Source: a virus
DNA length: 64,000 bases
IMG/VR virus record: IMGVR_UViG_3300034272_001701
Location: 48,473-112,472 of that record
Direction: 5' to 3' (one strand)
In this document: piece by piece, positions 1 to 64,000 of the stretch
How positions within the stretch are numbered: the first letter of the stretch is position 1
Layout of the letters: every line of letters starts with the position of its first letter
Position numbers and translations under genes: made by a program
Notes under the pieces: model-generated
What the model was told of the DNA's origin: nothing
What the model saw: the letters and a program-made list of their open reading frames with translations, nothing else
Databases searched by the model: none

Positions 1-2
1 GT

Positions 3-473
3 TTAGAAAGTCTGCATCGTAATGGATTGATGAAGAAAGTACCTACCAATCAAGTATTAGTTACACCAACTACTACAAGCAGTGTAAGACTTGACGAACT
101 CAATGACATTCTTGACGAAATGGCCAAGGGTCAAGAAGCCATGGAACGACTGCAAAATCTTGATGCTAATAGAGGCTTAACTGGAAAGAAAAATAATACT
201 CCACCTCGTCGGGCTGAGATTCAAGAACTAGGCGAAAGAAAAACTCGCGAAGCACAAGGTAATACCAGTGCAGCAGAAATGTTAACCAGTATGCTCAGTG
301 ATAGTGATTTGGCAGCACAAAGAGCTGACCAAGCTGCCAAAATGGAAGCAACCGCACAACAATTATTAGCCGAAGCTGCACGTCTCAAAGCAGAAGCAGA
401 AAGTTTAAGCCCAAAGGTCGACGATGTCGGAACAAAAACCAAAAAAACCTCGACTAAAAAGCAAGCGGCTTAA
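3..473 (+). CDS. Hypothetical phage protein, 5'-truncated by the window edge
   Basis: The frame is open from position 3 (LESLHRNGLMKKVPT...), so the true start lies upstream. The C-terminus is helical and Ala/Gln-rich with a Lys-rich tail. Confidence 0.7.
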   Translation, partial: LESLHRNGLMKKVPTNQVLVTPTTTSSVRLDELNDILDEMAKGQEAMERLQNLDANRGLTGKKNNTPPRRAEIQELGERKTREAQGNTSAAEMLTSMLSDSDLAAQRADQAAKMEATAQQLLAEAARLKAEAESLSPKVDDVGTKTKKTSTKKQAA

Positions 474-765
474 CTTAGATAGCAAAGCAAAATGGGAATC
501 TATTTTAAAATCTGTAGAGAAAAAAGAAATTCCCATTGCTATGCTTGAAAGTATGAGCGTTAACTTAACTGATGGCACAGAAGTAAGTATCAATATAAAA
601 GAACTGTTAGATGAAGGCAACGACCCTAACGAACTTGAAAAAATGATCAAAGTAAAGTTGAGTGCGTTAGATCATATAATAAACGATATTGATTTTTACA
701 TCAGTGTTAAAGCAGTTGCAAAAGTGGTACAACCGGCCACAGATAACATTTTAAAAAACTTATGA
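424..765 (+). CDS. Hypothetical protein
   Basis: 113-aa ORF that overlaps both neighbours; ATGA coupling to DHFR. Confidence 0.7.
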   Translation: MSEQKPKKPRLKSKRLNLDSKAKWESILKSVEKKEIPIAMLESMSVNLTDGTEVSINIKELLDEGNDPNELEKMIKVKLSALDHIINDIDFYISVKAVAKVVQPATDNILKNL

Positions 766-1268
766 TTTGTACAATATTTGCCACGGACCAAATGGGAACA
801 TTTGGTAATCGTGGAACTTTGCCATGGCCCATGGATCCCGAGGATATGGCCTGGTTTCGAGAACATACACTAAATCAAATTGTAGTAATGGGTCGTAATA
901 CTTGGGACGATCCAAAAATGAAGAAGCCACTGCCTGATAGGATCAATTGTGTAATCACAAATAAACCATTAAACATGCCAACAGTAAGAAGGTTATCGGG
1001 AGATTATAAAAAACAAATTCGAGAGCTTCAAGACTTATATCCAAAAAAAAATATTTTTATAATTGGCGGTCCGGATATCATTATGGATTGCAAAGATCTA
1101 ATAGATTATGCATATATCACGCATCGCAAAGGTGCTGCCTTTAGCGATGTCCGAATTGATATGCGGGCATTTATGGTTGGTATGAGAATCACAAGCAGTA
1201 GACCTAGCACGGATAAAATGTTAAACTTTAGTATCTATAAAAACGTAGATATTTTCAGACCTTTATAA
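762..1268 (+). CDS. frd: Dihydrofolate reductase
   Basis: Motifs GNRGTLPW..EDMAWF, VVMGRNTW, PLPDRINCVIT and IFIIGG; immediately upstream of thymidylate synthase. Confidence 0.93.
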   Translation: MICTIFATDQMGTFGNRGTLPWPMDPEDMAWFREHTLNQIVVMGRNTWDDPKMKKPLPDRINCVITNKPLNMPTVRRLSGDYKKQIRELQDLYPKKNIFIIGGPDIIMDCKDLIDYAYITHRKGAAFSDVRIDMRAFMVGMRITSSRPSTDKMLNFSIYKNVDIFRPL

Positions 1269-2186
1269 ATGGAACAACAATATTTAACAGCATTGCGTGA
1301 TGTTTTAGAAACAGGGACACGCAGAGATGATCGTACGGGCGTGGGTACCATTGCCAAATTTGGTATGCAGCAACGTTACGACCTCGACCAAGGTTTTCCT
1401 GCAATAACTACTAAAAAATTAGCATGGAAAAGCGTAGTCGGCGAACTACTTTGGATGATCGAAGGATCAGGTGATGAGCGTAGACTGGCAGAAATTACAC
1501 ACGGAACCCGAGACGGTACTGTGACTATCTGGACTCCTAATGCGCTTGCACCTTACTGGCAACCTCGGGCCAAGTTCGAAGGCGACCTGGGTCGTGTTTA
1601 CGGAGTACAATGGCGTCATTGGCGTACTGTTAAACAACGAGAAGCAAACGGTAGTTTCAAAGACAGTTTTGGTAGTACTTATCGTAGAGTAGGTAATAAT
1701 ATAGAAGTAAAAGAAGTTGATCAACTAAAGTCGCTGATCGAGGGTATAAAAGCAGACCCATACGGACGAAGACATATATTAACAGCGTGGAACCCAGGCG
1801 AGTTAGACGTCATGGCCTTGCCCCCGTGTCATTGCTTTGCACAGTTTTATGTAGCAGATGGTAGACTCAGCTGCCAGATGTATCAAAGAAGTTGCGACAT
1901 GTTTCTAGGTGTACCGTTCAATGTCGCCAGCTATAGCCTATTAACGGCTATGATAGCACAAGTGTGCGGTTTAAAAGTCGGCGAGTTCGTTCACGTTCTA
2001 GGCGATGCACACATATACCTAGACCATGTGGAGCAGGTTAATGAACAGTTGACACGTGAACCATTTCCTGCCCCGCAATTGTACCTCAATCCTGAGATTA
2101 CTGATATTACCAAGTTTACCATGGCAGATATTAGATTAGAAAATTATCAAAGCCACGACGCTATTCGAGCAAGGATGGCAGTGTAA
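1269..2186 (+). CDS. thyA: Thymidylate synthase (canonical dUMP type)
   Basis: Motifs DRTGVGT, ELLW, YGVQWR, GRRHILTAWNP, LPPCH (catalytic Cys), YQRSCDMFLGVPFN (Asn specifying dUMP) and GDAHIY. No intron. Confidence 0.97.
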   Translation: MEQQYLTALRDVLETGTRRDDRTGVGTIAKFGMQQRYDLDQGFPAITTKKLAWKSVVGELLWMIEGSGDERRLAEITHGTRDGTVTIWTPNALAPYWQPRAKFEGDLGRVYGVQWRHWRTVKQREANGSFKDSFGSTYRRVGNNIEVKEVDQLKSLIEGIKADPYGRRHILTAWNPGELDVMALPPCHCFAQFYVADGRLSCQMYQRSCDMFLGVPFNVASYSLLTAMIAQVCGLKVGEFVHVLGDAHIYLDHVEQVNEQLTREPFPAPQLYLNPEITDITKFTMADIRLENYQSHDAIRARMAV

Positions 2187-3253
2187 TGAGTGGTAATATT
2201 ACAATTTACTTAGGTGATGATACTCCAGCATTTCATACCTATGTAAAAAGAAATGACCCATTAGCACATGAATACAGATTAAACGGAGATAATAATACAA
2301 TTGTTTGGATCAAAATTGATGATTACACTCCAAAAGATCTTAATAAGATTTTTTTAGAAGCAAAACAAGTTATATACTGCCCTCCTGTGAATTGGAAAAA
2401 CAACGAGCTTGAGTATTATACTAAAGGGTGGATAGAGTACCTTAGTTCTAGACGATCTGTTAAAACACTCAGAGTAGGAAAATACGGATTGGGTCCAACG
2501 GATTACGAATCACAAGATTTTATTATTCCAAGTTTTTTAAAACCAATTGCCAATCGTTTAACAGACGATAAACAAATTTGGATGGCAGGTTGTAGTTTTA
2601 CCAACGGTCACGGATTAGATGATAAAAATTTACGATTTGGTCAATTGTTTGCCGATAATTTAAATTTACCAGTTTCATTTCTTACAATGAATGGTGCATC
2701 AAATCAATGGACCGCTGATCAAATCCTTAAGGCAGATATACGATCCGGAGATATATTATTTTTTGGTGTCACAGGTACAGCAAGGAGTACCATTTATACT
2801 AAAGATCGATTATGGCCTATTACAATCAATGAACTAAACAAAAAATTACCTCTTTATCAAAAGTTAATTGTCGACAATAACAAGATTGCTCCAATGCGTC
2901 GAATGATCACAGAGGAATTCTTGCTTTCCGATCACAGTTTTTACGAATCAATCAATCATATTGAACAAGCGTTTAACTATCTTAAAAAATTAAAAGTCAA
3001 TTTTTTAATTGGTTATTTTGCTGATTTAGATTTCCCTTATTTAGATCATATGGGTAAAATGATGCATTACATGTTGAGTCATAACGATCCCCGATTGTTT
3101 GTAATCAAACCAGAATATCCTTGGAAAGATATTATTATTAGAAACCCTCAAGATACAAACAATGATGATGCTCCTGTACATCATCCAGGTCCAAATCAAC
3201 ACAAAATTTACGCAAACGATTTATTATCTATATATAACGAATTATATCAATGA
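2186..3253 (+). CDS. SGNH/GDSL-like hydrolase-fold protein with an unknown N-terminal region
   Basis: Block I GCSFT, GASN, and C-terminal D..(H)HPG..QH; very AT-rich. Confidence 0.55.
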   Translation: MSGNITIYLGDDTPAFHTYVKRNDPLAHEYRLNGDNNTIVWIKIDDYTPKDLNKIFLEAKQVIYCPPVNWKNNELEYYTKGWIEYLSSRRSVKTLRVGKYGLGPTDYESQDFIIPSFLKPIANRLTDDKQIWMAGCSFTNGHGLDDKNLRFGQLFADNLNLPVSFLTMNGASNQWTADQILKADIRSGDILFFGVTGTARSTIYTKDRLWPITINELNKKLPLYQKLIVDNNKIAPMRRMITEEFLLSDHSFYESINHIEQAFNYLKKLKVNFLIGYFADLDFPYLDHMGKMMHYMLSHNDPRLFVIKPEYPWKDIIIRNPQDTNNDDAPVHHPGPNQHKIYANDLLSIYNELYQ

Positions 3254-3480
3254 TATTACACTCGTTTACAATGGGCGATGTTGAAGATCCTTATCTGTAT
3301 GCTGCTTTTCCTATTAGTGATTGGCAACAGACCGAACACGGCAAATGGATAATGTCAAATGTAATTGGTGAACCTACATTTCATATCACGCCTGATCCAA
3401 ATACATTTGGATACCGTGTGGTAATAACAGGCGATCTTACACCCGAAGCAGCAACATTCTTTACATTAAAATATCGATGA
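3250..3480 (+). CDS. Small hypothetical phage protein (GDVEDP motif)
   Basis: 76-aa ORF with ATGA overlaps at both ends. Confidence 0.7.
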   Translation: MILHSFTMGDVEDPYLYAAFPISDWQQTEHGKWIMSNVIGEPTFHITPDPNTFGYRVVITGDLTPEAATFFTLKYR

Positions 3481-4445
3481 GAGCATTAATCACTGGCGCA
3501 GCTGGATTTATTGGACACAATGTTGTTTACTATCTTGAAAAGCAAGGAGTAGAATGTTTTGGTGTTGACAATAGAACCAACTATGGTTTTATTCCAGCCG
3601 ACGAGTTAGACTACTTGATACGAGGTAGATTACGAAAAATAAGATCATCTCCTTTGGTTGGCGATATAAGAAACACCGAAGACATGCGTAGTCGAGTTGG
3701 TACTTTTAGTTGTGATACTATTATTCATTTAGCTAGTTTTCCTAGACAGAAAGTTGTTCAGCAGTCACCGGTAGTAGCAAGCGAAGTGATGATTACTGGT
3801 TTAATAAATTTATTAGAAGCGGCTGTAGTACACAAAGTAAAAAAATTTGTATACATAAGTTCTAGCATGGTATATGGAAATTTTGAATCTGGTGTCAATG
3901 AATCAGCTGTTTGCTGTCCCCAAGGTCAATACGGAATCATGAAATATATGGGCGAGAAGCTTGTTGAGGATTATTGTACAAGACACGCAATACCGTATAT
4001 AATTATTAGACCAAGTGCAGTATACGGTGAATGGGACGTCGAGGATCGTGTAGTGAGTAAATTTGCATTAGCAGCATTGCGTGATCAAGAACTAACTGTG
4101 CGAGGCGCTAATGAACGTCTTGATTTTACACATGTTGACGATACTGCTCAAGGAATTGTTGCAGGTATTTTAAGTAAAAATACAGCCAATAAAATATATA
4201 ATATCACACGCAGTGATTCAAACACATTAACTCTATTACAAGCAGCAGAGTTGATAACTGAAATTGTAGGTAAAGGTTCTATCAAGGTAGCAGATAGAGA
4301 TTTAAACTTTCCAAGTCGCGGTAGATTGAGTATAGATCGAGCACAACAGGATTTTAATTTTGATCCAAAAATAAATGTAAAAGAAGGATTTGAGCGTTAT
4401 ATTGATTGGTTAAAATCTTCAACCTATTGGCAGAGTCGACTATGA
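3477..4445 (+). CDS. NAD-dependent nucleotide-sugar epimerase/dehydratase (extended SDR)
   Basis: TGAAGFIG Rossmann motif, IIHLA, SSSMVYG, catalytic YGIMK (YxxxK), RPSAVYG and DFTHVDD. Confidence 0.92.
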   Translation: MRALITGAAGFIGHNVVYYLEKQGVECFGVDNRTNYGFIPADELDYLIRGRLRKIRSSPLVGDIRNTEDMRSRVGTFSCDTIIHLASFPRQKVVQQSPVVASEVMITGLINLLEAAVVHKVKKFVYISSSMVYGNFESGVNESAVCCPQGQYGIMKYMGEKLVEDYCTRHAIPYIIIRPSAVYGEWDVEDRVVSKFALAALRDQELTVRGANERLDFTHVDDTAQGIVAGILSKNTANKIYNITRSDSNTLTLLQAAELITEIVGKGSIKVADRDLNFPSRGRLSIDRAQQDFNFDPKINVKEGFERYIDWLKSSTYWQSRL

Positions 4446-5542
4446 ATGTGGTTCCGTTTTTTGGGGTAGATAGACAATATAAAAATCTACGCGAAGAAAT
4501 TCTTGACATCACTGATAGAGTGTACTCTACCGGTCGAGTACTAGATGGAAACTATACTCAAGAATTTGAATTGCGAATCGCGAGACGCTGTAATAGAGCG
4601 TATGCATTGGCAGTGAACTCAGGCACCCAAGGCCTAATATTTGCACAACAGGCTGTGTTAACGAAACCACCGTACGCTGTTTTAATCCCCACTGTTAGTT
4701 TTGTAGCTACTATTAATAGTGTTCTAATGAACGGATTTATTCCGGTATTTTGTGATGTAGATTTTAAAGGAATTTTAGATTTAGATTCTTATCAATACAA
4801 ATTAGATGCCAGTGTAGGTGCAATCATGTATGCGAATCTATTCGGTAATTGCATCGATTGGAATAGATTTAGAATGCAAACAGAATTCTTCAACGACGAT
4901 TTGGCTGTAATCGAAGATGCCGCACAAAGTTTTGGTGCAAGTTATCGAGGTATACCTAGTGGCAAGATGGGAGATATCAGTGTATTAAGTTTTGATCCAA
5001 CCAAGAACTTGAACAACTACGGGTCAGGCGGAATGATCTTGACTGACAATCTTGATTACTATAACACTTGCTTGGCATTAAGAGACAATGGCAAAGCCAT
5101 CCATGACATACCAGGCACTAACAGTAAAATGAGCGAAGCTGACTGCGCTCAAATGTTAGTCAAACTCAATCACTTTGATGCTTGGCAAGATCGTAGACGA
5201 AAGATCGCCGAATACTATATTGATCAACTATATCAATACGTTGATATTCTTACGCCAAATGAAGGTGTAGAACATGCTTGGCACAAGTTTGTGATTAGAA
5301 CCAATCATAGAAACAGTTTGATGCAGAGACTAAGCTTGGATGGCATAGAAACCAAGATACATTACGAAAATGCCTTGTACGACCTGGGTGTGGGATTTAA
5401 CTATGTTGACTACAGCAGAGATCTATATACAGAAACTAGTGCATTTACTAGAGAGTGTTTGAGCTTGCCTATATATCCTGAATTGTCAGATGCCGAAGTT
5501 GAAACAGTTGCTGACAGTATCAAACGTTATATAGAGTCCTAA
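4442..5542 (+). CDS. DegT/DnrJ/EryC1/StrS PLP-dependent sugar aminotransferase
   Basis: Motifs NSGT, SFVAT, IEDAAQSFG, SFDPTKNL (PLP lysine), GGMI and LSLPIYP. Start reassigned to ATG 4442, giving an ATGA overlap with the epimerase stop. Confidence 0.92.
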   Translation: MNVVPFFGVDRQYKNLREEILDITDRVYSTGRVLDGNYTQEFELRIARRCNRAYALAVNSGTQGLIFAQQAVLTKPPYAVLIPTVSFVATINSVLMNGFIPVFCDVDFKGILDLDSYQYKLDASVGAIMYANLFGNCIDWNRFRMQTEFFNDDLAVIEDAAQSFGASYRGIPSGKMGDISVLSFDPTKNLNNYGSGGMILTDNLDYYNTCLALRDNGKAIHDIPGTNSKMSEADCAQMLVKLNHFDAWQDRRRKIAEYYIDQLYQYVDILTPNEGVEHAWHKFVIRTNHRNSLMQRLSLDGIETKIHYENALYDLGVGFNYVDYSRDLYTETSAFTRECLSLPIYPELSDAEVETVADSIKRYIES

Positions 5543-7376
5543 ATCTATCAGCCAGCCAAGGCCAATCAAAACTAAGCATTAGTCGATCGTATTCTCCCGC
5601 AACTTCCGTGTAGTAATCAACTGCGTCTTGCGCTCCACGCAAACACCATTCAGCATAATCTCCATTGGCTGTTGTAAGCCATGTGTTGAGTCTATGTTCG
5701 GTCTCTAGTGTAGGTGACTGATCCATAAACAATTTTAATTTTAATACTTCTCTAAATGCTGTACGCCAAGTGGTCCACGGATCTTGGTTGAAGTATGCAA
5801 TGGCACTTAGTTCAGGAACCACAGTGTGTTTTTGACTTAGTGTAAAGTCTAGTCCAGACTCAATGGTTTCTAATACCAATCGTTTGTTGTAAGCAATTAC
5901 ACCCATGTGTCCGTACTCTAAACCGTTAAGACAATTGCGACTATGGAATATGTAATGCTTGGCTTCTTGCCAGTAGTCCGGTTGCCAAGTAAAATCAAAA
6001 CTTCCCATAACTTCTAATTTAGCAAACACAGCAAAGAACCACGCCGACTCACTTGCTTGTGCAGCAGCATGGTACGCAGCAACTCGTCCATTGACATTTT
6101 TTACTCTGTGAACCTTTTGATGTCCATGTGGTATCTGTGCATCTACCACTGTTACCAAATGATTGTACCAGCGTTCTGCATCAGGCTCTCCGTTGCTAAT
6201 ATACACAATATTCAGTGGTCGATCTGTATAATATGCGTCTTTTCTTGTTAAAACATACGGATAATCGTACAATTGTGTCTTGATATGTGCTCGAGCTTCT
6301 CTAGGTACTAGACTCATGCTACCTGACTGATTCAATGGCTCTGCAATTCTATCTTTTGGATGCCATATACACGGTGGTGTAAAAACTGGGTAAAGTGGAA
6401 ATTCTGTTGTCTTGAAAATGGTATAAGGAAATTGAAAGTCATGATTGGTAATTGGTTCAACAATACTATCACCATTGTATTGAACAATCGGAACATCCAC
6501 CGGCACTATTTGAGTGTTACAATAATGTATAACATTAAACCAATCAAGCAATTCCAACTCATACAGTTGTGTTCTCAAAGAAGGAACGTGTATATAAAAG
6601 GTATCTCCTCGTCGTTGTGCATATTGCCCACTATGCGAATACGTAGGAAATACGTGAATCATTTCTTGTTGTTCGGGTGCAGGGTGCCAAGTAAAATCAA
6701 AATCTGCGTACATACAAAAACTACTAATGATCCAAACATACTCTGTGGTTGCCAAGTTTGCAATTCGCTTAAACACATTTAGATGGCTATCAACATAACG
6801 AGTAGATTTTGAGTCCGGATATTGTTTTTTTATTTTAGCAAATTGTTCTTGGCTTCCTTTGTTGAGGAAATCCATATAGAAGATTTGTGTGGCACCTGAT
6901 TGAATATGCTGACTACTAACAAATTTTACGCCAGCAGTTCCTCGATATATTGGACCCCCATCACGCTGCCATTGTGTAGGAAAATGATATTCATAGTCTG
7001 GCTCTAGTTCATCTGGATGCCAACTATAGTCAAAATCTTCGTCATTGATATTAGCGGGTATGATCCATTTTGTTTTATCTGCCAGTCTTGTAGCTTTTTG
7101 TTCGTTTCTAAAATGCCATTCTTTATTATGTGTTGTATCTTTATTCGCTAGATATGCGCCGCCTGTGCGCTGCCATTGTGTACCAAAGCAGTGTATTTGA
7201 TTAGATTCCCAAGGAGCCGGGCGCCATGAAAAATCAAAATCAGCGTAATCGTTATCTCCATAAATATACCAGTAGTGTCCGGTTCTACTTTTCTCAGCTG
7301 CATCTTCTAACGAGTCAGCAGGCTGCTCATGTGCAAATCTATTAGGTTTAGCTCCATAATAAAAAACGTCAAACAT
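5520..7376 (-). CDS. Multi-repeat glycosyltransferase-A-like protein, probably catalytically degenerate
   Basis: Four copies of (D/S)FD(F/Y)(S/T)WxP. The C-terminal domain aligns by eye with 22193..23122 (ISNGEP..RVKNVNGRVAAYHAAA..WRTAFREVLKL), but the DGD motif is replaced by FAK. Confidence 0.55.
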   Translation of the reverse strand: MFDVFYYGAKPNRFAHEQPADSLEDAAEKSRTGHYWYIYGDNDYADFDFSWRPAPWESNQIHCFGTQWQRTGGAYLANKDTTHNKEWHFRNEQKATRLADKTKWIIPANINDEDFDYSWHPDELEPDYEYHFPTQWQRDGGPIYRGTAGVKFVSSQHIQSGATQIFYMDFLNKGSQEQFAKIKKQYPDSKSTRYVDSHLNVFKRIANLATTEYVWIISSFCMYADFDFTWHPAPEQQEMIHVFPTYSHSGQYAQRRGDTFYIHVPSLRTQLYELELLDWFNVIHYCNTQIVPVDVPIVQYNGDSIVEPITNHDFQFPYTIFKTTEFPLYPVFTPPCIWHPKDRIAEPLNQSGSMSLVPREARAHIKTQLYDYPYVLTRKDAYYTDRPLNIVYISNGEPDAERWYNHLVTVVDAQIPHGHQKVHRVKNVNGRVAAYHAAAQASESAWFFAVFAKLEVMGSFDFTWQPDYWQEAKHYIFHSRNCLNGLEYGHMGVIAYNKRLVLETIESGLDFTLSQKHTVVPELSAIAYFNQDPWTTWRTAFREVLKLKLFMDQSPTLETEHRLNTWLTTANGDYAEWCLRGAQDAVDYYTEVAGEYDRLMLSFDWPWLADRFRTLYNV

Positions 7377-8514
7377 GTATAATATTCACAGTCATTATGA
7401 AAATTTGTTGTCCTATCTAAACACTATTATAGCACAACCCACAGTAATATATTTTCATCCTTTTGGATCAACTCAACCAGAAAATATAGAATCTTTACAA
7501 AACGGAGGATTTGGTCCATTAGTTATTGCATACGATCAAGAACCTCTGTATTCTTTTTATAATACGCCGGTCTTTCAATACATTATTAAAAACTTTAAGA
7601 ACGACGAAGGGTTTACTCGTCCTATTATATTACTTAACACAGAAAAAGAAAGTGTCGAAAAAACTAAAATACTTAATCAATTTAATTTTAAAGATGCCAA
7701 TTATTTCTTCCACGGGCTGGCTGCTGCTGATTGGTACAGAGGATATCAATATTGTACAAATTTAATTCCGCCATCTAAAAGAACCATAAACAAAAAATAT
7801 ATAACCTTCAATCGTATAACTGGAAATTCTAGAGTGTACAGAAGTTTTCTAATAGGTGAATTAGCGCAACGAAATTTATTAGGGCAAGGGCATGTAAGTT
7901 ATAGTGAAGTTTGTCCAGTTCACGGTCGTTATGAAAAAAATATTTTAGAAACTATAAGCAAATATAATATACCGTCTGATTATGTTTTAAAAATTAAGTC
8001 CTATTTAGATGAGATCAAAGGTCCTTTAAGAATTGATTGTGAGGGTAATATACCAAACGGAAGTCAAACCATTGGACCTATTTCTGCTATTATAGAAAGC
8101 TTTTTGCATGTTGTTACAGAAACATGCTTCTGGGATCAGCGTACTCATCTTACTGAAAAAATATTTAAGCCTATTGTAGCAAAACAACCTTTTGTACTTT
8201 TAGGTTGTGTTGGTAATTTAAAATATTTAAAAAGCTACGGATTTAAAACGTTTGATGCTTGGTGGGACGAAGGTTATGATGACATTGCTGATCCCATTGA
8301 ACGAATACAAGCTGTAGTAAAAATAATCGAAGAAATCTGCAACACGTCGGACCAGGATCTTGAAAACATGTTGCGAGGAATGAATCATATACTTGAATAC
8401 AATTATGAACTTTTTTACAGTAAAGAGTTTGTTAACAGTATTTGGAACGAAATGACTTCTAGTCTGAAATCGTCAATTGCTCAACATTTACCCCAGACTT
8501 TAAAAGAAAATTGA
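7375..8514 (+). CDS. Putative glycosyltransferase (GT-B/GT10-like C-terminal domain, TEKIFKP family)
   Basis: C-terminal HVVTET..HLTEKIFKPI..QPFVLLG..LKYLKSYGFKTF..WDEGYD; paralog of 15895..16827. Confidence 0.5.
   Translation: MYNIHSHYENLLSYLNTIIAQPTVIYFHPFGSTQPENIESLQNGGFGPLVIAYDQEPLYSFYNTPVFQYIIKNFKNDEGFTRPIILLNTEKESVEKTKILNQFNFKDANYFFHGLAAADWYRGYQYCTNLIPPSKRTINKKYITFNRITGNSRVYRSFLIGELAQRNLLGQGHVSYSEVCPVHGRYEKNILETISKYNIPSDYVLKIKSYLDEIKGPLRIDCEGNIPNGSQTIGPISAIIESFLHVVTETCFWDQRTHLTEKIFKPIVAKQPFVLLGCVGNLKYLKSYGFKTFDAWWDEGYDDIADPIERIQAVVKIIEEICNTSDQDLENMLRGMNHILEYNYELFYSKEFVNSIWNEMTSSLKSSIAQHLPQTLKEN
7426..7436 (-). promoter_or_regulatory. Extended -10 promoter TGTGCTATAAT for the 5520..7376 gene
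   Basis: Perfect TGnTATAAT on the minus strand ~50 nt upstream of the start, inside the divergent gene. The same 11-mer precedes gp46. Confidence 0.55.
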
Positions 8515-8899
8515 TACCTGCACTATCTCTATAATCTTTTTTGTAGTACACTGAATGAATGCCACTTTGATAAATGAGTTTGGCACAATCTAAACAGGGT
8601 GCGTGAGTAATAAATATGTCCGCACCGAGCCCACTTTCATTTGACCTAGCAAGCTTTGCTATTGCATTTGTTTCTGCATGTAGTACTTCAGGTTTGGTTT
8701 TCAATGAAGTGGTGTCATCTGAATGTTGCACAACATCTTCACAGTTGTTATCCCAACCAGCCGGCATGCCATTATAGCCAATACTAATGATTCTATCATC
8801 TTTAACTACAATAGCACCTACATGTAATCTACGTGCATGACTAAGTTCTGCAAATGTTTCCGCAGTTTTCATATAAGCACGTTTAAACTTTTCTTTCAT
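8459..8899 (-). CDS. cd: dCMP deaminase
   Basis: VGAIVVKD..IISIGYNG and Zn motifs HAETNAI and PCLDC. Likely start MKEKF at 8899; the ORF track start at 8920 is also possible. Confidence 0.93.
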   Translation of the reverse strand: MKEKFKRAYMKTAETFAELSHARRLHVGAIVVKDDRIISIGYNGMPAGWDNNCEDVVQHSDDTTSLKTKPEVLHAETNAIAKLARSNESGLGADIFITHAPCLDCAKLIYQSGIHSVYYKKDYRDSAGINFLLKSGVNVEQLTISD

Positions 8900-9323
8900 A
8901 TTTGTTTTTAATTTGTTCATATATTATTTTTGCCCATTTTTCTGCATCTTGTTTGTCAACTTTTATATCGTACTTTTCCGGTGATACAAATATTTGATTG
9001 GTATCTGTATACCTGCTTTCATCTATGGTATCTACCCAAATAACAAAATTAGCATCAAAATTATCTCTCATGACTGGTAGTGGACAAACAAAATCGCATA
9101 TCACACAATCACTATTCATTTTGTCTGCCAGTTCTCGCATTCTAACGCTTTGTCTAATACGTCCTTCGACGCTAAAGTCCCAATCATCGTATGCTTGTCT
9201 GACTAGGTCTGCGTTAAACCATTCTACAGTTTTGTTGTCGTCCTGTATTAAATTGCGTAATGCTTCGGCCAATGTAGTTTTACCAGCACCGGGTAGGCCC
9301 ATGATCAAGATCTTGATTTTCAT
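8883..9323 (-). CDS. Adenylylsulfate-kinase (CysC)-like P-loop kinase, short form
   Basis: Walker A GLPGAGKTT, NADLVR, DFSVEGRIRQ, DFVCP..R. It appears to lack the CysC lid segment. Confidence 0.75.
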   Translation of the reverse strand: MKIKILIMGLPGAGKTTLAEALRNLIQDDNKTVEWFNADLVRQAYDDWDFSVEGRIRQSVRMRELADKMNSDCVICDFVCPLPVMRDNFDANFVIWVDTIDESRYTDTNQIFVSPEKYDIKVDKQDAEKWAKIIYEQIKNKYERKV

Positions 9324-9877
9324 ATTTTGTCAAACCATAACATTATGCTACACCTTGCTAAATCGTCTGGTATATCATGTTCTCTACCATGCATTACAGT
9401 GTATCCTTTATCAAAGAACCATCCATAATTATCTCTAAATGGCAATTGAAATAAAATTTCTTTGTTATCGTTATAAATTGTAGTACCAATAAATGGATAC
9501 TCTTTGTCTGAAATATAAATTTGAGCTAGGTATACACTTCCTTCGTTCTCATAGTGCGGCGCTAGTGTACCAAATCCAGCAAAATCAATCCACAAATCAA
9601 TTCCGGTATTTTGTACCTTGATTCCTAATAGGTGTTCAAGCTGTGTTAGTAAACTAGAAGAAATTACAAAATTTTTTAATGCATTGTACTTTTCGCTTTG
9701 TCCTTGATAAACATATCGTGGTCGCCCTTGTGCCCACTCAGGTATTTTCCAATCTACACTATCTGTTGTAAATTCATTGAATAATTTTTTAATTTTTTCG
9801 TGTATATCTTCGGGCAAAAATTCTTCAATTAAAAAAACTTTTGACCCAGTTGCTATGTTTACTGTATTAACAATCAT
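9320..9877 (-). CDS. Putative 2OG-Fe(II) oxygenase
   Basis: HxE (PHYE), a distal His (VMHG) and Arg (RCSI), in double-stranded beta-helix order with a GTTIY strand. Confidence 0.6.
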   Translation of the reverse strand: MIVNTVNIATGSKVFLIEEFLPEDIHEKIKKLFNEFTTDSVDWKIPEWAQGRPRYVYQGQSEKYNALKNFVISSSLLTQLEHLLGIKVQNTGIDLWIDFAGFGTLAPHYENEGSVYLAQIYISDKEYPFIGTTIYNDNKEILFQLPFRDNYGWFFDKGYTVMHGREHDIPDDLARCSIMLWFDKI

Positions 9878-11355
9878 GAGTGTACCTTTACACCATATCT
9901 TTGTTCAAATCTGTCTGCATCTGCACGATTGTTTACCATGGGTTCACCTTTGATATTTAAACTGGTATTGAGCAACATAGGGCAGTCCGTTAATACAAAC
10001 CATTTCTCTAATAGTTCCCTAATACCCGAACCATCTCGCGGAACTGTTTGTACTCTACTGGTGCCATCAACATGACAGATAGCAGGAAACAAATCAGGAC
10101 GCCGACAACAAGCGACTGACTGCATATAACGGCTATTAGTCCACCCAGGGCGGAAATCAAAGTACTCAGCAGCCATCTCTTCCAGTACAACAGGGGCAAA
10201 GGGTCTAAATTGTTGTCGTTGTTTAATTGCATTCACCTGATCCTTTATATTTGCGCCACGTGGGTCTGCTAACAAACTTCTATTTCCTAGTGCCCTTGGT
10301 CCAAATTCAGCGCGGCCGCTAGCAACGCCAACAATACCATCAGACAGTAAACCGTCCAATAAGGCGTTAACTGGATATGCACCAGGTATAAGGTGCCCAA
10401 GGTAAGCATCCACCCAACGAAGGCGACCACCATACGCAAGGGCTGCTGCGCCAAGACTCGAACCAGCGTCGCCCGGATTTGGCATGATCCAAATGTTATC
10501 AAAGTATTCTCCTAGGTTTCTATTTGCTAGACAGTTTAATGCAACACCGCCCATGTAAACAAGATTAGTACTCCACTTAAAGTCTCTTGCTCTACGCATT
10601 ACGTTGTAGATTAAATTTTCTGCCACTTGTTGTGCAGCAGTGGCCGTGTCGGCATCTTGGACTTTGTAGATACCAGTATGCCAACCAGTGTGCAAATTTT
10701 CTTTAAAAGTTATTTTCCATTCATTGCTAACCAAATCGTGCTTTAAATGTTCCTTATAACCGTGGTCGCGACCATAAGCTGCCATGCCCATTAAGATATA
10801 TTCATCTTCGTTGGGTTTGAGACCTACTTTTTGTGTCATGGCACTATAAAATAATCCTATGCTGTGGGGATATCGTTGAGTCCATAGTCGCTTGTATTGT
10901 GCTCGGCCACGACTATCGTATTTGGCACCCCATATGCTGATAGTATCCCATTCACCAATGGCATCAATAACTACTACCGTGGCTCTATCATAAGGACTGG
11001 TTTGAAATCCTGCTGCTGCATGACTCTGGTGATGACTGTGTGTGCTATAACTGGGTATGTGTGCGTATCCACCAAATTGTTCTGTCAAAATCTTTTGAGT
11101 GGATAACTTGTTCCACTCAACGCCTTCACCACTGTACAGTCTGCGTAGTTGTTTCTTCCATGGTGTTTCGTAATAAGCAACATGATGTACAGGTGAATAA
11201 TTCATTACATCATCCATTAACGCACGACAGATATTGGCGTCGTTCTTTATTCCGCTATAGCGTTCGCTATGAGCAGCAAACAAGATATCGCCTTGTGTAT
11301 TAATTACCGTGGCAGCGGCATCATGAAATCCAGCCGATATTCCTAATATATTCAT
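9874..11355 (-). CDS. NodU/CmcH-family O-carbamoyltransferase
   Basis: Start MNILGISAGFHDAAA (ATG 11355). Motifs SERYS, HHQSHAAAG, VIDAIGE, GGVALNC, PNPGDAGSSLG, EFGPRALGNRSLLADP, FRPFAP, HVDGTSRVQTV and LLNTSLNIKGEP. Confidence 0.95.
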   Translation of the reverse strand: MNILGISAGFHDAAATVINTQGDILFAAHSERYSGIKNDANICRALMDDVMNYSPVHHVAYYETPWKKQLRRLYSGEGVEWNKLSTQKILTEQFGGYAHIPSYSTHSHHQSHAAAGFQTSPYDRATVVVIDAIGEWDTISIWGAKYDSRGRAQYKRLWTQRYPHSIGLFYSAMTQKVGLKPNEDEYILMGMAAYGRDHGYKEHLKHDLVSNEWKITFKENLHTGWHTGIYKVQDADTATAAQQVAENLIYNVMRRARDFKWSTNLVYMGGVALNCLANRNLGEYFDNIWIMPNPGDAGSSLGAAALAYGGRLRWVDAYLGHLIPGAYPVNALLDGLLSDGIVGVASGRAEFGPRALGNRSLLADPRGANIKDQVNAIKQRQQFRPFAPVVLEEMAAEYFDFRPGWTNSRYMQSVACCRRPDLFPAICHVDGTSRVQTVPRDGSGIRELLEKWFVLTDCPMLLNTSLNIKGEPMVNNRADADRFEQRYGVKVHS

Positions 11356-11974
11356 TAATGTGTTCTGCTGTTCGTTGATGTCCAAGTTCCAAAGGATGTC
11401 CTCTTGGGCCTTTAGGGCATTCACCGACCCAATCAACCATTGCTTGATTAGGCCATCCTATAAAATATTTTTTATCAATTTGATCTATTAGATCGTTGTT
11501 TTTTATATCAGATCTTCTTGTGTCTTGATGATTTCCAAACGCATCGAACATTAGATAAGATTTGTTATGTATTTTTAAAAAAGACTGTAAAAGTATAACA
11601 TTTAATAAGTATTGTCTATACAAGTAATCATCATTATGGTGTCTACTGTAATAGTCTGTTATGTCTGCTCTCCACGAATATTGATGTTTTCCAGGAACAT
11701 TAATTCTTCCTGGCCAAATATCAAATACATCTATTTCATCGGCTATTTCAATTCTATCAAAATGTGTCCATGCAATAATTATTATGTCGTAATTATCAAC
11801 TTGCTCTACTGCTGTCCTTACAATTTGACTGTTTCCCCTTCCGGGGCGTCCTAAGTTTGTTAAATTAGTGTCAAGGGAAACCGATATTAAACTAGGCCAC
11901 GCAGAAATCTCTGAATTTATTAATTCGTCACCATGAGTAAAACTGTCGCCGACCGTTAATAATCTTTTTTTCAT
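11321..11974 (-). CDS. SGNH/GDSL-like hydrolase-fold protein
   Basis: GDSFT, WP, NLGRPGRGN, IIAWT..R and C-terminal HPLELGH. Confidence 0.65.
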   Translation of the reverse strand: MKKRLLTVGDSFTHGDELINSEISAWPSLISVSLDTNLTNLGRPGRGNSQIVRTAVEQVDNYDIIIIAWTHFDRIEIADEIDVFDIWPGRINVPGKHQYSWRADITDYYSRHHNDDYLYRQYLLNVILLQSFLKIHNKSYLMFDAFGNHQDTRRSDIKNNDLIDQIDKKYFIGWPNQAMVDWVGECPKGPRGHPLELGHQRTAEHINEYIRNIGWIS

Positions 11975-12072
11975 TTGTAAATGAAAGGATCTCGTTTACG
12001 AAGTTCGCGTAATTTGCGTCGATATTTAATTTCTAATCGTATTCTATTCCAAATGTTTTTTAACCATGTCAT
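11971..12072 (-). CDS. 33-aa basic peptide MTWLKNIWNRIRLEIKYRRKLRELRKRDPFIYK (SxtK-like ends), below the ORF-track cutoff
   Basis: Translated by hand. It fills the only gap in the operon, with an ATGA overlap to 11974 and an overlap with the stop at 12044. Confidence 0.75.
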   Translation of the reverse strand: MTWLKNIWNRIRLEIKYRRKLRELRKRDPFIYK

Positions 12073-12835
12073 TGAATTTCTCCTGGATTAATTCTGCTGC
12101 GGCCACGTGTGCTTGTTCTAGAGGATGCGTGGCGCCAATTGGGTATTTATTTTCTAATGCCCATTGATAAAATCCTCTAGGATCTGTAGTTTCATTACTT
12201 TTTGTACCAGGCGGAAACCAAAACCAATTTTTATCATCTATTTGAGATAGTAAACTTTTTATATTTTCGTCTGGATTACTTACTGTAAAGTTATATAAAA
12301 TTTTATTATCAACGCAAGTGAACAAATAAGGAACCTGTACATTTGTTAAATAATTTTGCAAATATACAATTTCTTTGAGGCTGGAATACACCTCCCAATA
12401 TTCTCCACTGCCGACATGTTTATAAAATGTTTCTGTGAAATGATAAAGTCCTGTATGTTTGGCTCGATTAAGACTTTTAAAATGGTCATTAATCACGTCG
12501 TCTTTTTTAACCTTGAGTTCTTTTTTAATAGTTTCTGTTTCTTTGGCTGTCCATGGTGTAATTGCACACCATTCTCTGGTTCGTTGGCCGGTATCATACG
12601 CGAATTTAAATTCATATCTACCCGGGAAAGACCAATTCACAAATACAAAAATTTTATTTGGTAAATTTTTGTTTACCTCATTAATTACTCGTCTGGCTAT
12701 TCCGTCATTTCCGATACCGGGCCATGCTACGCATCGATAATTATAATTTTTGCTTATTAATGCAGCGAATGTATTATCCGGGGATTGTAATTCGCTGCCA
12801 TACACAAAACTATCACCGCCGGCTACTATAATCAT
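12044..12835 (-). CDS. SGNH/GDSL-like hydrolase-fold protein
   Basis: GDSFVYG, AWPGIGNDGIAR, VNWSFPGR.E and C-terminal HPLEQAH; paralog of 11321..11974. Confidence 0.65.
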   Translation of the reverse strand: MIIVAGGDSFVYGSELQSPDNTFAALISKNYNYRCVAWPGIGNDGIARRVINEVNKNLPNKIFVFVNWSFPGRYEFKFAYDTGQRTREWCAITPWTAKETETIKKELKVKKDDVINDHFKSLNRAKHTGLYHFTETFYKHVGSGEYWEVYSSLKEIVYLQNYLTNVQVPYLFTCVDNKILYNFTVSNPDENIKSLLSQIDDKNWFWFPPGTKSNETTDPRGFYQWALENKYPIGATHPLEQAHVAAAELIQEKFNDMVKKHLE

Positions 12836-13967
12836 ATCCAGGTTTCATTATATCAATTTGCATCTGTTTGTATTTGTAATCACTCCAGCAATAATCAAAT
12901 GTATTACTGATTCCATCAACTTCAATTTTATAAATGTCAAGATGATTACTTAATATTTGTTGTATTGTTTGTTCGTGTAAGGTTCCAAAACTGAAACTTA
13001 GATTAACTTGTCCTAGCGACAGATATCCTAAACTTAAATTAATATCACCGGGATCTTTGTTGTTGGCTATCAACCAATTATTGAATTTATCAATTTGTGT
13101 GTTGTGCCACTCGTGGGGGCCACCATACATTACACTTTTTCCCCACTCAATATCAAATTCTCCGCTGTAATATTTTAATTCAGTAATAGCTTCGCATACT
13201 GTATCAGTCAATGCCGGAGCACCTTCATCTCTAAATACTTCAAATAGAGTTTTACCAATTTGAGTCCAATGCATGTATACTCCGCCGAATGCTCTGTTAA
13301 ACCCATTAGATAAGAATCCTTCTCTATGTTCGTTGCTTAATTCAATTCTGTCTGCATGAAGAAATGTAGTTATTTGACTGGGTCTTATCCATTCAGGAGC
13401 AGTTGCCTGCTTGCGTTTACTTAAACATAGTGTTTCAATTTCATGGCAAAGGTTATTTAACTGTCTTATTGCATACTTGGTATCGTAATCGGCAAATTTG
13501 TAGTACAGACTCAACTGATCTACTGTACCCTGCAAAATTTCAAAATAATTATGCAACCTATTCATTATGCCATGTTTAATACTCAACCCTAAATTAGATT
13601 CATTCCATCCAATTGGATATTCGTCACCAAACTGCACACTTTCTGGTGTAAAATAATCCTCAATGATACAAGGTTCTAATCCATTATCCTGCCAAATTTT
13701 AGTTCTATTAAAAATATTAATTCTATATATGGCATCATTGAGTTCTTTACATAGATAGTTTAAATTTCTAGGAGTGTGAGGGAATCCCATAAAACAAAAA
13801 TTTTTTTCAATTAATTTGTTTTTAATTAATTCTTGTTTTAGTGCTTGCGCCCAATCTTGTGCTAACTTGGTATCATTTAATTCTATTAGATATTCAAGAG
13901 TATCTTTTTTGTCTAACGGGTTTCTTAATACAACACTAACTGATCGAATTCCACCACTCATATACAT
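12813..13967 (-). CDS. Hypothetical protein in the modification operon
   Basis: 384-aa ORF overlapping both neighbours, with His-containing motifs (NRLHNYFE, NNLCHEIE). No family recognised; exact start uncertain. Confidence 0.7.
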   Translation of the reverse strand: MYMSGGIRSVSVVLRNPLDKKDTLEYLIELNDTKLAQDWAQALKQELIKNKLIEKNFCFMGFPHTPRNLNYLCKELNDAIYRINIFNRTKIWQDNGLEPCIIEDYFTPESVQFGDEYPIGWNESNLGLSIKHGIMNRLHNYFEILQGTVDQLSLYYKFADYDTKYAIRQLNNLCHEIETLCLSKRKQATAPEWIRPSQITTFLHADRIELSNEHREGFLSNGFNRAFGGVYMHWTQIGKTLFEVFRDEGAPALTDTVCEAITELKYYSGEFDIEWGKSVMYGGPHEWHNTQIDKFNNWLIANNKDPGDINLSLGYLSLGQVNLSFSFGTLHEQTIQQILSNHLDIYKIEVDGISNTFDYCWSDYKYKQMQIDIMKPGYDYSSRR

Positions 13968-15231
13968 CTGCTCTCTTTGATAATATTTCGTCCATGGTTG
14001 TTGACTGTGTACGAATAGATTCTAATTTTAACACACGAGCCCGGCCTCGAGCAATACCTGCACGGTACGCCTCTTCACCATATTGCTCTTGAAAGGTAGG
14101 GCGAGTTTTTAGTTGAACTAAGATATCCTTTAACGGACCGGCTACTCCGGCGTTTATGATTTCATCTACCCATGGATCTAAAACGGATCTAGGTAGGGCT
14201 AAAGGTGACATAACTATGTCCGGACTAAAACTAAAGACAACCTTGGCCAGGATGTCAACGCCCAAATCGTCGGCCAACTGCTGCATATTTTTAACTTCAA
14301 ACATACCCGGGAGAGTAAGTGTAAAGTCCAATCTCATTTGCCTTCTGTGCGTTGAGAGGTTAATTCCTTCCTTAAAATTTGTAAGCCATTCCGCAAAATT
14401 GAGGCCTGTTCGGATATACTCTCCAATTGTGCCTGTACCGTCGATGCTGGCACAAATTTGCCAATCGCGGACATGACTAAGTATATCCCTATAAAGATTA
14501 CAACCTCTATAATTAACACGGCTGAGATTAGTATTGTATCTAACATAAACATTTTTTCCATCCCCTAACTCTACTATTCTTTTCATGTACCTCCAATGCT
14601 GTTCATACATTAAAGGTTCACCACCTACCCAGTACACTTCTTCCACACGGTGGTCCTCTACCGCTGCTGCGAACTCGGCTTCAATTTGAGTTGTTTGGAA
14701 ATGTTCAATTTTGTGTTTGATTTCAGGCTTCATCCATGTATTTTTTGGATTAGACCAATCGATCATTTGGTGCTGACGTTGCTCGCTTTCCCACGAGCTA
14801 GACAGCATGTCGCCGCACATACGGCATTTGAAATTGCAGAGATTACTAAATCTGTAATCCCAGCTCACAGGCTTCATGGTCGTGTAGCCCGAAGCGTCAG
14901 TTGTTTCTACTACTTGTTTGTACTTATTACCAAACAGGTTATTAAAATAACTGCGGTAAACACTGGTATTCAACAGTTTATCATTACATACTTCGCACTC
15001 GGGTAATGTTTCGCCGGACAGCATGCGTTTTCGTACGGAGCGCATGTGATCACCGTTCCAATGTTCGTCCAGAGTGATAGGTATATACTTGCCAGAACCG
15101 GCGCTGGTGTCGATATACTGTTGAAAATTTTGTGCAGGCTCTCTGCTGGCACAACACATTCTGCGCTCAGTCTGCGGACTTAGATATGTGTGCGTCCAGG
15201 GTGCCATGCATAGTGTACTAGGTCTATTCAT
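13936..15231 (-). CDS. Radical SAM protein with N-terminal twitch-like domain (type A)
   Basis: N-terminal CMAPW..CC..CEVC, then CNFKCRMC (CxxxCxxC), SSSW, GGEP, YNTN and ASIDG. Confidence 0.9.
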   Translation of the reverse strand: MNRPSTLCMAPWTHTYLSPQTERRMCCASREPAQNFQQYIDTSAGSGKYIPITLDEHWNGDHMRSVRKRMLSGETLPECEVCNDKLLNTSVYRSYFNNLFGNKYKQVVETTDASGYTTMKPVSWDYRFSNLCNFKCRMCGDMLSSSWESEQRQHQMIDWSNPKNTWMKPEIKHKIEHFQTTQIEAEFAAAVEDHRVEEVYWVGGEPLMYEQHWRYMKRIVELGDGKNVYVRYNTNLSRVNYRGCNLYRDILSHVRDWQICASIDGTGTIGEYIRTGLNFAEWLTNFKEGINLSTHRRQMRLDFTLTLPGMFEVKNMQQLADDLGVDILAKVVFSFSPDIVMSPLALPRSVLDPWVDEIINAGVAGPLKDILVQLKTRPTFQEQYGEEAYRAGIARGRARVLKLESIRTQSTTMDEILSKRADVYEWWNSIS

Positions 15232-15898
15232 TTAAATACCTAGTTATTGAATCAAAGATTTGTTGTTTGGTATACATGTAAGGATATAACGATACCTTTG
15301 CAGAATATTGCCCGTTTAATTTTAAATTACTAAAAAACTTTTCTATTATTTCTTGATTACCAATTGGCTCTGATACCAAATTGGTTATTTGAATTTTATT
15401 TTTGATTGCGTTGTTAATATCAGCATCTAAGTTATTAAGGTCGTACCATTGTAAACAGTTATTTACATTAATTTTATCTAAATACAATTTATGTTTTAAA
15501 TCGTATAAAATATTTTTTTTGATATTTTTGTGTACCAACGCACCTAGACGTAGAACATATGCTTCGTCAAAATAATGCAAAATTTGTTCTTCGAGCCAAA
15601 GTCTATTACGCCCATAAGGAAAATTATTTCTTAATACACTGTCGACTGTTCCTAATAGCACAATCTGATCAATTGACGTTCTTCTTAAATTTTCAAAAAG
15701 AAGCCTTATATTATCAAAATCTTTTTCTTTGTTAGCATTTGCTTCTAGTCTGTTTCCACTTGGTGCAGCTACAAATACTTTAGTAAATGATTGTTTAGTT
15801 ATATCTGAAATATTGTAGGAATTAAATTCATGTGTATAATTAATTACCTGCTTTAGATAATTTCCTACAAGACCATTGGACCCTACGATTGCTATCAT
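15224..15898 (-). CDS. Short NAD(P)-dependent epimerase/reductase-like protein
   Basis: VGSNGLVG Rossmann motif, TVD, YGRNR and LRLGAL. Confidence 0.65.
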   Translation of the reverse strand: MIAIVGSNGLVGNYLKQVINYTHEFNSYNISDITKQSFTKVFVAAPSGNRLEANANKEKDFDNIRLLFENLRRTSIDQIVLLGTVDSVLRNNFPYGRNRLWLEEQILHYFDEAYVLRLGALVHKNIKKNILYDLKHKLYLDKINVNNCLQWYDLNNLDADINNAIKNKIQITNLVSEPIGNQEIIEKFFSNLKLNGQYSAKVSLYPYMYTKQQIFDSITRYLNE

Positions 15899-16827
15899 TC
15901 TATAAAATTTAAAATTTCATCTATTATTTCATCTTTGATTTTTTGTTTTATTAACTCTTTGTTGAAAAATCTTTGATGATTATGAGCAAGTTTTTGCTTA
16001 GTAAGCATATCCTCAAAAATATATTTTTTATCGTTAAATTGTTTAGTCAATCTTTCAATTTCTGAAACTACTTTCTCTAATCTTAAATTATCGTCGTCAA
16101 TAATATCATAAGATTCGTCAATTTGATGTCCAAAAGTTTCAAATCCTTGATCCTGGAGATATTTTAATGTTTCTTTAGACCCCCAAACTACAAAAGGATG
16201 TTGATGTGCAAGAGGTTTAAATATTTTTTCTGATACAAATGTTGGGTAGGTAGTAAAAGTTTCAACTACTACACTAAACTCTGTAGCATCGTACCAATTA
16301 GGGTTAAAATATCTTTGCCAATCTCCTTGTGAGTAATCTATGTCGTCATCAATAGTGATTCCCTGTTTAACATAACTGTATAATGCACGATCTAATAGAT
16401 TTTCAAGTTTGGCGTATATTTGGTCTCTATGTTTGCGTTTTAAGTGCATGAGCATTAAAAACGAATGTGTATGTTTTTTATTAGGAACATAACGATGATA
16501 TCCTAGATACTGATACCACAAGCTTTCATTATACCAAAGCCAATTTTTATTTCTAAGTATTAACCTATCTGTAATTTCGCTAGTTTTAGAAATGTCATTA
16601 TCCCAAAAATGATCTACTATTAATTTATAACCTTTGTCTACATATGGTTGATACCACGTTGCGCCGGGGTTAAAAAAATTAGTAATACAAACTGTGTCTG
16701 CTGCAGAATGGTTGCAGTTATGTTCATGGTAAATCAAGTTAAAATGATCACTGATTATGTCTACGATCCAGTCAGAGCAAAAACTATTGAGATCAAACTC
16801 AGAGACTAGTAAATTAATCTTTGCCAT
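15895..16827 (-). CDS. Putative glycosyltransferase (TEKIFKP family)
   Basis: SVVVET..FVSEKIFKPL..HPFVVWG..LKYLQDQGFETF..IDESYD; paralog of 7375..8514. Confidence 0.5.
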   Translation of the reverse strand: MAKINLLVSEFDLNSFCSDWIVDIISDHFNLIYHEHNCNHSAADTVCITNFFNPGATWYQPYVDKGYKLIVDHFWDNDISKTSEITDRLILRNKNWLWYNESLWYQYLGYHRYVPNKKHTHSFLMLMHLKRKHRDQIYAKLENLLDRALYSYVKQGITIDDDIDYSQGDWQRYFNPNWYDATEFSVVVETFTTYPTFVSEKIFKPLAHQHPFVVWGSKETLKYLQDQGFETFGHQIDESYDIIDDDNLRLEKVVSEIERLTKQFNDKKYIFEDMLTKQKLAHNHQRFFNKELIKQKIKDEIIDEILNFIE

Positions 16828-18028
16828 ATCCCATTACCACGGCTATTTCGGAATGAGATTCTAAAAAACTTTGCTTGCGATAGTGATCAGTTTGTTTCAT
16901 TTTAAATAAAAATTCTTCACCGCTAGATCCCTGACCTTGTTCGATAAATTTAATAATACGTAAAATTTCTGCACGATGCTTGGGGGTGAATGATCCTGAC
17001 TGTAATTTTTCTATTACAATCTTTTTTGCTTCCGGAGTCAAACTGTCTATACACATGTGCTTGGGATCATGAAGCATATTAAAATAGTGATCGTTGAATG
17101 TTTGTGTATTGATCCAATTGCATAACTCTTCTAGGTAGTAAACATTTTGTATGTTAACAGTCATGCACACCTGAGTGGTAATTTTTGCAGGATTTTGATC
17201 ACGTAATTCATGAAACTTGCGTATGTTTTCTGTGACCTCTGCCCAATGAGCACCATAGCGTTCGTATTCAAAACGTTTATCTATGTTGTCAATACTAAAT
17301 GCAATATCTACACGTTTGAAATGTTTCCACAATTCGTGTGCATCTGGCCATTGGGTTCCATTGGTATTATAATGTATATCAATGTTCTTTGCATAGCCTT
17401 GATCGACCGCATACTGTAATAGATCAAAATGCTCTTGAATCATAAACGGCTCGCCACCAGTAAACTCAAAATATTTGATATTGGGTAGCAATTCGCGTAG
17501 ATTATCCCAGAACGTTTGTGTTTTACGTGGCCAGGCACCCTGTTGTAGAAACTTGTATGCCAGATGTTCTTTTTTATTTGTTAGTTCCGGAATATAATCA
17601 ATTTCTTCTTGCGCCCAACGACTGCTGGACCAAGAGCCGCAAATGCGGCATTTGAGATTACAAATGTTTCCTAATTTTAAGTCCACAAACCAAAGCTGAT
17701 CTGGAGTATCATTTGTGTAATCAACCTTGTCTACTAATTCTTTTAATCTGATTTTACTGAATATGCGTTTGCTTGCACGACCTGCGTCTTCTTCTTGCCA
17801 ACAACGGTTGCAGGTGCTGGGCTTCTCGCCATTGCGAAATTGCTGACGTAAATTCTGCATGTATGTGCTGTTGTATATTGTCTGCAGGTCTGTTTCGTTG
17901 AGATCATATTTACGACCTGTGTTGTCGGTGATCTCGTCAACTGCCAAACAACACGGTCTAGCAGTTCCAATTGGACTAGTTTCGATACTGATCCAAGGAA
18001 GCATACATATTGTTTTAGGAAGACTCAT
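16814..18028 (-). CDS. Radical SAM protein with N-terminal twitch-like domain (type A)
   Basis: CMLPW..PCC..CNRC, CNLKCRIC, SSRW, GGEP, YNTNG and FSID. Confidence 0.9.
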   Translation of the reverse strand: MSLPKTICMLPWISIETSPIGTARPCCLAVDEITDNTGRKYDLNETDLQTIYNSTYMQNLRQQFRNGEKPSTCNRCWQEEDAGRASKRIFSKIRLKELVDKVDYTNDTPDQLWFVDLKLGNICNLKCRICGSWSSSRWAQEEIDYIPELTNKKEHLAYKFLQQGAWPRKTQTFWDNLRELLPNIKYFEFTGGEPFMIQEHFDLLQYAVDQGYAKNIDIHYNTNGTQWPDAHELWKHFKRVDIAFSIDNIDKRFEYERYGAHWAEVTENIRKFHELRDQNPAKITTQVCMTVNIQNVYYLEELCNWINTQTFNDHYFNMLHDPKHMCIDSLTPEAKKIVIEKLQSGSFTPKHRAEILRIIKFIEQGQGSSGEEFLFKMKQTDHYRKQSFLESHSEIAVVMGYGKD

Positions 18029-19475
18029 TTAATACTCGCAGCTCTGTAAAAGTTTCCCAAAAATTTTCTTTCCGCACATCATCTAATTTTTTAATTTCTT
18101 CTTTGAATCGAGGAAACAAATGACTATTATTTGTACTCTGAACAAACTTTAACACGCTCTTAAATCCATTGGTTGCTCTTTTCAAACTATCTAATGGCTC
18201 AATCCATTCTATATGTTTTTCGTATGCCGGTATAATTACTTCTTTCTTGAACCACTCTGGAAAAATATCAGCTCTATACCATTCTGGGCTTAAACACAGA
18301 TTGATATTCACATCACCTGGTCTGATTAATCCCAGTTCAACCCACTCTCTATGAAAGTCTAATACGTGCAAGATATTCATAGCACTGACTGTAGGGTTAA
18401 TATGAAAGTCAACATGTGGCACTTCTTTTTTCATTGCCAATCTATTTTCAATTGCTTGTTCCCAAACAGTTCCTTTACGTATTAATTCTGCACGGGCGCC
18501 GCTGGCATCTAAACTTGCCCCTAGGCTCACACTCTTAAATTGTTTCCAATAATCAAAAACATGTTTGTCTTTAAATCTTAATTCGCTAAAATTAGAATTA
18601 TATAACAATCTAACATCTGTTTTGCCGTGTTCAATCAATTTCTCTAACATGAAATAATGTTCTTTCATAATTAGAGGTTCGCCGCCAGCAAAATAAACTT
18701 GCTCAAGATAAGGAATATGAGGGATCATCTGCTCAAGCATGGCATCTTCGTCACCTGCGGTATATTCAACCCTAAGCATCTCACGGCCTAATACATCAGG
18801 CTTACGATTATACAATTTAACATGATCGTTATACCAATTACTGCTAAAAATAGGTCCGCATGATCGACAACTAAAATTACAAAGATTACTGAATCGAACA
18901 TCCCAATATCTTAATTTAAATTCAGGATGAGTGCCGTCCTCTAGTGTAAGATCTGTTTCTTCAATATTATGGCCGTAGTTTCTATTAGCATCATTACGCA
19001 TACTAAAGAATCCGTTTTTTTCGTGTTCGTAACACTTAGTGCATTCAACTGATTCTTTGTCGTTGAGCATGTTGATACGAATTTTTTTATATGATTCTTG
19101 ATTCCATATTTCTTGCATTGTGTTCTTACGCATATCTCCAACTGGGTGCCAGTAATCTCCTAGACAGCATGGATACGCACGACCATCCGGGAACGCATGA
19201 AAATGCACCCACGGTAACATACAAAACGTTTTACTTTTTGTAAGTTTATGTAATTGATCTTGTGTGAATTGTTTGTCATCTGCATACATTGGCATCAATG
19301 ACAAATAATCGTATTCTTTTTTAAATATATATTCTGATTTTTTTTCTAATTCTAACAATTCTTTTTTAATCTCTGGCTTTTTAATTTTCACATCAGCTAT
19401 ATAATCATCGTAACTAGGCCAATCGGCGCCAGCAAATTTTTCATAAAAATCTCGTTGCAATTTGTTATTCTTCAT
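18015..19475 (-). CDS. Radical SAM protein with N-terminal twitch-like domain (type A) and an ~80-aa N-terminal extension
   Basis: CMLPW..PCC..CTKC, CNFSCRSC, SSNW, GGEP, YNSN and ASLDA. Confidence 0.9.
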   Translation of the reverse strand: MKNNKLQRDFYEKFAGADWPSYDDYIADVKIKKPEIKKELLELEKKSEYIFKKEYDYLSLMPMYADDKQFTQDQLHKLTKSKTFCMLPWVHFHAFPDGRAYPCCLGDYWHPVGDMRKNTMQEIWNQESYKKIRINMLNDKESVECTKCYEHEKNGFFSMRNDANRNYGHNIEETDLTLEDGTHPEFKLRYWDVRFSNLCNFSCRSCGPIFSSNWYNDHVKLYNRKPDVLGREMLRVEYTAGDEDAMLEQMIPHIPYLEQVYFAGGEPLIMKEHYFMLEKLIEHGKTDVRLLYNSNFSELRFKDKHVFDYWKQFKSVSLGASLDASGARAELIRKGTVWEQAIENRLAMKKEVPHVDFHINPTVSAMNILHVLDFHREWVELGLIRPGDVNINLCLSPEWYRADIFPEWFKKEVIIPAYEKHIEWIEPLDSLKRATNGFKSVLKFVQSTNNSHLFPRFKEEIKKLDDVRKENFWETFTELRVLNESS

Positions 19476-20827
19476 AAATTAATATACCATTCTGCCAAGT
19501 TTGGAAACGTTGTAATAAAGTTTTTATCTCTACGTTGATCGTATTGTGTATAAAACTTTTTAAAATCTTGTTGTAGTATTTGCTGTTCTGCAGCGCCTAA
19601 ATGTGGTGTCTTTACTACGTCTAAATAATCAATAAGTCTTTGCAACTGATTTAATTCCATTTCGTGAATTAATGTATTATTTTTATTCTTGTTATACCAA
19701 TTTTCTAAATTGTTTTTGTGTTGAGTTCTAATTTCGTCAGGCAGTACCAAAGGACTTTGAAAACTTGGAAATCTCAATATATTTAAAGTAAAAAATGGAT
19801 AGTTTTTTCCATAACATGTTTTCCATTCTACTATACAATCTAAAAACTCTGTTAAACTTTCTAAACAAAGTGCATTAATCGTACACATGATGTGTAGACC
19901 GCGCAATTTATTGCCTACTTGATGATCTAGTATCAACTCTATACTATCAGCCCAATCGTTCCAAACCAATCCGTCTCTAATATACTCTGCATGACTGCCG
20001 ACGCTTTCATTACTAGTGTATAGGTCAATGGGTGCGTCCACACTTGAAAATAAACGATCGATATCAACTTGTGTTCCTAGGTTAGAGTTAATTGCCAGTC
20101 TTGTTTGGCTTTTTCCTTTGTTTTCTTTAAACCAATCAAGCAGTTTCCAGGTATAGCCTGACATCAAAGGCTCACCACCGGTAATACGTAATTCAGTTAA
20201 GGTTCTGTGGAGGTCCGATTCCCACCATTCAAAGAAGGCCGTGATGTATGGGTTATCTTCACCAAATTTAAAAAGCTGCGAACTGTCATGGCTATGAGTA
20301 AAATGATTCCTACCATCAGACACCAGGTCCACGTAGGGTCCGTTAGTGTTGATGTCTTTGACCCAAGTGCTACTGAATGCAGGGTTGCAATAACTGCAAG
20401 CAAACTGACAAGTGCGATCAAAACTGATTTCAAGAGTGCGAAGATTGGCATCTTCTGTTGGCGGTGTTCTGAATGCATGATCAAGATCCTCATCTGAAAA
20501 TAAAACTGTTTTATAGACTCGGTCGCTAATATTGTCTCTTCCAATGTCTTCGATCTTCCAACAATACTCACATCCTGCAGGTCTTTCGCCTGCCTGCATT
20601 TGTCTACGCTCCTCTTTCTTTTTTGGGGTATTGTGCAATGCTCGAGGATTTGCTTGCACATCTGCTACTTCAACCTTGTGCGGTAATGGATGATGACAAC
20701 TAGTGGTCATGCCGCTGCCTAACCATATAGTAGCGTTGTACCATTTTGCTCCGCAGAAGCTTTCTGACTTGATGTCAATTACTCTGCGTTTGTATTCTAA
20801 ATCTGTTTCGTTATTAATTTTGGGCAT
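19472..20827 (-). CDS. Radical SAM protein with N-terminal twitch-like domain (type B)
   Basis: CGAKW..SCHHP..H..CEYCW, CQFACSYC, SSTW, GGEP and INSN. Confidence 0.9.
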   Translation of the reverse strand: MPKINNETDLEYKRRVIDIKSESFCGAKWYNATIWLGSGMTTSCHHPLPHKVEVADVQANPRALHNTPKKKEERRQMQAGERPAGCEYCWKIEDIGRDNISDRVYKTVLFSDEDLDHAFRTPPTEDANLRTLEISFDRTCQFACSYCNPAFSSTWVKDINTNGPYVDLVSDGRNHFTHSHDSSQLFKFGEDNPYITAFFEWWESDLHRTLTELRITGGEPLMSGYTWKLLDWFKENKGKSQTRLAINSNLGTQVDIDRLFSSVDAPIDLYTSNESVGSHAEYIRDGLVWNDWADSIELILDHQVGNKLRGLHIMCTINALCLESLTEFLDCIVEWKTCYGKNYPFFTLNILRFPSFQSPLVLPDEIRTQHKNNLENWYNKNKNNTLIHEMELNQLQRLIDYLDVVKTPHLGAAEQQILQQDFKKFYTQYDQRRDKNFITTFPNLAEWYINL

Positions 20828-22199
20828 GGTATTTGCATTCGTCCCAAAATTCTCGCATTTCTGGGAACGTTTCTAAAAAGTTAGTTTGCCTACGTTTATC
20901 GTGCTCGTTAAAGAATCTATAAAAATCAGCACGTTGTAGTTTAACATATTCCGGTTGCAATCGCCAACCTTCCTTCATCCAATCTACCACACGTTGCAGC
21001 CTTTGTACTTCATAATCTTTAAAACCTTGAAATGGACGATCTGGTGTTTCGACATTGAGTTGCATCCAATCTACTACATCTTGTAATCGTTTAACATAAA
21101 CTGGCGGTAGTATTTGTAGGCTTTGCCAAGTGGGTTGTCTCAGTATAGGCGTATCAAACCAAACTCGTTGATATGTTTTACTGTACAATAGGCGCAAGGA
21201 TAAAATATTCTGTAATAAACTTTGCAAGCCAATTACATTCAAATTACTCATTGTAATAATGAAAGTTAGACTATTTCTATTAGGAATTTTATCCAAATAT
21301 CTATGAACATTTTCTTGCACTCGATTATAGTCTAGTCCGTGGCGAATGTACTCTGACTGAGAACGGATTCCTGAATCTAAACTAACGTATTGCATAAAGT
21401 GTTCTATGTTGGTATCGCACAATCTTTTTACATAATCATGATACTGATCATATAATTTAGTTTCCACACTAAAATTGCTGGTCACATCAATATGTAGATC
21501 AGGTTTAGGAAATGCCAACACATAATCAAACACTCGATATGTATTACGATCCATCAATGGCTCGCCGCCGGTCATCCTAAAGTGTTTTAACTTTGGATAC
21601 AGAGTTGGCCACCACTCCCAAAAGGCATCAACATATGGATTATCTTCTCGAACAGGGATAGGTCGTCTGCGACCGCTAAAATGGGAAGCATCATTGTGAA
21701 TAGTGGAAGTGGGATATCCTCCAAAACGTCCCACTTCATCACCCCAGCTACTACTAAACTGAGGACTGCAATAGGAACACTTAAGATTGCAAGCATGATT
21801 AAAATTGACCTCCACATAGGAAGGAGTAAAATCTCTATCACCAGCATCATGACTGTTAACAATCTCTGAAAAGTGTTCTGCTGCCCAGGGCTCTCCTGAA
21901 CGATAATGTCTATCACTTAAATTCCCCATATCTTCTTGTGTCCAACAATAACTACATTCTTGCGGTCGTTCATTACGCAGCATAATCTTACGCTGAGCTT
22001 TTTTATAGGGCGTATTATGTAATGCACTAGGATTGTCTTTCAACAATGCAGCATCTATTTCGTGTAAAGGAGGATGATAACAACTGTTGGTCAATCCTGT
22101 AGGAAGATGTAAACTGACCTGTTGCCACTTAGCAAGGCATAAGCTTGGTCCTAATCGTTCTTTTGCCTGCTCGGCAGCAGACATAAAATCACTCACCAT
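20814..22199 (-). CDS. Radical SAM protein with N-terminal twitch-like domain (type B)
   Basis: CLAKW..SCYHP..H..CSYCW, CNLKCSYC, SSSW, GGEP, VTSN and VSLDS; GTG start. Confidence 0.9.
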   Translation of the reverse strand: MVSDFMSAAEQAKERLGPSLCLAKWQQVSLHLPTGLTNSCYHPPLHEIDAALLKDNPSALHNTPYKKAQRKIMLRNERPQECSYCWTQEDMGNLSDRHYRSGEPWAAEHFSEIVNSHDAGDRDFTPSYVEVNFNHACNLKCSYCSPQFSSSWGDEVGRFGGYPTSTIHNDASHFSGRRRPIPVREDNPYVDAFWEWWPTLYPKLKHFRMTGGEPLMDRNTYRVFDYVLAFPKPDLHIDVTSNFSVETKLYDQYHDYVKRLCDTNIEHFMQYVSLDSGIRSQSEYIRHGLDYNRVQENVHRYLDKIPNRNSLTFIITMSNLNVIGLQSLLQNILSLRLLYSKTYQRVWFDTPILRQPTWQSLQILPPVYVKRLQDVVDWMQLNVETPDRPFQGFKDYEVQRLQRVVDWMKEGWRLQPEYVKLQRADFYRFFNEHDKRRQTNFLETFPEMREFWDECKYHAQN

Positions 22200-23122
22200 C
22201 CTTCTATCCTACGAATAACATCTATTTCGGTCATCATGATTTCGCTGTTGCGCTGGCCTGTACTATAGTGATGTTTAAAGAATTGACTTTGGTTGGGTGT
22301 ATACATAACAATAGGCAACCCTAATCTGGTAGTCAATGCACCTTCAATTCTTTCACAACCCTCTTCAGGGTCTTCTTTACTAAACATATCCCACAGTTTT
22401 TCTAATACATCAAAGTCTTGTACGTATTTGTAATCCCACCCTTCTAGCATGATCATAAATGTTCCCAGTCGAGCTCCGTACATAGCCCAATAACCATTTT
22501 CAACATCAGCTCCTACGCTATGCCATATACAAAGATGATCGTAGTTTCTTTTGTTAACACCTTCTTCAAATTCTTGTAGTGTAGGTTTGTGCCCTCTATT
22601 GAGACACATCTTTACGCCTTCTCTAAATCCAGCACGCCATGCCTGTTTGGCGCTACCATTAGGATATGTTGTACTATAACAATTGTGCATGGCAGTGTAT
22701 TTTGGATCAAAACAAAACTCAACAGCAGTTTCTTCGTCTCCACTACTGGCTTCGTGTGTACGCATATTCATTACAAAGTCTTTTGTCCAGCAACTTACAC
22801 CACCATTGCCATAACGTAGACCGTTTACGACATTTCGTGCCTTCCATCTAAAAACGTGGTCGCGATTCGTTTCGTTGAGCAATAATTGTAGATTAAAAAA
22901 TTCCGGGTCTGGTATATTATCACCATCAATAAGAACAAACCGATCAGTATCGCTTGCCTCTGCGGCTGCTTTGTGTGCTGCGTCAGATCCTTTAACACCA
23001 TCCACTCTCTTTGCCCATGGCACCATGTTTTGAATTTTGATCCAAAACTCTTCTTTCTTGGGTTCGTCGTACGTTAGAAAAATACAATCTAAATCTGCAA
23101 TATCAACTATTTGTTCGGTCAT
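22193..23122 (-). CDS. Putative GT-A fold glycosyltransferase
   Basis: IFLTYDEP, RVDGVKGSDAAHKAAA, FVLIDGDN (DxD), YGNGG and AWRAGFREGVKM. Likely start MTEQ at 23122. Confidence 0.6.
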   Translation of the reverse strand: MTEQIVDIADLDCIFLTYDEPKKEEFWIKIQNMVPWAKRVDGVKGSDAAHKAAAEASDTDRFVLIDGDNIPDPEFFNLQLLLNETNRDHVFRWKARNVVNGLRYGNGGVSCWTKDFVMNMRTHEASSGDEETAVEFCFDPKYTAMHNCYSTTYPNGSAKQAWRAGFREGVKMCLNRGHKPTLQEFEEGVNKRNYDHLCIWHSVGADVENGYWAMYGARLGTFMIMLEGWDYKYVQDFDVLEKLWDMFSKEDPEEGCERIEGALTTRLGLPIVMYTPNQSQFFKHHYSTGQRNSEIMMTEIDVIRRIEGW

Positions 23123-23477
23123 AATATTCAATTTCCAAATACTCTTCGTTTAATCCTAGCGCAACTGCTGCCATTCCTTTTACTACCGGTTGTCCTTGTG
23201 TTGATTTTTTTAATCTTACTTGGTCAGATGTTTTTGCATCTAATGTAATTAGTTTTTTATCTACTACACGTAGCAAAAGTGTGTTTGCTTTATGAAATAC
23301 GTCTGGATTATCAACTACAATATAATTATCTCCATCAGGATGATCCGTTTCACTAAACGCTGTTACTAGTCCATTTTTGTCATAATACATCCTGTATTCT
23401 TTGACCATAGGTAATCTTTTACGATCTTCCTCTTCAACTAATTTTAAAGCTTTATAAAACTCTTCTACAGGATTCAT
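23103..23477 (-). CDS. Hypothetical protein
   Basis: 124-aa ORF overlapping both neighbours in the operon. Confidence 0.7.
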   Translation of the reverse strand: MNPVEEFYKALKLVEEEDRKRLPMVKEYRMYYDKNGLVTAFSETDHPDGDNYIVVDNPDVFHKANTLLLRVVDKKLITLDAKTSDQVRLKKSTQGQPVVKGMAAVALGLNEEYLEIEYYDRTNS

Positions 23478-24294
23478 AATATTCTATCATTTCATCTTTA
23501 GCAAATTTTTTATCGTAATAGTGCAATGGGTGGTATTGATTAATGTTGTTGATTCTGATCATGCCATGATCAAATTCACTTACGTATACGTCTTCGAACA
23601 TATTACTTTCGTTAAAATTATTAATAGAAGGCTTCATGTGTACAAAATTAATAAAATCAGCTGACGGTATTGTACATAGTTCATCTCCGACTATTCTTGC
23701 TGCTATGGCATAAACAACATCTGTAGTAGCATATTGATCTCTACAATTTAATAAACTATTTTGTATAACTTCCCAATTGTTAAAAATTATTCGTGCGTAC
23801 TTAAAAAAGTCGGTAGCAGTTTGCGAATATCTAAAATACATTAGCCCATTGTAGGTATCCGGTAAATTATTATCATCAAATAATTTACGATAGCGTCGAG
23901 ACGAAGCCAACTTCTGTTGATAATTTCTGCAACCTGTACTTAATACTATATCACGTAATCTAAAAGCATGTATCCAATGATCGATTGATCTAGTAAACAA
24001 AAGATCCGATTCTAATTTAATTGTCTCTTTGTATGGAGTTAAGCCAAAAGCCAGATGCTCATAACCAAACGATCCATAGTCGTTGTTTGTTATTTCAATG
24101 ATGTGATCAAAAGTCTTTTTGTGTTCGTCGGTTAATAATTTTGCTGTTTCTGTGTTAACAACAACTGCACAGCTATTATTTTTTTGTGTGGCCTTGATAT
24201 TCAATGCCTGCAAATAGGCAAGCCGTAGATAATCTGTTTCTTCAGAATTGATTGCAAAAGTTAAAAATCCTAACTGTTCTTTATGCTGGCTCAT
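23452..24294 (-). CDS. Putative GT-A (GT8-like) glycosyltransferase
   Basis: DYLRLA, LTPYKETIKLESD (DxD-like ESD), YNGLMYF, TDVVYAIA and FVHMK. Confidence 0.6.
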   Translation of the reverse strand: MSQHKEQLGFLTFAINSEETDYLRLAYLQALNIKATQKNNSCAVVVNTETAKLLTDEHKKTFDHIIEITNNDYGSFGYEHLAFGLTPYKETIKLESDLLFTRSIDHWIHAFRLRDIVLSTGCRNYQQKLASSRRYRKLFDDNNLPDTYNGLMYFRYSQTATDFFKYARIIFNNWEVIQNSLLNCRDQYATTDVVYAIAARIVGDELCTIPSADFINFVHMKPSINNFNESNMFEDVYVSEFDHGMIRINNINQYHPLHYYDKKFAKDEMIEYYESCRRVL

Positions 24295-25075
24295 TTAATA
24301 ACTGTTCAACTAAATTTTCAAAATCGCTCGATTGTAAATATTTTTTACTCATGATGTGCAAATTAGTTCGAGGCACAATGTATGCTTTTGAATCATCTCT
24401 AACAATAAACTTAGAGTCCTGTAGTTCTATTTTGTTTATTGATTGATTAATTGCTAATAAACTTCCTGGGATCGTGGATGTTTGAGTTATATAGCCATTT
24501 ATGATAATATCAGCAATGGAAAATGCATAATCGTTTCTATAATTTCTTTCTCGTATATTAAACAATGCTCGATAATATGAATAATTTTTTTGTATTCTAT
24601 CTATTAGGTCAAAAAATAGTTTGGCTCTTGGTGTTTTTCTAAATGCAAATACTGTAGCCCATATGTAAGGTAAACTATTATCTCCCATTGTGTCTGCCCA
24701 TTCCGCTGTCAATGCATGACTATTTCTTTGTAATAAATAATCCCAATTGCATTTAAATATATCTAGTAGACTGTTATCCACCACAAGATAATCAACATCA
24801 ACCACCAAGGTTTCATCGTAAGGACTTAATTCATATGCACTGTGTCTATTAAAATTTCTCCACGACACAAAAGTATTACTATCAATATCAAAACGATTAT
24901 TTGTTAAATCGTTGTCTTTTGTATTTGTGATAAGAGTATATGGTAATTTAAGTTTTTGGCTAGCTACAGACAGTGTTTTATTTGCTATACTAACGTAATC
25001 TGTTGTTTCTGTGTTTAAGGCAAATGCAAGAATACCTCTAGAGTTTTCTAATTTTTTTGAGTTCTTCATAATCAT
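24281..25075 (-). CDS. Putative GT-A (GT8-like) glycosyltransferase
   Basis: DYVSIA, AYELSPYDETLVVDVDYL (DxD), WATVFAF, RNDYAFSIA and LHIMSK; paralog of 23452..24294. The start may be 25069. Confidence 0.6.
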   Translation of the reverse strand: MIMKNSKKLENSRGILAFALNTETTDYVSIANKTLSVASQKLKLPYTLITNTKDNDLTNNRFDIDSNTFVSWRNFNRHSAYELSPYDETLVVDVDYLVVDNSLLDIFKCNWDYLLQRNSHALTAEWADTMGDNSLPYIWATVFAFRKTPRAKLFFDLIDRIQKNYSYYRALFNIRERNYRNDYAFSIADIIINGYITQTSTIPGSLLAINQSINKIELQDSKFIVRDDSKAYIVPRTNLHIMSKKYLQSSDFENLVEQLLNEPA

Positions 25076-25352
25076 TGTGCCATTGATTCATTACTAACTG
25101 ATAATGCTGTTGTGCCTGGACCAAAAAAACTTGCCTATCAATTTTTATAGGGTTGTTATATGTGTCTTCTAAATATAATTCATCAACCGGCCAAGTTTTA
25201 ACAAACGCTATTAATTCTGGAGTTATCTTAAAGAGTCCGCCACAGTGTGCTAGATGCAAATCCGTTTGGATCTTTTCTCTCAAAATTATTTTGTTTTTTT
25301 GAAAGTCGGTGGCCTGTCTAATTTGATTTACTAAAAGTTCGACGTCGTTCAT
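25038..25352 (-). CDS. Hypothetical protein, first gene of the modification operon
   Basis: 104-aa ORF directly downstream of the promoter region at 25353-25419. Confidence 0.7.
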   Translation of the reverse strand: MNDVELLVNQIRQATDFQKNKIILREKIQTDLHLAHCGGLFKITPELIAFVKTWPVDELYLEDTYNNPIKIDRQVFLVQAQQHYQLVMNQWHNDYEELKKIRKL

Positions 25353-25366
25353 GTATAAATGTAGAA

Positions 25367-25417
25367 ACTGGTTAGGATACTATTGTACACTAACCAGTAT
25401 GAAAATGCAAATATTTA
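25367..25417 (-). promoter_or_regulatory. Sigma70-like promoter, late-type TAAATA box and 9-bp inverted repeat
   Basis: Minus strand: TTGCAT (25410-25405), 17 bp, TACAAT (25387-25382); TAAATA at 25417-25412. Inverted repeat ACTGGTTAG (25367-75) / CTAACCAGT (25390-98). Confidence 0.6.
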
Positions 25418-25419
25418 GA

Positions 25420-26364
25420 TTACAAAGAACTGATTGTTACAGCACCCCAGGTATTGGATAAATTAGTGGTAGAAGGATAAGTCACATCAATTTGTCTGGC
25501 TATTACAACATCCAAATTGTCATCAAAACTTAAACTACCAGCATTTGATCCTGTTGTTGAAGTGATCACTATCCAAAAATCAACTTGAGTTCCGGCATCA
25601 CTGTTTGCACCTTGTGGTCCGTTTGATCTCGCAAGTAGAACTGCTGAATCAGAAGTATAATTGGTTGTAAGACTTGTTACTGATACTACAGTAGCGTTAG
25701 CAGTAGTTAAATCATAATAACCAATGGTAGTATCGTTGGTATTTAAGGTTCCGCCTGTGCCTGTTCTTCCACCATTGGTTGTTGTTCTAAATGTATTAAC
25801 TCCGCCAATATAACCAACTATGTTATTAACAGCAGTATCTCTAGCCGGTGGTGCCGATCCGCTTGACGAACAAACAAAAGCCAATCTTCCGCCTGCATTA
25901 AAAAAGTATCTGGCAGCATCTGCGCTGGCAAAAGATGCACGAGCCCCAAATGCTCTAGTTGCTGTGCCGGGGTCTGTTCCATTGGTTGTGTTAATAATCC
26001 AACTAGTAGTCAATGAACTTCCGGTAACGGCTGTTCCTGTGGCATTGGCAGTGACTCTATTAGTATAGGCAGTATTAATATTACCTTGTAGAGTACTTAA
26101 CCAATCAATACGTTGTCCTGCTGTTACTGCAGAAATTCCGGATCCGGAACCTGATTGATGATTCAGTGTAGAATTTAAAGTATTGATTAAACTAGCCCAC
26201 TGAGTTGCAGTAATAAGAGTACCTGCTGCTACTGTTGCAACAGCAGTCTGTCCGTATCCGGCGTTTCCGGTTCCAGTCGACCAAACTGTGTTCAATTGAT
26301 TTGTACCATTGATTAAATTGTTATAATCGGTGGCTTCGATTAAATCGCCTTGAGCGTATGACAT
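25420..26364 (-). CDS. Virion structural protein (tail/fibre associated)
   Basis: Thr/Gly/Asn-rich, with motifs ITATQWASL and ARYFFNAGG; lies in the tail gene cluster behind an AAGGA RBS. Confidence 0.65.
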   Translation of the reverse strand: MSYAQGDLIEATDYNNLINGTNQLNTVWSTGTGNAGYGQTAVATVAAGTLITATQWASLINTLNSTLNHQSGSGSGISAVTAGQRIDWLSTLQGNINTAYTNRVTANATGTAVTGSSLTTSWIINTTNGTDPGTATRAFGARASFASADAARYFFNAGGRLAFVCSSSGSAPPARDTAVNNIVGYIGGVNTFRTTTNGGRTGTGGTLNTNDTTIGYYDLTTANATVVSVTSLTTNYTSDSAVLLARSNGPQGANSDAGTQVDFWIVITSTTGSNAGSLSFDDNLDVVIARQIDVTYPSTTNLSNTWGAVTISSL

Positions 26365-26375
26365 TCTCTAATTCC

Positions 26376-28025
26376 TTAACTGTTCAACTTAACGATGGCT
26401 TCAATGGTACCTTCCCCATCAGAATTTTTATTTTCCAATGAACGACCAATTACATTAAATGCCGAAAGTTCGTTTTTAGCCCCTGATCGAGCTAAGCCGT
26501 TTCCGGCACTTACTAGTCTATCGCCTTTGCGTATACGACCAATTACTCTTACAGGAACACGACCATTGACAGCTACCGGAGGATGAGTTTCGTCTGACCC
26601 GGCAGCACCATTCATTAAATAAGCTGCTCTAGTACTTATGACGCCAAAAACATCTTCACTAAGTTCGTCTACTGCTGCTGTAATCTCTTTTACTCCGCCT
26701 AGTGCAACAACAGTTCCGGGATCATATGGTTTATCTGTTTCAAATCTTTCGGCTAAGTCAGCATACTGTGCTTGAACAGATACTCCATAGAATGTGTTAA
26801 ACCACATACCTGCACTACCTAAATTAACTGTAGTGTTTGAAGTCGGTAAAACTGTGTCTGCAATATAAACTGTTGAAAGATTCGCTCTCGTTGTATTAAT
26901 ATTAGCTGCAAAAACGTTTCCAATCAACATGCCTTGAGTAAAGACATTGCTCCATCTATTAGTGACGTTACCTAGAGTATATGTAACGTTGGCACTTGGG
27001 TTTAAACTTGCCGAGAAAGTACTAATACCAACACCACCGCCTAGGATAGTATCAACATAGTCCTTTGTTGCTAGAGAAAATGCGCTTGATCCTGCCGTTG
27101 GACTAGAGTAAGCTTCTGGTAAACCTGATGTTGCATTTCCTCGTAAAAACGGAGTTTGGGTCGATGATCTTTTTAAACTTAAGATTAAGTCTTTGTTGTT
27201 GGTGACGTTTCTTAGAGTAACTTCACCGCTGCTTACAGTTGCTTCAAAATCGCTTGCGACACCAACTTTAAGTCCGGTATCGTTAGTAATACTCAATGCG
27301 CCATTTAATGAACCGCTAGTGTCATTTCTTAAAAAACTACTACCTGGTACACTTGGGAATAATGAGCTGTAATAAAGATTGTTTGCTACATCAGCTGTTC
27401 CTTGGAACGCCATGTTGGAAATATTTGTAGCTAAATTTAAACCTGTTTTAACAGTAGCAAAGCCCGTTACTGCTGTGCTAAAAGTAGCTTCCTTACTCCA
27501 GATACCAACTAGAGTATTATCAATATAAAACTTTAACACAACATAAGTAGCAGACGGGCTTGTGGCTACAATTGTGTCAGGAACCGCACCAGTATTACCA
27601 GTGGCGCTTGTTGTTAGCGGACCAACTGCTGTCCAACTGGTTCCGTTATAAACTTTAAGCTGTAAGTTGGCAGTATCCCACCACTGTTCGCCCACAATAG
27701 GATTGTTTGGCTGACTTGATCCTGCGCTCATTGTTGCCATTGGCTTCCAGGCGCTAGCGGCTGTTCCTTTTGTTGTAGCTGTATTAACTTTGATAACTTT
27801 ACCAGAAGTATCCCACCATAACTGCCCTGGTAATGGAGCAGTTGGAGCTGCACCGTTGGCGAAATTTTCCACCAGATGGATCATGTTTTCGTTTAAAAAT
27901 GTTCCGTACCCAGGGTAATTTTTTCCAACTAAAGTTAAACTTGAACTTGTAGTATCAATGGTTCCATCAGGCAAACCACCTGTAATAAGTGCCCCACCAT
28001 TTGATAAAGTAATATTGTATGCCAT
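26376..28025 (-). CDS. Tail fibre protein with C-terminal autocleaving chaperone (peptidase G2-like)
   Basis: N-terminal anchor shared with 31610..32737 (LTLVGKNY..YG..NEN..HL.ENFA..P..P..GQLW). C-terminal AQYADLAE..GTVV..GVIS..GRVPVRVIG.IRKGD.LV..VIGRSLE. Confidence 0.75.
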   Translation of the reverse strand: MAYNITLSNGGALITGGLPDGTIDTTSSSLTLVGKNYPGYGTFLNENMIHLVENFANGAAPTAPLPGQLWWDTSGKVIKVNTATTKGTAASAWKPMATMSAGSSQPNNPIVGEQWWDTANLQLKVYNGTSWTAVGPLTTSATGNTGAVPDTIVATSPSATYVVLKFYIDNTLVGIWSKEATFSTAVTGFATVKTGLNLATNISNMAFQGTADVANNLYYSSLFPSVPGSSFLRNDTSGSLNGALSITNDTGLKVGVASDFEATVSSGEVTLRNVTNNKDLILSLKRSSTQTPFLRGNATSGLPEAYSSPTAGSSAFSLATKDYVDTILGGGVGISTFSASLNPSANVTYTLGNVTNRWSNVFTQGMLIGNVFAANINTTRANLSTVYIADTVLPTSNTTVNLGSAGMWFNTFYGVSVQAQYADLAERFETDKPYDPGTVVALGGVKEITAAVDELSEDVFGVISTRAAYLMNGAAGSDETHPPVAVNGRVPVRVIGRIRKGDRLVSAGNGLARSGAKNELSAFNVIGRSLENKNSDGEGTIEAIVKLNS

Positions 28026-28046
28026 TTAAGTATTCTCCGACTCTGT

Positions 28047-28052
28047 TATTTA
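28047..28052 (-). promoter_or_regulatory. Putative late promoter box TAAATA
   Basis: caTAAATAac in the 34-bp gap upstream of the fibre gene, followed by a GGAG RBS; resembles the T4 late box TATAAATA. Confidence 0.55.
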
Positions 28053-28059
28053 TGATGGT

Positions 28060-28464
28060 TTATAATTGGAATTCTTGTTCTAAATTTTCTAGCATTTTGA
28101 AAATATTAGAAATTGCTGCTTGTTTATCGTTGATTTTTAAATTGGCAATTATTTGCCCTACAAATTTTCGATACAGCAATGACCAAAAGGACTGATCAAA
28201 AACATATTTAGCGTGTTTTACTAGCTTCTCAGATCTTATATAATATTCAATGATCTTTTCTTCTTTCATTTCTGCTCTTAGATTTTGCAATAACAAAACG
28301 TCAGCATCATCATAAGGATCATCATTGAGTAATATGCTATTATATATAAGACAATTATCAACCCTACTGAGCATTGTAGTTTTGCAATGATCAGTGTCTC
28401 CATTTGCGTCGCAAACCGAACATGATTCTCTATTTCTCAAGTATTCTTCTAACGAAATACCCAT
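28060..28464 (-). CDS. Stand-alone CFI-box-CTERM-like helical protein
   Basis: Start MGISL at 28464 (TAATG overlap). Contains CxxC, then CLIY..DD..L..LR..IIEYY..S.KLV..LY..FV..II..+....A.....M, resembling CFI-box-CTERM domains. Confidence 0.5.
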   Translation of the reverse strand: MGISLEEYLRNRESCSVCDANGDTDHCKTTMLSRVDNCLIYNSILLNDDPYDDADVLLLQNLRAEMKEEKIIEYYIRSEKLVKHAKYVFDQSFWSLLYRKFVGQIIANLKINDKQAAISNIFKMLENLEQEFQL

Positions 28465-31400
28465 TATTTTTTGTCCTTTAATCCTGCTAATACATAAAAC
28501 AAGCCAAATGCTGCCCACATAGCATATCCTGTAATTACAGACTTGGTAGGTTTATCCGCTTTAGAAAACTTACCAATTAGTCTACTAATAGCTAGACCTG
28601 TTTTCATTATTGCGCGACCAGCGCGGCTGTCTTCTTTTTCTACACCCATTTTGTAGGCCATGTGCTGTGCCCATGGTGTAGCAATTCTACGTGCCCAACT
28701 GATTGCTAATTCACGTTGCGCTTGTCCGCGTTTTTCTTTATCGCGAATCCAGAACATACATTGTGGGCCGTCTTTTTCCATCCAATCAACTACTACACTG
28801 GCCCAACGAATGTATCCGTAGTATGCTTCTGGATCGTTTTCTCTGAGATATTCGCCAAATAATTCATCTGCTGCATATATATGATCTGGCAAATAACCAA
28901 GCTCGTGCAGTTTGGTACAAATAATTTTACACCCACCGCCACCACCACCGCCCGGTCCTGCTGGTAAACCTGCTCGGTCATCGGTGCCGTAGTTTCCAAA
29001 TTGTTGATTAAAAATCAATGTTGTCAAATCCCCGGCCGAGCTTGATGGTTGCCAAACTCCATTGACTTTTACAAATATTCCTGCAATATCTCTCCAAGTT
29101 CCTGATACTTTTACTGCTGCGGTAGTAATGTTGCGCCATTGCCCATCAACTTTAACATTACAAAGTCCTCTTGGATATATCTCTAATGCTACAGCACCAT
29201 TGGAGCCTTCTTGCCCTGCTGTTCCCCCTCGTGCATATGGTGGAACATAATATCTCACATTCTGCCCTGGAGGGTTAGTGCCTATATTGTCTCTAGTATC
29301 CCAATAGAGTTTGTCAGTACTATCTGATAGACTAACAGCAAAACCTTTAGAAGAATCTGTACTGTTTATATCAAATCTAATTTGATGTACGCCTCTGCTT
29401 AAAGTAATGTCTGCAGAAGCAGTAGTGGCATTGCTACCACCAGTATTAGTTGTAGTTAAAATTTGCACATCGTCGATGTAAACTACTAGTGTCCCGGTAG
29501 CCACTGCTCTGATCTTGTATGTACCTGAGTATGCTGCGTCCAATCCTCTTAGCACTGTAGCTTGAGTTGCATTATCTTTACGCCAAACACCATATGTGTT
29601 TAAAAATTGATTCCAGCTGGTATTCGAAACTGAGATCAACTCACCGTCTTCGCCAAGACGTTGATCATCTTCCCAACGAATCAAGATTGCACCGCTAGCA
29701 CCTCTACCGCCAAATCCTTTAGATATAACTTGAGGTTGAGTTTGGTCGTTGGGATTGACCGCAAAAATAGAAACTTTATCACTTCCGGCACCGGCACTAC
29801 CACATCCAAAATCAGATCCTTGATTTGTTTCTGTTAATGCATCTGCACCAGATCTTTGTCCTGGTGCAGGACCTGCTCCGCTGGCTCCAACTGCTGTAGT
29901 GGTCGATAAACCGTTTCCTCCGTTGCTAACTGATCCACTTCCGGGATTACTGGAATTTGTTATAACAGTTCCGCCAATGCCACCGCTTGTTAAGGAGCCG
30001 CCTTTGCCTCCGCCTAATTTAAGAAGATATGTATTAGTTACTGTGTCTCTAATAGAGGTGATGCTACCATCTTGTCCTGCGTTAAGTACTAGATTTGCAT
30101 TGGTTATTGTACCTTGACCCGAATACAATCCTGCTAAAGTATTACCACCTATTCCACCTTCACCTACACTGATTTCGTATAGTCTACCAGGAACAACAGT
30201 AAAATTTAAATTTTTGGCTCTTGCGCCTTCGCCGCCACCACCTGCGCCTTGAGTAACATTACCTGATCCACCGCCTCCACCTCCGGCTACTGCAGATAGG
30301 AGTTGTATTGATGTAACGCTTGAAGGTACTACAAAACTTATATTCCCGGCGGTATGTTTAAAAATTTGATTGAATGGGTAATTTCCGCCGGTTTGGCCTC
30401 CGTAAGAGCTAGAATCGCCGCCACGTACTGTTCCGCCGCTGCCACCAGCCCAGCCACCGCCTCCACCTCCGGCACCACCACCATCTCCATTTTTTCCTTG
30501 TCCTCGTTGACCATTCATTGGCTCTAACGTGCCAGACACTTCAACAGCTTTAGCTCCAGAATATAGTTGAGCTGAGTCAGGGTAAGCAGTTAATGCATTT
30601 CGTATTGCAATCACTCCGGCGCTATTTCCATCGTTGCCAGCACCGCCACCGCCACCGCCGCCACCAGCTACAGCTACTGGTACACCGTTGACTAATACCA
30701 AACTTGCGCCACCGCCACCGCCACCGCCACCTGAGTACGGTCTTGGCCCAGCTGCTGATCCATTGGCTCCACTGAAACTACCAAATCCTGATAAGTTAAT
30801 TCTACTTGCACCGCCTAATCCACCGGGGGCGCCACCTGAATTGCTTCCGCCGGCACGGCCGCCATCGCCGACTACTACTTCAATGACATCACCAATTTCT
30901 ACAGGAAAATTAACTTTATGAAATTGCCCTGGTGCACCATCTCCGCCACGACTGCCGGCGTCCATGCCGCCACCACCGCCACCTCCTCCCCAAAGATAGG
31001 CCACAACGTCAGCGTCAATGGGCGATGTTAATGTATAACGACCACAGGTTTGTGTATACTCAGACACTACCGCGGTTGACCTAGTGTCCCATACAATGCT
31101 ACCGTTTGTATCAGCAATGGTCATTCCGAATCCAGCTACATCACCGCTATTGGAAACTTCTATTCTTATTTGATTAATGCCTTGGGCCAGTGTAATCGGG
31201 TATGCTGCGGGCACAGTTGCCCAATCAGTGGTTCTATATCCTCCCCATCCCCAATAGCCTCCGTAGCCGTACCAACCCCCGTACCCATACCAGCCACCCC
31301 ACCACCACCAATGATGTCTTTCAACTGTTTGAGTTGTTCCGTTGACTTTTAAATCATTGAAGTATACTGAGCCGCTATTGTCAACGCTAGATCGAATATA

Positions 31401-31607
31401 ATAAGTACCGGTATAAGGTGCGTTAAAAATTCTGTTAATTACGTAGCTTGCGTTTGCGTTTCCGGTATTTGGCCAAACGGCATATTGTCTTAAAAAACTA
31501 TTCCATCTGCGATCATCCCTCGCATATAACACTGCCGGACTTTGGACAGGATTTCCGCTGGGGCCAGAAATTCCAAATATGTTTACTATGGGTTGTCTAT
31601 CTGCCAT
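28464..31607 (-). CDS. Gly-rich adhesin / receptor-binding protein
   Basis: Two PA14-like repeats (WN.FL..Y.VW...GTY.IR...ITL..G..QIR...WDTR), poly-Gly blocks, three VKVxGxW repeats, and a C-terminal G7-CKIICT domain ending in a hydrophobic segment. Confidence 0.7.
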   Translation of the reverse strand: MADRQPIVNIFGISGPSGNPVQSPAVLYARDDRRWNSFLRQYAVWPNTGNANASYVINRIFNAPYTGTYYIRSSVDNSGSVYFNDLKVNGTTQTVERHHWWWWGGWYGYGGWYGYGGYWGWGGYRTTDWATVPAAYPITLAQGINQIRIEVSNSGDVAGFGMTIADTNGSIVWDTRSTAVVSEYTQTCGRYTLTSPIDADVVAYLWGGGGGGGGMDAGSRGGDGAPGQFHKVNFPVEIGDVIEVVVGDGGRAGGSNSGGAPGGLGGASRINLSGFGSFSGANGSAAGPRPYSGGGGGGGGASLVLVNGVPVAVAGGGGGGGGAGNDGNSAGVIAIRNALTAYPDSAQLYSGAKAVEVSGTLEPMNGQRGQGKNGDGGGAGGGGGGWAGGSGGTVRGGDSSSYGGQTGGNYPFNQIFKHTAGNISFVVPSSVTSIQLLSAVAGGGGGGSGNVTQGAGGGGEGARAKNLNFTVVPGRLYEISVGEGGIGGNTLAGLYSGQGTITNANLVLNAGQDGSITSIRDTVTNTYLLKLGGGKGGSLTSGGIGGTVITNSSNPGSGSVSNGGNGLSTTTAVGASGAGPAPGQRSGADALTETNQGSDFGCGSAGAGSDKVSIFAVNPNDQTQPQVISKGFGGRGASGAILIRWEDDQRLGEDGELISVSNTSWNQFLNTYGVWRKDNATQATVLRGLDAAYSGTYKIRAVATGTLVVYIDDVQILTTTNTGGSNATTASADITLSRGVHQIRFDINSTDSSKGFAVSLSDSTDKLYWDTRDNIGTNPPGQNVRYYVPPYARGGTAGQEGSNGAVALEIYPRGLCNVKVDGQWRNITTAAVKVSGTWRDIAGIFVKVNGVWQPSSSAGDLTTLIFNQQFGNYGTDDRAGLPAGPGGGGGGGCKIICTKLHELGYLPDHIYAADELFGEYLRENDPEAYYGYIRWASVVVDWMEKDGPQCMFWIRDKEKRGQAQRELAISWARRIATPWAQHMAYKMGVEKEDSRAGRAIMKTGLAISRLIGKFSKADKPTKSVITGYAMWAAFGLFYVLAGLKDKK

Positions 31608-31609
31608 AA

Positions 31610-32737
31610 TTAGCTATACTTAAACCAAAAATCTCCGTTGGAGCCAAGTGCCGCATTTGGATCATCAGTGCTTATAAATTTTCTGCTGCCATCCCAAAAT
31701 ACTGCTCTGGTCATTACATATTGAGTTGTAGCCACTTGGGAGGTATTAGCACCAAATGTGGCAGTTGGTGCCACAGGCGTACCTGTAAAGGTTGGGCTAT
31801 TAATATCTGATTTGGTGTTAATATTAGCAACCAATGCTGTTGTTTGCGCTAAATTCACTGCGTCAATTTTGGTGTTAAGATTTGTAACACTAAGATTTGT
31901 TGAAGCTATACTTGCATTGATAGCTGTTACATTACCTTGTAAAGCTACATTTACATCCTTGATATTTTTTGTTAGTCCATAGGTTCCTTCTGTGTCACCT
32001 ATTAAACCTAATATTGTCTCAACATTTCCGCTAATAGCTACATAGGTATCTAAATTAATTTGATCGACTCTGTTGTTTGTTGCACGTATTGCTATTTGTG
32101 CATTAGCCGCTGTTAGATTTGCACGCAACTGATTTTCTTCACTGATACGACTCGTCAGATTAGCATTTATAATAGCAACATTGGTAGACAATGCGCTGGT
32201 TGTATAAAATCTTGCGTTTTGAATTTCGCTGTCAAGATAAATTTTTGTAGGAATACCAAAATTACTTGTAGCGTTGGCTAAAACTGTTATTAATCCGCTA
32301 CTGCCGTTTATGTTTAAAACATTTGTACTTGTTCCATTGACATTTGCAAATAAACTGATGTTTCCATTATTAACTTGATTATTAATTGAAACATTGCCAG
32401 TAAGATCTTTTATTTGAAAATCATTGGGTCCTATAGTTAAATTGCCTGTTAGATCAACATTACCAACTATTTCTGTACCTACAGTAATCCAGGTGCTTCC
32501 ATTGTATGCTTTAATATTATTAACATTGGTATCGTACCAAAGCTGTCCTTTGATTGGATTTGCAGGACTGCTATCTAAAGCAAAATTTTCTAATAGATGT
32601 ACAAAATTTTCATTTGTTTGATCGCCGTAGTTTTGTACTAATCGCCCAAATAATGTTAAACTGGTGCTAGTGGTATCTTTGGTACCATCTAACACCACTA
32701 TTGCTGTTCCGTCGGTCTTGTTTACAAAATATGACAT
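31610..32737 (-). CDS. Tail fibre protein
   Basis: Same N-terminal anchor as 26376..28025, a coiled-coil-like middle, the fibre motif SPTFTGTPVAPT...ATTQYV, and C-terminal GSNGDFWF. Confidence 0.7.
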   Translation of the reverse strand: MSYFVNKTDGTAIVVLDGTKDTTSTSLTLFGRLVQNYGDQTNENFVHLLENFALDSSPANPIKGQLWYDTNVNNIKAYNGSTWITVGTEIVGNVDLTGNLTIGPNDFQIKDLTGNVSINNQVNNGNISLFANVNGTSTNVLNINGSSGLITVLANATSNFGIPTKIYLDSEIQNARFYTTSALSTNVAIINANLTSRISEENQLRANLTAANAQIAIRATNNRVDQINLDTYVAISGNVETILGLIGDTEGTYGLTKNIKDVNVALQGNVTAINASIASTNLSVTNLNTKIDAVNLAQTTALVANINTKSDINSPTFTGTPVAPTATFGANTSQVATTQYVMTRAVFWDGSRKFISTDDPNAALGSNGDFWFKYS

Positions 32738-32742
32738 AGTTA

Positions 32743-33420
32743 TTATCCTACACTAGTTAGATTGGTTAATGTTTGTATTCTAACTGTATAATCAATTTGA
32801 ATTAATCTATTCAACGATTTCTGTACAGGATGAAATACAACGTGTGTTAACAGTTTCCCTGTTGTGGTCAATCCCGATGTGCCGTCGGTACTACGAGCTT
32901 TTAGACCAAGTTCGTCAAATGTATAAGTATCGTCTAATGTAGTTGAGTTATCAAAGGCACTTTGACCAAGTGGTTCGCCATAATCCAATAGACAACTAAT
33001 AACAAGGTCTGAATAGATACGTCCAGGTGTGTGTCTTACTTCAATTTTGTTTCTTGTGGGATCGGTGTTTAGAGCACTGGTGTTATCAACAATTTTTGCA
33101 AAAGTGGGATTATATAAATTACTGTTGCTGGTGTTAATGTTTGACGGCAAGTAGTTAATAACTCCTGTTGGGTCAATACTTGTACCGCCATTGCCAAAAT
33201 GCATTTCGTAAATATAACTTTGCCCTTTGTTTGCTAGAGTGTACGCAATAGCTTCGCTTATATTTTCGTAATGGATAGCATTGCGCTTGTTTACGTAAAT
33301 TTCGCCTGATTCAGGATCAAAGATTTTAATGTGCCCTTGCACATGCACTCCGCCATTTTCATCTGGTTTTTGATTTGTATCTGTCAACATTTGTTCTAAA
33401 TCATCCATATTTTTATCCAT
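32743..33420 (-). CDS. Baseplate/fibre-attachment structural protein
   Basis: GHIKIFD..NAIH, FGNGG, FDELGL and HPVQKSLNR..IDYTVRI. Start probably ATG 33420, 5 nt after a TAAATA box; the ORF track gives 33447. Confidence 0.6.
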   Translation of the reverse strand: MDKNMDDLEQMLTDTNQKPDENGGVHVQGHIKIFDPESGEIYVNKRNAIHYENISEAIAYTLANKGQSYIYEMHFGNGGTSIDPTGVINYLPSNINTSNSNLYNPTFAKIVDNTSALNTDPTRNKIEVRHTPGRIYSDLVISCLLDYGEPLGQSAFDNSTTLDDTYTFDELGLKARSTDGTSGLTTTGKLLTHVVFHPVQKSLNRLIQIDYTVRIQTLTNLTSVG

Positions 33421-33425
33421 ATCTG

Positions 33426-33431
33426 TATTTA
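33426..33431 (-). promoter_or_regulatory. Putative late promoter box TAAATA
   Basis: gcTAAATAcagatATG. Confidence 0.5.
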
Positions 33432-33443
33432 GCTGTGGTTTTA

Positions 33444-36400
33444 TCATGGTGTATAACTCACTTCTTGTCTAATAAATTGTGCTGCTTCGGATGTGCTTCC
33501 TTCTAATCCTACTCCTGTTCCAAGCGGTATCCATAAATTACTTTGCAGTATTGTATCGCTTGTTAGAACAACATTTCCGCTACTGTTTACTTCACCGAGT
33601 ATTCTCATTGCTCTTACATTTGCTGCTGTTGTTTGCCATGTGCTAGATCCAGGGTTGAATATTGCAACAGTGTCGGATCCAATTGTAAGATTTCCGGACA
33701 CAAATTGAACTGCAACTGTGTTTGATGAGCTAACTGTTTCTAATAGTTTTACATTTGCAGTATTGGAATTTTGCGTAATGTAGCTTCCAACATTGGCTGT
33801 AATTGGAGCTCCTAATTGAATTCTCCAAGTTACGTTTGCTGCAACATTAAATGAACCAGTTAATGTTGTAAATTTTGGAGCAGTGTTAGGTAAAACTTGA
33901 ACAAGACTGCTGTCAACTACTTTTGTGCCTGTTGGGTGTAAATTGGCTGCGCCGGTACCATCAACACCTCTACGCAGTTGCGATAGTGTGTTTACAAAAA
34001 CTTGTCTTACATTGCTGCTGCTAATATAAGCAGTTGAATTTGCGTAAACATTGGCCAATACCAAATAGGTATTACCACTGTGAGCAATCAAATGGTCTGG
34101 TGCAAATACTGTGTTTGGTGTCCATGGATCGGCTGTTAAAATTTTAGCAGCATCATATTTTTGATAATAATGAATTAATTCGCCGTTAATAAAAACTTCG
34201 CCGGGAATACCTACTGCTGCACCAGGATCGGGTAATAGAGATGCATCAGTTACATATACATCAGTATCTGTAATATTTAAATTGGCAGACAAGGTTGTTG
34301 TTGCATTGCCACTGATTCTGTAAAATTCAATATTGCCCCTCATTGGTTGGAACTCTCTGAATCCGTAGGTAGCAGTGTTTGACGCATTATTTGTAAACAC
34401 TCTTAATTCTAATGCGTCAAACACACGCCCCGGAATCAATTCTTCTGGAGCATGACTACTGTATCCATCAACATATGCACCACCAACTATATTGATATCT
34501 TCGGGTCTAGTTCCCAATGCTGTATCTTTATAGAAACTGGCAATGTTTGAATCTAGTAAAGTATCAATAGTTAAATTTGTAATTTTAACATTTGCAGTGC
34601 CGCCTGCTATAATTTCAGATATTCTAGCCGATTGCGGAACACCGTTAATTGATATTGTATTGGCTGAAACTGTAAAGCCAGTGATACTGTGAATAATTTG
34701 TATAACGTTGGCACTAGGATAATCGTGCAGCACAAAAGCATTGGCCCTGGTATTTGCTTGGGTAATATAATCCCCAGCTTGCAAGCTTACATTACTATTT
34801 AAAGTTATAGTATATAATGTTTCAATTGGAGGACCAGCCAACATCATTTCACTGTGATCAATGCTTATAATTCTAAAGTCTGCATTGTTCTTAAATGGAA
34901 AATCATATTGTCCTTGAATTCTCAAAGTATCATTAAGATCAAAACCTCCTTTAGCAAAATCAACTTGTTGAATATTTGCACTGGTAATTCTCATTCCTGT
35001 GTAATTGAATCCAATTACATTACTTGTAATAGCATAACTGTTAGCAAGGAAATTTTTACCTTCAACTTTGTTTCCTGGGTATTCTGTACCAAACATTAAT
35101 TGGCCAAAATCTTTTCCAGGTCTTCCTACTTCAGCAAAATAGTATGATGTGATTCTATCAGCAGCCGAAAGCAATACATTACCATCGTTAATTTTAGTAT
35201 AACGTGAAAAATCAAAAACAGATTGACTGCTAACATTTGCATTAGTAGCAATGTACGCTACATTATTATAATAAATTATATTACCACTAGTAATATACAC
35301 ATTGCTTTCAATTGGCACTATACCAACAGAATTAAAAATATAATTCTGAACAGAGTTTGTACTAGAATCGCTGACATACATACCAGTGCCGTCATATTTA
35401 AAATATAAACCTGTTGCTGTACTGGTATTCAAACGATAGCTGTTAGAAAAAGTTGCAGTAGAAATATCCCAATTGGTTGATAACGTATACTCAAACAAAG
35501 TATCGTTTTGTTGTCCCACTATATAAAATTTTGTACCATCAGGTTTGAATCTTAGTGCAGTTGGGAAATTATCCTGTGCAGTAACGGAGATGTTTTTTCC
35601 TGCATAACTAGCAGTTTCTACTTGCCAAGGAGTAGATAACGTATATTGGTATACACGGTCATTTAGTGTACCAAGTACGTACATGTTAATTCCGTCTTTA
35701 CTGAATTCTATTGCACGAGGACTAGATTCTTGTGATGAAATACTTTTTGCAGAAACATTTGATGCGGTATTGACCATCCATGGTGTAGCCAATCTATATT
35801 CATATACATTATCGTTGGTTGTTCCAACAATGTACATTTTGACACCATCGTCTCTAAAATATAAACCTTGCACATTTGTATCTTGTGCTGCAACACTAAC
35901 AGCACCAACATTGGACGCTGTAGTTGCATCCCATGCAGTACTTAATGTGTACTGGTAGATTCTATTAGAGTCATTACCTGCTATGTACATTTTGGTGCCA
36001 GTATCATCAAAGAATACTTCAGTGATATCTGCATCTTGATCGCCCAAGCTATTATTGGTTTCATTGAACTCCATTCTATCAAGATTCCATGCATTGGCTT
36101 TGTTTCCGTCAACAATTATTGTTTGTCTGTAAGCAGTATTTGGTTGCCATTGAACAATATTACTTGAATAAGTAATTCTGTCAAATTTTAATGTTGTTGT
36201 AATATCTCTTACTGTGTTATAACTACCATTGGTATTATATTCGTTATGCAGAATTGGATAAGCTGTTGCTCCCGATCCTACGCCATTTATAAAAACTGTA
36301 GGTGTTGAGGTATATCCTGACCCAGGATTGATTACATAAATTCCAGTCAACTTGCCAGTGGCAGGATTGATTGTAGTTATGGCACTGGCACCATTGCCAC

Positions 36401-39400
36401 CACCACCAATGATTTCAACATTAGGGGCAGTTGTATAATTAATACCCGCGTTTCCAATTATATAATCAGTTATCTTGTATTTGTAATTTTCAGCGTATGC
36501 AGAATAAATTGGTAAATTAAAATATTCTGCGTCCGTTGGTGAATTAATATCAGGAGATTTATAAATTGATTCTGTTGTATAATATCTACCAGGAACATCA
36601 AAATCTGTCCATGACCCTGTGGCGATATCAATTTTACTATATAACGGGACATATTCTCTAACCGCAGTGCGATAGGGTTTGGCTTCGTTGATGTATTCGT
36701 TATAGAAGCTTTGATTGTCTCTGATATAGTTAGGAATTTGTTCCAGTGTTCTTAAATTATGGTACACATCAATGAAACTGGTTTTAAATATCCAATCTGG
36801 ATTCTTTTGTTCTGAGAATATGTAATTGACTATCGAGAAAAATGTCTTATTAAATTCTCCGGCTAAACTGTTAATTAATAGTTCTTGGTAAACGCTATCA
36901 AATATTTTACCAATTTCAATACCAGCTGTTGGATCAAAATCAATTATATCAAAAACAGTTGTATCAAATCCGGCTCCCCAGAGAGTTTTATATAGCCTAT
37001 CACTTAAGGTCAAAGTAGCATTTTGAGCTGCAATAAGTGTTAGACTTAAATCAGACTCAACACGATATATCTGCCAATTGCCTGCTCCATCATCTAAAAT
37101 TTGTATATATTGATCAGCGACCAAGTCAAATGTCTGAATGGCTCCATAATTAAAAACTACCTGACTGATATCTGTGCCTTCTACATATTCACTGCTATAC
37201 CAATCTTTTGGAGTCCACCACAAATCTGTTTTATAACTTTGAATTGCTTGTAAATCAAACTCTTTAGTTATACCGTTGAATCTATAATATGTCCAACGGC
37301 CGCTATATCTAGAATCAATCGGAATTAAAATTGTGTATCCGTCTGCAAACGTATCCATATCAAGATACGATAATTCAGCAAACGATGCAACTTGATCATC
37401 AAAATTCACCGGCGGCGCTTCTTCGGAATACAATTCCGAAGCATTGCTTATTAGTAATACCGGATATTGAACAAAAATTTCGTTTAGATTCTGAACGTAA
37501 CTTTGTAAAGCAGAAATTCTATTTACAAAAATTCCTTGTCTTGGTCTAATTAGCAAGCCAAGTTGATTTTCTGCGTTTAACTTAGGGTCTGGTACTAGCT
37601 TCCCTGCTTCGTCGAATCCTCGATAACTTTCTTTAAGTTTATTAATTATTCTTGCTGGTAATACCTGACTAGGATTACCTTGTTGAATCAATTGATATTC
37701 GTTGTGTATAATGTTAGAATTATTGATATCACAAGTTTCTATGTGCAACACTATATCTTTACTGGTTAAAAGATTTGACACATTATACAAAGCAGCACTA
37801 TTTGTAGCAATTGCAGCAATATAAGGAATATTTTGATCTTTTGGATTACTGATATAACTCTCCAAGGAAGATACACTCAGAGTTCTTTTGGCTTTGATTG
37901 AATCAACTGAAGTTTTTCCCCCAACCCAATAGTAGTATTTCTGTGAAATTATACCAGTTGCTGGGTCGACGATATTTACGCTTGTGTAGGCAGAATTATC
38001 GGGATATTTTGGTGTGCCGTTGCCACCATTGGCTGTATACTGACTAGGTAAGAAATTACTTTCGACCCATTCATAAATTTTAACTTGACTGCCCGGGAAT
38101 AAATTCCCCCAGTTTTTGACCCTGTACTGCAGAGGACCTTGTTCGTATTCAATGAAACTTGCCCGACTGGTATCCCACCAGGTTCTTCCTACGTGTCTAT
38201 TACTCCAATAGAAAGTGGTGTTTAATATACCGTCGCTTCTGGAAACTGTATTATATGATGCAGGATCGTATTCTTCTTTATAATCTAGTTCCTGATCAAC
38301 AATTCCTAATATTTTTCCTTTTGCAGGATCGTATGTATCAAAGAAATTAATAATTGTTTGATTTTTCTTGTTATAAATGAACGCAGAATTCAATGATTTT
38401 GGATCAACTTGACTATCTTTGTATCTTATTAATTCCCATCCTGCTTTATTGTTTTGATTATAGTAAGTGTAGATGCTGCCGCCACCAGGTACAATGCTAA
38501 AATCATTACTTACGCCCACTGCCATGGTGCCGTCGACAAGACTTACACTTGAACCAAAATTGAATCCTGTTTCTAAATCAGGTCCAACTAATTTTTGTGT
38601 AAAGGCAAACGTTGAAGGATTATCGACTGACTCAAAAGGATTTTCAAGTAAGTCATACATGTAAACAGCACCTGAATCTTTTACTCTGTCTACAAACAAA
38701 GTGCTATTACTATCAAATGTAGTTAAAGATACCAATTGGTCAAACGATATAGGAATATCAATATCGGCACCTTCACTGCCTACGCCAATGACTCCGTACG
38801 ACTGAGATAACCCCAAAGAAGTTCCAAATCTTTCGCCAATATTATTAGGATGTTTAATTGTTTGAGTTTTTTTGTAAATCTGTATTCCAAGATCACTAAA
38901 GGCAGTTCCCACGCTTCCGGGCTTAATATCAAGCTTGTCATTTGCCACAACTACATCGCTGTTTATTCTCAGTTTGTTTTGATAAATTTCGGCACTGACA
39001 CCTGGGATATTTGCATTATTAATTGAATTTACTACACTTGTCAATGTAGTGCCTGAAAACTGAATGTTTCTATCATTGATAACTAAAGTGTGACCGGCTG
39101 TGACTGTTGGGTTGCTGACACTGCCTGTTATCTGTCCGTAGACTCGACCTACGTTTACATATCGTGTGATCAATCCTGTTGCATAGTTAACTTCGGCATA
39201 ATAAGGACTGCTAATATATAAATTACATCCTGTGCCACATAGGGCCAAAATACTTCCAAATTTTTGCCCAGTGATACCAATATCAGAAGCATTTAATGTT
39301 TGATTTAAGATAAATTGATTGGTTTCAACTCGTACTCTTTGTCCTGCAGTGGGCGTAGAGAATCCCGGAAACTGTACAACATTTAAAGTGCCGCCAGGTC

Positions 39401-42400
39401 TATACCAATCGGTGCCTTCTCTTAACACATTGTTATTGAACAATACTCTATAGACATCGTTAAAATTGTCCGGAGCGGTAAAGGTACCCGAAAATCCATC
39501 AGTTGTGAATTCTGTTATAGTCCTATGATAAACATAAACTATTCCCTCGTTCGCCACACCATTCAATGATTTTGTGTTTGCGCCTATTGCGATTGTGGAA
39601 CTATCTCTATTGGTGGAAATTGCACATCCAAAATTTGTTTCCGACTCTCCAGTTATTGTCTCTATTAATTTGTAGTAAGATGATCTTCTCAGTACATCAA
39701 ATCTTTCAAAATTAGTAGGAGCTGTTCCAAAAGTTAAATTTGTCACCGATCCTTTGCTAGACACTGTTATGGTAATATTGTTTGCCGGTGATGCACCGCC
39801 TAGACTGGTTCCTGGAATAGTCAGGGTATCTCCGTTGCTATATCCTGATCCGCCATTTATTCTTATTACTGAATAAACACCAGAATTGCTATTAATAACA
39901 GTGAATTTAGCTCCAGAACCTGAACCACCAGTTGCACTGACATTGGTATATGTCAATGTTCCGCCGCCGGTAACTCCAGTGCCTGAGTGTGTAAAAGAAA
40001 TAATGCCATTGGATGCTTGAGTAATAGTGTAATCAACTGTAGGAACATATTCGGCTGATCTTAGTACTGCAAACACTACAATGTCTGTTGGATCGTCTAC
40101 AGTAGAAGACAAAGTAAATGCAGTGGCAGAACCATCACCTTCAAATGATTGTGTATCTTCTGCTCGGGTCTTCAATGCATAACAAAATACTTTATCGGCG
40201 CCCGGGGATCCTATATAAAGATAAACCCCATCTCTACTCATTGCCAACGATTCACCAAATTTGTAGTTTGCTGAACCAGATGGATCTGTTAATAATTGTA
40301 CTAACACTCCATCCTTGTATACGTAAACATATCCTCTGTTCGTTGCACTGTCAGGTGCGCCTACAGCAAAATAACCTGTGCCGTTTGCCAATGACTTACC
40401 AAACCCGTCTAGATTATTACTATTACCGTACAAAAACGAACTAGGAGCCCAGGAATTAGTTCCAACTCTACCAAAAATAGCAGCTCTTCCTGTACCAGAC
40501 TCTGGAGCTCCTGCATATAGGAAATTGGCATTGTTAGGATCTAAGCTGACAACTTTTCCAAAAAAATCGTTTCCTGATAATTTACTTGCATCTAATTCAA
40601 TTTTTGTTGCAAAATTCCATGGATCAATTTTGTTGTAAACACCCCAATTTTGATTTTCGTCAAGGTTATTCACCCATATTTTATCGTTTGGTATCCACCC
40701 GGCAGTGGGTCTAATAGAGTCTACATCTTTTAAATAATCAATTTTGCTTGATGTTAATTTAAACAATATTCCTATACCAGCAAATGCCTGTGTTTCTTGC
40801 ATTTGCTGAAGATTTTGATACAGACGTACATAAAATCTAGTACTGTCAATTATACTATCAACTTGATAGACGCCATCAAATTGCGGTTCAAAATTTTTGA
40901 TTACCACAAGATCATTAACAGTTAAACCATGATCTCTATCAAAAATAACTTCCACTAGATCGTCAATGTTATATCTAAGGCCAAAAATATACCCATTTAC
41001 CAGACTGGCTCTATAGACATTCCAATTTTTATCAAAGTCTCGTGCTACCCAAATTTTGTATCCTATACCAATGTTATTAACAATAGTTGTTAAAGTTTCA
41101 TAATCACTCAAGTCAAATATTGTTGCATCGATATCATCTAGGTTTACAAATCCAGCAACCGGTAAAGGTTTAAAGGCATTCGGTTCTTCCATGCTGTTAA
41201 CACGGAATATGTTTGCTTGATATTCTCCGGATGATTTAAATATGTTGTTAATATCAATTGCCAGTACGTCTGATTCTTCTTGTACTGTATTATCAATCAA
41301 TTGAAAAGCTGTTGGATTACTACTAAAATCAGATTCGTTTAATTCAAATTCAAAGAATTTATTAATATCAGTGGCGCCATACTCGCCAACACGAACAGCC
41401 CAGTTTTCGTAAAAATTAATATCAGTGTCTAAATTTCCAAAAGTGGCTCCTTGTAATGCATTAAGTGCATTTACTGTGCCTTTTTGTTTAATGAATCCTT
41501 GATAGAATTTACTCTGTGTAGTTGGATCTATACCTAAATTTGTAAAATATTCTCTGTTTCTGAATCCTATTAGTCCGTTACTAAACAGTTGTAAATCTTC
41601 GTTTATTGGCTGATTATCTATATCGTAGAAATTAATACCCTGTTGAGCATTGGTAGCAAAATTATTAATGACTCCAGATTTTAATTCAGAAGAAGGAATC
41701 AGTTGCCAATTATTTGTTTGGAACTGGTCTGATGCAATGACGTTTTGAATTGCAGTATAAAATCTAAATTTGTACTTAACAATAGAACCTTTCAAATAAT
41801 CTTTTCCAGACTCCCATTCGTCAATGACGTCGCTACTGTAAATAAAGCCTGGTAATTCTAAATTACCATTCCAGGTTAAAGTTTTTGCTCCAACTAGTTT
41901 TAATCGATACTGTCTATTACCTAATTCAGGAACATAAATGATGTCGTTAAAAACAGTAATATTGTCTAGTATTAGTAAATGTTCATATTGAACTAGGTCT
42001 AGTTCTGCAAACCCAACAGTTTGATCAGCGTTAGAGATAAAAGTGAATACATTATTATCTCGACTGATAGTAAAATTATTTTTTATAATTGGTTTAAAAT
42101 TAATATCTAACACTCTGCTCGAGTACGGAGTGTTCTTTATTTCGTCAACAACAGATGCACTGTCAAACACCTTTAACTTAGTCGACACTGGACTTAATAC
42201 AATAATACTATTGGTTTTCCATCCTTGCCCGGCCCAATGCAAAAATTCTTTGGCACTAAGAACCCAATCTTTTTGCTCTTGTAGATCGTCTTCTCTATCA
42301 ATAAAAATAAAACCTTGTGCTAATAGATATCTTTGATAGCTGACTAGAAAATCAACTACCTGTTGTTTGGTATTAAATTCAAATCCATAAGGCACAGTGT

Positions 42401-45400
42401 ATTTTGCTTTTTTAAAGTCTTTATAAACCGTTCCTCTTTGATTTCCGGAAGTGATAGTGTATGCGTTATTATTGACTTGACTAGGAATAATAAAGAAATA
42501 AGGATTCGTTAAGTCGTATCCGCTCACTACATAACCGGCTGCACTTTTTTCAACAATAACAGCACTATAGGTAATTTTGTTTACCGGACTACCTTTAAAC
42601 AACTCAATTCTATAATTCTCTTCGGGCACTATAACGCTATCACTAATACTGCTTGGGCTGCTTTGTTCTGCAAGTAATTCAATGAATTTTTTGTCAGTGT
42701 ACCCGGCCATCTTGTATGCCAACTGAACATCTAGCGATGCAAGATTGTCTTTGATCAATATTGATGCATCAGCGATACCTAAATTTTTAACGTAATCTCT
42801 AATCCAGTTTAAATAACCAGAATTTCGTTCTACGGTAGTACCGTTGTTGTAGCCCTGTACCAAGAGAGCCGTAGGTGTGAGATGTTGTCCAGTGCTGGCT
42901 ATTTCAAATTGAGCTGTGACTGGGTTTCTAGTGTAATTTTGAGTGTTTGCTAGCAAAGAAAAATACTTGGCTGGCTTGGCTAAAGCTAGGGCCAGTTGCA
43001 TAGCAAATGCATATTCACTACTTCTGCGCCATGCAGTTTCCACTGGTCCCATATCGCCAACTGCAAAGTTGATATTAGCTTTTCCGCTATCAAAATCAGC
43101 AACAAGTATCTTTTCAGGACTTACTAAATCTCCGTTGTCGTCAACAGGCACATATTGTGCAAGATTAGGGCGTTGATATCTTGAATCAAAACCAGACCGA
43201 CTACCGGCATGAATATATCCAAGACTCAGGTCGCTCCATAATAAACCGTTTCCTCCGGTGTAAGGGGCAGGACCGTATCTGTCATTCCAATAGTCTGGCT
43301 TTTCGCTGAATCCCAACATCTCCCATGGATGAGTATGTGGTCTATCAGTATCATAAAAATAACGATAGATACTGCGCCAAGCTCCGGGTAAAGTCTCTCC
43401 GTTGACTACGTCTCTAAATCTTCTATAGTTCCATGTGAACGGATCTGATGCATTGAAGTTATTGTTGTCTGAATAGTTTAATCTATTAGTTCCTATCCAA
43501 GACAAGAATCCTTGACTTAAAATTTGTGTAAATTCTGTCAATGAATAATCTGTAGGTCTAAATTTGCCTGGTATGTAATCATGTACATTAAAAATGTTCG
43601 TGTCGTATTGAACTTTAATATTATTATAAATTCTACGCTCTAATTCTAATATTAGATTGTCTCTAAAATCATTGAATGCCGGTATAATACTACCATCATG
43701 TCCTTGAATTACATTTATTGGTTCTCTATAGGTATCGTCTACATAAATTTCAGGATAGAATTTTGGATACATTCCCATCTTGGTTGGTGTTTCGGGAACA
43801 AAGCAGCCGTCTGTGGTACTGTATTCAACAATGTCAATTTTATCGCCATATAGTAAACCAAATGAGTCATTGATCGTAATCGCTGGCCGATCCTGTCTGA
43901 AAATAAAATCTCTGTCTTTGATTAATAATGTTTTTGATGTAATGGTATTAATTGTTCTTGTGAGATAAACTAGAACAGCTTTGTTGCTTATAACTTTATC
44001 ATTGAAAATACTTGTAATTTCATAACTTGTAATATCTGGGTCTAACACTGTATATGTAGGAATTACAGTTTTGCCTAGATCTCCATATGGAAACATATCA
44101 CTGTAATACCAAGGAAACGATTCGTTTTTAACGGCATTAATTTGTAGCATAATAGCATCTACGCTGCCTGCAACGTCATCGCGATTTAAATCTAAATTAC
44201 CTGCTAGTTCTAAAAATTTAATCTTGAATTTTGTATATTCTCTATTGGCCAATTTAAGCGCATTTACAAAATTCATTGTAGGATGATTTAAAAATAGCCC
44301 AGAATAAACTACAGGAGCACTGTGCTGTAGAACACTTCCCCCTTTATTCATATATTGAATATCTCTTAGATTACTGTTTCCAGGAACCTTACCAATGATA
44401 TCTAAACTATTGTTTTTTAGCGTAATCAAATGATTACGCATTTGCCCTAGTGTTAATGTTTCAAGATTGGTATTTAAACTATTCACATCAAGATTAAGAG
44501 GTACTTCGTAATATGCATTTGGTGAAACTAAATCTTTATTAAAGATGCTAACAAAAATAACATCATCTTTAACAATTAAATCAGGATTGACTAGCACTGC
44601 AAATTGATCAACTACACGAGTTACTGCAAAATTTCCTATGTCCAAGATCGCGTTGTTTACTGTAACTTTTATGTTTGGATTAATAATACTGGTATCAGGT
44701 ATATTATCAATTGGAAATAGGTTGGTTTCGCCATCGTATGTGAATTGATAATTTTGATATTGATGGCTAAAGTCTCTATTAATAGTCCAAATGTTCTGTC
44801 TTTGACAAGTTGATACGCTAACATTTTTTTGTAAATATCCTGCATTTACTGTCACTGTTTCTATACCACCGCCACCAATGAGATAATCAAATGTTTGAGT
44901 ATCATAATCATTTGTGAACTGAATATCTCCTTGACTTACAAAGTTTTTATAACTTAGCGGAAACCCAATGACAGGATCATTGTTGCCAGTTCCTCTTTTG
45001 TAAGAAAATATTTTTGTTCCTTGAAATGTTGTACCAGGATAAACAGAGCTGTCAGAAAAACTTATACCGTCATCGTTAATTAAATCAAATAATGGTTCTT
45101 GATTATTACCGGTTTTTTCTTGAGACGCGGCCCACGACGTTCCATTATAATACCAATGTTTTCCGCCATTTGATCCCGACAGAACAAGAACTGTATTTCC
45201 TGCCACCACAGTTGCATCTTCTGCTTCTTGGATAAAAGCTTTATACACCAATGGATCAGGCGCTTCAGTGGTTGTTTCTATAGAAAATTTATAAATTTTA
45301 TTTCTTACATCATTATTAATGTCATTGGAAAAAATAACCCTATCGCCTGTAGTAAGAGTCAAATCGCCCACTGTGAATGTTTTTTCATCAACACAAACTA

Positions 45401-47603
45401 ATCCTTGTATCTGTGTAAAAGCATTTGTAATTGTTGTGTCAAGAATATCTATAGGTTGTTTGGCTTCAGCACCAAATTTGTATAGTTGCAAGCTGGCATC
45501 AAATTCAATTACTGGTCTGCTTGCTCTTAAATTTTGATTAAAAATTGCGTCTGTACCGTTGTAGTCTGCAGTTTTTTGAATTACATCCATATGGAACCAA
45601 CGGTTCGCTCTTGACCAAGGATTTCTATCTATACTAGATCTTTTAATGGTCATGTAATCTTGTACTGCAGGTTGCAGATAGGCATTAATTAATGCATTTG
45701 TGCCGGATCCGCCAATTAGTGCAACAGGATTGGTTGGTAAAGTAGAATAATTACCCCTGTCTTTGATTTTAAAAGCACCAATTGGTCCAGAGGTTGGGGC
45801 TCCAATAGTTACTGCCGGCGTAGCAAAATATCCACTGCCAGCCGAATCAATAATGATATTGGTAACAACGCCATTGGCAATTACCGCATGAGCAAATGCA
45901 CTTGTTCCACCAACAGGAGCTGATTCTATTGTCACAGTAGGAGCACTTGTATATCCTGATCCGCTGTGTGTAATATTGATTGAAGTCAATACTCCACTGA
46001 TTGTATTAATACTTGCCTCAACGGTTGCAGTATCTTCCACAATGTCTGTTACCACTGCCGTTGCAACTGCTGTGCCTACACCACCCTCGAATGTAAGTCG
46101 ATCTCCTACTACATAATTTTGTCCTGGTTCAACAATTGTGCTTGTATTAATAGCCTCAATCGAAGTTAATTCTGATTCAGCAACCAGAGTAATAGATTCG
46201 CCCACGCCTTCTACATAAAAGTTTTTATTTCTCCATACTTCAGGAGCACTAGCGTCAAACCTTACTTTTAATCCATTAGTAAAACTGACTCCGTTTGGGC
46301 TGATATAATTAATTTGTCCTAAAATTTCTACATCTGGGTCAATGGTACTGCTAGTGGGTTCAATTAATCGTATGCCGCCAATTGCATCATTATCCTCTCC
46401 ACTTTGATAAAATAAGTTATCCAATGGAGCTGTAATATAAGGTACCAATGTCAGTAAATTTAATCTAGAATAAAACTCTCTACCAGCATATTCTTGACCT
46501 GCTTTAATTCTTACTTTGTGTTCATTGGAAATTGGAAATTTTGGAAATAAAATGATACGCTCTTCGTCATTTTCATCTCTTTCAATTTTTATTGTAAAAA
46601 TACTTGTTCTTTGCTCAAAAGGAATTAAACTATTCTGATCAAAATAAGCAACACCGTCCTCTACTCTAGACGTATCAACCCAATACGCATCATCTATAAA
46701 TGCAGGATTTACAAAAACAACAGATGCGTTTTCTAAATATCTTACCGTGCCATCAATACCACCTAAATTTTCATTTAATTCTTGAGGTTTAGCTCCCAAG
46801 ATTTGATTAAACGATAAATTGGTTGCATAATCTACATCATCAACAATAGGCATCGATGTCCAACGATTTTGAGCATTGTTGGCTGGTACTGTAAATCTAA
46901 CAGTGCCAACTGATTGACCGTTGTTGGAAACACCAAAAACTTGTCTAATATCTAAATTTGGAGAATCTGTATCAATGCCGTTTACGCCTGGTTTGTATTG
47001 AATATAAAATTCATTTCCAGGTTCGTTGATGATAAAATCGTAAACTCCTCCTCTTGACAATGTAATTGTGGGATTGGGAGTTTTTCCGTATCCACTGAAT
47101 TCGTATGTTCCTGACGTGGGGTTATATATTACATTGAAGCTATCTTCTAGGGGAGTACCTACTGCAGAAATTACTACAGGATCAGGACCATTATCCAACC
47201 AATAATATTGGCTAAAATTAACAAACTTGTCTAGATCCATTCTAGGATTATAGGTATAATATTCATTGTCAAACAATCGACTGTGATTGTTTGTTAGTCC
47301 TCCATAATACCTAATTTTATTAATTATGTCTGCATAAGTGGTTGCAAATTCAACTTCGTTTGTAACATCATTTTTTAAAACCAAGGATGGTTCAAGTTGA
47401 TAGTTTTGTCTATCTTTTGTGCCTTCTTCAATATAGCTGTCGGCTGTTTTATATGATGGAGCTAATTTTCTTCCAATGTACCCGTTAATTTTTTTGAGCG
47501 ATGGCTCACTAATCAATTGGTCAAGGGTTGCATTGAGAAATTTTTTATTTGTTTCTGTTTGAAAAATTTCTGGTAGAAACTGATGTGTCTTAATAACGGC
47601 CAT
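33444..47603 (-). CDS. Giant (4719 aa) baseplate/virion structural protein (gp7-like position)
   Basis: N-terminal FLPEIFQT..NKKFL, several G.GY...P.V.I repeats, FG-GAP-like propeller repeats (FG..++....+GAP), a five-repeat YxLSTxW propeller, and CBM-like W.....Y..G modules; follows the gp6-like gene. Confidence 0.7.
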   Translation of the reverse strand: MAVIKTHQFLPEIFQTETNKKFLNATLDQLISEPSLKKINGYIGRKLAPSYKTADSYIEEGTKDRQNYQLEPSLVLKNDVTNEVEFATTYADIINKIRYYGGLTNNHSRLFDNEYYTYNPRMDLDKFVNFSQYYWLDNGPDPVVISAVGTPLEDSFNVIYNPTSGTYEFSGYGKTPNPTITLSRGGVYDFIINEPGNEFYIQYKPGVNGIDTDSPNLDIRQVFGVSNNGQSVGTVRFTVPANNAQNRWTSMPIVDDVDYATNLSFNQILGAKPQELNENLGGIDGTVRYLENASVVFVNPAFIDDAYWVDTSRVEDGVAYFDQNSLIPFEQRTSIFTIKIERDENDEERIILFPKFPISNEHKVRIKAGQEYAGREFYSRLNLLTLVPYITAPLDNLFYQSGEDNDAIGGIRLIEPTSSTIDPDVEILGQINYISPNGVSFTNGLKVRFDASAPEVWRNKNFYVEGVGESITLVAESELTSIEAINTSTIVEPGQNYVVGDRLTFEGGVGTAVATAVVTDIVEDTATVEASINTISGVLTSINITHSGSGYTSAPTVTIESAPVGGTSAFAHAVIANGVVTNIIIDSAGSGYFATPAVTIGAPTSGPIGAFKIKDRGNYSTLPTNPVALIGGSGTNALINAYLQPAVQDYMTIKRSSIDRNPWSRANRWFHMDVIQKTADYNGTDAIFNQNLRASRPVIEFDASLQLYKFGAEAKQPIDILDTTITNAFTQIQGLVCVDEKTFTVGDLTLTTGDRVIFSNDINNDVRNKIYKFSIETTTEAPDPLVYKAFIQEAEDATVVAGNTVLVLSGSNGGKHWYYNGTSWAASQEKTGNNQEPLFDLINDDGISFSDSSVYPGTTFQGTKIFSYKRGTGNNDPVIGFPLSYKNFVSQGDIQFTNDYDTQTFDYLIGGGGIETVTVNAGYLQKNVSVSTCQRQNIWTINRDFSHQYQNYQFTYDGETNLFPIDNIPDTSIINPNIKVTVNNAILDIGNFAVTRVVDQFAVLVNPDLIVKDDVIFVSIFNKDLVSPNAYYEVPLNLDVNSLNTNLETLTLGQMRNHLITLKNNSLDIIGKVPGNSNLRDIQYMNKGGSVLQHSAPVVYSGLFLNHPTMNFVNALKLANREYTKFKIKFLELAGNLDLNRDDVAGSVDAIMLQINAVKNESFPWYYSDMFPYGDLGKTVIPTYTVLDPDITSYEITSIFNDKVISNKAVLVYLTRTINTITSKTLLIKDRDFIFRQDRPAITINDSFGLLYGDKIDIVEYSTTDGCFVPETPTKMGMYPKFYPEIYVDDTYREPINVIQGHDGSIIPAFNDFRDNLILELERRIYNNIKVQYDTNIFNVHDYIPGKFRPTDYSLTEFTQILSQGFLSWIGTNRLNYSDNNNFNASDPFTWNYRRFRDVVNGETLPGAWRSIYRYFYDTDRPHTHPWEMLGFSEKPDYWNDRYGPAPYTGGNGLLWSDLSLGYIHAGSRSGFDSRYQRPNLAQYVPVDDNGDLVSPEKILVADFDSGKANINFAVGDMGPVETAWRRSSEYAFAMQLALALAKPAKYFSLLANTQNYTRNPVTAQFEIASTGQHLTPTALLVQGYNNGTTVERNSGYLNWIRDYVKNLGIADASILIKDNLASLDVQLAYKMAGYTDKKFIELLAEQSSPSSISDSVIVPEENYRIELFKGSPVNKITYSAVIVEKSAAGYVVSGYDLTNPYFFIIPSQVNNNAYTITSGNQRGTVYKDFKKAKYTVPYGFEFNTKQQVVDFLVSYQRYLLAQGFIFIDREDDLQEQKDWVLSAKEFLHWAGQGWKTNSIIVLSPVSTKLKVFDSASVVDEIKNTPYSSRVLDINFKPIIKNNFTISRDNNVFTFISNADQTVGFAELDLVQYEHLLILDNITVFNDIIYVPELGNRQYRLKLVGAKTLTWNGNLELPGFIYSSDVIDEWESGKDYLKGSIVKYKFRFYTAIQNVIASDQFQTNNWQLIPSSELKSGVINNFATNAQQGINFYDIDNQPINEDLQLFSNGLIGFRNREYFTNLGIDPTTQSKFYQGFIKQKGTVNALNALQGATFGNLDTDINFYENWAVRVGEYGATDINKFFEFELNESDFSSNPTAFQLIDNTVQEESDVLAIDINNIFKSSGEYQANIFRVNSMEEPNAFKPLPVAGFVNLDDIDATIFDLSDYETLTTIVNNIGIGYKIWVARDFDKNWNVYRASLVNGYIFGLRYNIDDLVEVIFDRDHGLTVNDLVVIKNFEPQFDGVYQVDSIIDSTRFYVRLYQNLQQMQETQAFAGIGILFKLTSSKIDYLKDVDSIRPTAGWIPNDKIWVNNLDENQNWGVYNKIDPWNFATKIELDASKLSGNDFFGKVVSLDPNNANFLYAGAPESGTGRAAIFGRVGTNSWAPSSFLYGNSNNLDGFGKSLANGTGYFAVGAPDSATNRGYVYVYKDGVLVQLLTDPSGSANYKFGESLAMSRDGVYLYIGSPGADKVFCYALKTRAEDTQSFEGDGSATAFTLSSTVDDPTDIVVFAVLRSAEYVPTVDYTITQASNGIISFTHSGTGVTGGGTLTYTNVSATGGSGSGAKFTVINSNSGVYSVIRINGGSGYSNGDTLTIPGTSLGGASPANNITITVSSKGSVTNLTFGTAPTNFERFDVLRRSSYYKLIETITGESETNFGCAISTNRDSSTIAIGANTKSLNGVANEGIVYVYHRTITEFTTDGFSGTFTAPDNFNDVYRVLFNNNVLREGTDWYRPGGTLNVVQFPGFSTPTAGQRVRVETNQFILNQTLNASDIGITGQKFGSILALCGTGCNLYISSPYYAEVNYATGLITRYVNVGRVYGQITGSVSNPTVTAGHTLVINDRNIQFSGTTLTSVVNSINNANIPGVSAEIYQNKLRINSDVVVANDKLDIKPGSVGTAFSDLGIQIYKKTQTIKHPNNIGERFGTSLGLSQSYGVIGVGSEGADIDIPISFDQLVSLTTFDSNSTLFVDRVKDSGAVYMYDLLENPFESVDNPSTFAFTQKLVGPDLETGFNFGSSVSLVDGTMAVGVSNDFSIVPGGGSIYTYYNQNNKAGWELIRYKDSQVDPKSLNSAFIYNKKNQTIINFFDTYDPAKGKILGIVDQELDYKEEYDPASYNTVSRSDGILNTTFYWSNRHVGRTWWDTSRASFIEYEQGPLQYRVKNWGNLFPGSQVKIYEWVESNFLPSQYTANGGNGTPKYPDNSAYTSVNIVDPATGIISQKYYYWVGGKTSVDSIKAKRTLSVSSLESYISNPKDQNIPYIAAIATNSAALYNVSNLLTSKDIVLHIETCDINNSNIIHNEYQLIQQGNPSQVLPARIINKLKESYRGFDEAGKLVPDPKLNAENQLGLLIRPRQGIFVNRISALQSYVQNLNEIFVQYPVLLISNASELYSEEAPPVNFDDQVASFAELSYLDMDTFADGYTILIPIDSRYSGRWTYYRFNGITKEFDLQAIQSYKTDLWWTPKDWYSSEYVEGTDISQVVFNYGAIQTFDLVADQYIQILDDGAGNWQIYRVESDLSLTLIAAQNATLTLSDRLYKTLWGAGFDTTVFDIIDFDPTAGIEIGKIFDSVYQELLINSLAGEFNKTFFSIVNYIFSEQKNPDWIFKTSFIDVYHNLRTLEQIPNYIRDNQSFYNEYINEAKPYRTAVREYVPLYSKIDIATGSWTDFDVPGRYYTTESIYKSPDINSPTDAEYFNLPIYSAYAENYKYKITDYIIGNAGINYTTAPNVEIIGGGGNGASAITTINPATGKLTGIYVINPGSGYTSTPTVFINGVGSGATAYPILHNEYNTNGSYNTVRDITTTLKFDRITYSSNIVQWQPNTAYRQTIIVDGNKANAWNLDRMEFNETNNSLGDQDADITEVFFDDTGTKMYIAGNDSNRIYQYTLSTAWDATTASNVGAVSVAAQDTNVQGLYFRDDGVKMYIVGTTNDNVYEYRLATPWMVNTASNVSAKSISSQESSPRAIEFSKDGINMYVLGTLNDRVYQYTLSTPWQVETASYAGKNISVTAQDNFPTALRFKPDGTKFYIVGQQNDTLFEYTLSTNWDISTATFSNSYRLNTSTATGLYFKYDGTGMYVSDSSTNSVQNYIFNSVGIVPIESNVYITSGNIIYYNNVAYIATNANVSSQSVFDFSRYTKINDGNVLLSAADRITSYYFAEVGRPGKDFGQLMFGTEYPGNKVEGKNFLANSYAITSNVIGFNYTGMRITSANIQQVDFAKGGFDLNDTLRIQGQYDFPFKNNADFRIISIDHSEMMLAGPPIETLYTITLNSNVSLQAGDYITQANTRANAFVLHDYPSANVIQIIHSITGFTVSANTISINGVPQSARISEIIAGGTANVKITNLTIDTLLDSNIASFYKDTALGTRPEDINIVGGAYVDGYSSHAPEELIPGRVFDALELRVFTNNASNTATYGFREFQPMRGNIEFYRISGNATTTLSANLNITDTDVYVTDASLLPDPGAAVGIPGEVFINGELIHYYQKYDAAKILTADPWTPNTVFAPDHLIAHSGNTYLVLANVYANSTAYISSSNVRQVFVNTLSQLRRGVDGTGAANLHPTGTKVVDSSLVQVLPNTAPKFTTLTGSFNVAANVTWRIQLGAPITANVGSYITQNSNTANVKLLETVSSSNTVAVQFVSGNLTIGSDTVAIFNPGSSTWQTTAANVRAMRILGEVNSSGNVVLTSDTILQSNLWIPLGTGVGLEGSTSEAAQFIRQEVSYTP
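35340..36030 (-). repeat. Five ~50-aa beta-propeller-type repeats inside the giant protein
   Basis: Consensus (G)L.F..DGTKMYIVG..ND.VY(E/Q)YTLST.W...TA; the fifth copy is truncated. Confidence 0.8.
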
Positions 47604-47614
47604 TTGTTTTCCTA

Positions 47615-50600
47615 TTATGCTATATTAAGTTGTCCTGCTGTAATTGCGCTGATAATTTGAACATTATCTACTGTAGCTGCACTTACTAAAATTTCATTTG
47701 CTTCTGCATTTATTTGATACAATGTTCCAAAACTAGCTAACTCGGCTGCAGGCACAATGACCACACTGCTTACGTTAGGAGTCAGAGCTGAATGTAAATA
47801 TGCACTCAATTCACTGAAATAAAATGTTTCGCCAAATTCCCAATTGGAAATATCAAAGTATGTATTAATTGCTGCAATAACTTGACTCTTAACATCATTA
47901 TCACTGATATTTACGTTTGGATTTTTAACTACTTTAAATGTAGCACGTAAAGAATCTACGGCCTTATTACCAAACAAAGGTTTAAACGTAGCCGGATTGT
48001 AAATTATACTGTCACTAATTGTTTTAAAGTTTTCAATAGATCCAAACTCTGTTCTTAATTCGTCGCTGGTTGGTGCCACCGGCTCTTGCACTCTATTTGT
48101 TGGGTCGGTTACGTAAGCATAATATTGATCGCTGTAGCTTCTAGTTAGAATATAAAAATCTATTAGATTGTTCGGACTTGGGTCTATTCTTCTACTGTTA
48201 GGTGCATTGTGTGTATACTGAAACATAAGATTTTGACGTCCTGTTTTTGCGATATAATCAGACAACAAAATCAATGCTGTTCCAGTAGATCTAAAAAATT
48301 TATTTTCTGTATAAGCGTAAAAAATAGTATCGTCGGTATACAAAGTTATGTTGTTAATAATTTCAGTCTCTGTACCGTAGGCCGAGACTATAGTTTCTTG
48401 ATCAACTGGATCATACTTGACAAAGTTAAACTGATCAATTGCTTGTACAAAATACACAAATTTATTTTGAGGATTGACAGATGGTGCCACTAAAGTATTG
48501 AATAAATCAGGATCATCTGGAACTTCGTCAAGATTATCATCTGGAAAAGTTACATAAATTTTCCTATTATCCTCAAATCCATCCGATTCAACAACTCTAT
48601 TCCACACTCGATAAATTTGACTGTAAAACAAACTGGATGTAGAGTCAGGTAAAGTATTTGTGCGTAATATTTTTATTGCGTCTAGTCTTGTAGTTGCGGT
48701 TTTGCTATCATACACCTTGACATCTGGGTCATAATAAAATCTTGTTTCTCTTTCGCTTTCAAAATAATAATTTACACCTCTACTGGTTACTGTATACTCT
48801 TGATTGGCGAACACAAATTTTAAAAACCAGCTATTGTCTAATCCTGTACCTGATGTATTCCCGGCGTTTGTAAGATTAAAAGATCCTGATCCAAGATTTG
48901 CTTCGTCAATGGTAGTCCATATCTTATTGACTATATCGTATCTTACTCCAAAAGTTTTATAACTTAATATGTTGTTGATTACTGTTGATGTAAGTGAAGC
49001 AGACCAGGAATTGGCAAAAACAGGAATAACTTCGTCAATTTCTGCCCCTGTTGGTAAATCAATGCTCAATGTAGCATTGCCCACGCCCGGGGTTGGGTAA
49101 GAAATAATACTTGCCCATAAAGAAGTTCGTTCGTATTCGGTAATTGGAGTCCCGGTCTTGAGTTTATTTTGAGCATCAAAGTATTGTCCGGTTGGAGCAG
49201 TAAATTTAACCAAGGCCCCTTGTGTGAGGTAGATATAGCTTGTAGAATCAAAGGTGCCTGTGCTTCTACCTCCGTTAGATGAAACTTTTGTCCAACTGCC
49301 TGTTGGTGAATATCTTGTTGCAGTCTGATAATACAAATGTCTTGTAGGTATTTTAGCAATCAATGGTAATATTAAATTTTGTAAAATATAATTGACTTCA
49401 CTGCTGCTGGTAAACTGAAACGTTTCTATTTCTGACGTTTCTTCGCTGTAAATAATTCCATCTTCTGCAAAAATATTTGTGCTTGAATATTTTCCAGTTG
49501 CATCAACTACATCTAAAAATCTACTAACACCTGAACTTGATCTATTGACTGCTTTAATTTTTAATATATTACTAAAAGTAGTAAACGGCAACACATTATA
49601 ATCTTCACCGGTTACCATTCTATTCTGTGTATAGTACTGTTGAGGTGCTTTGGTTCTAATGTCTTCTAGTGTTTCTCTGGCTGTGGCGTTAGTAACGGTG
49701 TATTGTAAACTTGCGCGAATAGTTAAATTTTCTGCACGCCCGGTTCGGCCACGATAAGGAATAGATACTGTTACAGCACTCATTTCCTCAGGTGTAATTT
49801 TGTAAGTTTGATTATTACTGACTCTGTAGTACAATCTAAAATTACCCGTCGGGATATTAGTAAATGATCCATCCCCAAACACTAAATCAATTTGATCGTT
49901 TGCTCTGGAACTTACGCTGTACAAATTTCTATCAGCAGTGTTATTATAAATTACATTAATACCGTTGACAGCAGGAACTTGTGTCCATAATGTAGTAGGA
50001 GTTCCGGCTGAATTTAGCGAATATAACCAGATATCAGTATTGTTGATATTATCAAAATTGACGTTTACGATTCTATTAGGAAGACTTTCAGTTATAGTAA
50101 AATCAAGATTTTTTAGTTCGCCTTGTTTGAAAAAGAAAAAATATCCAGTATTATTAGATCCATTACCTTGATTGTCGTTCCTATATAGGAAATTAAACGC
50201 TCCACTAGGGGCAGGATCTTTTTCGTATATGTAGGATTGATCAGCCGATGTTGGACTAACAATTTCAAAAGGATAAGTTACTCCTGCTACACTTGCTGTA
50301 TAAGGTTGCACAGGAATCAAGCCATTGAGCAAATCAATTGCATATTCATCGGTGTTTACTCCACTCAATGACTTTGATGCTCCTGGTTTTCCGATCGCTT
50401 GTGTACTAACCAATGCTGCATTGAGTATGGTAGTAAACTGTTCTAGCCAGTTTTCGTTGGTACTGTCGTTCCAGTTTACTAGTTGATTGCTTAAATTAGT
50501 TCCTGAACTATCATAAACAATTTCAGTGGTACTGATATTCTGAAATTTAAGGTACCCAGATGATGGTATACTACGTTTTGGATTATAACTGATTAATTTT

Positions 50601-50902
50601 GCTAATTTTAGTATACTGTCGCGACGTTCGGCTGTATCTAAAAAATTCTCTCTGGCGTTGAGGTCTGTTCTAAACGCCAAACTCTGTCCTAAAAATGCAA
50701 TAAGATCGATCAGTGCAATATATTCTGAGCTTTCAGTAAAATCGTTGAAGTCTTCAGGGTAATATGTACGCAAGTATTCGATCATGCTCTTGCGTAAAGT
50801 TTCAAAGTCAAAGCTTTGAAAATCTGCTTCTCGGAAAGTCTGGTAAATTTTGGTCCAGTCTTGACGAGCTAATAAACTTGTTTGTCTTGTAGTAATAGCC
50901 AT
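47615..50902 (-). CDS. Baseplate wedge subunit (T4 gp6-like)
   Basis: DFETLRKSMIEYLR..FNDF.ESS, ENFLDTAERRDSILKLAKLISYNPKR and ETLEDIRTKAP..YYTQNRMVTGEDY. Confidence 0.85.
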   Translation of the reverse strand: MAITTRQTSLLARQDWTKIYQTFREADFQSFDFETLRKSMIEYLRTYYPEDFNDFTESSEYIALIDLIAFLGQSLAFRTDLNARENFLDTAERRDSILKLAKLISYNPKRSIPSSGYLKFQNISTTEIVYDSSGTNLSNQLVNWNDSTNENWLEQFTTILNAALVSTQAIGKPGASKSLSGVNTDEYAIDLLNGLIPVQPYTASVAGVTYPFEIVSPTSADQSYIYEKDPAPSGAFNFLYRNDNQGNGSNNTGYFFFFKQGELKNLDFTITESLPNRIVNVNFDNINNTDIWLYSLNSAGTPTTLWTQVPAVNGINVIYNNTADRNLYSVSSRANDQIDLVFGDGSFTNIPTGNFRLYYRVSNNQTYKITPEEMSAVTVSIPYRGRTGRAENLTIRASLQYTVTNATARETLEDIRTKAPQQYYTQNRMVTGEDYNVLPFTTFSNILKIKAVNRSSSGVSRFLDVVDATGKYSSTNIFAEDGIIYSEETSEIETFQFTSSSEVNYILQNLILPLIAKIPTRHLYYQTATRYSPTGSWTKVSSNGGRSTGTFDSTSYIYLTQGALVKFTAPTGQYFDAQNKLKTGTPITEYERTSLWASIISYPTPGVGNATLSIDLPTGAEIDEVIPVFANSWSASLTSTVINNILSYKTFGVRYDIVNKIWTTIDEANLGSGSFNLTNAGNTSGTGLDNSWFLKFVFANQEYTVTSRGVNYYFESERETRFYYDPDVKVYDSKTATTRLDAIKILRTNTLPDSTSSLFYSQIYRVWNRVVESDGFEDNRKIYVTFPDDNLDEVPDDPDLFNTLVAPSVNPQNKFVYFVQAIDQFNFVKYDPVDQETIVSAYGTETEIINNITLYTDDTIFYAYTENKFFRSTGTALILLSDYIAKTGRQNLMFQYTHNAPNSRRIDPSPNNLIDFYILTRSYSDQYYAYVTDPTNRVQEPVAPTSDELRTEFGSIENFKTISDSIIYNPATFKPLFGNKAVDSLRATFKVVKNPNVNISDNDVKSQVIAAINTYFDISNWEFGETFYFSELSAYLHSALTPNVSSVVIVPAAELASFGTLYQINAEANEILVSAATVDNVQIISAITAGQLNIA

Positions 50903-50920
50903 AGTTATACCTATATTCAG

Positions 50921-50926
50921 TATTTA
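50921..50926 (-). promoter_or_regulatory. Putative late promoter box TAAATA
   Basis: caTAAATAct in the gap upstream of the gp6-like gene. Confidence 0.55.
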
Positions 50927-50948
50927 TGGCAAAGAAAAAGTGGTATTA

Positions 50949-51329
50949 TTATGATGTTATAAGATTGTTTGTGTTGGAATTAAATTCCAAATTTAATTGT
51001 TGTGAATAATTACCAGGCAAAAAAGTCAGCTCCACTTGTATTTGAATTCCGTGCTCAAATTCATCTAATATTACATTATCCACACGTAGACGTGGATCGT
51101 ACCCTACGATTCTTCGTACATCTTCCACAATAGTTGATTTTACATCGGCTGTTAACGGTTCGTACAGCATGTTCCAGATTATACTTCCAAAATCTGGATT
51201 CATTAATTTTTGTCCTTTACGGATGCTAAAATGATTTATAAGATCGCGTTTCACTAGTTCTGCGTCAGTAAGACGGAACTTTTTTACCTGATTTATTGTG
51301 CTAAATCCTCTGTATCTAGTGTTTGCCAT
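50949..51329 (-). CDS. Baseplate wedge subunit / sheath initiator (gp25-like)
   Basis: LVKRDLINHF.IRKGQKLMNPDFGS.IW.MLYEP and YDPRL. Confidence 0.88.
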   Translation of the reverse strand: MANTRYRGFSTINQVKKFRLTDAELVKRDLINHFSIRKGQKLMNPDFGSIIWNMLYEPLTADVKSTIVEDVRRIVGYDPRLRVDNVILDEFEHGIQIQVELTFLPGNYSQQLNLEFNSNTNNLITS

Positions 51330-51334
51330 ACTGT

Positions 51335-51340
51335 TATTTA
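51335..51340 (-). promoter_or_regulatory. Putative late promoter box TAAATA, leaderless spacing
   Basis: atTAAATAacagtATG; the TAA is also the stop codon of the upstream gene. Confidence 0.5.
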
Positions 51341-51628
51341 ATCCTTAAACAAGTTATAACCCAAATCAAAATAGAATTGCCCTGGACGCCCTTGATCGTC
51401 ATATATGTCTTTGGTCAGTCGCCATTGGGCAGCGGCTATAGCCGATTCTGGTGCGCTTTTGAACTGATACATTACTGCAAGCATACCAGCAATAGTTTTT
51501 TTATTGTCCTCAGGACTCAATCCGTTGGACCATAAAAGTTTGTGATATGCTTCACTAAAATTATAAGTTTGATCTTCTATCGCAATGTGTTGTTTCAATC
51601 TACCAAGTTCTGTTTCGTCTAGCATCAT
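51338..51628 (-). CDS. Small paralog of the lysozyme-like domain in 51625..52932
   Basis: IAGMLAVMYQF..WR..DDQGRPGQFYFDLG versus VAGMLAVAYQF..WR..DSKNRPGSLFYNAG in the upstream gene. Confidence 0.6.
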   Translation of the reverse strand: MMLDETELGRLKQHIAIEDQTYNFSEAYHKLLWSNGLSPEDNKKTIAGMLAVMYQFKSAPESAIAAAQWRLTKDIYDDQGRPGQFYFDLGYNLFKD

Positions 51629-52932
51629 GGCAAGGACTCCGTTGAAACATCTGCGCCTAAATTTTGTACAGCAAATCTTCCGGCATTATAAAATAACGAT
51701 CCAGGACGATTTTTACTGTCTTTTTCTTTTCCTTTTTGGCGCCAATCCTTTGCTTTGTTAGCTGGTAAACTGTTTGATAAATCATCACCGGCCGCTTTGA
51801 GTTTACTGACATCAATTTTTGCTGCGGCTGTTTTTAACTGTGCAGATGATCCTTCTAATCCTGGCGCTAACGCAGCCTTTACACTTTCTGTTGCTTTTGC
51901 TGCAGAATCTGTTACAGTTGGTATACCAGTTGTTATTTTTTTATCAGCTGATGTTCCTGAACTAACAGTAGCAGATGTGGGATTTTTTGCTTTAATGTCT
52001 GAAGCAATTGCATTGATTCCGCTACTTATTAAACTTCCAGACACTGATTCTATAGAAGCCCCGGATCCTGGTGCTAGACTTCCTGCCAATGATTGACTCA
52101 GCCCAGATGCAGCTGATACTAGTCCCGCAGTATCAGCTGACCCCAATGATCCCATCAAGCCGGTGGCCGCCGAAAACCCTTGTTGTAGGCTCGGGTTTGC
52201 ATCTTGAAATTGATATGCAACTGCTAACATACCAGCAACAACTTCTTTTGTATCATATTCTTTAATTGCGCCAGATTTAATACAGGCATTGTATTGATTT
52301 AACAAAAACTTTTCCATTATGCGATCTTGCACGTTCACATCAAATGTAAACTCAAATTCTGACGTTACTCCATCTTTACCAGTAAAGGCTGCTCCATTGG
52401 AAAATTTATAACCGTAATTGACTAGTGTTTTATTATGTACTGCGTATCTGCCAATGCGGGGAGGTTGGTTATATGTACTGTCGTTGTTGGTTTCCATAAA
52501 AGCAATTTGTACCATTATGGCTTTTATATCACTTTCTCTCAATTGAGGGATAGTAGATTTAACTTTTGGAGTTGGTGCTCCAATTGGTGCAGCTGGATCA
52601 TCAAGTAGTACTCTTGGTGCACCTTGGCTAAAGGGATCTTTCCTGGCCTGTTCAGGGCCAAGATTATTTGATTGTGATTTGGCCTGTTGGCCAGCAGCAG
52701 CACTGGGTTTACCAGTATCACCAGTGACTGAAGAATTGACAGCTTTTAAATTTGCTTTGACCCCAGCAGGCAAGTTGTCTGCCGCAGTTAACACCGTAGA
52801 AGCATTAACTCCTCCGCTTTGAAATGCACTGAACATGGCTGCTGCTGTGCTTGCTCCTGCTTTTACTTCAGCGTTGGCTTTGGGATTGTTTGCTACTGTT
52901 TGGTTTACAAATTCTGTTACGTTAATAGGCAT
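51625..52932 (-). CDS. Baseplate-associated protein with a degenerate lysozyme-like domain and Ala/Ser-rich linkers
   Basis: IAFMET..YN..IGRY..L...GY..FTGKDG....F....VQDR.M; follows the gp5-like gene. Confidence 0.5.
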   Translation of the reverse strand: MPINVTEFVNQTVANNPKANAEVKAGASTAAAMFSAFQSGGVNASTVLTAADNLPAGVKANLKAVNSSVTGDTGKPSAAAGQQAKSQSNNLGPEQARKDPFSQGAPRVLLDDPAAPIGAPTPKVKSTIPQLRESDIKAIMVQIAFMETNNDSTYNQPPRIGRYAVHNKTLVNYGYKFSNGAAFTGKDGVTSEFEFTFDVNVQDRIMEKFLLNQYNACIKSGAIKEYDTKEVVAGMLAVAYQFQDANPSLQQGFSAATGLMGSLGSADTAGLVSAASGLSQSLAGSLAPGSGASIESVSGSLISSGINAIASDIKAKNPTSATVSSGTSADKKITTGIPTVTDSAAKATESVKAALAPGLEGSSAQLKTAAAKIDVSKLKAAGDDLSNSLPANKAKDWRQKGKEKDSKNRPGSLFYNAGRFAVQNLGADVSTESLP

Positions 52933-52934
52933 AA

Positions 52935-54536
52935 TTACTCTTCCTGACTTCTAGCAGGTTCTACTAGACCACTATTTAATTTTTTCTTGCCAGTTCCTCT
53001 GGTCCACGGTTCGTGTGTTGGTGTAAAAGGTGCAACACTTGATAGGCCACTTTGGCTGTCTAATACCCAACGTTTGGTATCCGGATCAAATCTCACGTTA
53101 TTTTGTTGATACAGTTCCATCGGGGGATTGATTTGTGGTTCCACTGGTGTAGTAGCATTGGGTACAACTTTACCTGCGGTATTAATATAAACTTGATCTC
53201 CACCTTTGAACCAAAGTTCTCCATTGGCCACTTTCCAACCGCTAGTTGCACCAGAGCTAATTGTGGTTTTACCTGAGGTTGTTAACGTGAAGCTGCTGCT
53301 TTTAACATTAAATAATCCGGCTGTTTCTAAACTGGCATTAAGTCCCCTAATGTCAATGCTACCGCCACTACGAACCCCAACTACCCCGGCATTTATATTG
53401 TACAAATCTTTAGCAGTAATTAGTTGTAAAGCAGTTTGTGATTCTATAGATGCGCCGGCATACATTCTTAGACTAGAACCTGCGTTGATGTTCACATTAC
53501 CGTCAGCATGAAAATTTAAATCCATCTCAGATCTAATGTTCAAACTGTCTCCACTGTAAATGTTAATACTGCCTTTGGGGGTAAATTCCAACCAAGCAGT
53601 GCCTTTGTTGTTGATGATATATAACACTTCGTTGGTATCATTTAATAATATTTGATGTCCACCGGCCGAACGCAATCTAACCAGTTGACTATCGCCATAC
53701 AAATCGCCGTCATCCATTACAAAGGTATGCCCGCCGCGACGTTCTGTTGGGTTCCAGTCGCTGATTTTTTCTCCTTGATTACCAAGTTTCAAGGCCTCGT
53801 CCAATGACTCTTTGTCTGGATATTTGTCAGTCAAATCAGGAAATCCTCTGCCAGGAGTACTGATTCCAAATACTCTACTGGGAGATTCTCTAGTGCTTGC
53901 ACTGGTAATTGTTCCTCTGTCAGGGTCTGTTTCTAATCCTTGCTGAATAACAATGTTTGACTGATAGGTATGGAGAACTCTGTCCAGTAGTAAATAATCT
54001 TGCTGGGCACTTCTTTCTTTACTTTCTAAATTTACTTCACTTGCTGGTAAAAAAACATCAGTTGACGGAATATCTCTATCTGTACCAAAACTAGAGTCTA
54101 ATGTGTACGTGGTCGGCCTAACAGGTCTTGCTACACCAGGAACCATGTGTGTGGACTGTGTATTCTGAATACAAGCAAACCAGTATCCTCTACTGATATC
54201 ACCGTTCACAAAAGTAAGCAACACTTGATTTTCGAGATCAGGCGGCACCGCCCAAAATCCATAAGTTTGTGGCTCCGTACCAAAAGTGTTTGGATCTTCA
54301 ACTCCTGGTTTACCAACGGTACTGCCAAAAAATGGACTCGCATAACTTACAGTTATGTAAGGCCCAGTTTCTTCACCACTTAATTCAGCAATCCACACCT
54401 CTAGTCTGCCCTGCCTGGTAGGATCAACATTGTTTTTTACTATTCCAATGTAAGGACCTGGATCAATTTTGATACCAGGTGTTGCATCCTTGTCGTAGGA
54501 AGGATTGACTTTTTTGGGATTGATTGAATCTGCCAT
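52935..54536 (-). CDS. Baseplate hub/central spike (gp5/VgrG OB-fold and beta-helix)
   Basis: GIVKNNVDPTRQGRLEVWI, YGFWAVPPD...VL..F.NGD..GYW, GHTFVMDDG, RSAGGHQI, beta-helix repeats and C-terminal PTHEPW. Confidence 0.82.
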   Translation of the reverse strand: MADSINPKKVNPSYDKDATPGIKIDPGPYIGIVKNNVDPTRQGRLEVWIAELSGEETGPYITVSYASPFFGSTVGKPGVEDPNTFGTEPQTYGFWAVPPDLENQVLLTFVNGDISRGYWFACIQNTQSTHMVPGVARPVRPTTYTLDSSFGTDRDIPSTDVFLPASEVNLESKERSAQQDYLLLDRVLHTYQSNIVIQQGLETDPDRGTITSASTRESPSRVFGISTPGRGFPDLTDKYPDKESLDEALKLGNQGEKISDWNPTERRGGHTFVMDDGDLYGDSQLVRLRSAGGHQILLNDTNEVLYIINNKGTAWLEFTPKGSINIYSGDSLNIRSEMDLNFHADGNVNINAGSSLRMYAGASIESQTALQLITAKDLYNINAGVVGVRSGGSIDIRGLNASLETAGLFNVKSSSFTLTTSGKTTISSGATSGWKVANGELWFKGGDQVYINTAGKVVPNATTPVEPQINPPMELYQQNNVRFDPDTKRWVLDSQSGLSSVAPFTPTHEPWTRGTGKKKLNSGLVEPARSQEE

Positions 54537-54537
54537 T

Positions 54538-57500
54538 TTATGCTATACCTGTCTTTTTTACTGCTTCTATTCGTGCTGTTTGTGCCTGGAAGAATTCTGT
54601 TGTTTGCTTTTGCAAGTTTGCCAGTCGAGTCAGCAACTTCAGTTTCTGTCGACTTTGATCGCTACCGGTTTCAGTCTCAGTTTTATATGTACTCAACGAT
54701 AGTTGTACTATTTGATTTGCTTGCTCTTTAAATGTAGCCTGTAAACCTTCGCGCAAGGCAATTACTTTGTCAGCTTTTTCTGAAGCACTTAATGTGTTGT
54801 CGTTTCTAATTCTAGATAATTCTGCGTTAAAGACTGGTATCTGGGTTTCCCTAGTTTCTACTAGAGCATTTACTTCTGCTTCAGTTTGATCAAGCGCCAG
54901 CTTAGAATCCACTGGCGCTTTTTCTTGTGGTGCTATTGCAGGTGCATCGTTGGCGTTAGATGGTGCTGCTTCAGTTGGCTGAGATGCAGTAGCAACAGTG
55001 CCTTCGCCTGGAGATCTAGTCACTGGATTTGTTGGTGCTTCGGCTGCTGCCTCTTTTAACTTGGCTGTATCTGTGTCGTTAATTCCTGTGTTTTCAACCA
55101 CTTGGTTCGTTGTTGGTTCTGAAATTGGAGTAGGAGTTGCTGTTTCGGCTTGTGCCACAGTGACCTTAAGGTCCACCTTAGGAGTTGTTTTAGGACCGTC
55201 GTCATAAAATAAATCGTTTGGCATTTTAACCAATTCGAGCGTTTGTTCAAACTTTCCTCTATTAAGATCGCTTTTTACTTTGATCAATTTATACACTCCA
55301 CTGAATGTGGAGTCGGTCATTTTGCCGTTGCTCAATTTGATTTGCTTGTTGGTAATTCCAGTAGCATCGTCAATGTCAACAGCACTCTTGATCAACAGTT
55401 GAACAAAAACTTGCTCTTGGTCAAATATTATTTGTCCTGTGCTAGGGTTGATTGGAACTGTTTCATCGCTGTCGGCAGTAGTTTGACTAGAAGTATTGTA
55501 TGCCTGGTACGCAGGGCTCATGGGATTATAATATATGTCGTCCTGTTTTATAAATGCAGGATCACCTATAATACGCAGTTGAACATTGAGATTGTCTCCA
55601 CGACTTGAAGTATAAATGCTGTCAGCCACGTCCGCTACCGCGCTGGCGTTTTTTCTGGAGCTGCTGTTCAATTGTCCGGTGCCTTTTTTATTGACTCCTC
55701 TTGGTTGGTAATATGTAGTTAAATCAGTTGTTCTTACAGGATTGGCCTTGGTTGGGTCGGCATCGGTGGCGTCATTATTGGCATCTCTATTTGGATCCAC
55801 GTAGGCCGACGTGGTTGCGGTTTTATTATCTTTGTACGCAGTAATTGAAGTATAATACAGGCTATCAAAATCTATATCAAGGCTTATAATATCTTGATTC
55901 AATCCTGTGTACAAATAATTGTAGGATCTAACAATTTTACTTTTACCTATTCTGGTTTTAGCAAAATCTGGGTGATAGGCATTAGCTGCTTTGTAAGGCA
56001 CAATACTATACACAACTTGTTTGCTGTATGCATTTCTACTAGGATCAAAATTTAAAAGATACACTTGAGGAATAATTTTGTACCAATCTAAAAATTTATA
56101 TCGATTGAGCTCTGCTTGTGCTTCTCTAAGTTCTTTGGTCAGTTGTTCTCTATCAAGTTGAGTTTGATTGGCGTCATTTAATAAAGTACTTCTGTTTGAA
56201 ATAATTTCTCTGTTTTTTGCTATTGCTTCTTTGGCTGCTTTGACTTGTCCTTCGATATATTCACTACTTTGCATTATCTTGTCAATCAGTTGAACAATAT
56301 TGATACCCGGATTGATATTGAATCCTTGTTTTGTTTTGCCGGAGAGTATTGGTGAATTACGTACCGAAGCTTTCATTGATTCTACTGGATCTGTCATCGG
56401 AACCTTGCTTACTTCAGCAAATTTTTCGTCCACAATTTTGCTTTTTTTCATCTTCTCATTTGGAATATTAAAAGCTATCAAAGAAGGCGGAAAAGCAAAA
56501 GTTTTTCCTGGTCCAGAAACGCCTCGCATAAACGTGTTATAACCTGCTGGATAACTTTTAGTTGTGTAATTCAATGATGCCCTTAGTTTATTGCGTTGTT
56601 CATTGAGTTCAGCCACAGTGGGTTTGGTACCTTGATTTTTACTTTCTTGATCTGCTGCCCATTTTTTTAATTCGCTTTCTACACGTTCTTCATTTTTTTC
56701 TACTTCGGTTGAGAATATTTTCGCTATTTCGCTTCCGCTGTCAAAAAATTCTCCTACTGTTCCGGCTTGTACACTTAATGCCACAGGTAATGCTGCGATT
56801 GAGTCTTGGAATGCCACATGGTTAAATGGAACTGCTCGGCATCTATACTCAGTACCTCCTGTTCCGGGCTTGATCTTCATTTCAATTATTTTAATTGCTA
56901 CACGTTTTCTATCAATTCTAATAGATTTATTTTTTGCTTCGTCAACATTAGATAGGAAATCAATTTCTAATAGATACGGTTGATCAATATAGTTAGGGCT
57001 GTTAACCGGAGGCATACTGCATGCACTTTGCAGTCGATCTAGCAAGGTCATTCCATATGGTTCTACTATAGTAAAACTTATTTCAATCGCATTGCTGGCC
57101 TTGGTTTTTGCATTTAAGCCAACCACAGTTGTCAAACTTAAATTTTCTATAAAAAAGTCTTCTTGGAAATCTGGGTGTCTTCCACTAGCCTCTTTACCAG
57201 TACGTACCATAGCGAACTCAGGCGCATTGGGATAGCCGCCGCCGCTGCTTATTAAAACATACTGTGGATTAAATGTGTCCGGTCTATCACTAAGTGCAGC
57301 ATAATCGTCAGACGATAGTAGGTACAAAGTAATTCTATAGGTAGAGCTAGTATAATCATGCAATTTATTTTTTTTAGCCGGCGCTAGCCTAATAGATAAT
57401 TCTTTTTGTTTTTCGTTGTCTGTTTGATTGGTAGAAGATTGCTTGCTTTTGCCAGTGGTTCCTACAATTGTTTCTTGCCTGCTTTTTTCAGTAGACCTTG

Positions 57501-58524
57501 CATCTTCGCCGGACCGGCTTTCTGATGGTGCTGGCGCAGGAAATGCGTTAGGAGGCAATTCTTCAGCAGCGTCGCTTCTGCCTTGATTGTTTTTAATTTT
57601 GTCAGCTTCGGCGGCGCTGACTGCGGCTGCCGGAACCAAAGCAGGTACAGGATCTGTTGTTTTAGCAGTCGCGGTTGACCCTACACCAGGATCAGGAGAA
57701 ATATTCTCGTTTCTTATTTTTGCTTCCGCTGTTTGTCCGGCTGCAGACTCGTTTGCTGCTTGATCTGCCGACACAGTACCGTCGTTGGCAACTTGTTTGC
57801 CATCGACGTTGGGACGTATTGTTCTCTCTTCGTATTGATTTGCCGGAGGAGGACCTAGCGCATCTCTGTTTGTAGTAACATTAAAATTGGTTCCGCTGGC
57901 TTCTGCTTCTCTTAATGCTTTGCTTTTTTCTCTAAACGGTGCTTGATCAAGACCTTTTGATCTTAAAAATTCGTTTTTGGCTGCGGTAGTGGCTGCTTCG
58001 TCGGCTTTATTGGCAGCTCGATTTTTGTCTGTCCAGTCTCGCATTTCGGCGGTCATTCTGGTTTCTCTTACCCCGCCACCACTGGTTGTAGTTGTTACGT
58101 CCTTTCTGGTATTTGCCGGGCCAGTCGTCTCGGCGTTATCCTCTTCGTCGCTCCATCCTTTTTTGGCCGCCGCTCGTTCCTCTTCTCTTTCTTTTCTAAG
58201 TCTTTCTAAGTTTCTTTCTCGCTCGGCTGCTTTTTCTTGATTTTTTCGTTCTAGTTCGGCTTCGCGATCGGCTGTTTTCTTAGCCTCTGCCGCTGCCATG
58301 GCTTTTTCTTCTTCTTCGGTGTATACTGTCACAGTGCCGTCACCGAAACCTTTAATCAATTGACCTCTAGTAGGACTACCGGCTGTGTCGTCGAGAATGT
58401 AAGCACCCCAGGCTGGTTCGGGGACACCAACACGTCTGAGGGCTTCTTCTTCGTCGACGCCCGACTTTATAAGGGCACTGGCTTCAGCAGCTTTTACTGG
58501 ATCATATGTGTATTTTGTTGCCAA
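54538..58524 (-). CDS. Baseplate hub-like (gp27-like) protein with long low-complexity extensions
   Basis: TTG start behind AGGAG. Core motifs N.LHDY.S.TY, F.I.EPYG, PYLLEIDF, YNYLYTGLNQDI, IIGDP.FI and FSGVY....V...+..GKF.Q.LEL. Confidence 0.6.
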   Translation of the reverse strand: MATKYTYDPVKAAEASALIKSGVDEEEALRRVGVPEPAWGAYILDDTAGSPTRGQLIKGFGDGTVTVYTEEEEKAMAAAEAKKTADREAELERKNQEKAAERERNLERLRKEREEERAAAKKGWSDEEDNAETTGPANTRKDVTTTTSGGGVRETRMTAEMRDWTDKNRAANKADEAATTAAKNEFLRSKGLDQAPFREKSKALREAEASGTNFNVTTNRDALGPPPANQYEERTIRPNVDGKQVANDGTVSADQAANESAAGQTAEAKIRNENISPDPGVGSTATAKTTDPVPALVPAAAVSAAEADKIKNNQGRSDAAEELPPNAFPAPAPSESRSGEDARSTEKSRQETIVGTTGKSKQSSTNQTDNEKQKELSIRLAPAKKNKLHDYTSSTYRITLYLLSSDDYAALSDRPDTFNPQYVLISSGGGYPNAPEFAMVRTGKEASGRHPDFQEDFFIENLSLTTVVGLNAKTKASNAIEISFTIVEPYGMTLLDRLQSACSMPPVNSPNYIDQPYLLEIDFLSNVDEAKNKSIRIDRKRVAIKIIEMKIKPGTGGTEYRCRAVPFNHVAFQDSIAALPVALSVQAGTVGEFFDSGSEIAKIFSTEVEKNEERVESELKKWAADQESKNQGTKPTVAELNEQRNKLRASLNYTTKSYPAGYNTFMRGVSGPGKTFAFPPSLIAFNIPNEKMKKSKIVDEKFAEVSKVPMTDPVESMKASVRNSPILSGKTKQGFNINPGINIVQLIDKIMQSSEYIEGQVKAAKEAIAKNREIISNRSTLLNDANQTQLDREQLTKELREAQAELNRYKFLDWYKIIPQVYLLNFDPSRNAYSKQVVYSIVPYKAANAYHPDFAKTRIGKSKIVRSYNYLYTGLNQDIISLDIDFDSLYYTSITAYKDNKTATTSAYVDPNRDANNDATDADPTKANPVRTTDLTTYYQPRGVNKKGTGQLNSSSRKNASAVADVADSIYTSSRGDNLNVQLRIIGDPAFIKQDDIYYNPMSPAYQAYNTSSQTTADSDETVPINPSTGQIIFDQEQVFVQLLIKSAVDIDDATGITNKQIKLSNGKMTDSTFSGVYKLIKVKSDLNRGKFEQTLELVKMPNDLFYDDGPKTTPKVDLKVTVAQAETATPTPISEPTTNQVVENTGINDTDTAKLKEAAAEAPTNPVTRSPGEGTVATASQPTEAAPSNANDAPAIAPQEKAPVDSKLALDQTEAEVNALVETRETQIPVFNAELSRIRNDNTLSASEKADKVIALREGLQATFKEQANQIVQLSLSTYKTETETGSDQSRQKLKLLTRLANLQKQTTEFFQAQTARIEAVKKTGIA

Positions 58525-58525
58525 G

Positions 58526-58831
58526 TTATACTCCTAGGTCTTGTTGGAGTGTGGCCTTTTTGGGAATAAAAATTTGAACTCCGGCACGAAAATCAAAAAG
58601 CGGATCTTTGAGGACATTGGGATTACGCATGGCAAATACCCACCACAGGGCACTATCGCCGTATAAGTCAGAAGCTAGAATATCAGGTCTGTACTCGTAC
58701 ACTTTATCGATTTCATATAATACATCGTCGTCTTTTTTGGTAATAGGTCTTTGTACCATGACATCAAGAAAATTTCCAAATGTACTGGTCTGTGCGTAAG
58801 GACTGGTACTTGAATATGCAGCTTTGGCCAT
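58526..58831 (-). CDS. Baseplate wedge subunit (gp53/LysM-like)
   Basis: YEYRPDILASDLYGDSALWWVFAMRN...DP..DF..G..I.IP. Confidence 0.8.
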   Translation of the reverse strand: MAKAAYSSTSPYAQTSTFGNFLDVMVQRPITKKDDDVLYEIDKVYEYRPDILASDLYGDSALWWVFAMRNPNVLKDPLFDFRAGVQIFIPKKATLQQDLGV

Positions 58832-59766
58832 TATAACATTCCTTTGGTGATCATTTCGCCTCTAGCAAATGCATTGAAGTCAAACTCTCTTTGTCTTGTA
58901 CGACTGTAAACTGGTTGCAAGGTGAGACTAATAGTGCTCACTGTTGGTAATCTTGTTCTTTCAGGTAAAGATGCTGTTTCTGTGGTAATTGTTCCAGGTC
59001 CAGTTTTTGTTGTGGGCTGTTTTGTAGCAGAATCTATAGTAGTCTTGGTAGTATTTTTTGATTGGTATGTAGTTTCAAGATAGTCAACATCATTGGGCAT
59101 GGTGTGACTAAATTGAGTCAACAAGCACGGAACATGCGGTAAATAATGTGCGCCATATCCATCTAGGTATAAAATAGGCGGAGGCGAACCTTGGTAAGTT
59201 CCAGAATTTCCGTAAAACATTTTGGTAGCTGCTCTGAAGAAATATAATGCTCCTAGCAAATACTGTGCATCAAAATCGTTTTGTACTGAGAATTCTCCGC
59301 TAATTTGTATGGCCTGTACTTCGCTAGCTTCATAAAAGTAGTTTGTATAATTGGTATGTGTTAAAGGTTGTGACCCGTATCTTGCCTGATAGGCCACTGT
59401 AACTTGGGGGACATAAGGAAAAATGACACCATCTGTATCTTTTAAATATGCCATAACTCCAGGATTAGGATCCCTGTACAAGATAGATGCTCCGGGATTG
59501 ACACTGATCCTAACACGCCATTCTTCGCCAGATCTATCAAAACCAATAGTAGGCGCAGCTCCTCCGGATCCTGAAGTAAGTGCAGTTCCATCTGCCTGTA
59601 ATCCTGCTTTTAATAAGCGACTTTCTTTTGGGTCTCCACTTCCACTGACTGCTGCTTTTTGGCGTTCAGCGAAAGCAGCCCGTCCTTCGGCATCCAAAGT
59701 GGGATTAAGTTGGCTATTTTTATTAGGAGCGAATAAGCCTAATTTTGAATCTTCGACTACTGGCAT
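58831..59766 (-). CDS. Baseplate-tail tube junction protein (gp48/gp54-like)
   Basis: GVIFPYVP, THTNY, ISGEF, FFRAATKMFYG, GSPPPILYL.GYG...PHVPC and P..STISLTLQP.YSR. Confidence 0.65.
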   Translation of the reverse strand: MPVVEDSKLGLFAPNKNSQLNPTLDAEGRAAFAERQKAAVSGSGDPKESRLLKAGLQADGTALTSGSGGAAPTIGFDRSGEEWRVRISVNPGASILYRDPNPGVMAYLKDTDGVIFPYVPQVTVAYQARYGSQPLTHTNYTNYFYEASEVQAIQISGEFSVQNDFDAQYLLGALYFFRAATKMFYGNSGTYQGSPPPILYLDGYGAHYLPHVPCLLTQFSHTMPNDVDYLETTYQSKNTTKTTIDSATKQPTTKTGPGTITTETASLPERTRLPTVSTISLTLQPVYSRTRQREFDFNAFARGEMITKGML

Positions 59767-59778
59767 TTAATTTTCCTC

Positions 59779-59807
59779 TTGCTTTTTTATTATTTATTTG
59801 TTAAATT
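59779..59807. promoter_or_regulatory. Overlapping divergent promoters: sigma70-like (+) for gp55 and late TAAATA box (-) for the tail operon
   Basis: Plus strand: TTGCTT (59779-84), 17 bp ending TGt, TAAATT (59802-07), with RBS AAGGA at 59821. Minus strand: TAAATA at 59796-59791, inside that spacer. Confidence 0.55.
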
Positions 59808-59830
59808 AACACTGTATTTTAAGGAACCTA

Positions 59831-60715
59831 ATGAAACACAACTATCTAAACAACCGTGATATTCTTAAAGAAATTCATAAAAGTAAAACTACCTATTGTA
59901 GTTTTTTAGCACCCGAAGACGGTGATTACGATATAATTTTACCCGGTGTGGATAAAATTAACAAGAAAAACATCACAGAAGGACGCAAACTCAGAGCAGA
60001 AAGACTAGGTCGTGCAGCATATGATGCTGCACAGTCTGCAACTACTGTTAAACTAAAACTTGATGATTTTTCTGTTAAACCAAGTAAAATTAAAGACACA
60101 GAAGTGGTTTTTCGAATCATGACATGGGAACATATCCCAATTGATGATGTTAAGACTAAAAAAGCTGCGGACAAGCTTGCCGAAGATGACGATGTTCTAT
60201 TAACCGAATACGACGATTTGGTGCCTGCAGTTGCTCCTGCAAAGTATGTCAAAGTAAATTTTCCGCCATTCCAACATTACAAGATTGACGACAACGGAAA
60301 CTCGTATTGCGTGGGAAAAAGTCATTGGCAGGGAGATCTTGACAAGGGCAAATTTTCAAAAGAACACGGCACAATGACTAAAAAACTAGCTCATATGTTT
60401 ATGAAACTGTGCGAACGGTATGCAACACGTTCAAACTGGAGAGGATACACTTACAATGATGAAATGCGTAGCCAGGCATTATTACAACTTTCCCAGATAG
60501 GACTACAATTTGATGAAAGCAAATCACAAAATCCTTTTGCTTATTATACTGCTGCTATCACTAATTCCTTTACTCGAGTCCTTAACATTGAAAAGCGCAA
60601 CCAGAATCTTCGAGATGATATTCTTGAAATGAATGGATTGACTCCTAGTTATACTAGACAGGGCATGAGTTCGTGGGGCGGCAGCGCACCATCCGGCGAA
60701 TATAGTGATGATTAA
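59831..60715 (+). CDS. Late-transcription sigma factor (T4 gp55-like)
   Basis: NYLNNRDILKEI and NWRGYTYNDEM..AL......QFDESKSQNPFAYYT..I.NSF.R....EK; directly upstream of gp47/gp46. Confidence 0.88.
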   Translation: MKHNYLNNRDILKEIHKSKTTYCSFLAPEDGDYDIILPGVDKINKKNITEGRKLRAERLGRAAYDAAQSATTVKLKLDDFSVKPSKIKDTEVVFRIMTWEHIPIDDVKTKKAADKLAEDDDVLLTEYDDLVPAVAPAKYVKVNFPPFQHYKIDDNGNSYCVGKSHWQGDLDKGKFSKEHGTMTKKLAHMFMKLCERYATRSNWRGYTYNDEMRSQALLQLSQIGLQFDESKSQNPFAYYTAAITNSFTRVLNIEKRNQNLRDDILEMNGLTPSYTRQGMSSWGGSAPSGEYSDD

Positions 60716-60717
60716 GT

Positions 60718-60747
60718 TTGACTTTCCTAATAGGAAAAGTGTAAACT
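60718..60747 (+). promoter_or_regulatory. Sigma70-like promoter with a palindromic spacer, upstream of gp47
   Basis: TTGACT (60718-23), 18 bp, TAAACT (60742-47). Palindrome TTTCCTA-A-TAGGAAA (60723-37). ATG at 60754 is the 7th nt after the -10 box. Confidence 0.55.
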
Positions 60748-60753
60748 AACAAG

Positions 60754-61773
60754 ATGTCTAATCTATTTAAAAAAGCAGCAGTTTGCACAGATATCCACTT
60801 TGGCTTAAAAAGCAACAGTCAAACTCACAACGACGATTGTTTAAATTTTATCAAGTGGTTTACCCAGAAGGCCAAGGAAGAAGGATGCGAAACTGCCTTC
60901 TTCCTAGGCGATTGGCACAATAATCGTGCAAGTATTAATATTGTTACGCTCAACTACAGTCTTAGAGCCTTGGAGCACCTAAATGACAATTTTGAAGCTG
61001 TTTATTTTATTCCTGGCAATCACGATCTTTATTATCGCGACAAACGCGATGTCCAAAGTGTTGCATGGGCACGGAACTTACCTAACATTCATATTTGTAA
61101 TGATTGGCATATTGGTGGGGACGTGGTTATTGCTCCTTGGTTGGTTGGTGACGATTATAAGCGTATTCCTAAGCTGAATGCCAAATACATGTTTGGGCAT
61201 TTTGAACTGCCGCACTTCTATATGAATGCCATGGTTCAAATGCCTGACCATGGAGACGTCAAGCGTGAAGACTTTGGGGGTATCGAACATGTGTTTACCG
61301 GACATTTTCACAAACGACAGACACACAAAAATATTACCTACATTGGCAATTGCTTTCCGCACAACTATGCAGACAATCACGACGACGAGCGTGGCATGAT
61401 GATACTAGAATGGGGTGCAGAGCCTGAGTATCATGCCTGGCCCGATCAGCCTAGATATCGTGTGTATCAACTCAGTGATGTATTGCAAAATACCGATGCA
61501 CTGCTTAATCCAGGCATGCATGTGCGTGTTAATCTTGATGTAGATATCAGCTACGAAGAAGCTACTTTTATCAAAGAAACTTTTGTAAATACTTACAATC
61601 TCAGAGAAATTACACTTATTCCACAAAAGACTGTTAGCGAAGATATCAATTACGATATCACCGGAAACATAATGTTTGAAAGTGTAGATACTATTGTTAC
61701 CAATCAATTGACAAATATTCAAAGCGAACAATACAACAAGACACTATTATTAGACATTTATAGAAATTTATGA
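60754..61773 (+). CDS. Recombination endonuclease subunit (gp47, Mre11/SbcD-like)
   Basis: Metallophosphoesterase motifs TDIHFG, LGDWH, PGNHD, GHFEL and TGHFH. Confidence 0.93.
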   Translation: MSNLFKKAAVCTDIHFGLKSNSQTHNDDCLNFIKWFTQKAKEEGCETAFFLGDWHNNRASINIVTLNYSLRALEHLNDNFEAVYFIPGNHDLYYRDKRDVQSVAWARNLPNIHICNDWHIGGDVVIAPWLVGDDYKRIPKLNAKYMFGHFELPHFYMNAMVQMPDHGDVKREDFGGIEHVFTGHFHKRQTHKNITYIGNCFPHNYADNHDDERGMMILEWGAEPEYHAWPDQPRYRVYQLSDVLQNTDALLNPGMHVRVNLDVDISYEEATFIKETFVNTYNLREITLIPQKTVSEDINYDITGNIMFESVDTIVTNQLTNIQSEQYNKTLLLDIYRNL

Positions 61774-62552
61774 ATACAGTTCTGTTGGGCATGCCCGGAC
61801 TTTATCAGAATTGGGTAATGGCTGCTGTAGATCCTAACAGCAAATTTCAATTGCACGGCGAGCAAAATTTTTTTTGCAGCAAGAGTAAAGTAAAATGGTT
61901 GATAAAACCAGGTATGTCTGATTATCCTGAACCTAATTCAGAATCTGTAATAATAAATCTTTATGTAAATGAGCATAATTTTCCGTGGTACTTGTATAAT
62001 TTGTTTGAAAAAACTTATGATATCAAAATCATGGTAGACACGTTGGTTCAAGATTTATTGGACCGTGGAGATAAATTTACCATATTCACTGAGTTTAAAA
62101 AGTTGTTGCTGCAAATTGATTATAACGACTACAATGCTGTGGTCAATTTGTTTTATCTTTTATTTTTAGAAAACAATTATTATTTGTGTAAGACTGCTGA
62201 ATTTACCAATCCTTTGTACATCAATATTGAATACAATGATTTTTTAAATCAAACATGTCTATTAGAAAAATTAAAGAATGTGCCTGGCTTTGACTTTGAT
62301 CACTTTGATCAAATGTATCAACAGCTAGTAGATAGAAATCGACGATACTTTACAAGAAAACAAGATTATCTTGATAAATTAGCCGGTGTGCAAAATTTTG
62401 ATTTGATAGAATTAGCGTACACTGGCAAGTTGGCTTCGATGTTGTACGGCAAACAAATTGATTGGATTAATCCAAAATTTAGAATGGCAGTATTAAAAAG
62501 TAAACAAACCGAGCTATATGAATTAGCTAAAAAAATGTGCTATAATTATTAA
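61770..62552 (+). CDS. AT-rich hypothetical protein between gp47 and gp46
   Basis: 260-aa ORF with no nuclease motif; weak sulfotransferase-like features. Confidence 0.65.
   Translation: MNTVLLGMPGLYQNWVMAAVDPNSKFQLHGEQNFFCSKSKVKWLIKPGMSDYPEPNSESVIINLYVNEHNFPWYLYNLFEKTYDIKIMVDTLVQDLLDRGDKFTIFTEFKKLLLQIDYNDYNAVVNLFYLLFLENNYYLCKTAEFTNPLYINIEYNDFLNQTCLLEKLKNVPGFDFDHFDQMYQQLVDRNRRYFTRKQDYLDKLAGVQNFDLIELAYTGKLASMLYGKQIDWINPKFRMAVLKSKQTELYELAKKMCYNY
62536..62546 (+). promoter_or_regulatory. Extended -10 promoter TGTGCTATAAT upstream of gp46
   Basis: TATAAT at 62541-46 and ATG at 62553 (leaderless spacing); identical 11-mer to the element at 7426-7436. Confidence 0.6.
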
Positions 62553-64000
62553 ATGTTTAAAATCAAAACTCTATCTGTAAAGAATTTTATGAGCGTGGGC
62601 AATACTACCCAAGCTGTTCAATTTGATCGTAATGATCTGACCCTTGTGCTAGGACAAAACCTAGACCTAGGCGGAGATGACACTGGCGCCAGAAATGGCA
62701 CAGGCAAAACAACTATTATCAATGCGTTGAGTTATGCACTTTATGGAGCCGCTCTAACTAACATTAGGAAAGATAATCTTATCAATAAAACAAATGGTAA
62801 GAATATGTTGGTTACGATTGAGTTTGAGAAAGATAGCATTGATTACAAGATAGAACGAGGGCGCAAGCCCAACACAATGGCCTTTTACGTAGGCGGACAA
62901 GAACAACAGATCACAGACGAGAGTCAAGGAGACTCGAGAGAAACACAAGCAGAAATTGAACGTATGTTAGGCATGAGCCACGACATGTTCAAACACATTG
63001 TTGCACTAAACACGTACACCGAGCCGTTTCTTGCATTAAAAGCCAACGATCAGCGAGCCATTATTGAACAGTTGCTTGGCATCACAATGCTGAGTGAAAA
63101 AGCCGACGCCCTTAAAGAACAATTAAAGGCAACAAAGGATACAATTACTCAAGAAGAATATCGTATCAAGGCAGTCACTGATGCCAATGCACGTATACAA
63201 GAACAAATTGAAGCTACACGGCGCAGACAAACACTATGGACCACCAAACAAGGAAATGAAATTAATGAGCTCAAAAAAGCTATAGAGGTTGTTGGTGATT
63301 TAGATATCGAACAAGAGTTAGCCAGCCACGATGCGCTAGATACATATAACGAAAAAACTAAAAAAGCCGCAGAAATTAATCGTTGGAAAATTGCTTGCGA
63401 AACCGATCAAGTAAGAATATTAAAGCAACTGGATAAACTCAAGAAAGAAATTGAAACATTAGAAAAGCATGAATGCTATGCGTGTGGACAACCAATGCAC
63501 GATTCTAAACACGAAGAAGTGTTAGAAGAAAAACGAACAACGCTTAAAGAAACAGCATTACAATATCTTTCAAACGATGAACAATTACATGCACACATCG
63601 GTGCCTTGGAACTACTAGGAGAGCCGGGTCCTGTTCCCACTGTGTTTTATGATCGTAAGGAAGATGCTATCAATCACAAGAACACTGTGGCCAATCTAAA
63701 ACAACAATTGGCAACAAAACAAGCAGAAGTAGATCCATACGAAGAACAAATTCGTGAAATGGAAACGCAAGCTCTTGAAGAAATCAACTACGACCTAATC
63801 AATGAATTGGCCAATGTCAAAGAACATCAAGAATTCTTACTTAAACTATTGACCAACAAAGATAGTTTTATTCGTAAACGTATAATCGATCAAAATTTAT
63901 CTTACTTGAATGCAAGATTAAGCCAGTACCTGGATCGTATTGGTCTACCACACACTGTTAAATTTCAAAACGATCTCTCTGTCAGTATCGAAGAACTCGG
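62553..64000 (+). CDS. Recombination ATPase subunit (gp46, Rad50/SbcC-like), 3'-truncated; absent from the ORF track
   Basis: Hand translation: MFKIKTLSVKNFMSVGN, Walker A GARNGTGKTT, coiled coil, in-frame zinc hook CYAC (63474-85), and in-frame ...KFQNDLSVSIEEL at the window end. Confidence 0.93.
   Translation, partial: MFKIKTLSVKNFMSVGNTTQAVQFDRNDLTLVLGQNLDLGGDDTGARNGTGKTTIINALSYALYGAALTNIRKDNLINKTNGKNMLVTIEFEKDSIDYKIERGRKPNTMAFYVGGQEQQITDESQGDSRETQAEIERMLGMSHDMFKHIVALNTYTEPFLALKANDQRAIIEQLLGITMLSEKADALKEQLKATKDTITQEEYRIKAVTDANARIQEQIEATRRRQTLWTTKQGNEINELKKAIEVVGDLDIEQELASHDALDTYNEKTKKAAEINRWKIACETDQVRILKQLDKLKKEIETLEKHECYACGQPMHDSKHEEVLEEKRTTLKETALQYLSNDEQLHAHIGALELLGEPGPVPTVFYDRKEDAINHKNTVANLKQQLATKQAEVDPYEEQIREMETQALEEINYDLINELANVKEHQEFLLKLLTNKDSFIRKRIIDQNLSYLNARLSQYLDRIGLPHTVKFQNDLSVSIEEL

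What the first reader, a model, noticed from the sequence alone, without database searches (positions are those of the whole stretch)
2186..25352. Candidate new system: a phage radical SAM / glycosyltransferase / carbamoyltransferase tailoring island linked to the tail genes
Seen: twenty consecutive minus-strand genes (25352 to 8459) each overlap the next, consistent with one coupled operon starting right after the tail-fibre genes. They encode two GT8-like proteins, one GT-A, five radical SAM enzymes, a TEKIFKP GT-like protein, an SDR, two SGNH proteins, a peptide, a carbamoyltransferase, a 2OG oxygenase, a kinase and dCMP deaminase. Adjacent genes add an NDP-sugar epimerase, a DegT aminotransferase, a third SGNH and two more GT-like genes. 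Established: epimerase plus DegT make amino sugars, NodU/CmcH enzymes O-carbamoylate hydroxyls, and SGNH proteins move O-acyl groups on glycans. Inference: the island builds and heavily tailors a glycan, possibly with radical-made linkages. The most likely target is the Ser/Thr/Asn-rich virion proteins (shielding or adhesion); host surface or DNA are alternatives.
Basis: partly seen in the sequence, partly recalled or inferred. Interest (0 to 1): 0.9.

Follow-up and report, generated by a model that had tools for sequence, protein, structure and literature searches.

The report
Jumbo-phage radical-SAM sugar-tailoring gene island
A fragment of an uncultured giant phage carries, right behind its tail-fibre genes, a real and widely conserved run of soluble sugar-transferring enzymes, five uncharacterised iron-sulfur radical SAM enzymes and a carbamoyl-adding enzyme. 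It most likely builds and chemically edits a sugar chain, but what that chain is attached to has not been measured.

Summary
Twenty minus-strand genes (25352 to 8459) each overlap the next. All five radical SAM genes belong to NCBIfam NF033640 (N-terminal-twitch rSAM). Two ORFs have a GT8/glycogenin-like fold, one has a GT-A-like fold, and the carbamoyltransferase, P-loop kinase, dCMP deaminase, epimerase and DegT are confirmed. The SDR, 2OG-oxygenase, GT10-like and third-SGNH labels rest on motifs or leads only.

The order fibre-p104-GT8-GT8-p124-GT-A-R1..R5-p384-SGNH-peptide-SGNH-carbamoyltransferase recurs in about 80 fetched IMG/VR loci. A one-rSAM version sits in the culturable Ralstonia phage RsoM2USA.

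New here:
- A bacterial chromosome places the same rSAM family inside a Wzm/Wzt rhamnose O-polysaccharide locus, with one copy fused to Wzt.
- One metagenomic protein fuses a p384-like domain to an rSAM.
- The island has its own sigma-70-type promoter, with a palindrome bracketing the -10 hexamer. It is therefore not simply the tail of the late fibre operon.
- dCMP deaminase, ThyA and DHFR look like ordinary dTMP synthesis.

Sugar tailoring is well supported. The target is open: fibre about 0.35, host envelope glycan about 0.3. This scan has already reported the same system on other DNA (84 notes in at least 75 genomes).

The parts
25420..26364 (-). fib314: Ser/Thr/Asn/Gly/Ala-rich fibre-like protein, always immediately upstream of the island. 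Candidate acceptor.
   Evidence: S, T, N, G and A make up 60% of residues. It shares an N-terminal roughly 90-aa module with the other fibre ORFs and with RsoM2USA_355. It precedes p104 in 78 of 78 loci. No other cultured phage has a homologue.
25367..25411 (-). Sigma-70-type promoter-like site (TTTGCA-18-TACAAT, 25411..25382), with an inverted repeat (25398-25390 / 25375-25367) bracketing the -10 hexamer.
   Evidence: Tool hit at 9 of 12. At the same position in relatives, 36 of 62 unique upstream regions score at least 10 of 12, against 6 of 283 coding controls. Palindrome arms covary between loci.
25038..25352 (-). p104: conserved small protein with no known family. First gene of the island.
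   Evidence: No Pfam or PHROG hit. Found in 80 loci at a median 61% identity, and in RsoM2USA_354.
24281..25075 (-). p264: GT8-like glycosyltransferase paralogue.
   Evidence: hhalign to the p280 family gives probability 98%. D93-x-D95 is invariant.
23452..24294 (-). p280: GT8/glycogenin-like retaining GT-A fold.
   Evidence: AF2 pLDDT 92.9. Foldseek matches glycogenin at E 8e-9, then LARGE1, UGGT and XXYLT1. Weak PDB profile hit to glycogenin at E 0.1.
23103..23477 (-). p124: conserved small protein of unknown function.
   Evidence: 71 loci at a median 34% identity. No family hit.
22193..23122 (-). p312: GT-A-like domain with invariant DGD, followed by a helical C-terminal half. Well conserved in the loci fetched with it; family of more than 8000 metagenomic clusters.
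   Evidence: 41% identical to RsoM2USA_350.
20814..22199 (-). R1: N-terminal-twitch radical SAM enzyme.
   Evidence: NF033640 at 314.7 bits. 35% identical to RsoM2USA_349.
19472..20827 (-). R2: N-terminal-twitch radical SAM enzyme (same subtype as R1).
   Evidence: NF033640 at 295.3 bits. Alignment.
18015..19475 (-). R3: N-terminal-twitch radical SAM enzyme with an extra roughly 80-aa N-terminal extension.
   Evidence: NF033640 at 385.1 bits. Pfam SPASM at residues 85-149 lies before Radical_SAM at 194-357.
16814..18028 (-). R4: N-terminal-twitch radical SAM enzyme.
   Evidence: NF033640 at 350.5 bits.
15895..16827 (-). GT10b: 'SEKIFKP' ORF, possible GT10-like transferase. A variable insert.
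   Evidence: Paralogue of 7375-8514. No Pfam or PDB hit. Present in only some loci.
15224..15898 (-). p224: possible NAD(P)-binding protein. A variable insert.
   Evidence: Only an N-terminal GxxGxxG motif. No Pfam hit. Seen in 2 loci.
13936..15231 (-). R5: N-terminal-twitch radical SAM enzyme.
   Evidence: NF033640 at 293.8 bits.
12813..13967 (-). p384: conserved protein with no known family, functionally tied to the rSAMs.
   Evidence: 627 representative clusters. P0341 fuses a p384-like domain to an R3-like rSAM. No Pfam, PDB or Atlas hit.
12044..12835 (-). SGNH2: SGNH/GDSL-like esterase or acyltransferase.
   Evidence: Invariant S, G, N and H in alignment A7. Best PDB profile hit is the GDSL protein 4rsh at E 1.2e-3.
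11971..12072 (-). Conserved, very basic 33-aa peptide ending DPFIYK.
   Evidence: Translation. 18 loci at a median 76% identity. No Pfam hit.
11321..11974 (-). SGNH1: DUF6071 / SGNH-like protein.
   Evidence: PF19547 at E 9.5e-10. Alignment A7.
9874..11355 (-). NodU/CmcH-type carbamoyltransferase (true start probably ATG 11355).
   Evidence: Carbam_trans_N and Carbam_trans_C. 61-72% identical in 4 of 5 long relatives, where the match begins at residue 23.
9320..9877 (-). p185: possible 2OG-Fe(II) oxygenase. Variable gene.
   Evidence: Invariant H108-x-E110...H163...R175. No Pfam or PDB hit. Absent from the four long relatives examined.
8883..9323 (-). Small P-loop kinase (APS-kinase/KTI12-like), kept next to the carbamoyltransferase.
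   Evidence: Conserved at 45-56% identity in relatives.
8459..8920 (-). dCMP deaminase. Last gene of the overlapping run, probably nucleotide metabolism rather than glycan work.
   Evidence: PF00383 at E 1.6e-21. Syntenic in relatives together with ThyA and DHFR.
7375..8514 (+). GT10a: 'TEKIFKP' ORF, possible GT10-like transferase.
   Evidence: The nearest named Atlas clusters carry Glyco_transf_10, score 0.80, which is a lead only.
5520..7376 (-). WHP618: four 'DFDxSWxP' repeats plus a C-terminal p312-like domain that lacks the DGD motif.
   Evidence: hhalign 97% to the p312 family over residues 387-559. Sequence. Conserved in relatives.
4442..5542 (+). DegT/DnrJ/EryC1 sugar aminotransferase.
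   Evidence: PF01041 at E 1.5e-74.
3477..4445 (+). NDP-sugar epimerase/dehydratase.
   Evidence: PF01370 at E 4e-41.
Not conserved.
   Evidence: No Pfam hit. No homologue in the fetched relatives.

Best explanation
Window 2186-25352 holds a cytoplasmic, all-soluble sugar-building and sugar-tailoring pathway of a Rak2/PA5oct/RsoM2USA-type jumbo phage. The contig is about 31% of the genome.

Inferred mechanism:
1. Epimerase and DegT supply an amino or deoxy NDP-sugar.
2. Two GT8-like transferases, the GT-A-like p312 and probably the GT10-like ORFs assemble a short glycan.
3. Five anciently diverged N-terminal-twitch radical SAM enzymes, with p384, edit C-H positions of the sugars. By analogy with twitch rSAMs such as BtrN, AprD4 and the glycan epimerases, the edits would be epimerisation, oxidation or deoxygenation.
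4. SGNH proteins and the carbamoyltransferase (with its small peptide and perhaps the kinase) add or move O-acyl and O-carbamoyl groups.

The module is read from its own sigma-70-type promoter. The acceptor is not established. My best single guess (about 0.35) is the phage's own Ser/Thr-rich fibre protein fib314, which travels with the module.

Shown: the gene families, the folds, the conservation, the promoter, and the bacterial O-polysaccharide context of the rSAM family. Inferred: every chemical step and the acceptor.
For: Families and folds:
- Five NF033640 members.
- GT8-like fold for p280, with p264 as its paralogue.
- GT-A-like fold with invariant DGD for p312.
- Carbamoyltransferase, epimerase and DegT.
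- SGNH signature.

The rSAM family acts in glycan pathways. In bacterial genome G103 the chromosomal locus reads RmlC-RmlD-Wzm-Wzt::N_Twi_rSAM (854-aa fusion, no stop or internal Met at the junction)-three more rSAMs-TylF methyltransferase-methyltransferase-WbsX glycosyltransferase, next to dnaE and accA.

p384 works with the rSAMs. P0341 fuses a p384-like domain to an R3-like rSAM.

Conservation:
- fib314-p104-p264-p280-p312 is kept in 78 of 78 loci.
- R1..R5 are kept in order in 41 of 60 loci. Each orthologue is 60-88% identical across loci, while the paralogues are only 17-27% alike.
- The carbamoyltransferase-to-DHFR order is kept in 338- and 354-kb relatives.

Link to the fibre. RsoM2USA has fib314-like-p104-GT8-GT8-x-p312-rSAM directly after its tail tube gene. 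Its relative XacN1 keeps sheath and tube but lacks the whole block.

No island protein has a predicted membrane segment. No flippase, polymerase, ligase or ABC exporter is present.
Against: - No experiment exists for any member. No NF033640 protein has a known reaction or a solved structure; the best PDB sequence hit is SkfB at E 0.002.
- The fibre as target is circumstantial.
- The module has a sigma-70-type, not a late-type, promoter. Some relatives have a terminator after the fibre gene.
- The one bacterial context points to lipid-linked polysaccharide, not protein.
- Most fetched relatives are related phages, so their synteny is not independent evidence of function.
- Several enzyme labels (SDR, 2OG oxygenase, GT10) rest on motifs or leads only.
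Confidence: 0.4

Rival explanations
1. Host-envelope remodelling. The enzymes act at the cytoplasmic face on the host's lipid-linked O-antigen, core or capsule intermediates, which the host's own exporters then display. This would block superinfection or change the cell surface during the long jumbo-phage latent period.
For: - The only bacterial context found for the rSAM family is a Wzm/Wzt O-polysaccharide locus, with a Wzt-rSAM fusion.
- GT8 enzymes of bacteria are typically peripheral LPS-core transferases (established knowledge).
- The sigma-70-type promoter suggests expression before the late genes.
- This is the published reading of similar clusters in pelagimyophages and cyanophages (PMC7029224; PMC7824862).
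Against: - The enzymes and their order are strongly conserved in phages from many environments (p312 at 66-90% identity), whereas host O-antigens vary greatly.
- There is no membrane-associated or initiating transferase.
- The module is always tied to one fibre gene, including in RsoM2USA.
Confidence: 0.3
2. Free small-molecule product. The cluster makes an aminoglycoside- or nucleoside-like carbamoylated sugar metabolite that acts inside or outside the infected cell.
For: - Twitch rSAMs together with DegT, an epimerase, GTs and a TobZ/CmcH-type carbamoyltransferase recall aminoglycoside clusters (established knowledge).
- Iyer et al. predicted secondary-metabolite clusters with carbamoyltransferases in jumbo cyanophages (PMC7824862).
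Against: - No scaffold-forming enzyme or exporter was found.
- The linkage to a fibre gene would be left unexplained.
Confidence: 0.12
3. DNA hypermodification. The GTs, kinase, carbamoyltransferase and rSAMs decorate a modified base in phage DNA.
For: - The island ends in a kinase and dCMP deaminase and abuts ThyA and DHFR.
- Its promoter is of an early type.
- Phage DNA glycosylation is well known (10.1101/2023.12.21.572611).
Against: - ThyA scores as a canonical thymidylate synthase (352 bits) and is paired with DHFR and dCMP deaminase, the ordinary dTMP set.
- No Tet_JBP match was found in G000 or in three relatives that are 91-98% complete. The positive control did not ring, so this is weak evidence.
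- In RsoM2USA the core cassette sits among tail genes.
- The rSAM family's bacterial context is polysaccharide.
Confidence: 0.08
4. RiPP-like peptide or protein cross-linking. The SPASM/twitch rSAMs modify amino-acid side chains of a small protein (p104, p124 or the 33-aa peptide) or of the fibre itself.
For: - Most characterised SPASM/twitch rSAMs are peptide maturases. There are weak hits to SkfB, StsB and AlbA models.
- Small conserved ORFs lie within the run.
Against: - Pfam found no RRE/PqqD-like leader-binding domain.
- fib314 has a single Cys.
- Fusion to Wzt and the placement in an O-polysaccharide locus argue for glycan substrates.
Confidence: 0.05

Closest known systems
NCBIfam NF033640, N_Twi_rSAM (twitch domain-containing radical SAM protein)
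   Same: All five rSAMs score far above the family cut-off over the full model length. They have the N-terminal 4-Cys twitch domain followed by the CxxxCxxC core.
   Different: The family is only a sequence family. No reaction, substrate or structure is known. Here five anciently diverged members sit in one operon with GTs and a carbamoyltransferase.
Host-recognition cluster of pelagimyophages and cyanomyophages (Zaragoza-Solas et al. 2020, PMC7029224)
   Same: A hypervariable region next to the tail fibres and a giant protein, containing GT8-type glycosyltransferases, LPS-like sugar genes and radical SAM cassettes.
   Different: Those are T4-like phages of 150-250 kb. This is a Rak2/PA5oct/RsoM2USA-type jumbo phage. 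The published account is descriptive and assumes host O-chain modification. It does not resolve a fixed core, the N-twitch family or a promoter.
RsoM2USA ORF347-355 (Ralstonia jumbo phage, MG752970; PMC8504454)
   Same: The same sub-core in the same order: fib314-like, p104, two GT8-like genes, p312 (41% identical), one rSAM (35%) and a p312 paralogue, directly after the tail tube gene.
   Different: It has only one rSAM, and no p384, SGNH or carbamoyltransferase. All genes are annotated as hypothetical and none was identified among the virion bands analysed.
Virus-encoded virion glycosylation (PBCV-1 A64R capsid glycosyltransferase; mycobacteriophage capsid/tail glycosylation)
   Same: Virus-encoded soluble GT-A enzymes glycosylate structural proteins in the cytoplasm. 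The p312 model matches A64R at probability 0.99. Phage GTs next to structural genes are read this way (PMC11256854; Freeman et al. 2023, from my own knowledge).
   Different: Those systems have one to a few GTs and no radical SAM, SGNH or carbamoyl tailoring. Glycosylation of this phage's virion has not been shown.
Twitch-domain radical SAM sugar enzymes (BtrN, AprD4, DesII-type, glycan epimerases)
   Same: A radical SAM core plus an auxiliary-cluster twitch domain acting on carbohydrate C-H bonds (established knowledge). This is the mechanistic analogy used for the inferred step.
   Different: Their twitch domain is C-terminal. There is no detectable specific sequence relationship: only generic rSAM hits appeared.

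Membership tests
NF033640 N_Twi_rSAM | Full-length match above the curated cut-off (170 bits) | tested here: met
   294, 295, 315, 350 and 385 bits for the five genes.
NF033640 N_Twi_rSAM | CxxxCxxC radical SAM cluster motif, preceded by an N-terminal Cys-rich twitch/SPASM-like domain | tested here: met
   The motif lies at residues 123-199 in all five. Pfam SPASM lies N-terminal to Radical_SAM. C8, C27, C73 and C76 are invariant.
CAZy GT8 (glycogenin/LgtC type) | GT-A fold closest to GT8 structures | tested here: met
   The p280 model has pLDDT 92.9. The top 40 Foldseek hits are glycogenin-1/2 at E about 1e-8, followed by LARGE1, UGGT and XXYLT1.
CAZy GT8 (glycogenin/LgtC type) | Sequence-family match (Pfam Glyco_transf_8) and a canonical DxD motif | tested here: not met
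   Neither ORF has a Pfam hit. p264 has an invariant DxD, but p280 has E-S-D at that position. I therefore call them GT8-like in fold, not filed members.
GT-A glycosyltransferase superfamily (p312) | Rossmann-like GT-A domain with a DxD motif | tested here: inconclusive
   D69-G-D71 is invariant. The fold hits (A64R, HAS, BcsA) are mixed with nucleotidyltransferases at Z 7-8.7, which lies within the range of common arrangements.
NodU/CmcH/TobZ carbamoyltransferases | Both Carbam_trans_N and Carbam_trans_C domains | tested here: met
   122.5 and 159.7 bits. The NodU equivalog cut-off of 1000 bits is not reached (130 bits), so it is a family member but not NodU itself.
SGNH/GDSL hydrolases | Conserved Ser (GDS block), Gly, Asn and His blocks | tested here: met
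   S9, G, N43 and H237 are invariant in alignment A7. The best PDB profile hit is GDSL protein 4rsh at E 1.2e-3. There is a DUF6071 hit for 11321-11974. The third candidate, 2186-3253, has no support.
2OG-Fe(II) oxygenases (p185) | HxD/E...H iron triad plus a 2OG-binding Arg in a DSBH fold | tested here: inconclusive
   H108-x-E110, H163 and R175 are invariant in 29 homologues. There is no Pfam or PDB profile hit and no fold model.
GT10 fucosyltransferases (the two 'EKIFKP' ORFs) | Match to Glyco_transf_10 or a GT-B fold | tested here: inconclusive
   No Pfam or PDB profile hit. The Atlas feature search gives Glyco_transf_10 clusters at 0.80, below the trust level.
RiPP radical SAM/SPASM maturase systems | RRE/PqqD-like leader-binding domain and a cognate precursor peptide | tested here: inconclusive
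   No RRE-type Pfam domain was found in any of the five. Small ORFs exist, but nothing ties them to the rSAMs. The Wzt fusion argues for glycan substrates.
Phage DNA hypermodification islands (TET/5hmC-GT or 5-hmdU type) | A base hydroxymethylase or TET/JBP dioxygenase that supplies the attachment point | tested here: inconclusive
   No PF12851 match in G000, G404, G405 or G406, but the control genomes did not ring either. ThyA looks canonical and is paired with DHFR.

The most novel reading that the evidence does not exclude
The five N-terminal-twitch radical SAM enzymes, with p384, perform post-assembly radical editing of a glycan: epimerisation, deoxygenation or oxidation of sugars already in a chain. 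The glycan is built on the phage's own fibre protein. If so, widespread aquatic and soil jumbo phages carry a previously unknown, heavily edited and carbamoylated virion glycan, and an uncharacterised enzyme family would gain a reaction class shared with bacterial O-antigen tailoring.
Probability: 0.25. Interest if true: 0.85.

Novelty: new variant of a known kind. Interest (0 to 1): 0.62.

Why it matters
Phage-encoded sugar clusters beside tail fibres have been noted before, but never explained. This version has a fixed core and is very widespread: more than 8000 protein clusters for one core gene, on contigs up to about 369 kb. It centres on a radical SAM family with no known chemistry.

The Wzt fusion found here links that family to O-polysaccharide tailoring in bacteria. 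Solving one reaction would therefore inform both phage biology and bacterial surface-glycan diversity.

If the product sits on the virion, it would be a new layer of phage host recognition or shielding. If it sits on the host, it would be a large investment in surface remodelling by lytic jumbo phages.

A culturable carrier, Ralstonia phage RsoM2USA, makes the question directly testable.

Tried and rejected
- Nucleotide search of the island against 50,697 phage records: no match.
- PHROGs for ten unassigned ORFs: nothing.
- Pfam at E up to 10 for ten unassigned ORFs: nothing useful.
- PDB profile searches for the p264, p312, p384, GT10-like and p185 families: no credible hit.
- ESM Atlas for p384: no usable hit.
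With R4 alone against genome contigs it found only two marine MAG contigs, which are the same phage module mis-binned.
- NF033640 is rare in bacteria. It was found in 3 of 401 genomes sampled from one phylum (one of them the MAG G002 used as the search centre, which carries the mis-binned phage contig, and another a prophage) and in 1 of 133 genomes of one class.
- Complex prediction of fib314 with p104: no verdict, score 0.00. This is evidence neither for nor against binding.
- The T4-type late promoter TATAAATA is absent from the window. TAAATA occurs upstream of several structural genes and of p104, but it is not conserved at p104 in relatives, so I dropped the late-promoter reading.
- The SxtK/DUF5989 reading of the 33-aa peptide: no Pfam support.
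- Overlap of genes as evidence for a single function: rejected, because the run ends in dCMP deaminase and overlaps are general in this genome.

Full report
WHAT THE WINDOW IS. The window is the last 64 kb of a single 112,472-bp virus contig that CheckV rates 31% complete. Downstream of the finding lie a baseplate wedge, baseplate hub, a 4719-aa giant protein, several fibre-like ORFs and a gp55-like late sigma factor. The baseplate hub protein matches PA5oct-, Rak2-, XacN1- and SCTP-2-type jumbo myophages at about 30% identity. The contig is therefore a fragment of a jumbo phage of roughly 350 kb. No cultured phage is close at the DNA level.

THE OBSERVATION. ORF listing plus a 33-aa ORF at 11971-12072 gives 20 consecutive minus-strand genes from 25352 to 8459, and every junction overlaps by 4-38 nt.
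- Confirmed by Pfam or NCBIfam: five radical SAM genes, a two-domain NodU/CmcH-type carbamoyltransferase, a small P-loop kinase, dCMP deaminase, and on the other strand an NDP-sugar epimerase, a DegT aminotransferase, ThyA and DHFR.
- All five rSAMs are full-length members of NF033640 (N_Twi_rSAM; 294-385 bits, cut-off 170). The SPASM/twitch domain lies in front of the radical SAM core. CxxxCxxC is intact, and four twitch cysteines are invariant. They are only 17-27% identical to one another and fall into two subtypes.
- Ten ORFs had no Pfam or PHROG hit, so I built family alignments from related loci.
- The AF2 model of p280 (pLDDT 92.9) matches glycogenin, LARGE1, UGGT and XXYLT1, which are GT8/GT24 retaining GT-A enzymes. 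p264 is its paralogue.
- The p312 model (pLDDT 77.9) has an N-terminal GT-A/nucleotidyltransferase-like domain with invariant D-G-D. Its hits include the PBCV-1 capsid glycosyltransferase A64R.
- The two SGNH candidates share invariant S, G, N and H, and their best PDB profile hit is a GDSL protein.
- Four labels stay unverified. The '2OG oxygenase' has an invariant HxE...H...R pattern but no family or structure hit. The 'SDR', the GT10-like ORFs (a lead only) and the 'third SGNH' at 2186-3253 also lack support.

CONSERVATION. Searching IMG/VR with p312 gave 159 relatives, of which 80 loci were fetched.
- Mapping all island proteins onto them shows one collinear order: giant protein, p234, fibres, fib314, p104, p264, p280, p124, p312, R1, R2, R3, R4, R5, p384, SGNH2, 33-aa peptide, SGNH1, carbamoyltransferase.
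- fib314-p104-p264-p280-p312 is intact in 78 of 78 loci with enough upstream DNA. All five rSAM orthologues are present in order in 41 of 60 loci with enough downstream DNA.
- Each orthologue is 60-88% identical across loci, so the five paralogues are old and individually maintained.
- The GT10-like ORFs, p224 and extra rSAMs are variable inserts.
- In relatives of 338 and 354 kb (97-98% complete), the order carbamoyltransferase, kinase, dCMP deaminase, WHP618, (GT10a), DegT, epimerase, p76, ThyA, DHFR is also kept. p185 and p355 are not.
- The p312 family has more than 8000 clusters in metagenomes, on contigs up to about 369 kb. All are unannotated.
- These phages are related to each other, so this synteny shows the block is real and maintained. 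It does not show that all its genes share one function.

AN INDEPENDENT OCCURRENCE. Among 50,697 cultured-phage records, only Ralstonia phage RsoM2USA has p312, p280 and the R1-type rSAM. There, ORF355 (fib314-like), 354 (p104), 353 and 352 (GT8-like), 351, 350 (p312, 41% identical), 349 (rSAM, 35%) and 348 (a p312 paralogue) follow the tail tube gene ORF356. Its relative XacN1 keeps sheath and tube but has none of this block. The fibre-like gene therefore travels with the enzymes. This is the best, though still indirect, argument for a fibre target. With BLAST's low-complexity filter on, fib314 has no hit in any cultured phage; only the unfiltered local comparison finds RsoM2USA_355.

WHAT THE rSAM FAMILY DOES ELSEWHERE. 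NF033640 is rare in bacteria: 3 of 401 genomes sampled from one phylum, one of which is the MAG used as the search centre, whose own rSAM contig is the mis-binned phage module, and 0 of 14 control genomes. One of the other two copies sits in a prophage (ERF, YqaJ). The remaining one is chromosomal, next to dnaE and accA. It reads RmlC, RmlD, Wzm, then an 854-aa protein that fuses Wzt (ABC ATPase plus Wzt_C glycan-binding domain) to an N_Twi_rSAM with no stop at the junction. Three more N_Twi_rSAMs follow, then a TylF-type O-methyltransferase, another methyltransferase and a WbsX glycosyltransferase. That is an ABC-transporter-dependent rhamnose O-polysaccharide locus, and it ties the family to glycan tailoring at the cytoplasmic face. 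Separately, the unannotated p384 has 627 representative clusters, one of which (P0341) fuses a p384-like domain to an R3-like rSAM. p384 therefore probably works with the rSAMs.

REGULATION. The 67-nt gap between fib314 and p104 holds TTTGCA-18-TACAAT (25411..25382).
- On its own this is a chance-level hit. At the same place in relatives, however, 36 of 62 distinct upstream regions score at least 10 of 12 against TTGACA-N16-18-TATAAT, and 29 score 11 or 12. Only 6 of 283 coding controls reach 10.
- In most loci an inverted repeat with 6-18-bp arms, whose sequence differs between loci, brackets the -10 hexamer. Here it is 25398-25390 / 25375-25367. This looks like an operator.
- Some relatives also have a GC hairpin with a T-run after fib314.
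- The T4 late motif TATAAATA is absent from the window: 0 found against 8.3 expected.
- The island is therefore its own transcription unit of host-RNAP type, not the tail of the late fibre operon. An earlier follow-up on another genome (e1-5619264) reached the same reading.

CELLULAR LOCATION. No island protein has a predicted membrane segment. There is no initiating transferase, flippase, polymerase, ligase or exporter. The pathway therefore works in the cytoplasm, either on a cytoplasmic acceptor or on host lipid-linked intermediates.

MECHANISM AND TARGET. That the block builds and tailors a sugar structure is well supported, at about 0.8. The chemical roles are inferred. Epimerase and DegT make the donor. 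The GT8-like, GT-A-like and GT10-like enzymes assemble the chain. The rSAMs and p384 edit sugar C-H positions. The SGNH proteins and the carbamoyltransferase add O-acyl and O-carbamoyl groups.
- Fibre target, about 0.35: the module travels with fib314 in two distant phage lineages, and the enzymes are far more conserved than host O-antigens would require.
- Host-envelope target, about 0.3: this fits the O-polysaccharide context, the early-type promoter and published opinion (PMC7029224, PMC7824862).
- Small molecule about 0.12, DNA about 0.08, peptide cross-linking about 0.05.
- DNA is disfavoured because ThyA (352 bits), DHFR and dCMP deaminase form the ordinary dTMP set, and no TET/JBP match was found in near-complete relatives. 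That last search had no positive control.

NOVELTY AND PRIOR NOTES. Phage sugar islands beside tail fibres are known descriptively, and NF033640 exists as a named family, so this is a new variant of a known kind rather than a new category. The same scan has already reported this system on other DNA: 84 notes in at least 75 genomes, with the same closest-known family and the RsoM2USA link. I re-derived those points independently. What I add:
- the Wzt-rSAM fusion in a bacterial O-polysaccharide locus;
- the p384-rSAM fusion;
- quantified promoter and palindrome conservation;
- the extended synteny through to ThyA and DHFR;
- the separation of the nucleotide-metabolism genes from the pathway.
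The earlier notes' claim of a Bdellovibrio-type bacterial core was not tested here.

The fold quota allowed only two models. Complex prediction gave no verdict.

Noticed in passing
window 25367-25398 (minus strand), and the same position in L002-L081: An inverted repeat with 6-18-bp arms brackets the -10 hexamer of the island's promoter. The arm sequences differ between loci but stay complementary (for example CTGGTTAG/CTAACCAG, AAGGTTAG/CTAACCTT, GGTGTAG/CTACACC). This looks like a co-evolving operator for an unidentified regulator.
   Followed up: partly
L097 (G103:C19) 8579-11143, minus strand: An 854-aa bacterial protein fuses the O-antigen ABC-transporter ATPase Wzt (ABC_tran plus Wzt_C) to an N-terminal-twitch radical SAM enzyme. 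It sits inside an RmlC-RmlD-Wzm...TylF-WbsX locus with three more such rSAMs.
   Followed up: partly
protein P0341 (754 aa, metagenomic): A p384-like domain (residues 3-223) is fused to an R3-like N_Twi_rSAM (residues 332-742, 36% identical to window R3). This fusion ties the unannotated p384 family to the rSAMs.
   Followed up: partly
window 5520-7376 (minus strand): A 618-aa protein has four 'DFD[FY][ST]W[HRQ]P' repeats, followed by a domain homologous to p312 in which the DGD motif is replaced. It may be a non-catalytic paralogue. It is conserved in relatives and related to RsoM2USA_348.
   Followed up: partly
window 1-64000: The T4-type late promoter octamer TATAAATA is completely absent on both strands (8.3 expected from shuffles), although the phage encodes a gp55-like late sigma factor at 59831-60715. 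The whole 112-kb contig has a single copy.
   Followed up: partly
window 11971-12072 (minus strand): A 33-aa, very basic peptide ending DPFIYK overlaps both SGNH genes. It is conserved at 66-90% identity in 18 related loci, always between the two SGNH genes and before the carbamoyltransferase.
   Followed up: partly
L082 (NZIN01000062.1) and L083 (NHCU01000062.1): Contigs binned into marine 'Rickettsiales' and 'Betaproteobacteria' MAGs carry this same phage module (fibre, p104, GT8-like genes, p312, tandem rSAMs). They are probably phage contigs mis-binned into bacterial MAGs.
   Followed up: partly
window 33444-47603 (minus strand): A single 4719-aa ORF lies between the baseplate wedge and the fibre genes. 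Parts of it match the virion-confirmed 2541-aa RsoM2USA ORF361.
   Followed up: no
window 25420-26364, 26376-28025, 31610-32737: Three fibre-like ORFs share a roughly 90-aa N-terminal module, also present in RsoM2USA_355. It is probably a common attachment domain carrying different distal parts.
   Followed up: no

Follow-up and report, generated by a model that had tools for sequence, protein, structure and literature searches.

Five conserved N-terminal-twitch radical SAM paralogs in a phage operon behind the tail-fibre genes, with a possible role in carbohydrate tailoring

Why a giant uncultured phage should carry five radical SAM genes in close succession, and on what substrate their products might act, are the questions raised by this locus. 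The window analysed was a 64,000-nt stretch of viral DNA. Five radical SAM paralogs had been listed in an earlier note made from the letters alone, and five ORFs were found at exactly those positions, all on the minus strand, as are the ORFs of the array generally:

20814-22199, minus strand: B2, N_Twi_rSAM paralog of type B (461 aa; NF033640, 314.7 bits)
19472-20827, minus strand: B1, N_Twi_rSAM paralog of type B (451 aa; NF033640, 295.3 bits)
18015-19475, minus strand: A3, N_Twi_rSAM paralog of type A (486 aa; NF033640, 385.1 bits, residues 81-480)
16814-18028, minus strand: A2, N_Twi_rSAM paralog of type A (404 aa; NF033640, 350.5 bits)
13936-15231, minus strand: A1, N_Twi_rSAM paralog of type A (431 aa; NF033640, 293.8 bits)

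The proteins were assigned using NCBIfam model NF033640 (N_Twi_rSAM, twitch domain-containing radical SAM protein; curated cut-off 170 bits). All five exceeded the cut-off and matched the model end to end (293.8-385.1 bits; profile positions 1-2 to 385-398 of 398), and are thus members of the family; no other NCBIfam family model came near its own cut-off. The NF033640 entry gives an N-terminal four-Cys twitch domain followed by a radical-SAM core, an arrangement common to the five and to a sixth, more divergent copy outside the window (G000:C1:13555-14709, 222.4 bits). The entry is a catalogue description, of which fixed multi-copy phage arrays form no part. N-terminal-twitch radical SAM proteins had been called a recognised family, as the NF033640 matches confirm. 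The family appears uncharacterised: no paper naming it was found in the literature, and none of its sequence relatives was found to have a solved structure. With Pfam, SPASM was matched at the N-termini of the type A proteins (residues 8-83, 8-77 and 85-149, the last in A3 with E 3.6e-12), with Radical_SAM behind it, and Radical_SAM was the sole match of B1 and B2. A3 has an N-terminal extension of about 80 aa containing a mini-motif, Y..G.DWP.Y.DY, that occurs once in the genome.

The radical SAM superfamily motifs CxxxCxxC and GGEP were present in every copy, with four conserved cysteines N-terminal to CxxxCxxC, as the earlier note had described. Invariant positions in the alignment of the five (A1 numbering) were C8, W12, C27, C79, C82, C132xxxC136xxC139 and G203-G-E-P206, together with three Arg and one Glu; among 127 relatives the three core cysteines and GGE were invariant and the Pro nearly so. 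The twitch/SPASM-like Cys-rich domain lies ahead of the core, as in NF033640, and because of this order N_Twi_rSAM is a reversed (circularly permuted) form of the rSAM-twitch arrangement. The motifs quoted for two subtypes were real and were kept within each orthogroup (type A, C..PW / CC / CxxC; type B, CxAKW / SC[HY]HPxxH / CxYCW, plus HNT). Conserved twitch cysteines were C21, C40, C82 and C85 in B2, with the core at C137xxxC141xxC144, and C25, C44, C86 and C89 in B1, with the core at C140xxxC144xxC147; H45, H46 and H50 were also conserved in B1. The suggestion that type B might ligate its auxiliary cluster through His found no support; such ligation is not required, because both types keep all four twitch cysteines. 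The conserved N-terminal cysteines (four common to all, a fifth in type A only) would fit a single cluster, and no second CxxCxxxxxC-type set, as in SPASM proteins with their seven or eight Cys and two auxiliary clusters, was seen in the five.

The order B2-B1-A3-A2-(insert)-A1 was the same in 65 of the 65 related viral contigs examined. Identity between the copies was 18-24% (about 20%), and that between orthologs of different phages mostly 55-88%, a few second copies standing at 46-49%. In a tree each copy formed its own monophyletic orthogroup, among them B2 (64-88% identity across relatives), B1 (support 0.99) and A1 (support 1.0; 68-85% identity across relatives). The division into two subtypes held for B1 and B2, which formed a clade with support 1.0; A1, A2 and A3 made up a looser group (0.87). 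Since each is conserved as a separate orthogroup, the copies are not redundant, and the notion of sequential, distinct steps fits this pattern. Judged from the alignments and tree, the five copies are old and separately conserved, and their genes are predicted to specify five N_Twi_rSAM radical SAM enzymes that differ in function and are catalytically intact.

Four copies were in direct tandem, as had been noted, with overlaps of 4-14 nt, and A1 was set apart by two genes. From 25352 down to 8459, 18 of the 19 genes overlapped a neighbour, the single gap being 69 bp. This layout identifies a predicted translationally coupled operon of about 17 kb, directly after the tail-fibre genes, from which the enzymes would be made together. 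The other features, with their occurrence among the 65 related loci, were:

25420-28025, minus strand: two genes of tail-fibre type, immediately upstream (both syntenic in 33-38 of 65)
23103-25352, minus strand: four conserved upstream genes opening the operon (124, 280, 264 and 104 aa; fixed order, 41-47 of 65)
22193-23131, minus strand: DxD protein, possibly a GT-A-like glycosyltransferase (312 aa; the most conserved cassette gene)
15895-16827, minus strand: variable insert gene (310 aa; 29 of 65, sometimes elsewhere in the array)
15224-15898, minus strand: variable insert gene, NAD(P)-binding RmlD/epimerase-like (224 aa; N-terminal GxxGxxG; 12 of 65)
12813-13967, minus strand: conserved gene following A1, its product a cyclophilin-like barrel into which a helical bundle is inserted (384 aa; 58 of 65)
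11321-12835, minus strand: two SGNH/GDSL-like genes (263 and 217 aa; N-terminal GDSF motifs; 40-44 of 65)
9874-11436, minus strand: NodU/CmcH-type carbamoyltransferase (49 of 65)
8883-9323, minus strand: small P-loop kinase, APS-kinase/KTI12-like (APS_kinase E 6e-10; 40 of 65)

One of the tail-fibre-type proteins (549 aa) carries a Peptidase_G2 intramolecular-chaperone domain. The four operon-opening genes, all of which overlap their neighbours, and the 310-aa insert gene gave no match in Pfam and PHROG searches. The DxD protein (69-90% identity across relatives, D69-G70-D71 invariant) had relatives in at least 536 viral contigs, and N_Twi genes lay downstream of its gene in 58 of the 59 loci with enough sequence; a neighbouring Atlas cluster was automatically named GT2-like, and a search against PDB sequences gave no match. 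In a pooled scan of the cassette unknowns, Glyco_tranf_2_3 matched four members (E >= 0.01) that were not individually identified, and two or three members showed weak RmlD_sub_bind, Epimerase or NAD_binding_10 matches (best E 3e-4), which we take through the Rossmann motif to be probable orthologs of the 224-aa insert gene. The model of the 384-aa protein (pLDDT 82.4) matched cyclophilins at Z 9-10 over about 140 residues, the insert spanning residues 62-189; a Foldseek search with it gave no match. The carbamoyltransferase was assigned from Carbam_trans_N (E 3e-35), Carbam_trans_C (E 6e-47) and PHROG 1601 (E 2.6e-91), and the 217-aa SGNH-like protein matched DUF6071 (E 9.5e-10). The operon ends beside nucleotide-metabolism genes (the P-loop kinase and a dCMP deaminase, with thymidylate synthase and DHFR nearby), and an NDP-sugar 4,6-dehydratase/epimerase and a DegT aminotransferase are encoded near it.

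The carbamoyltransferase, the SGNH/DUF6071 proteins, the putative RmlD/epimerase-like insert and the DxD protein give the operon a sugar context, to which the NDP-sugar 4,6-dehydratase/epimerase and the DegT aminotransferase nearby add. Of the sugar dehydrogenase or epimerase steps proposed earlier, the sugar-related role is the reading best supported by the phage and bacterial contexts, and the reaction type is carried forward as a suggestion. We give an even chance to the array performing successive radical tailoring steps on a carbohydrate, with substrate, reaction types and destination that we infer. In such a scheme each enzyme would use a 5'-deoxyadenosyl radical to remove a single, defined hydrogen from its carbohydrate, whether nucleotide sugar or growing glycan, and the fully Cys-ligated auxiliary cluster could relay electrons as it does in BtrN and anSME. 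The outcome might be an oxidation, an epimerisation, a dehydration or the formation of a C-C bond, and the five copies would represent successive, non-interchangeable steps leading to an unusual decorated sugar structure, destined probably for the virion (tail fibres) or the envelope of the infected cell. The DxD glycosyltransferase-like protein, the SGNH-like esterases or acyltransferases, the carbamoyltransferase and the small kinase are encoded in the same operon. No glycosyltransferase passing a curated threshold was found in the core operon, and no flippase, polymerase or sugar-nucleotide synthase in the operon itself.

Bacterial contexts also point to a sugar role, more weakly than the phage context. 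A true NF033640 member (174 bits) is encoded on a Methylomagnum plasmid among GT2/GT4 genes and an ABC exporter. A full-length relative on an Azospirillum plasmid (118 bits, below the cut-off) adjoins a carbamoyltransferase, FkbM methyltransferases and NDP-sugar enzymes, and a 936-kb chromosomal contig of Bdellovibrionia has two tandem copies with a pair of GT2 genes immediately after them. The plasmid array of Brachyspira, described below, counts among these contexts. The families met most often among 146 bacterial neighbour genes were GT2 (4, plus 3 with a related GT2-like model), GDSL (4, plus 2 with a second model), PTA_PTB (4) and PhyH (3); the tally is flat, with 144 families among the 146 genes, and the enrichment is weak and stated without a background rate. 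The majority of genes interleaved in the bacterial arrays belonged to no known family. Two further radical SAM genes were observed in the same stretch of the Azospirillum plasmid.

The AlphaFold2 model of A2 (pLDDT 92.3) contained a radical-SAM core, and its PDB matches were limited to generic radical-SAM cores. The closest solved folds were tied at Z 10-12 and included the peptide-modifying SkfB (Z 12.3), CteB (11.1) and anSME (11.9; rmsd 3.9, 217 residues aligned), together with BlsE (Z 12.2) and DesII (Z 10.2), both of which act on nucleotide-linked sugars. For BlsE and DesII there was no specific sequence relationship (models at 16-38 bits, cut-offs 400-450), and the architecture differs. 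The twitch cluster of BtrN is fully ligated by four Cys, which the phage spacing Cx18Cx51CxxC resembles, and BtrN and anSME likewise combine a radical-SAM core with an auxiliary [4Fe-4S] domain; their auxiliary domain is C-terminal, however, whereas that of the phage proteins is N-terminal, and sequence similarity to BtrN is negligible (E 0.3).

These folds would also suit enzymes that modify protein, introducing cross-links, epimerisations or other C-H changes into virion proteins (the tail fibres, for example), much as RiPP/sactipeptide maturases and anSME do. The array follows the tail-fibre genes directly and shares their strand; SkfB, anSME, CteB and ChlB (Z 10.8) are among the top structural matches, with SuiB among the tied maturases; the product of the conserved gene following A1 adopts a cyclophilin-like fold, of a kind that is often peptide-binding; several radical SAM genes per cluster are common in RiPP pathways, as here; and a confirmed glycosyltransferase is lacking from the core operon. 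RiPP maturases differ, however, in having an RRE domain and a precursor peptide gene. No RRE-type Pfam or NCBIfam match was found in the five, the array held neither a leader-binding domain nor a gene for any short precursor, Cys-rich or repetitive, and the overlaps leave no room for a small precursor ORF in the tandem block. All RiPP maturase models scored 15-35 bits (cut-offs 300-850), sugar and nucleotide enzymes tie with these structural matches, and what the bacterial relatives adjoin is GT2/GT4 and sugar-nucleotide genes, not precursor peptides; protein modification, cross-linking of fibre peptides included, is considered unlikely but a rival to be taken seriously. We regard as very unlikely a cassette that hypermodifies the phage's DNA or its nucleotide precursors and in which a group linked to a base or nucleotide would be the target of the radical SAM enzymes. 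Such a role would account for the nucleotide-metabolism genes at and near the operon end and for the carbamoyltransferase; the invariant Arg and Glu residues would suit a phosphate-bearing substrate; and the nucleotide-modifying viperin was the best PDB sequence match (E 2.9e-6) and a recurring sub-threshold NCBIfam match. The viperin match is confined to the CxxxCxxC region, however, and the thymidylate synthase, which lies beside DHFR, gives a match to the whole Pfam model (E 2e-105), indicating ordinary dTMP synthesis. No hydroxymethylase or TET/JBP gene was found in the scanned parts of the window, the genome being about 31% complete; the operon and the virion genes form one continuous stretch, and the bacterial relatives sit in glycan clusters.

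Whatever the substrate, neighbouring copies (e.g. B2 with B1, A3 with A2) might act as hetero-oligomers rather than as free-standing sequential enzymes, which is possible but somewhat doubtful. The overlapping genes are translationally coupled, and public data include proteins of two and of three modules. The four fusions in which both modules were at least 39% identical to window copies all mirrored the gene order (A3-A2 twice, B2-B1 and A2-A1 once each), three fusion clusters recurred on independent contigs (11 members of 843 aa; 4 full-length of 950 aa; 4 of 804-808 aa), and the A3-A2 fusion of viral locus L202 is an uninterrupted 851-aa ORF. Yet fusions are seldom met (in 1 of 257 viral loci), their prominence in the profile search is a scoring artefact, two modules doubling the bit score, and several clusters are singletons that an indel at an overlapping junction could make. 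The natural fusions hint that neighbouring copies work together; such co-action in one pathway need not mean a stable complex of separate proteins. That the copies are instead redundant or decaying duplicates, or misassigned housekeeping enzymes (NrdG, QueE, MoaA), is scarcely credible. Sub-threshold matches to MoaA, QueE, NrdG2 and viperin models do occur, but at 15-35 bits (cut-offs 131-380) versus 294-385 bits for NF033640; every cluster Cys and GGEP is kept in all five, and each copy has its own orthogroup across the 65 phage contigs, so that scores, identities and tree already contradict it. NrdG2 (16-21 bits, cut-off 131), QueE (26.5, 260) and MoaA (26-29, 284) were each rejected as identities; clustering with these or another characterised family, which would have told against the earlier note, was not seen, the viperin and RiPP maturase models also scoring far below cut-off.

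A more speculative extension of carbohydrate tailoring, which we consider improbable, is that the B2/B1 and A3/A2 pairs form a phage radical assembly line, performing several different C-H functionalisations on one sugar scaffold. Its product would be a multiply modified tail-fibre glycan (e.g. branched-chain, carbocyclic or cross-linked) without a described counterpart, and in Bdellovibrionota and Bacteroidota the same family might carry out related chemistry that has gone unrecognised. Hundreds of giant aquatic phages retain five to eight copies as a fixed set right behind their host-recognition genes; such retention points to a chemical product that is costly and under selection and that probably sits on the virion or the cell surface. 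Identification of the product would give function to thousands of genes, the family being large (9,280 matches at E <= 1e-30 in a profile search of 1.84 billion cluster representatives), and could reveal new radical sugar chemistry and a new mode of decorating the phage particle or host.

A comparable layout was found on the Brachyspira hyodysenteriae plasmid pBHWA1, where five paralogs lie in direct tandem (with two more) amid rfbF, rfbC, epimerase and glycosyltransferase genes. Unlike the phage proteins, these have the ordinary order, core first and twitch last: their cores align with NF033640 positions ~103-293, and the last ~70 residues at the C-terminus with positions 2-76, the twitch domain. 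Because they score 70-85 bits against the cut-off of 170, they are relatives and not members of NF033640; they are likewise uncharacterised. The pBHWA1 block has been linked to virulence, and a role in LOS biosynthesis or glycosylation was suggested by the authors (PMC4267127).

The earlier note had placed five radical SAM paralogs on this DNA, and five minus-strand open reading frames were found at exactly those coordinates:

20814–22199 (−), B2, type B
19472–20827 (−), B1, type B
18015–19475 (−), A3, type A
16814–18028 (−), A2, type A
13936–15231 (−), A1, type A

All five proteins matched NCBIfam NF033640 (N_Twi_rSAM) end to end at 294–385 bits (cut-off 170), in agreement with the note's assignment to a recognised N-terminal-twitch family; the runner-up families (viperin, MoaA, QueE, NrdG and RiPP maturases) scored only 15–35 bits. 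No characterisation of the N_Twi_rSAM family was found in the literature. The claim that the auxiliary domain precedes the core was borne out. In the three type A proteins Pfam SPASM was located at the N-terminus and followed by Radical_SAM; Radical_SAM was the only Pfam match in the two type B proteins. Pairwise identity among the paralogs was only 18–24%. Invariant in all five (A1 numbering) were C8, W12, C27, C79 and C82, giving the twitch pattern Cx18Cx51CxxC, the core C132xxxC136xxC139 with GGEP, and R67, N235, E271, R274 and R407. The subtype motifs, C..PW / CC / CxxC for type A and CxAKW / SC[HY]HPxxH / CxYCW for type B, held within orthogroups. Since all four twitch cysteines are kept in both types, replacement of a Cys ligand by His in type B is unnecessary, and the proposal that the His-rich proteins ligate their auxiliary cluster differently is not needed. 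Substrate-side differences are the likelier explanation for the additional Cys in type A and the His in type B. The five enzymes are genuine, intact and non-redundant members of a catalogued family. The N-terminus of A3 carries an extension of approximately 80 residues with a Y..G.DWP.Y.DY mini-motif (19401–19448, minus strand) that occurs once in the genome; the extension is missing from about half of the A3 orthologs.

The structure of A2 was modeled with confidence (pLDDT 92.3) and searched using Foldseek and VIA-align. The matches levelled off at generic radical-SAM cores (TM approximately 0.35, Z 10–12), with tied top matches to SkfB (Z 12.3), BlsE (Z 12.2), viperin (Z 12.0) and anSME (Z 11.9), among which no specific functional neighbor could be named. 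No solved structure was found among the sequence relatives. With generic matches tied and no solved relative, the comparison confirms the fold and does not name the reaction.

Using one copy as the query, 65 related viral loci were recovered, and the order B2-B1-A3-A2-(variable insert)-A1 was present in every one; many also held one to three additional divergent copies. Ortholog identity was mostly 55–88%, with a few second copies at 46–49%. When 127 sequences were placed in a tree, every one of the five copies formed its own clade (support 0.87–1.0); B1 and B2 grouped firmly (1.0), and A1, A2 and A3 formed a looser group (0.87). The five copies are old duplicates, each held by selection, which argues for five different jobs.

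The array lies in a run of co-oriented genes extending from 25352 to 8459 (minus strand), in which neighbors overlapped in 18 of 19 genes and one gap of 69 bp was present. A scan for promoters and terminators gave hits at chance level. The sole gap, in the region of 11971–12072 (minus strand), separates two SGNH-like genes. The conserved gene order, beginning with the most upstream, was:

1, two tail-fibre genes
2, four genes of no known function
3, the very conserved DxD protein
4, the radical SAM genes, with an optional gene of no known function and an optional RmlD/epimerase-like gene
5, the cyclophilin-like protein
6, two SGNH-like genes
7, a carbamoyltransferase
8, a P-loop kinase
9, a dCMP deaminase

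Nearby, the opposite strand carries genes for an NDP-sugar dehydratase/epimerase and a DegT aminotransferase. The DxD protein (22193–23131, minus strand) is the most conserved product of the cassette, with 69–90% identity across relatives and more than 100 invariant positions; relatives were present in at least 536 viral contigs, and N_Twi genes lay downstream of it in 58 of the 59 loci having sufficient sequence. It is possibly a glycosyltransferase, the basis being its DxD motif, an automatically named neighboring cluster, and pooled Glyco_tranf_2_3 matches (E ≥ 0.01) that are not assignable to single genes. A sequence-profile search of the PDB with this protein gave no match. A domain related to it was also seen in a 618-aa protein (5520–7376, minus strand). 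The cyclophilin-like protein of 384 aa that follows A1 (12813–13967, minus strand) is predicted to be a beta-barrel interrupted by a helical bundle of approximately 130 residues (pLDDT 82). It belongs to no sequence family and was conserved in 58 of the 65 related loci; neither a sequence-profile search of the PDB nor Foldseek gave a match. A weak relative adjoins an N_Twi gene in a Pseudobdellovibrionaceae contig (L092).

When 1.84 billion cluster representatives were searched with a profile, 9,280 relatives were recovered at E ≤ 1e-30. Proteins of two or three modules numbered 34 among the top matches, a high rank that is due to the doubling of the score by two modules and to nothing else. 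Natural N_Twi_rSAM fusions are 790–1203 aa long (public proteins P0124, P0136, P0133 and P0125); some recur on many independent contigs, and three fusion clusters were seen on independent contigs. In four fusions both modules were at least 39% identical to copies in the window, and all four mirrored the gene order (two A3-A2, one B2-B1 and one A2-A1). An A3-A2 fusion was an uninterrupted reading frame in one viral locus (L202:5614–8169), and fusions were rare (1 of 257 viral loci). The fusions demonstrate that neighboring copies can function as a single polypeptide, which is compatible with joint action on one substrate and possibly with heteromers. A predicted complex of B1 and A3 scored 0.00, which counts neither for nor against binding.

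To survey bacterial relatives, 185,579 species genomes were scanned by motif, and 120 loci were returned. N_Twi-like reading frames, mostly of full length, were present in 107 of these, chiefly from Bdellovibrionota and Bacteroidota and including megabase chromosomal contigs. Two to five copies occurred in 26 of 69 full 8-kb bacterial loci, so that arrays of several copies are characteristic of the family. Neighboring genes were diverse, the commonest families being GT2, GDSL, PTA_PTB and PhyH, and genes interleaved in the arrays were mostly without known function. Two GT2 genes directly follow a tandem pair of copies in one Bdellovibrionia chromosome. A Methylomagnum plasmid encodes a true N_Twi_rSAM member (174 bits) among GT2/GT4 genes, oxidoreductases, a UbiA prenyltransferase and an ABC exporter. 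A second plasmid, from Azospirillum, encodes a relative of full length that scores below the cut-off (118 bits). It adjoins genes for a carbamoyltransferase, FkbM methyltransferases and NDP-sugar enzymes, and the same stretch holds two more radical SAM genes. Plasmid pBHWA1 of Brachyspira hyodysenteriae carries seven radical SAM genes, five of them in direct tandem, in the company of rfbF, rfbC, an epimerase gene and glycosyltransferase genes. The N-terminal halves of the pBHWA1 proteins match the core part of NF033640 and their final 70 or so residues match approximately the first 75 positions of the profile; N_Twi_rSAM is therefore an order-reversed form of the pBHWA1 group. The pBHWA1 block has been linked to virulence, and a role in LOS biosynthesis or glycosylation was suggested by the authors (PMC4267127).

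These bacterial contexts moderately support a carbohydrate link. Most likely the five enzymes modify, step by step and by radical chemistry, a sugar structure that the operon makes, a reading to which we give about an even chance. That they instead modify virion proteins is considerably less likely, and modification of DNA or nucleotides is less likely still. At the C-terminus of a 1047-aa Gly-rich fibre or adhesin (28464–29000, minus strand) a poly-Gly stretch precedes CKIIC and a helical domain. Reading this C-terminus as a CFI-box, pointing to a Cys-repeat peptide substrate, was dropped when no Cys-repeat pattern was seen in the translations.

HMMs of the function-less cassette genes had almost no matches adjacent to bacterial N_Twi genes; those that did occur were in phage contigs mis-binned into MAGs. 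The cassette of this phage clade was seen in contigs filed under Fischerella (L112), Chitinophagaceae (L140) and probably Pelagibacterales (L105), examples being matches to the DxD protein (501 bits) and to the cyclophilin-like protein (610 bits); these are mis-binned phage contigs (L105 probably so) and no evidence about the host.

The window makes up the final 64 kb of an IMG/VR viral contig of 112 kb, estimated to be approximately 31% complete. Related contigs reach 354–374 kb, which identifies the source as a jumbo tailed phage, and its genes include a T4-like baseplate/VgrG, tail fibres and a family-B DNA polymerase. A single reading frame of 4719 aa (33444–47603, minus strand) lies in the virion module between tail-fibre and baseplate genes. 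The 8.3-kb region had no Megablast match among GenBank phages, and tblastn gave only distant multi-copy relatives (Vibrio phages K566 and K567, Ralstonia phage RsoM2USA and Campylobacter phages). Radical SAM is absent from the text of the 'moraphage' jumbo-phage paper (PMC12619734), and no link between that paper and the present lineage could be made. Among cultured jumbo phages, Vibrio phage K566 (L070, at 161.5–179 kb) and Ralstonia phage RsoM2USA (at ~127 kb) hold several clustered distant relatives among hypothetical genes, the K566 neighborhood encoding mostly hypothetical proteins. Both could serve as laboratory models of multi-copy phage radical SAM arrays.

A sixth, more divergent N_Twi_rSAM copy (222 bits) is encoded elsewhere in the viral record, with these surroundings:

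G000:C1:13117–16432 (= L066:8117–11432), ferritin-like gene, alpha/beta hydrolase and class-III aminotransferase

A phage ferritin adjoining an iron-sulfur enzyme may help with iron supply.
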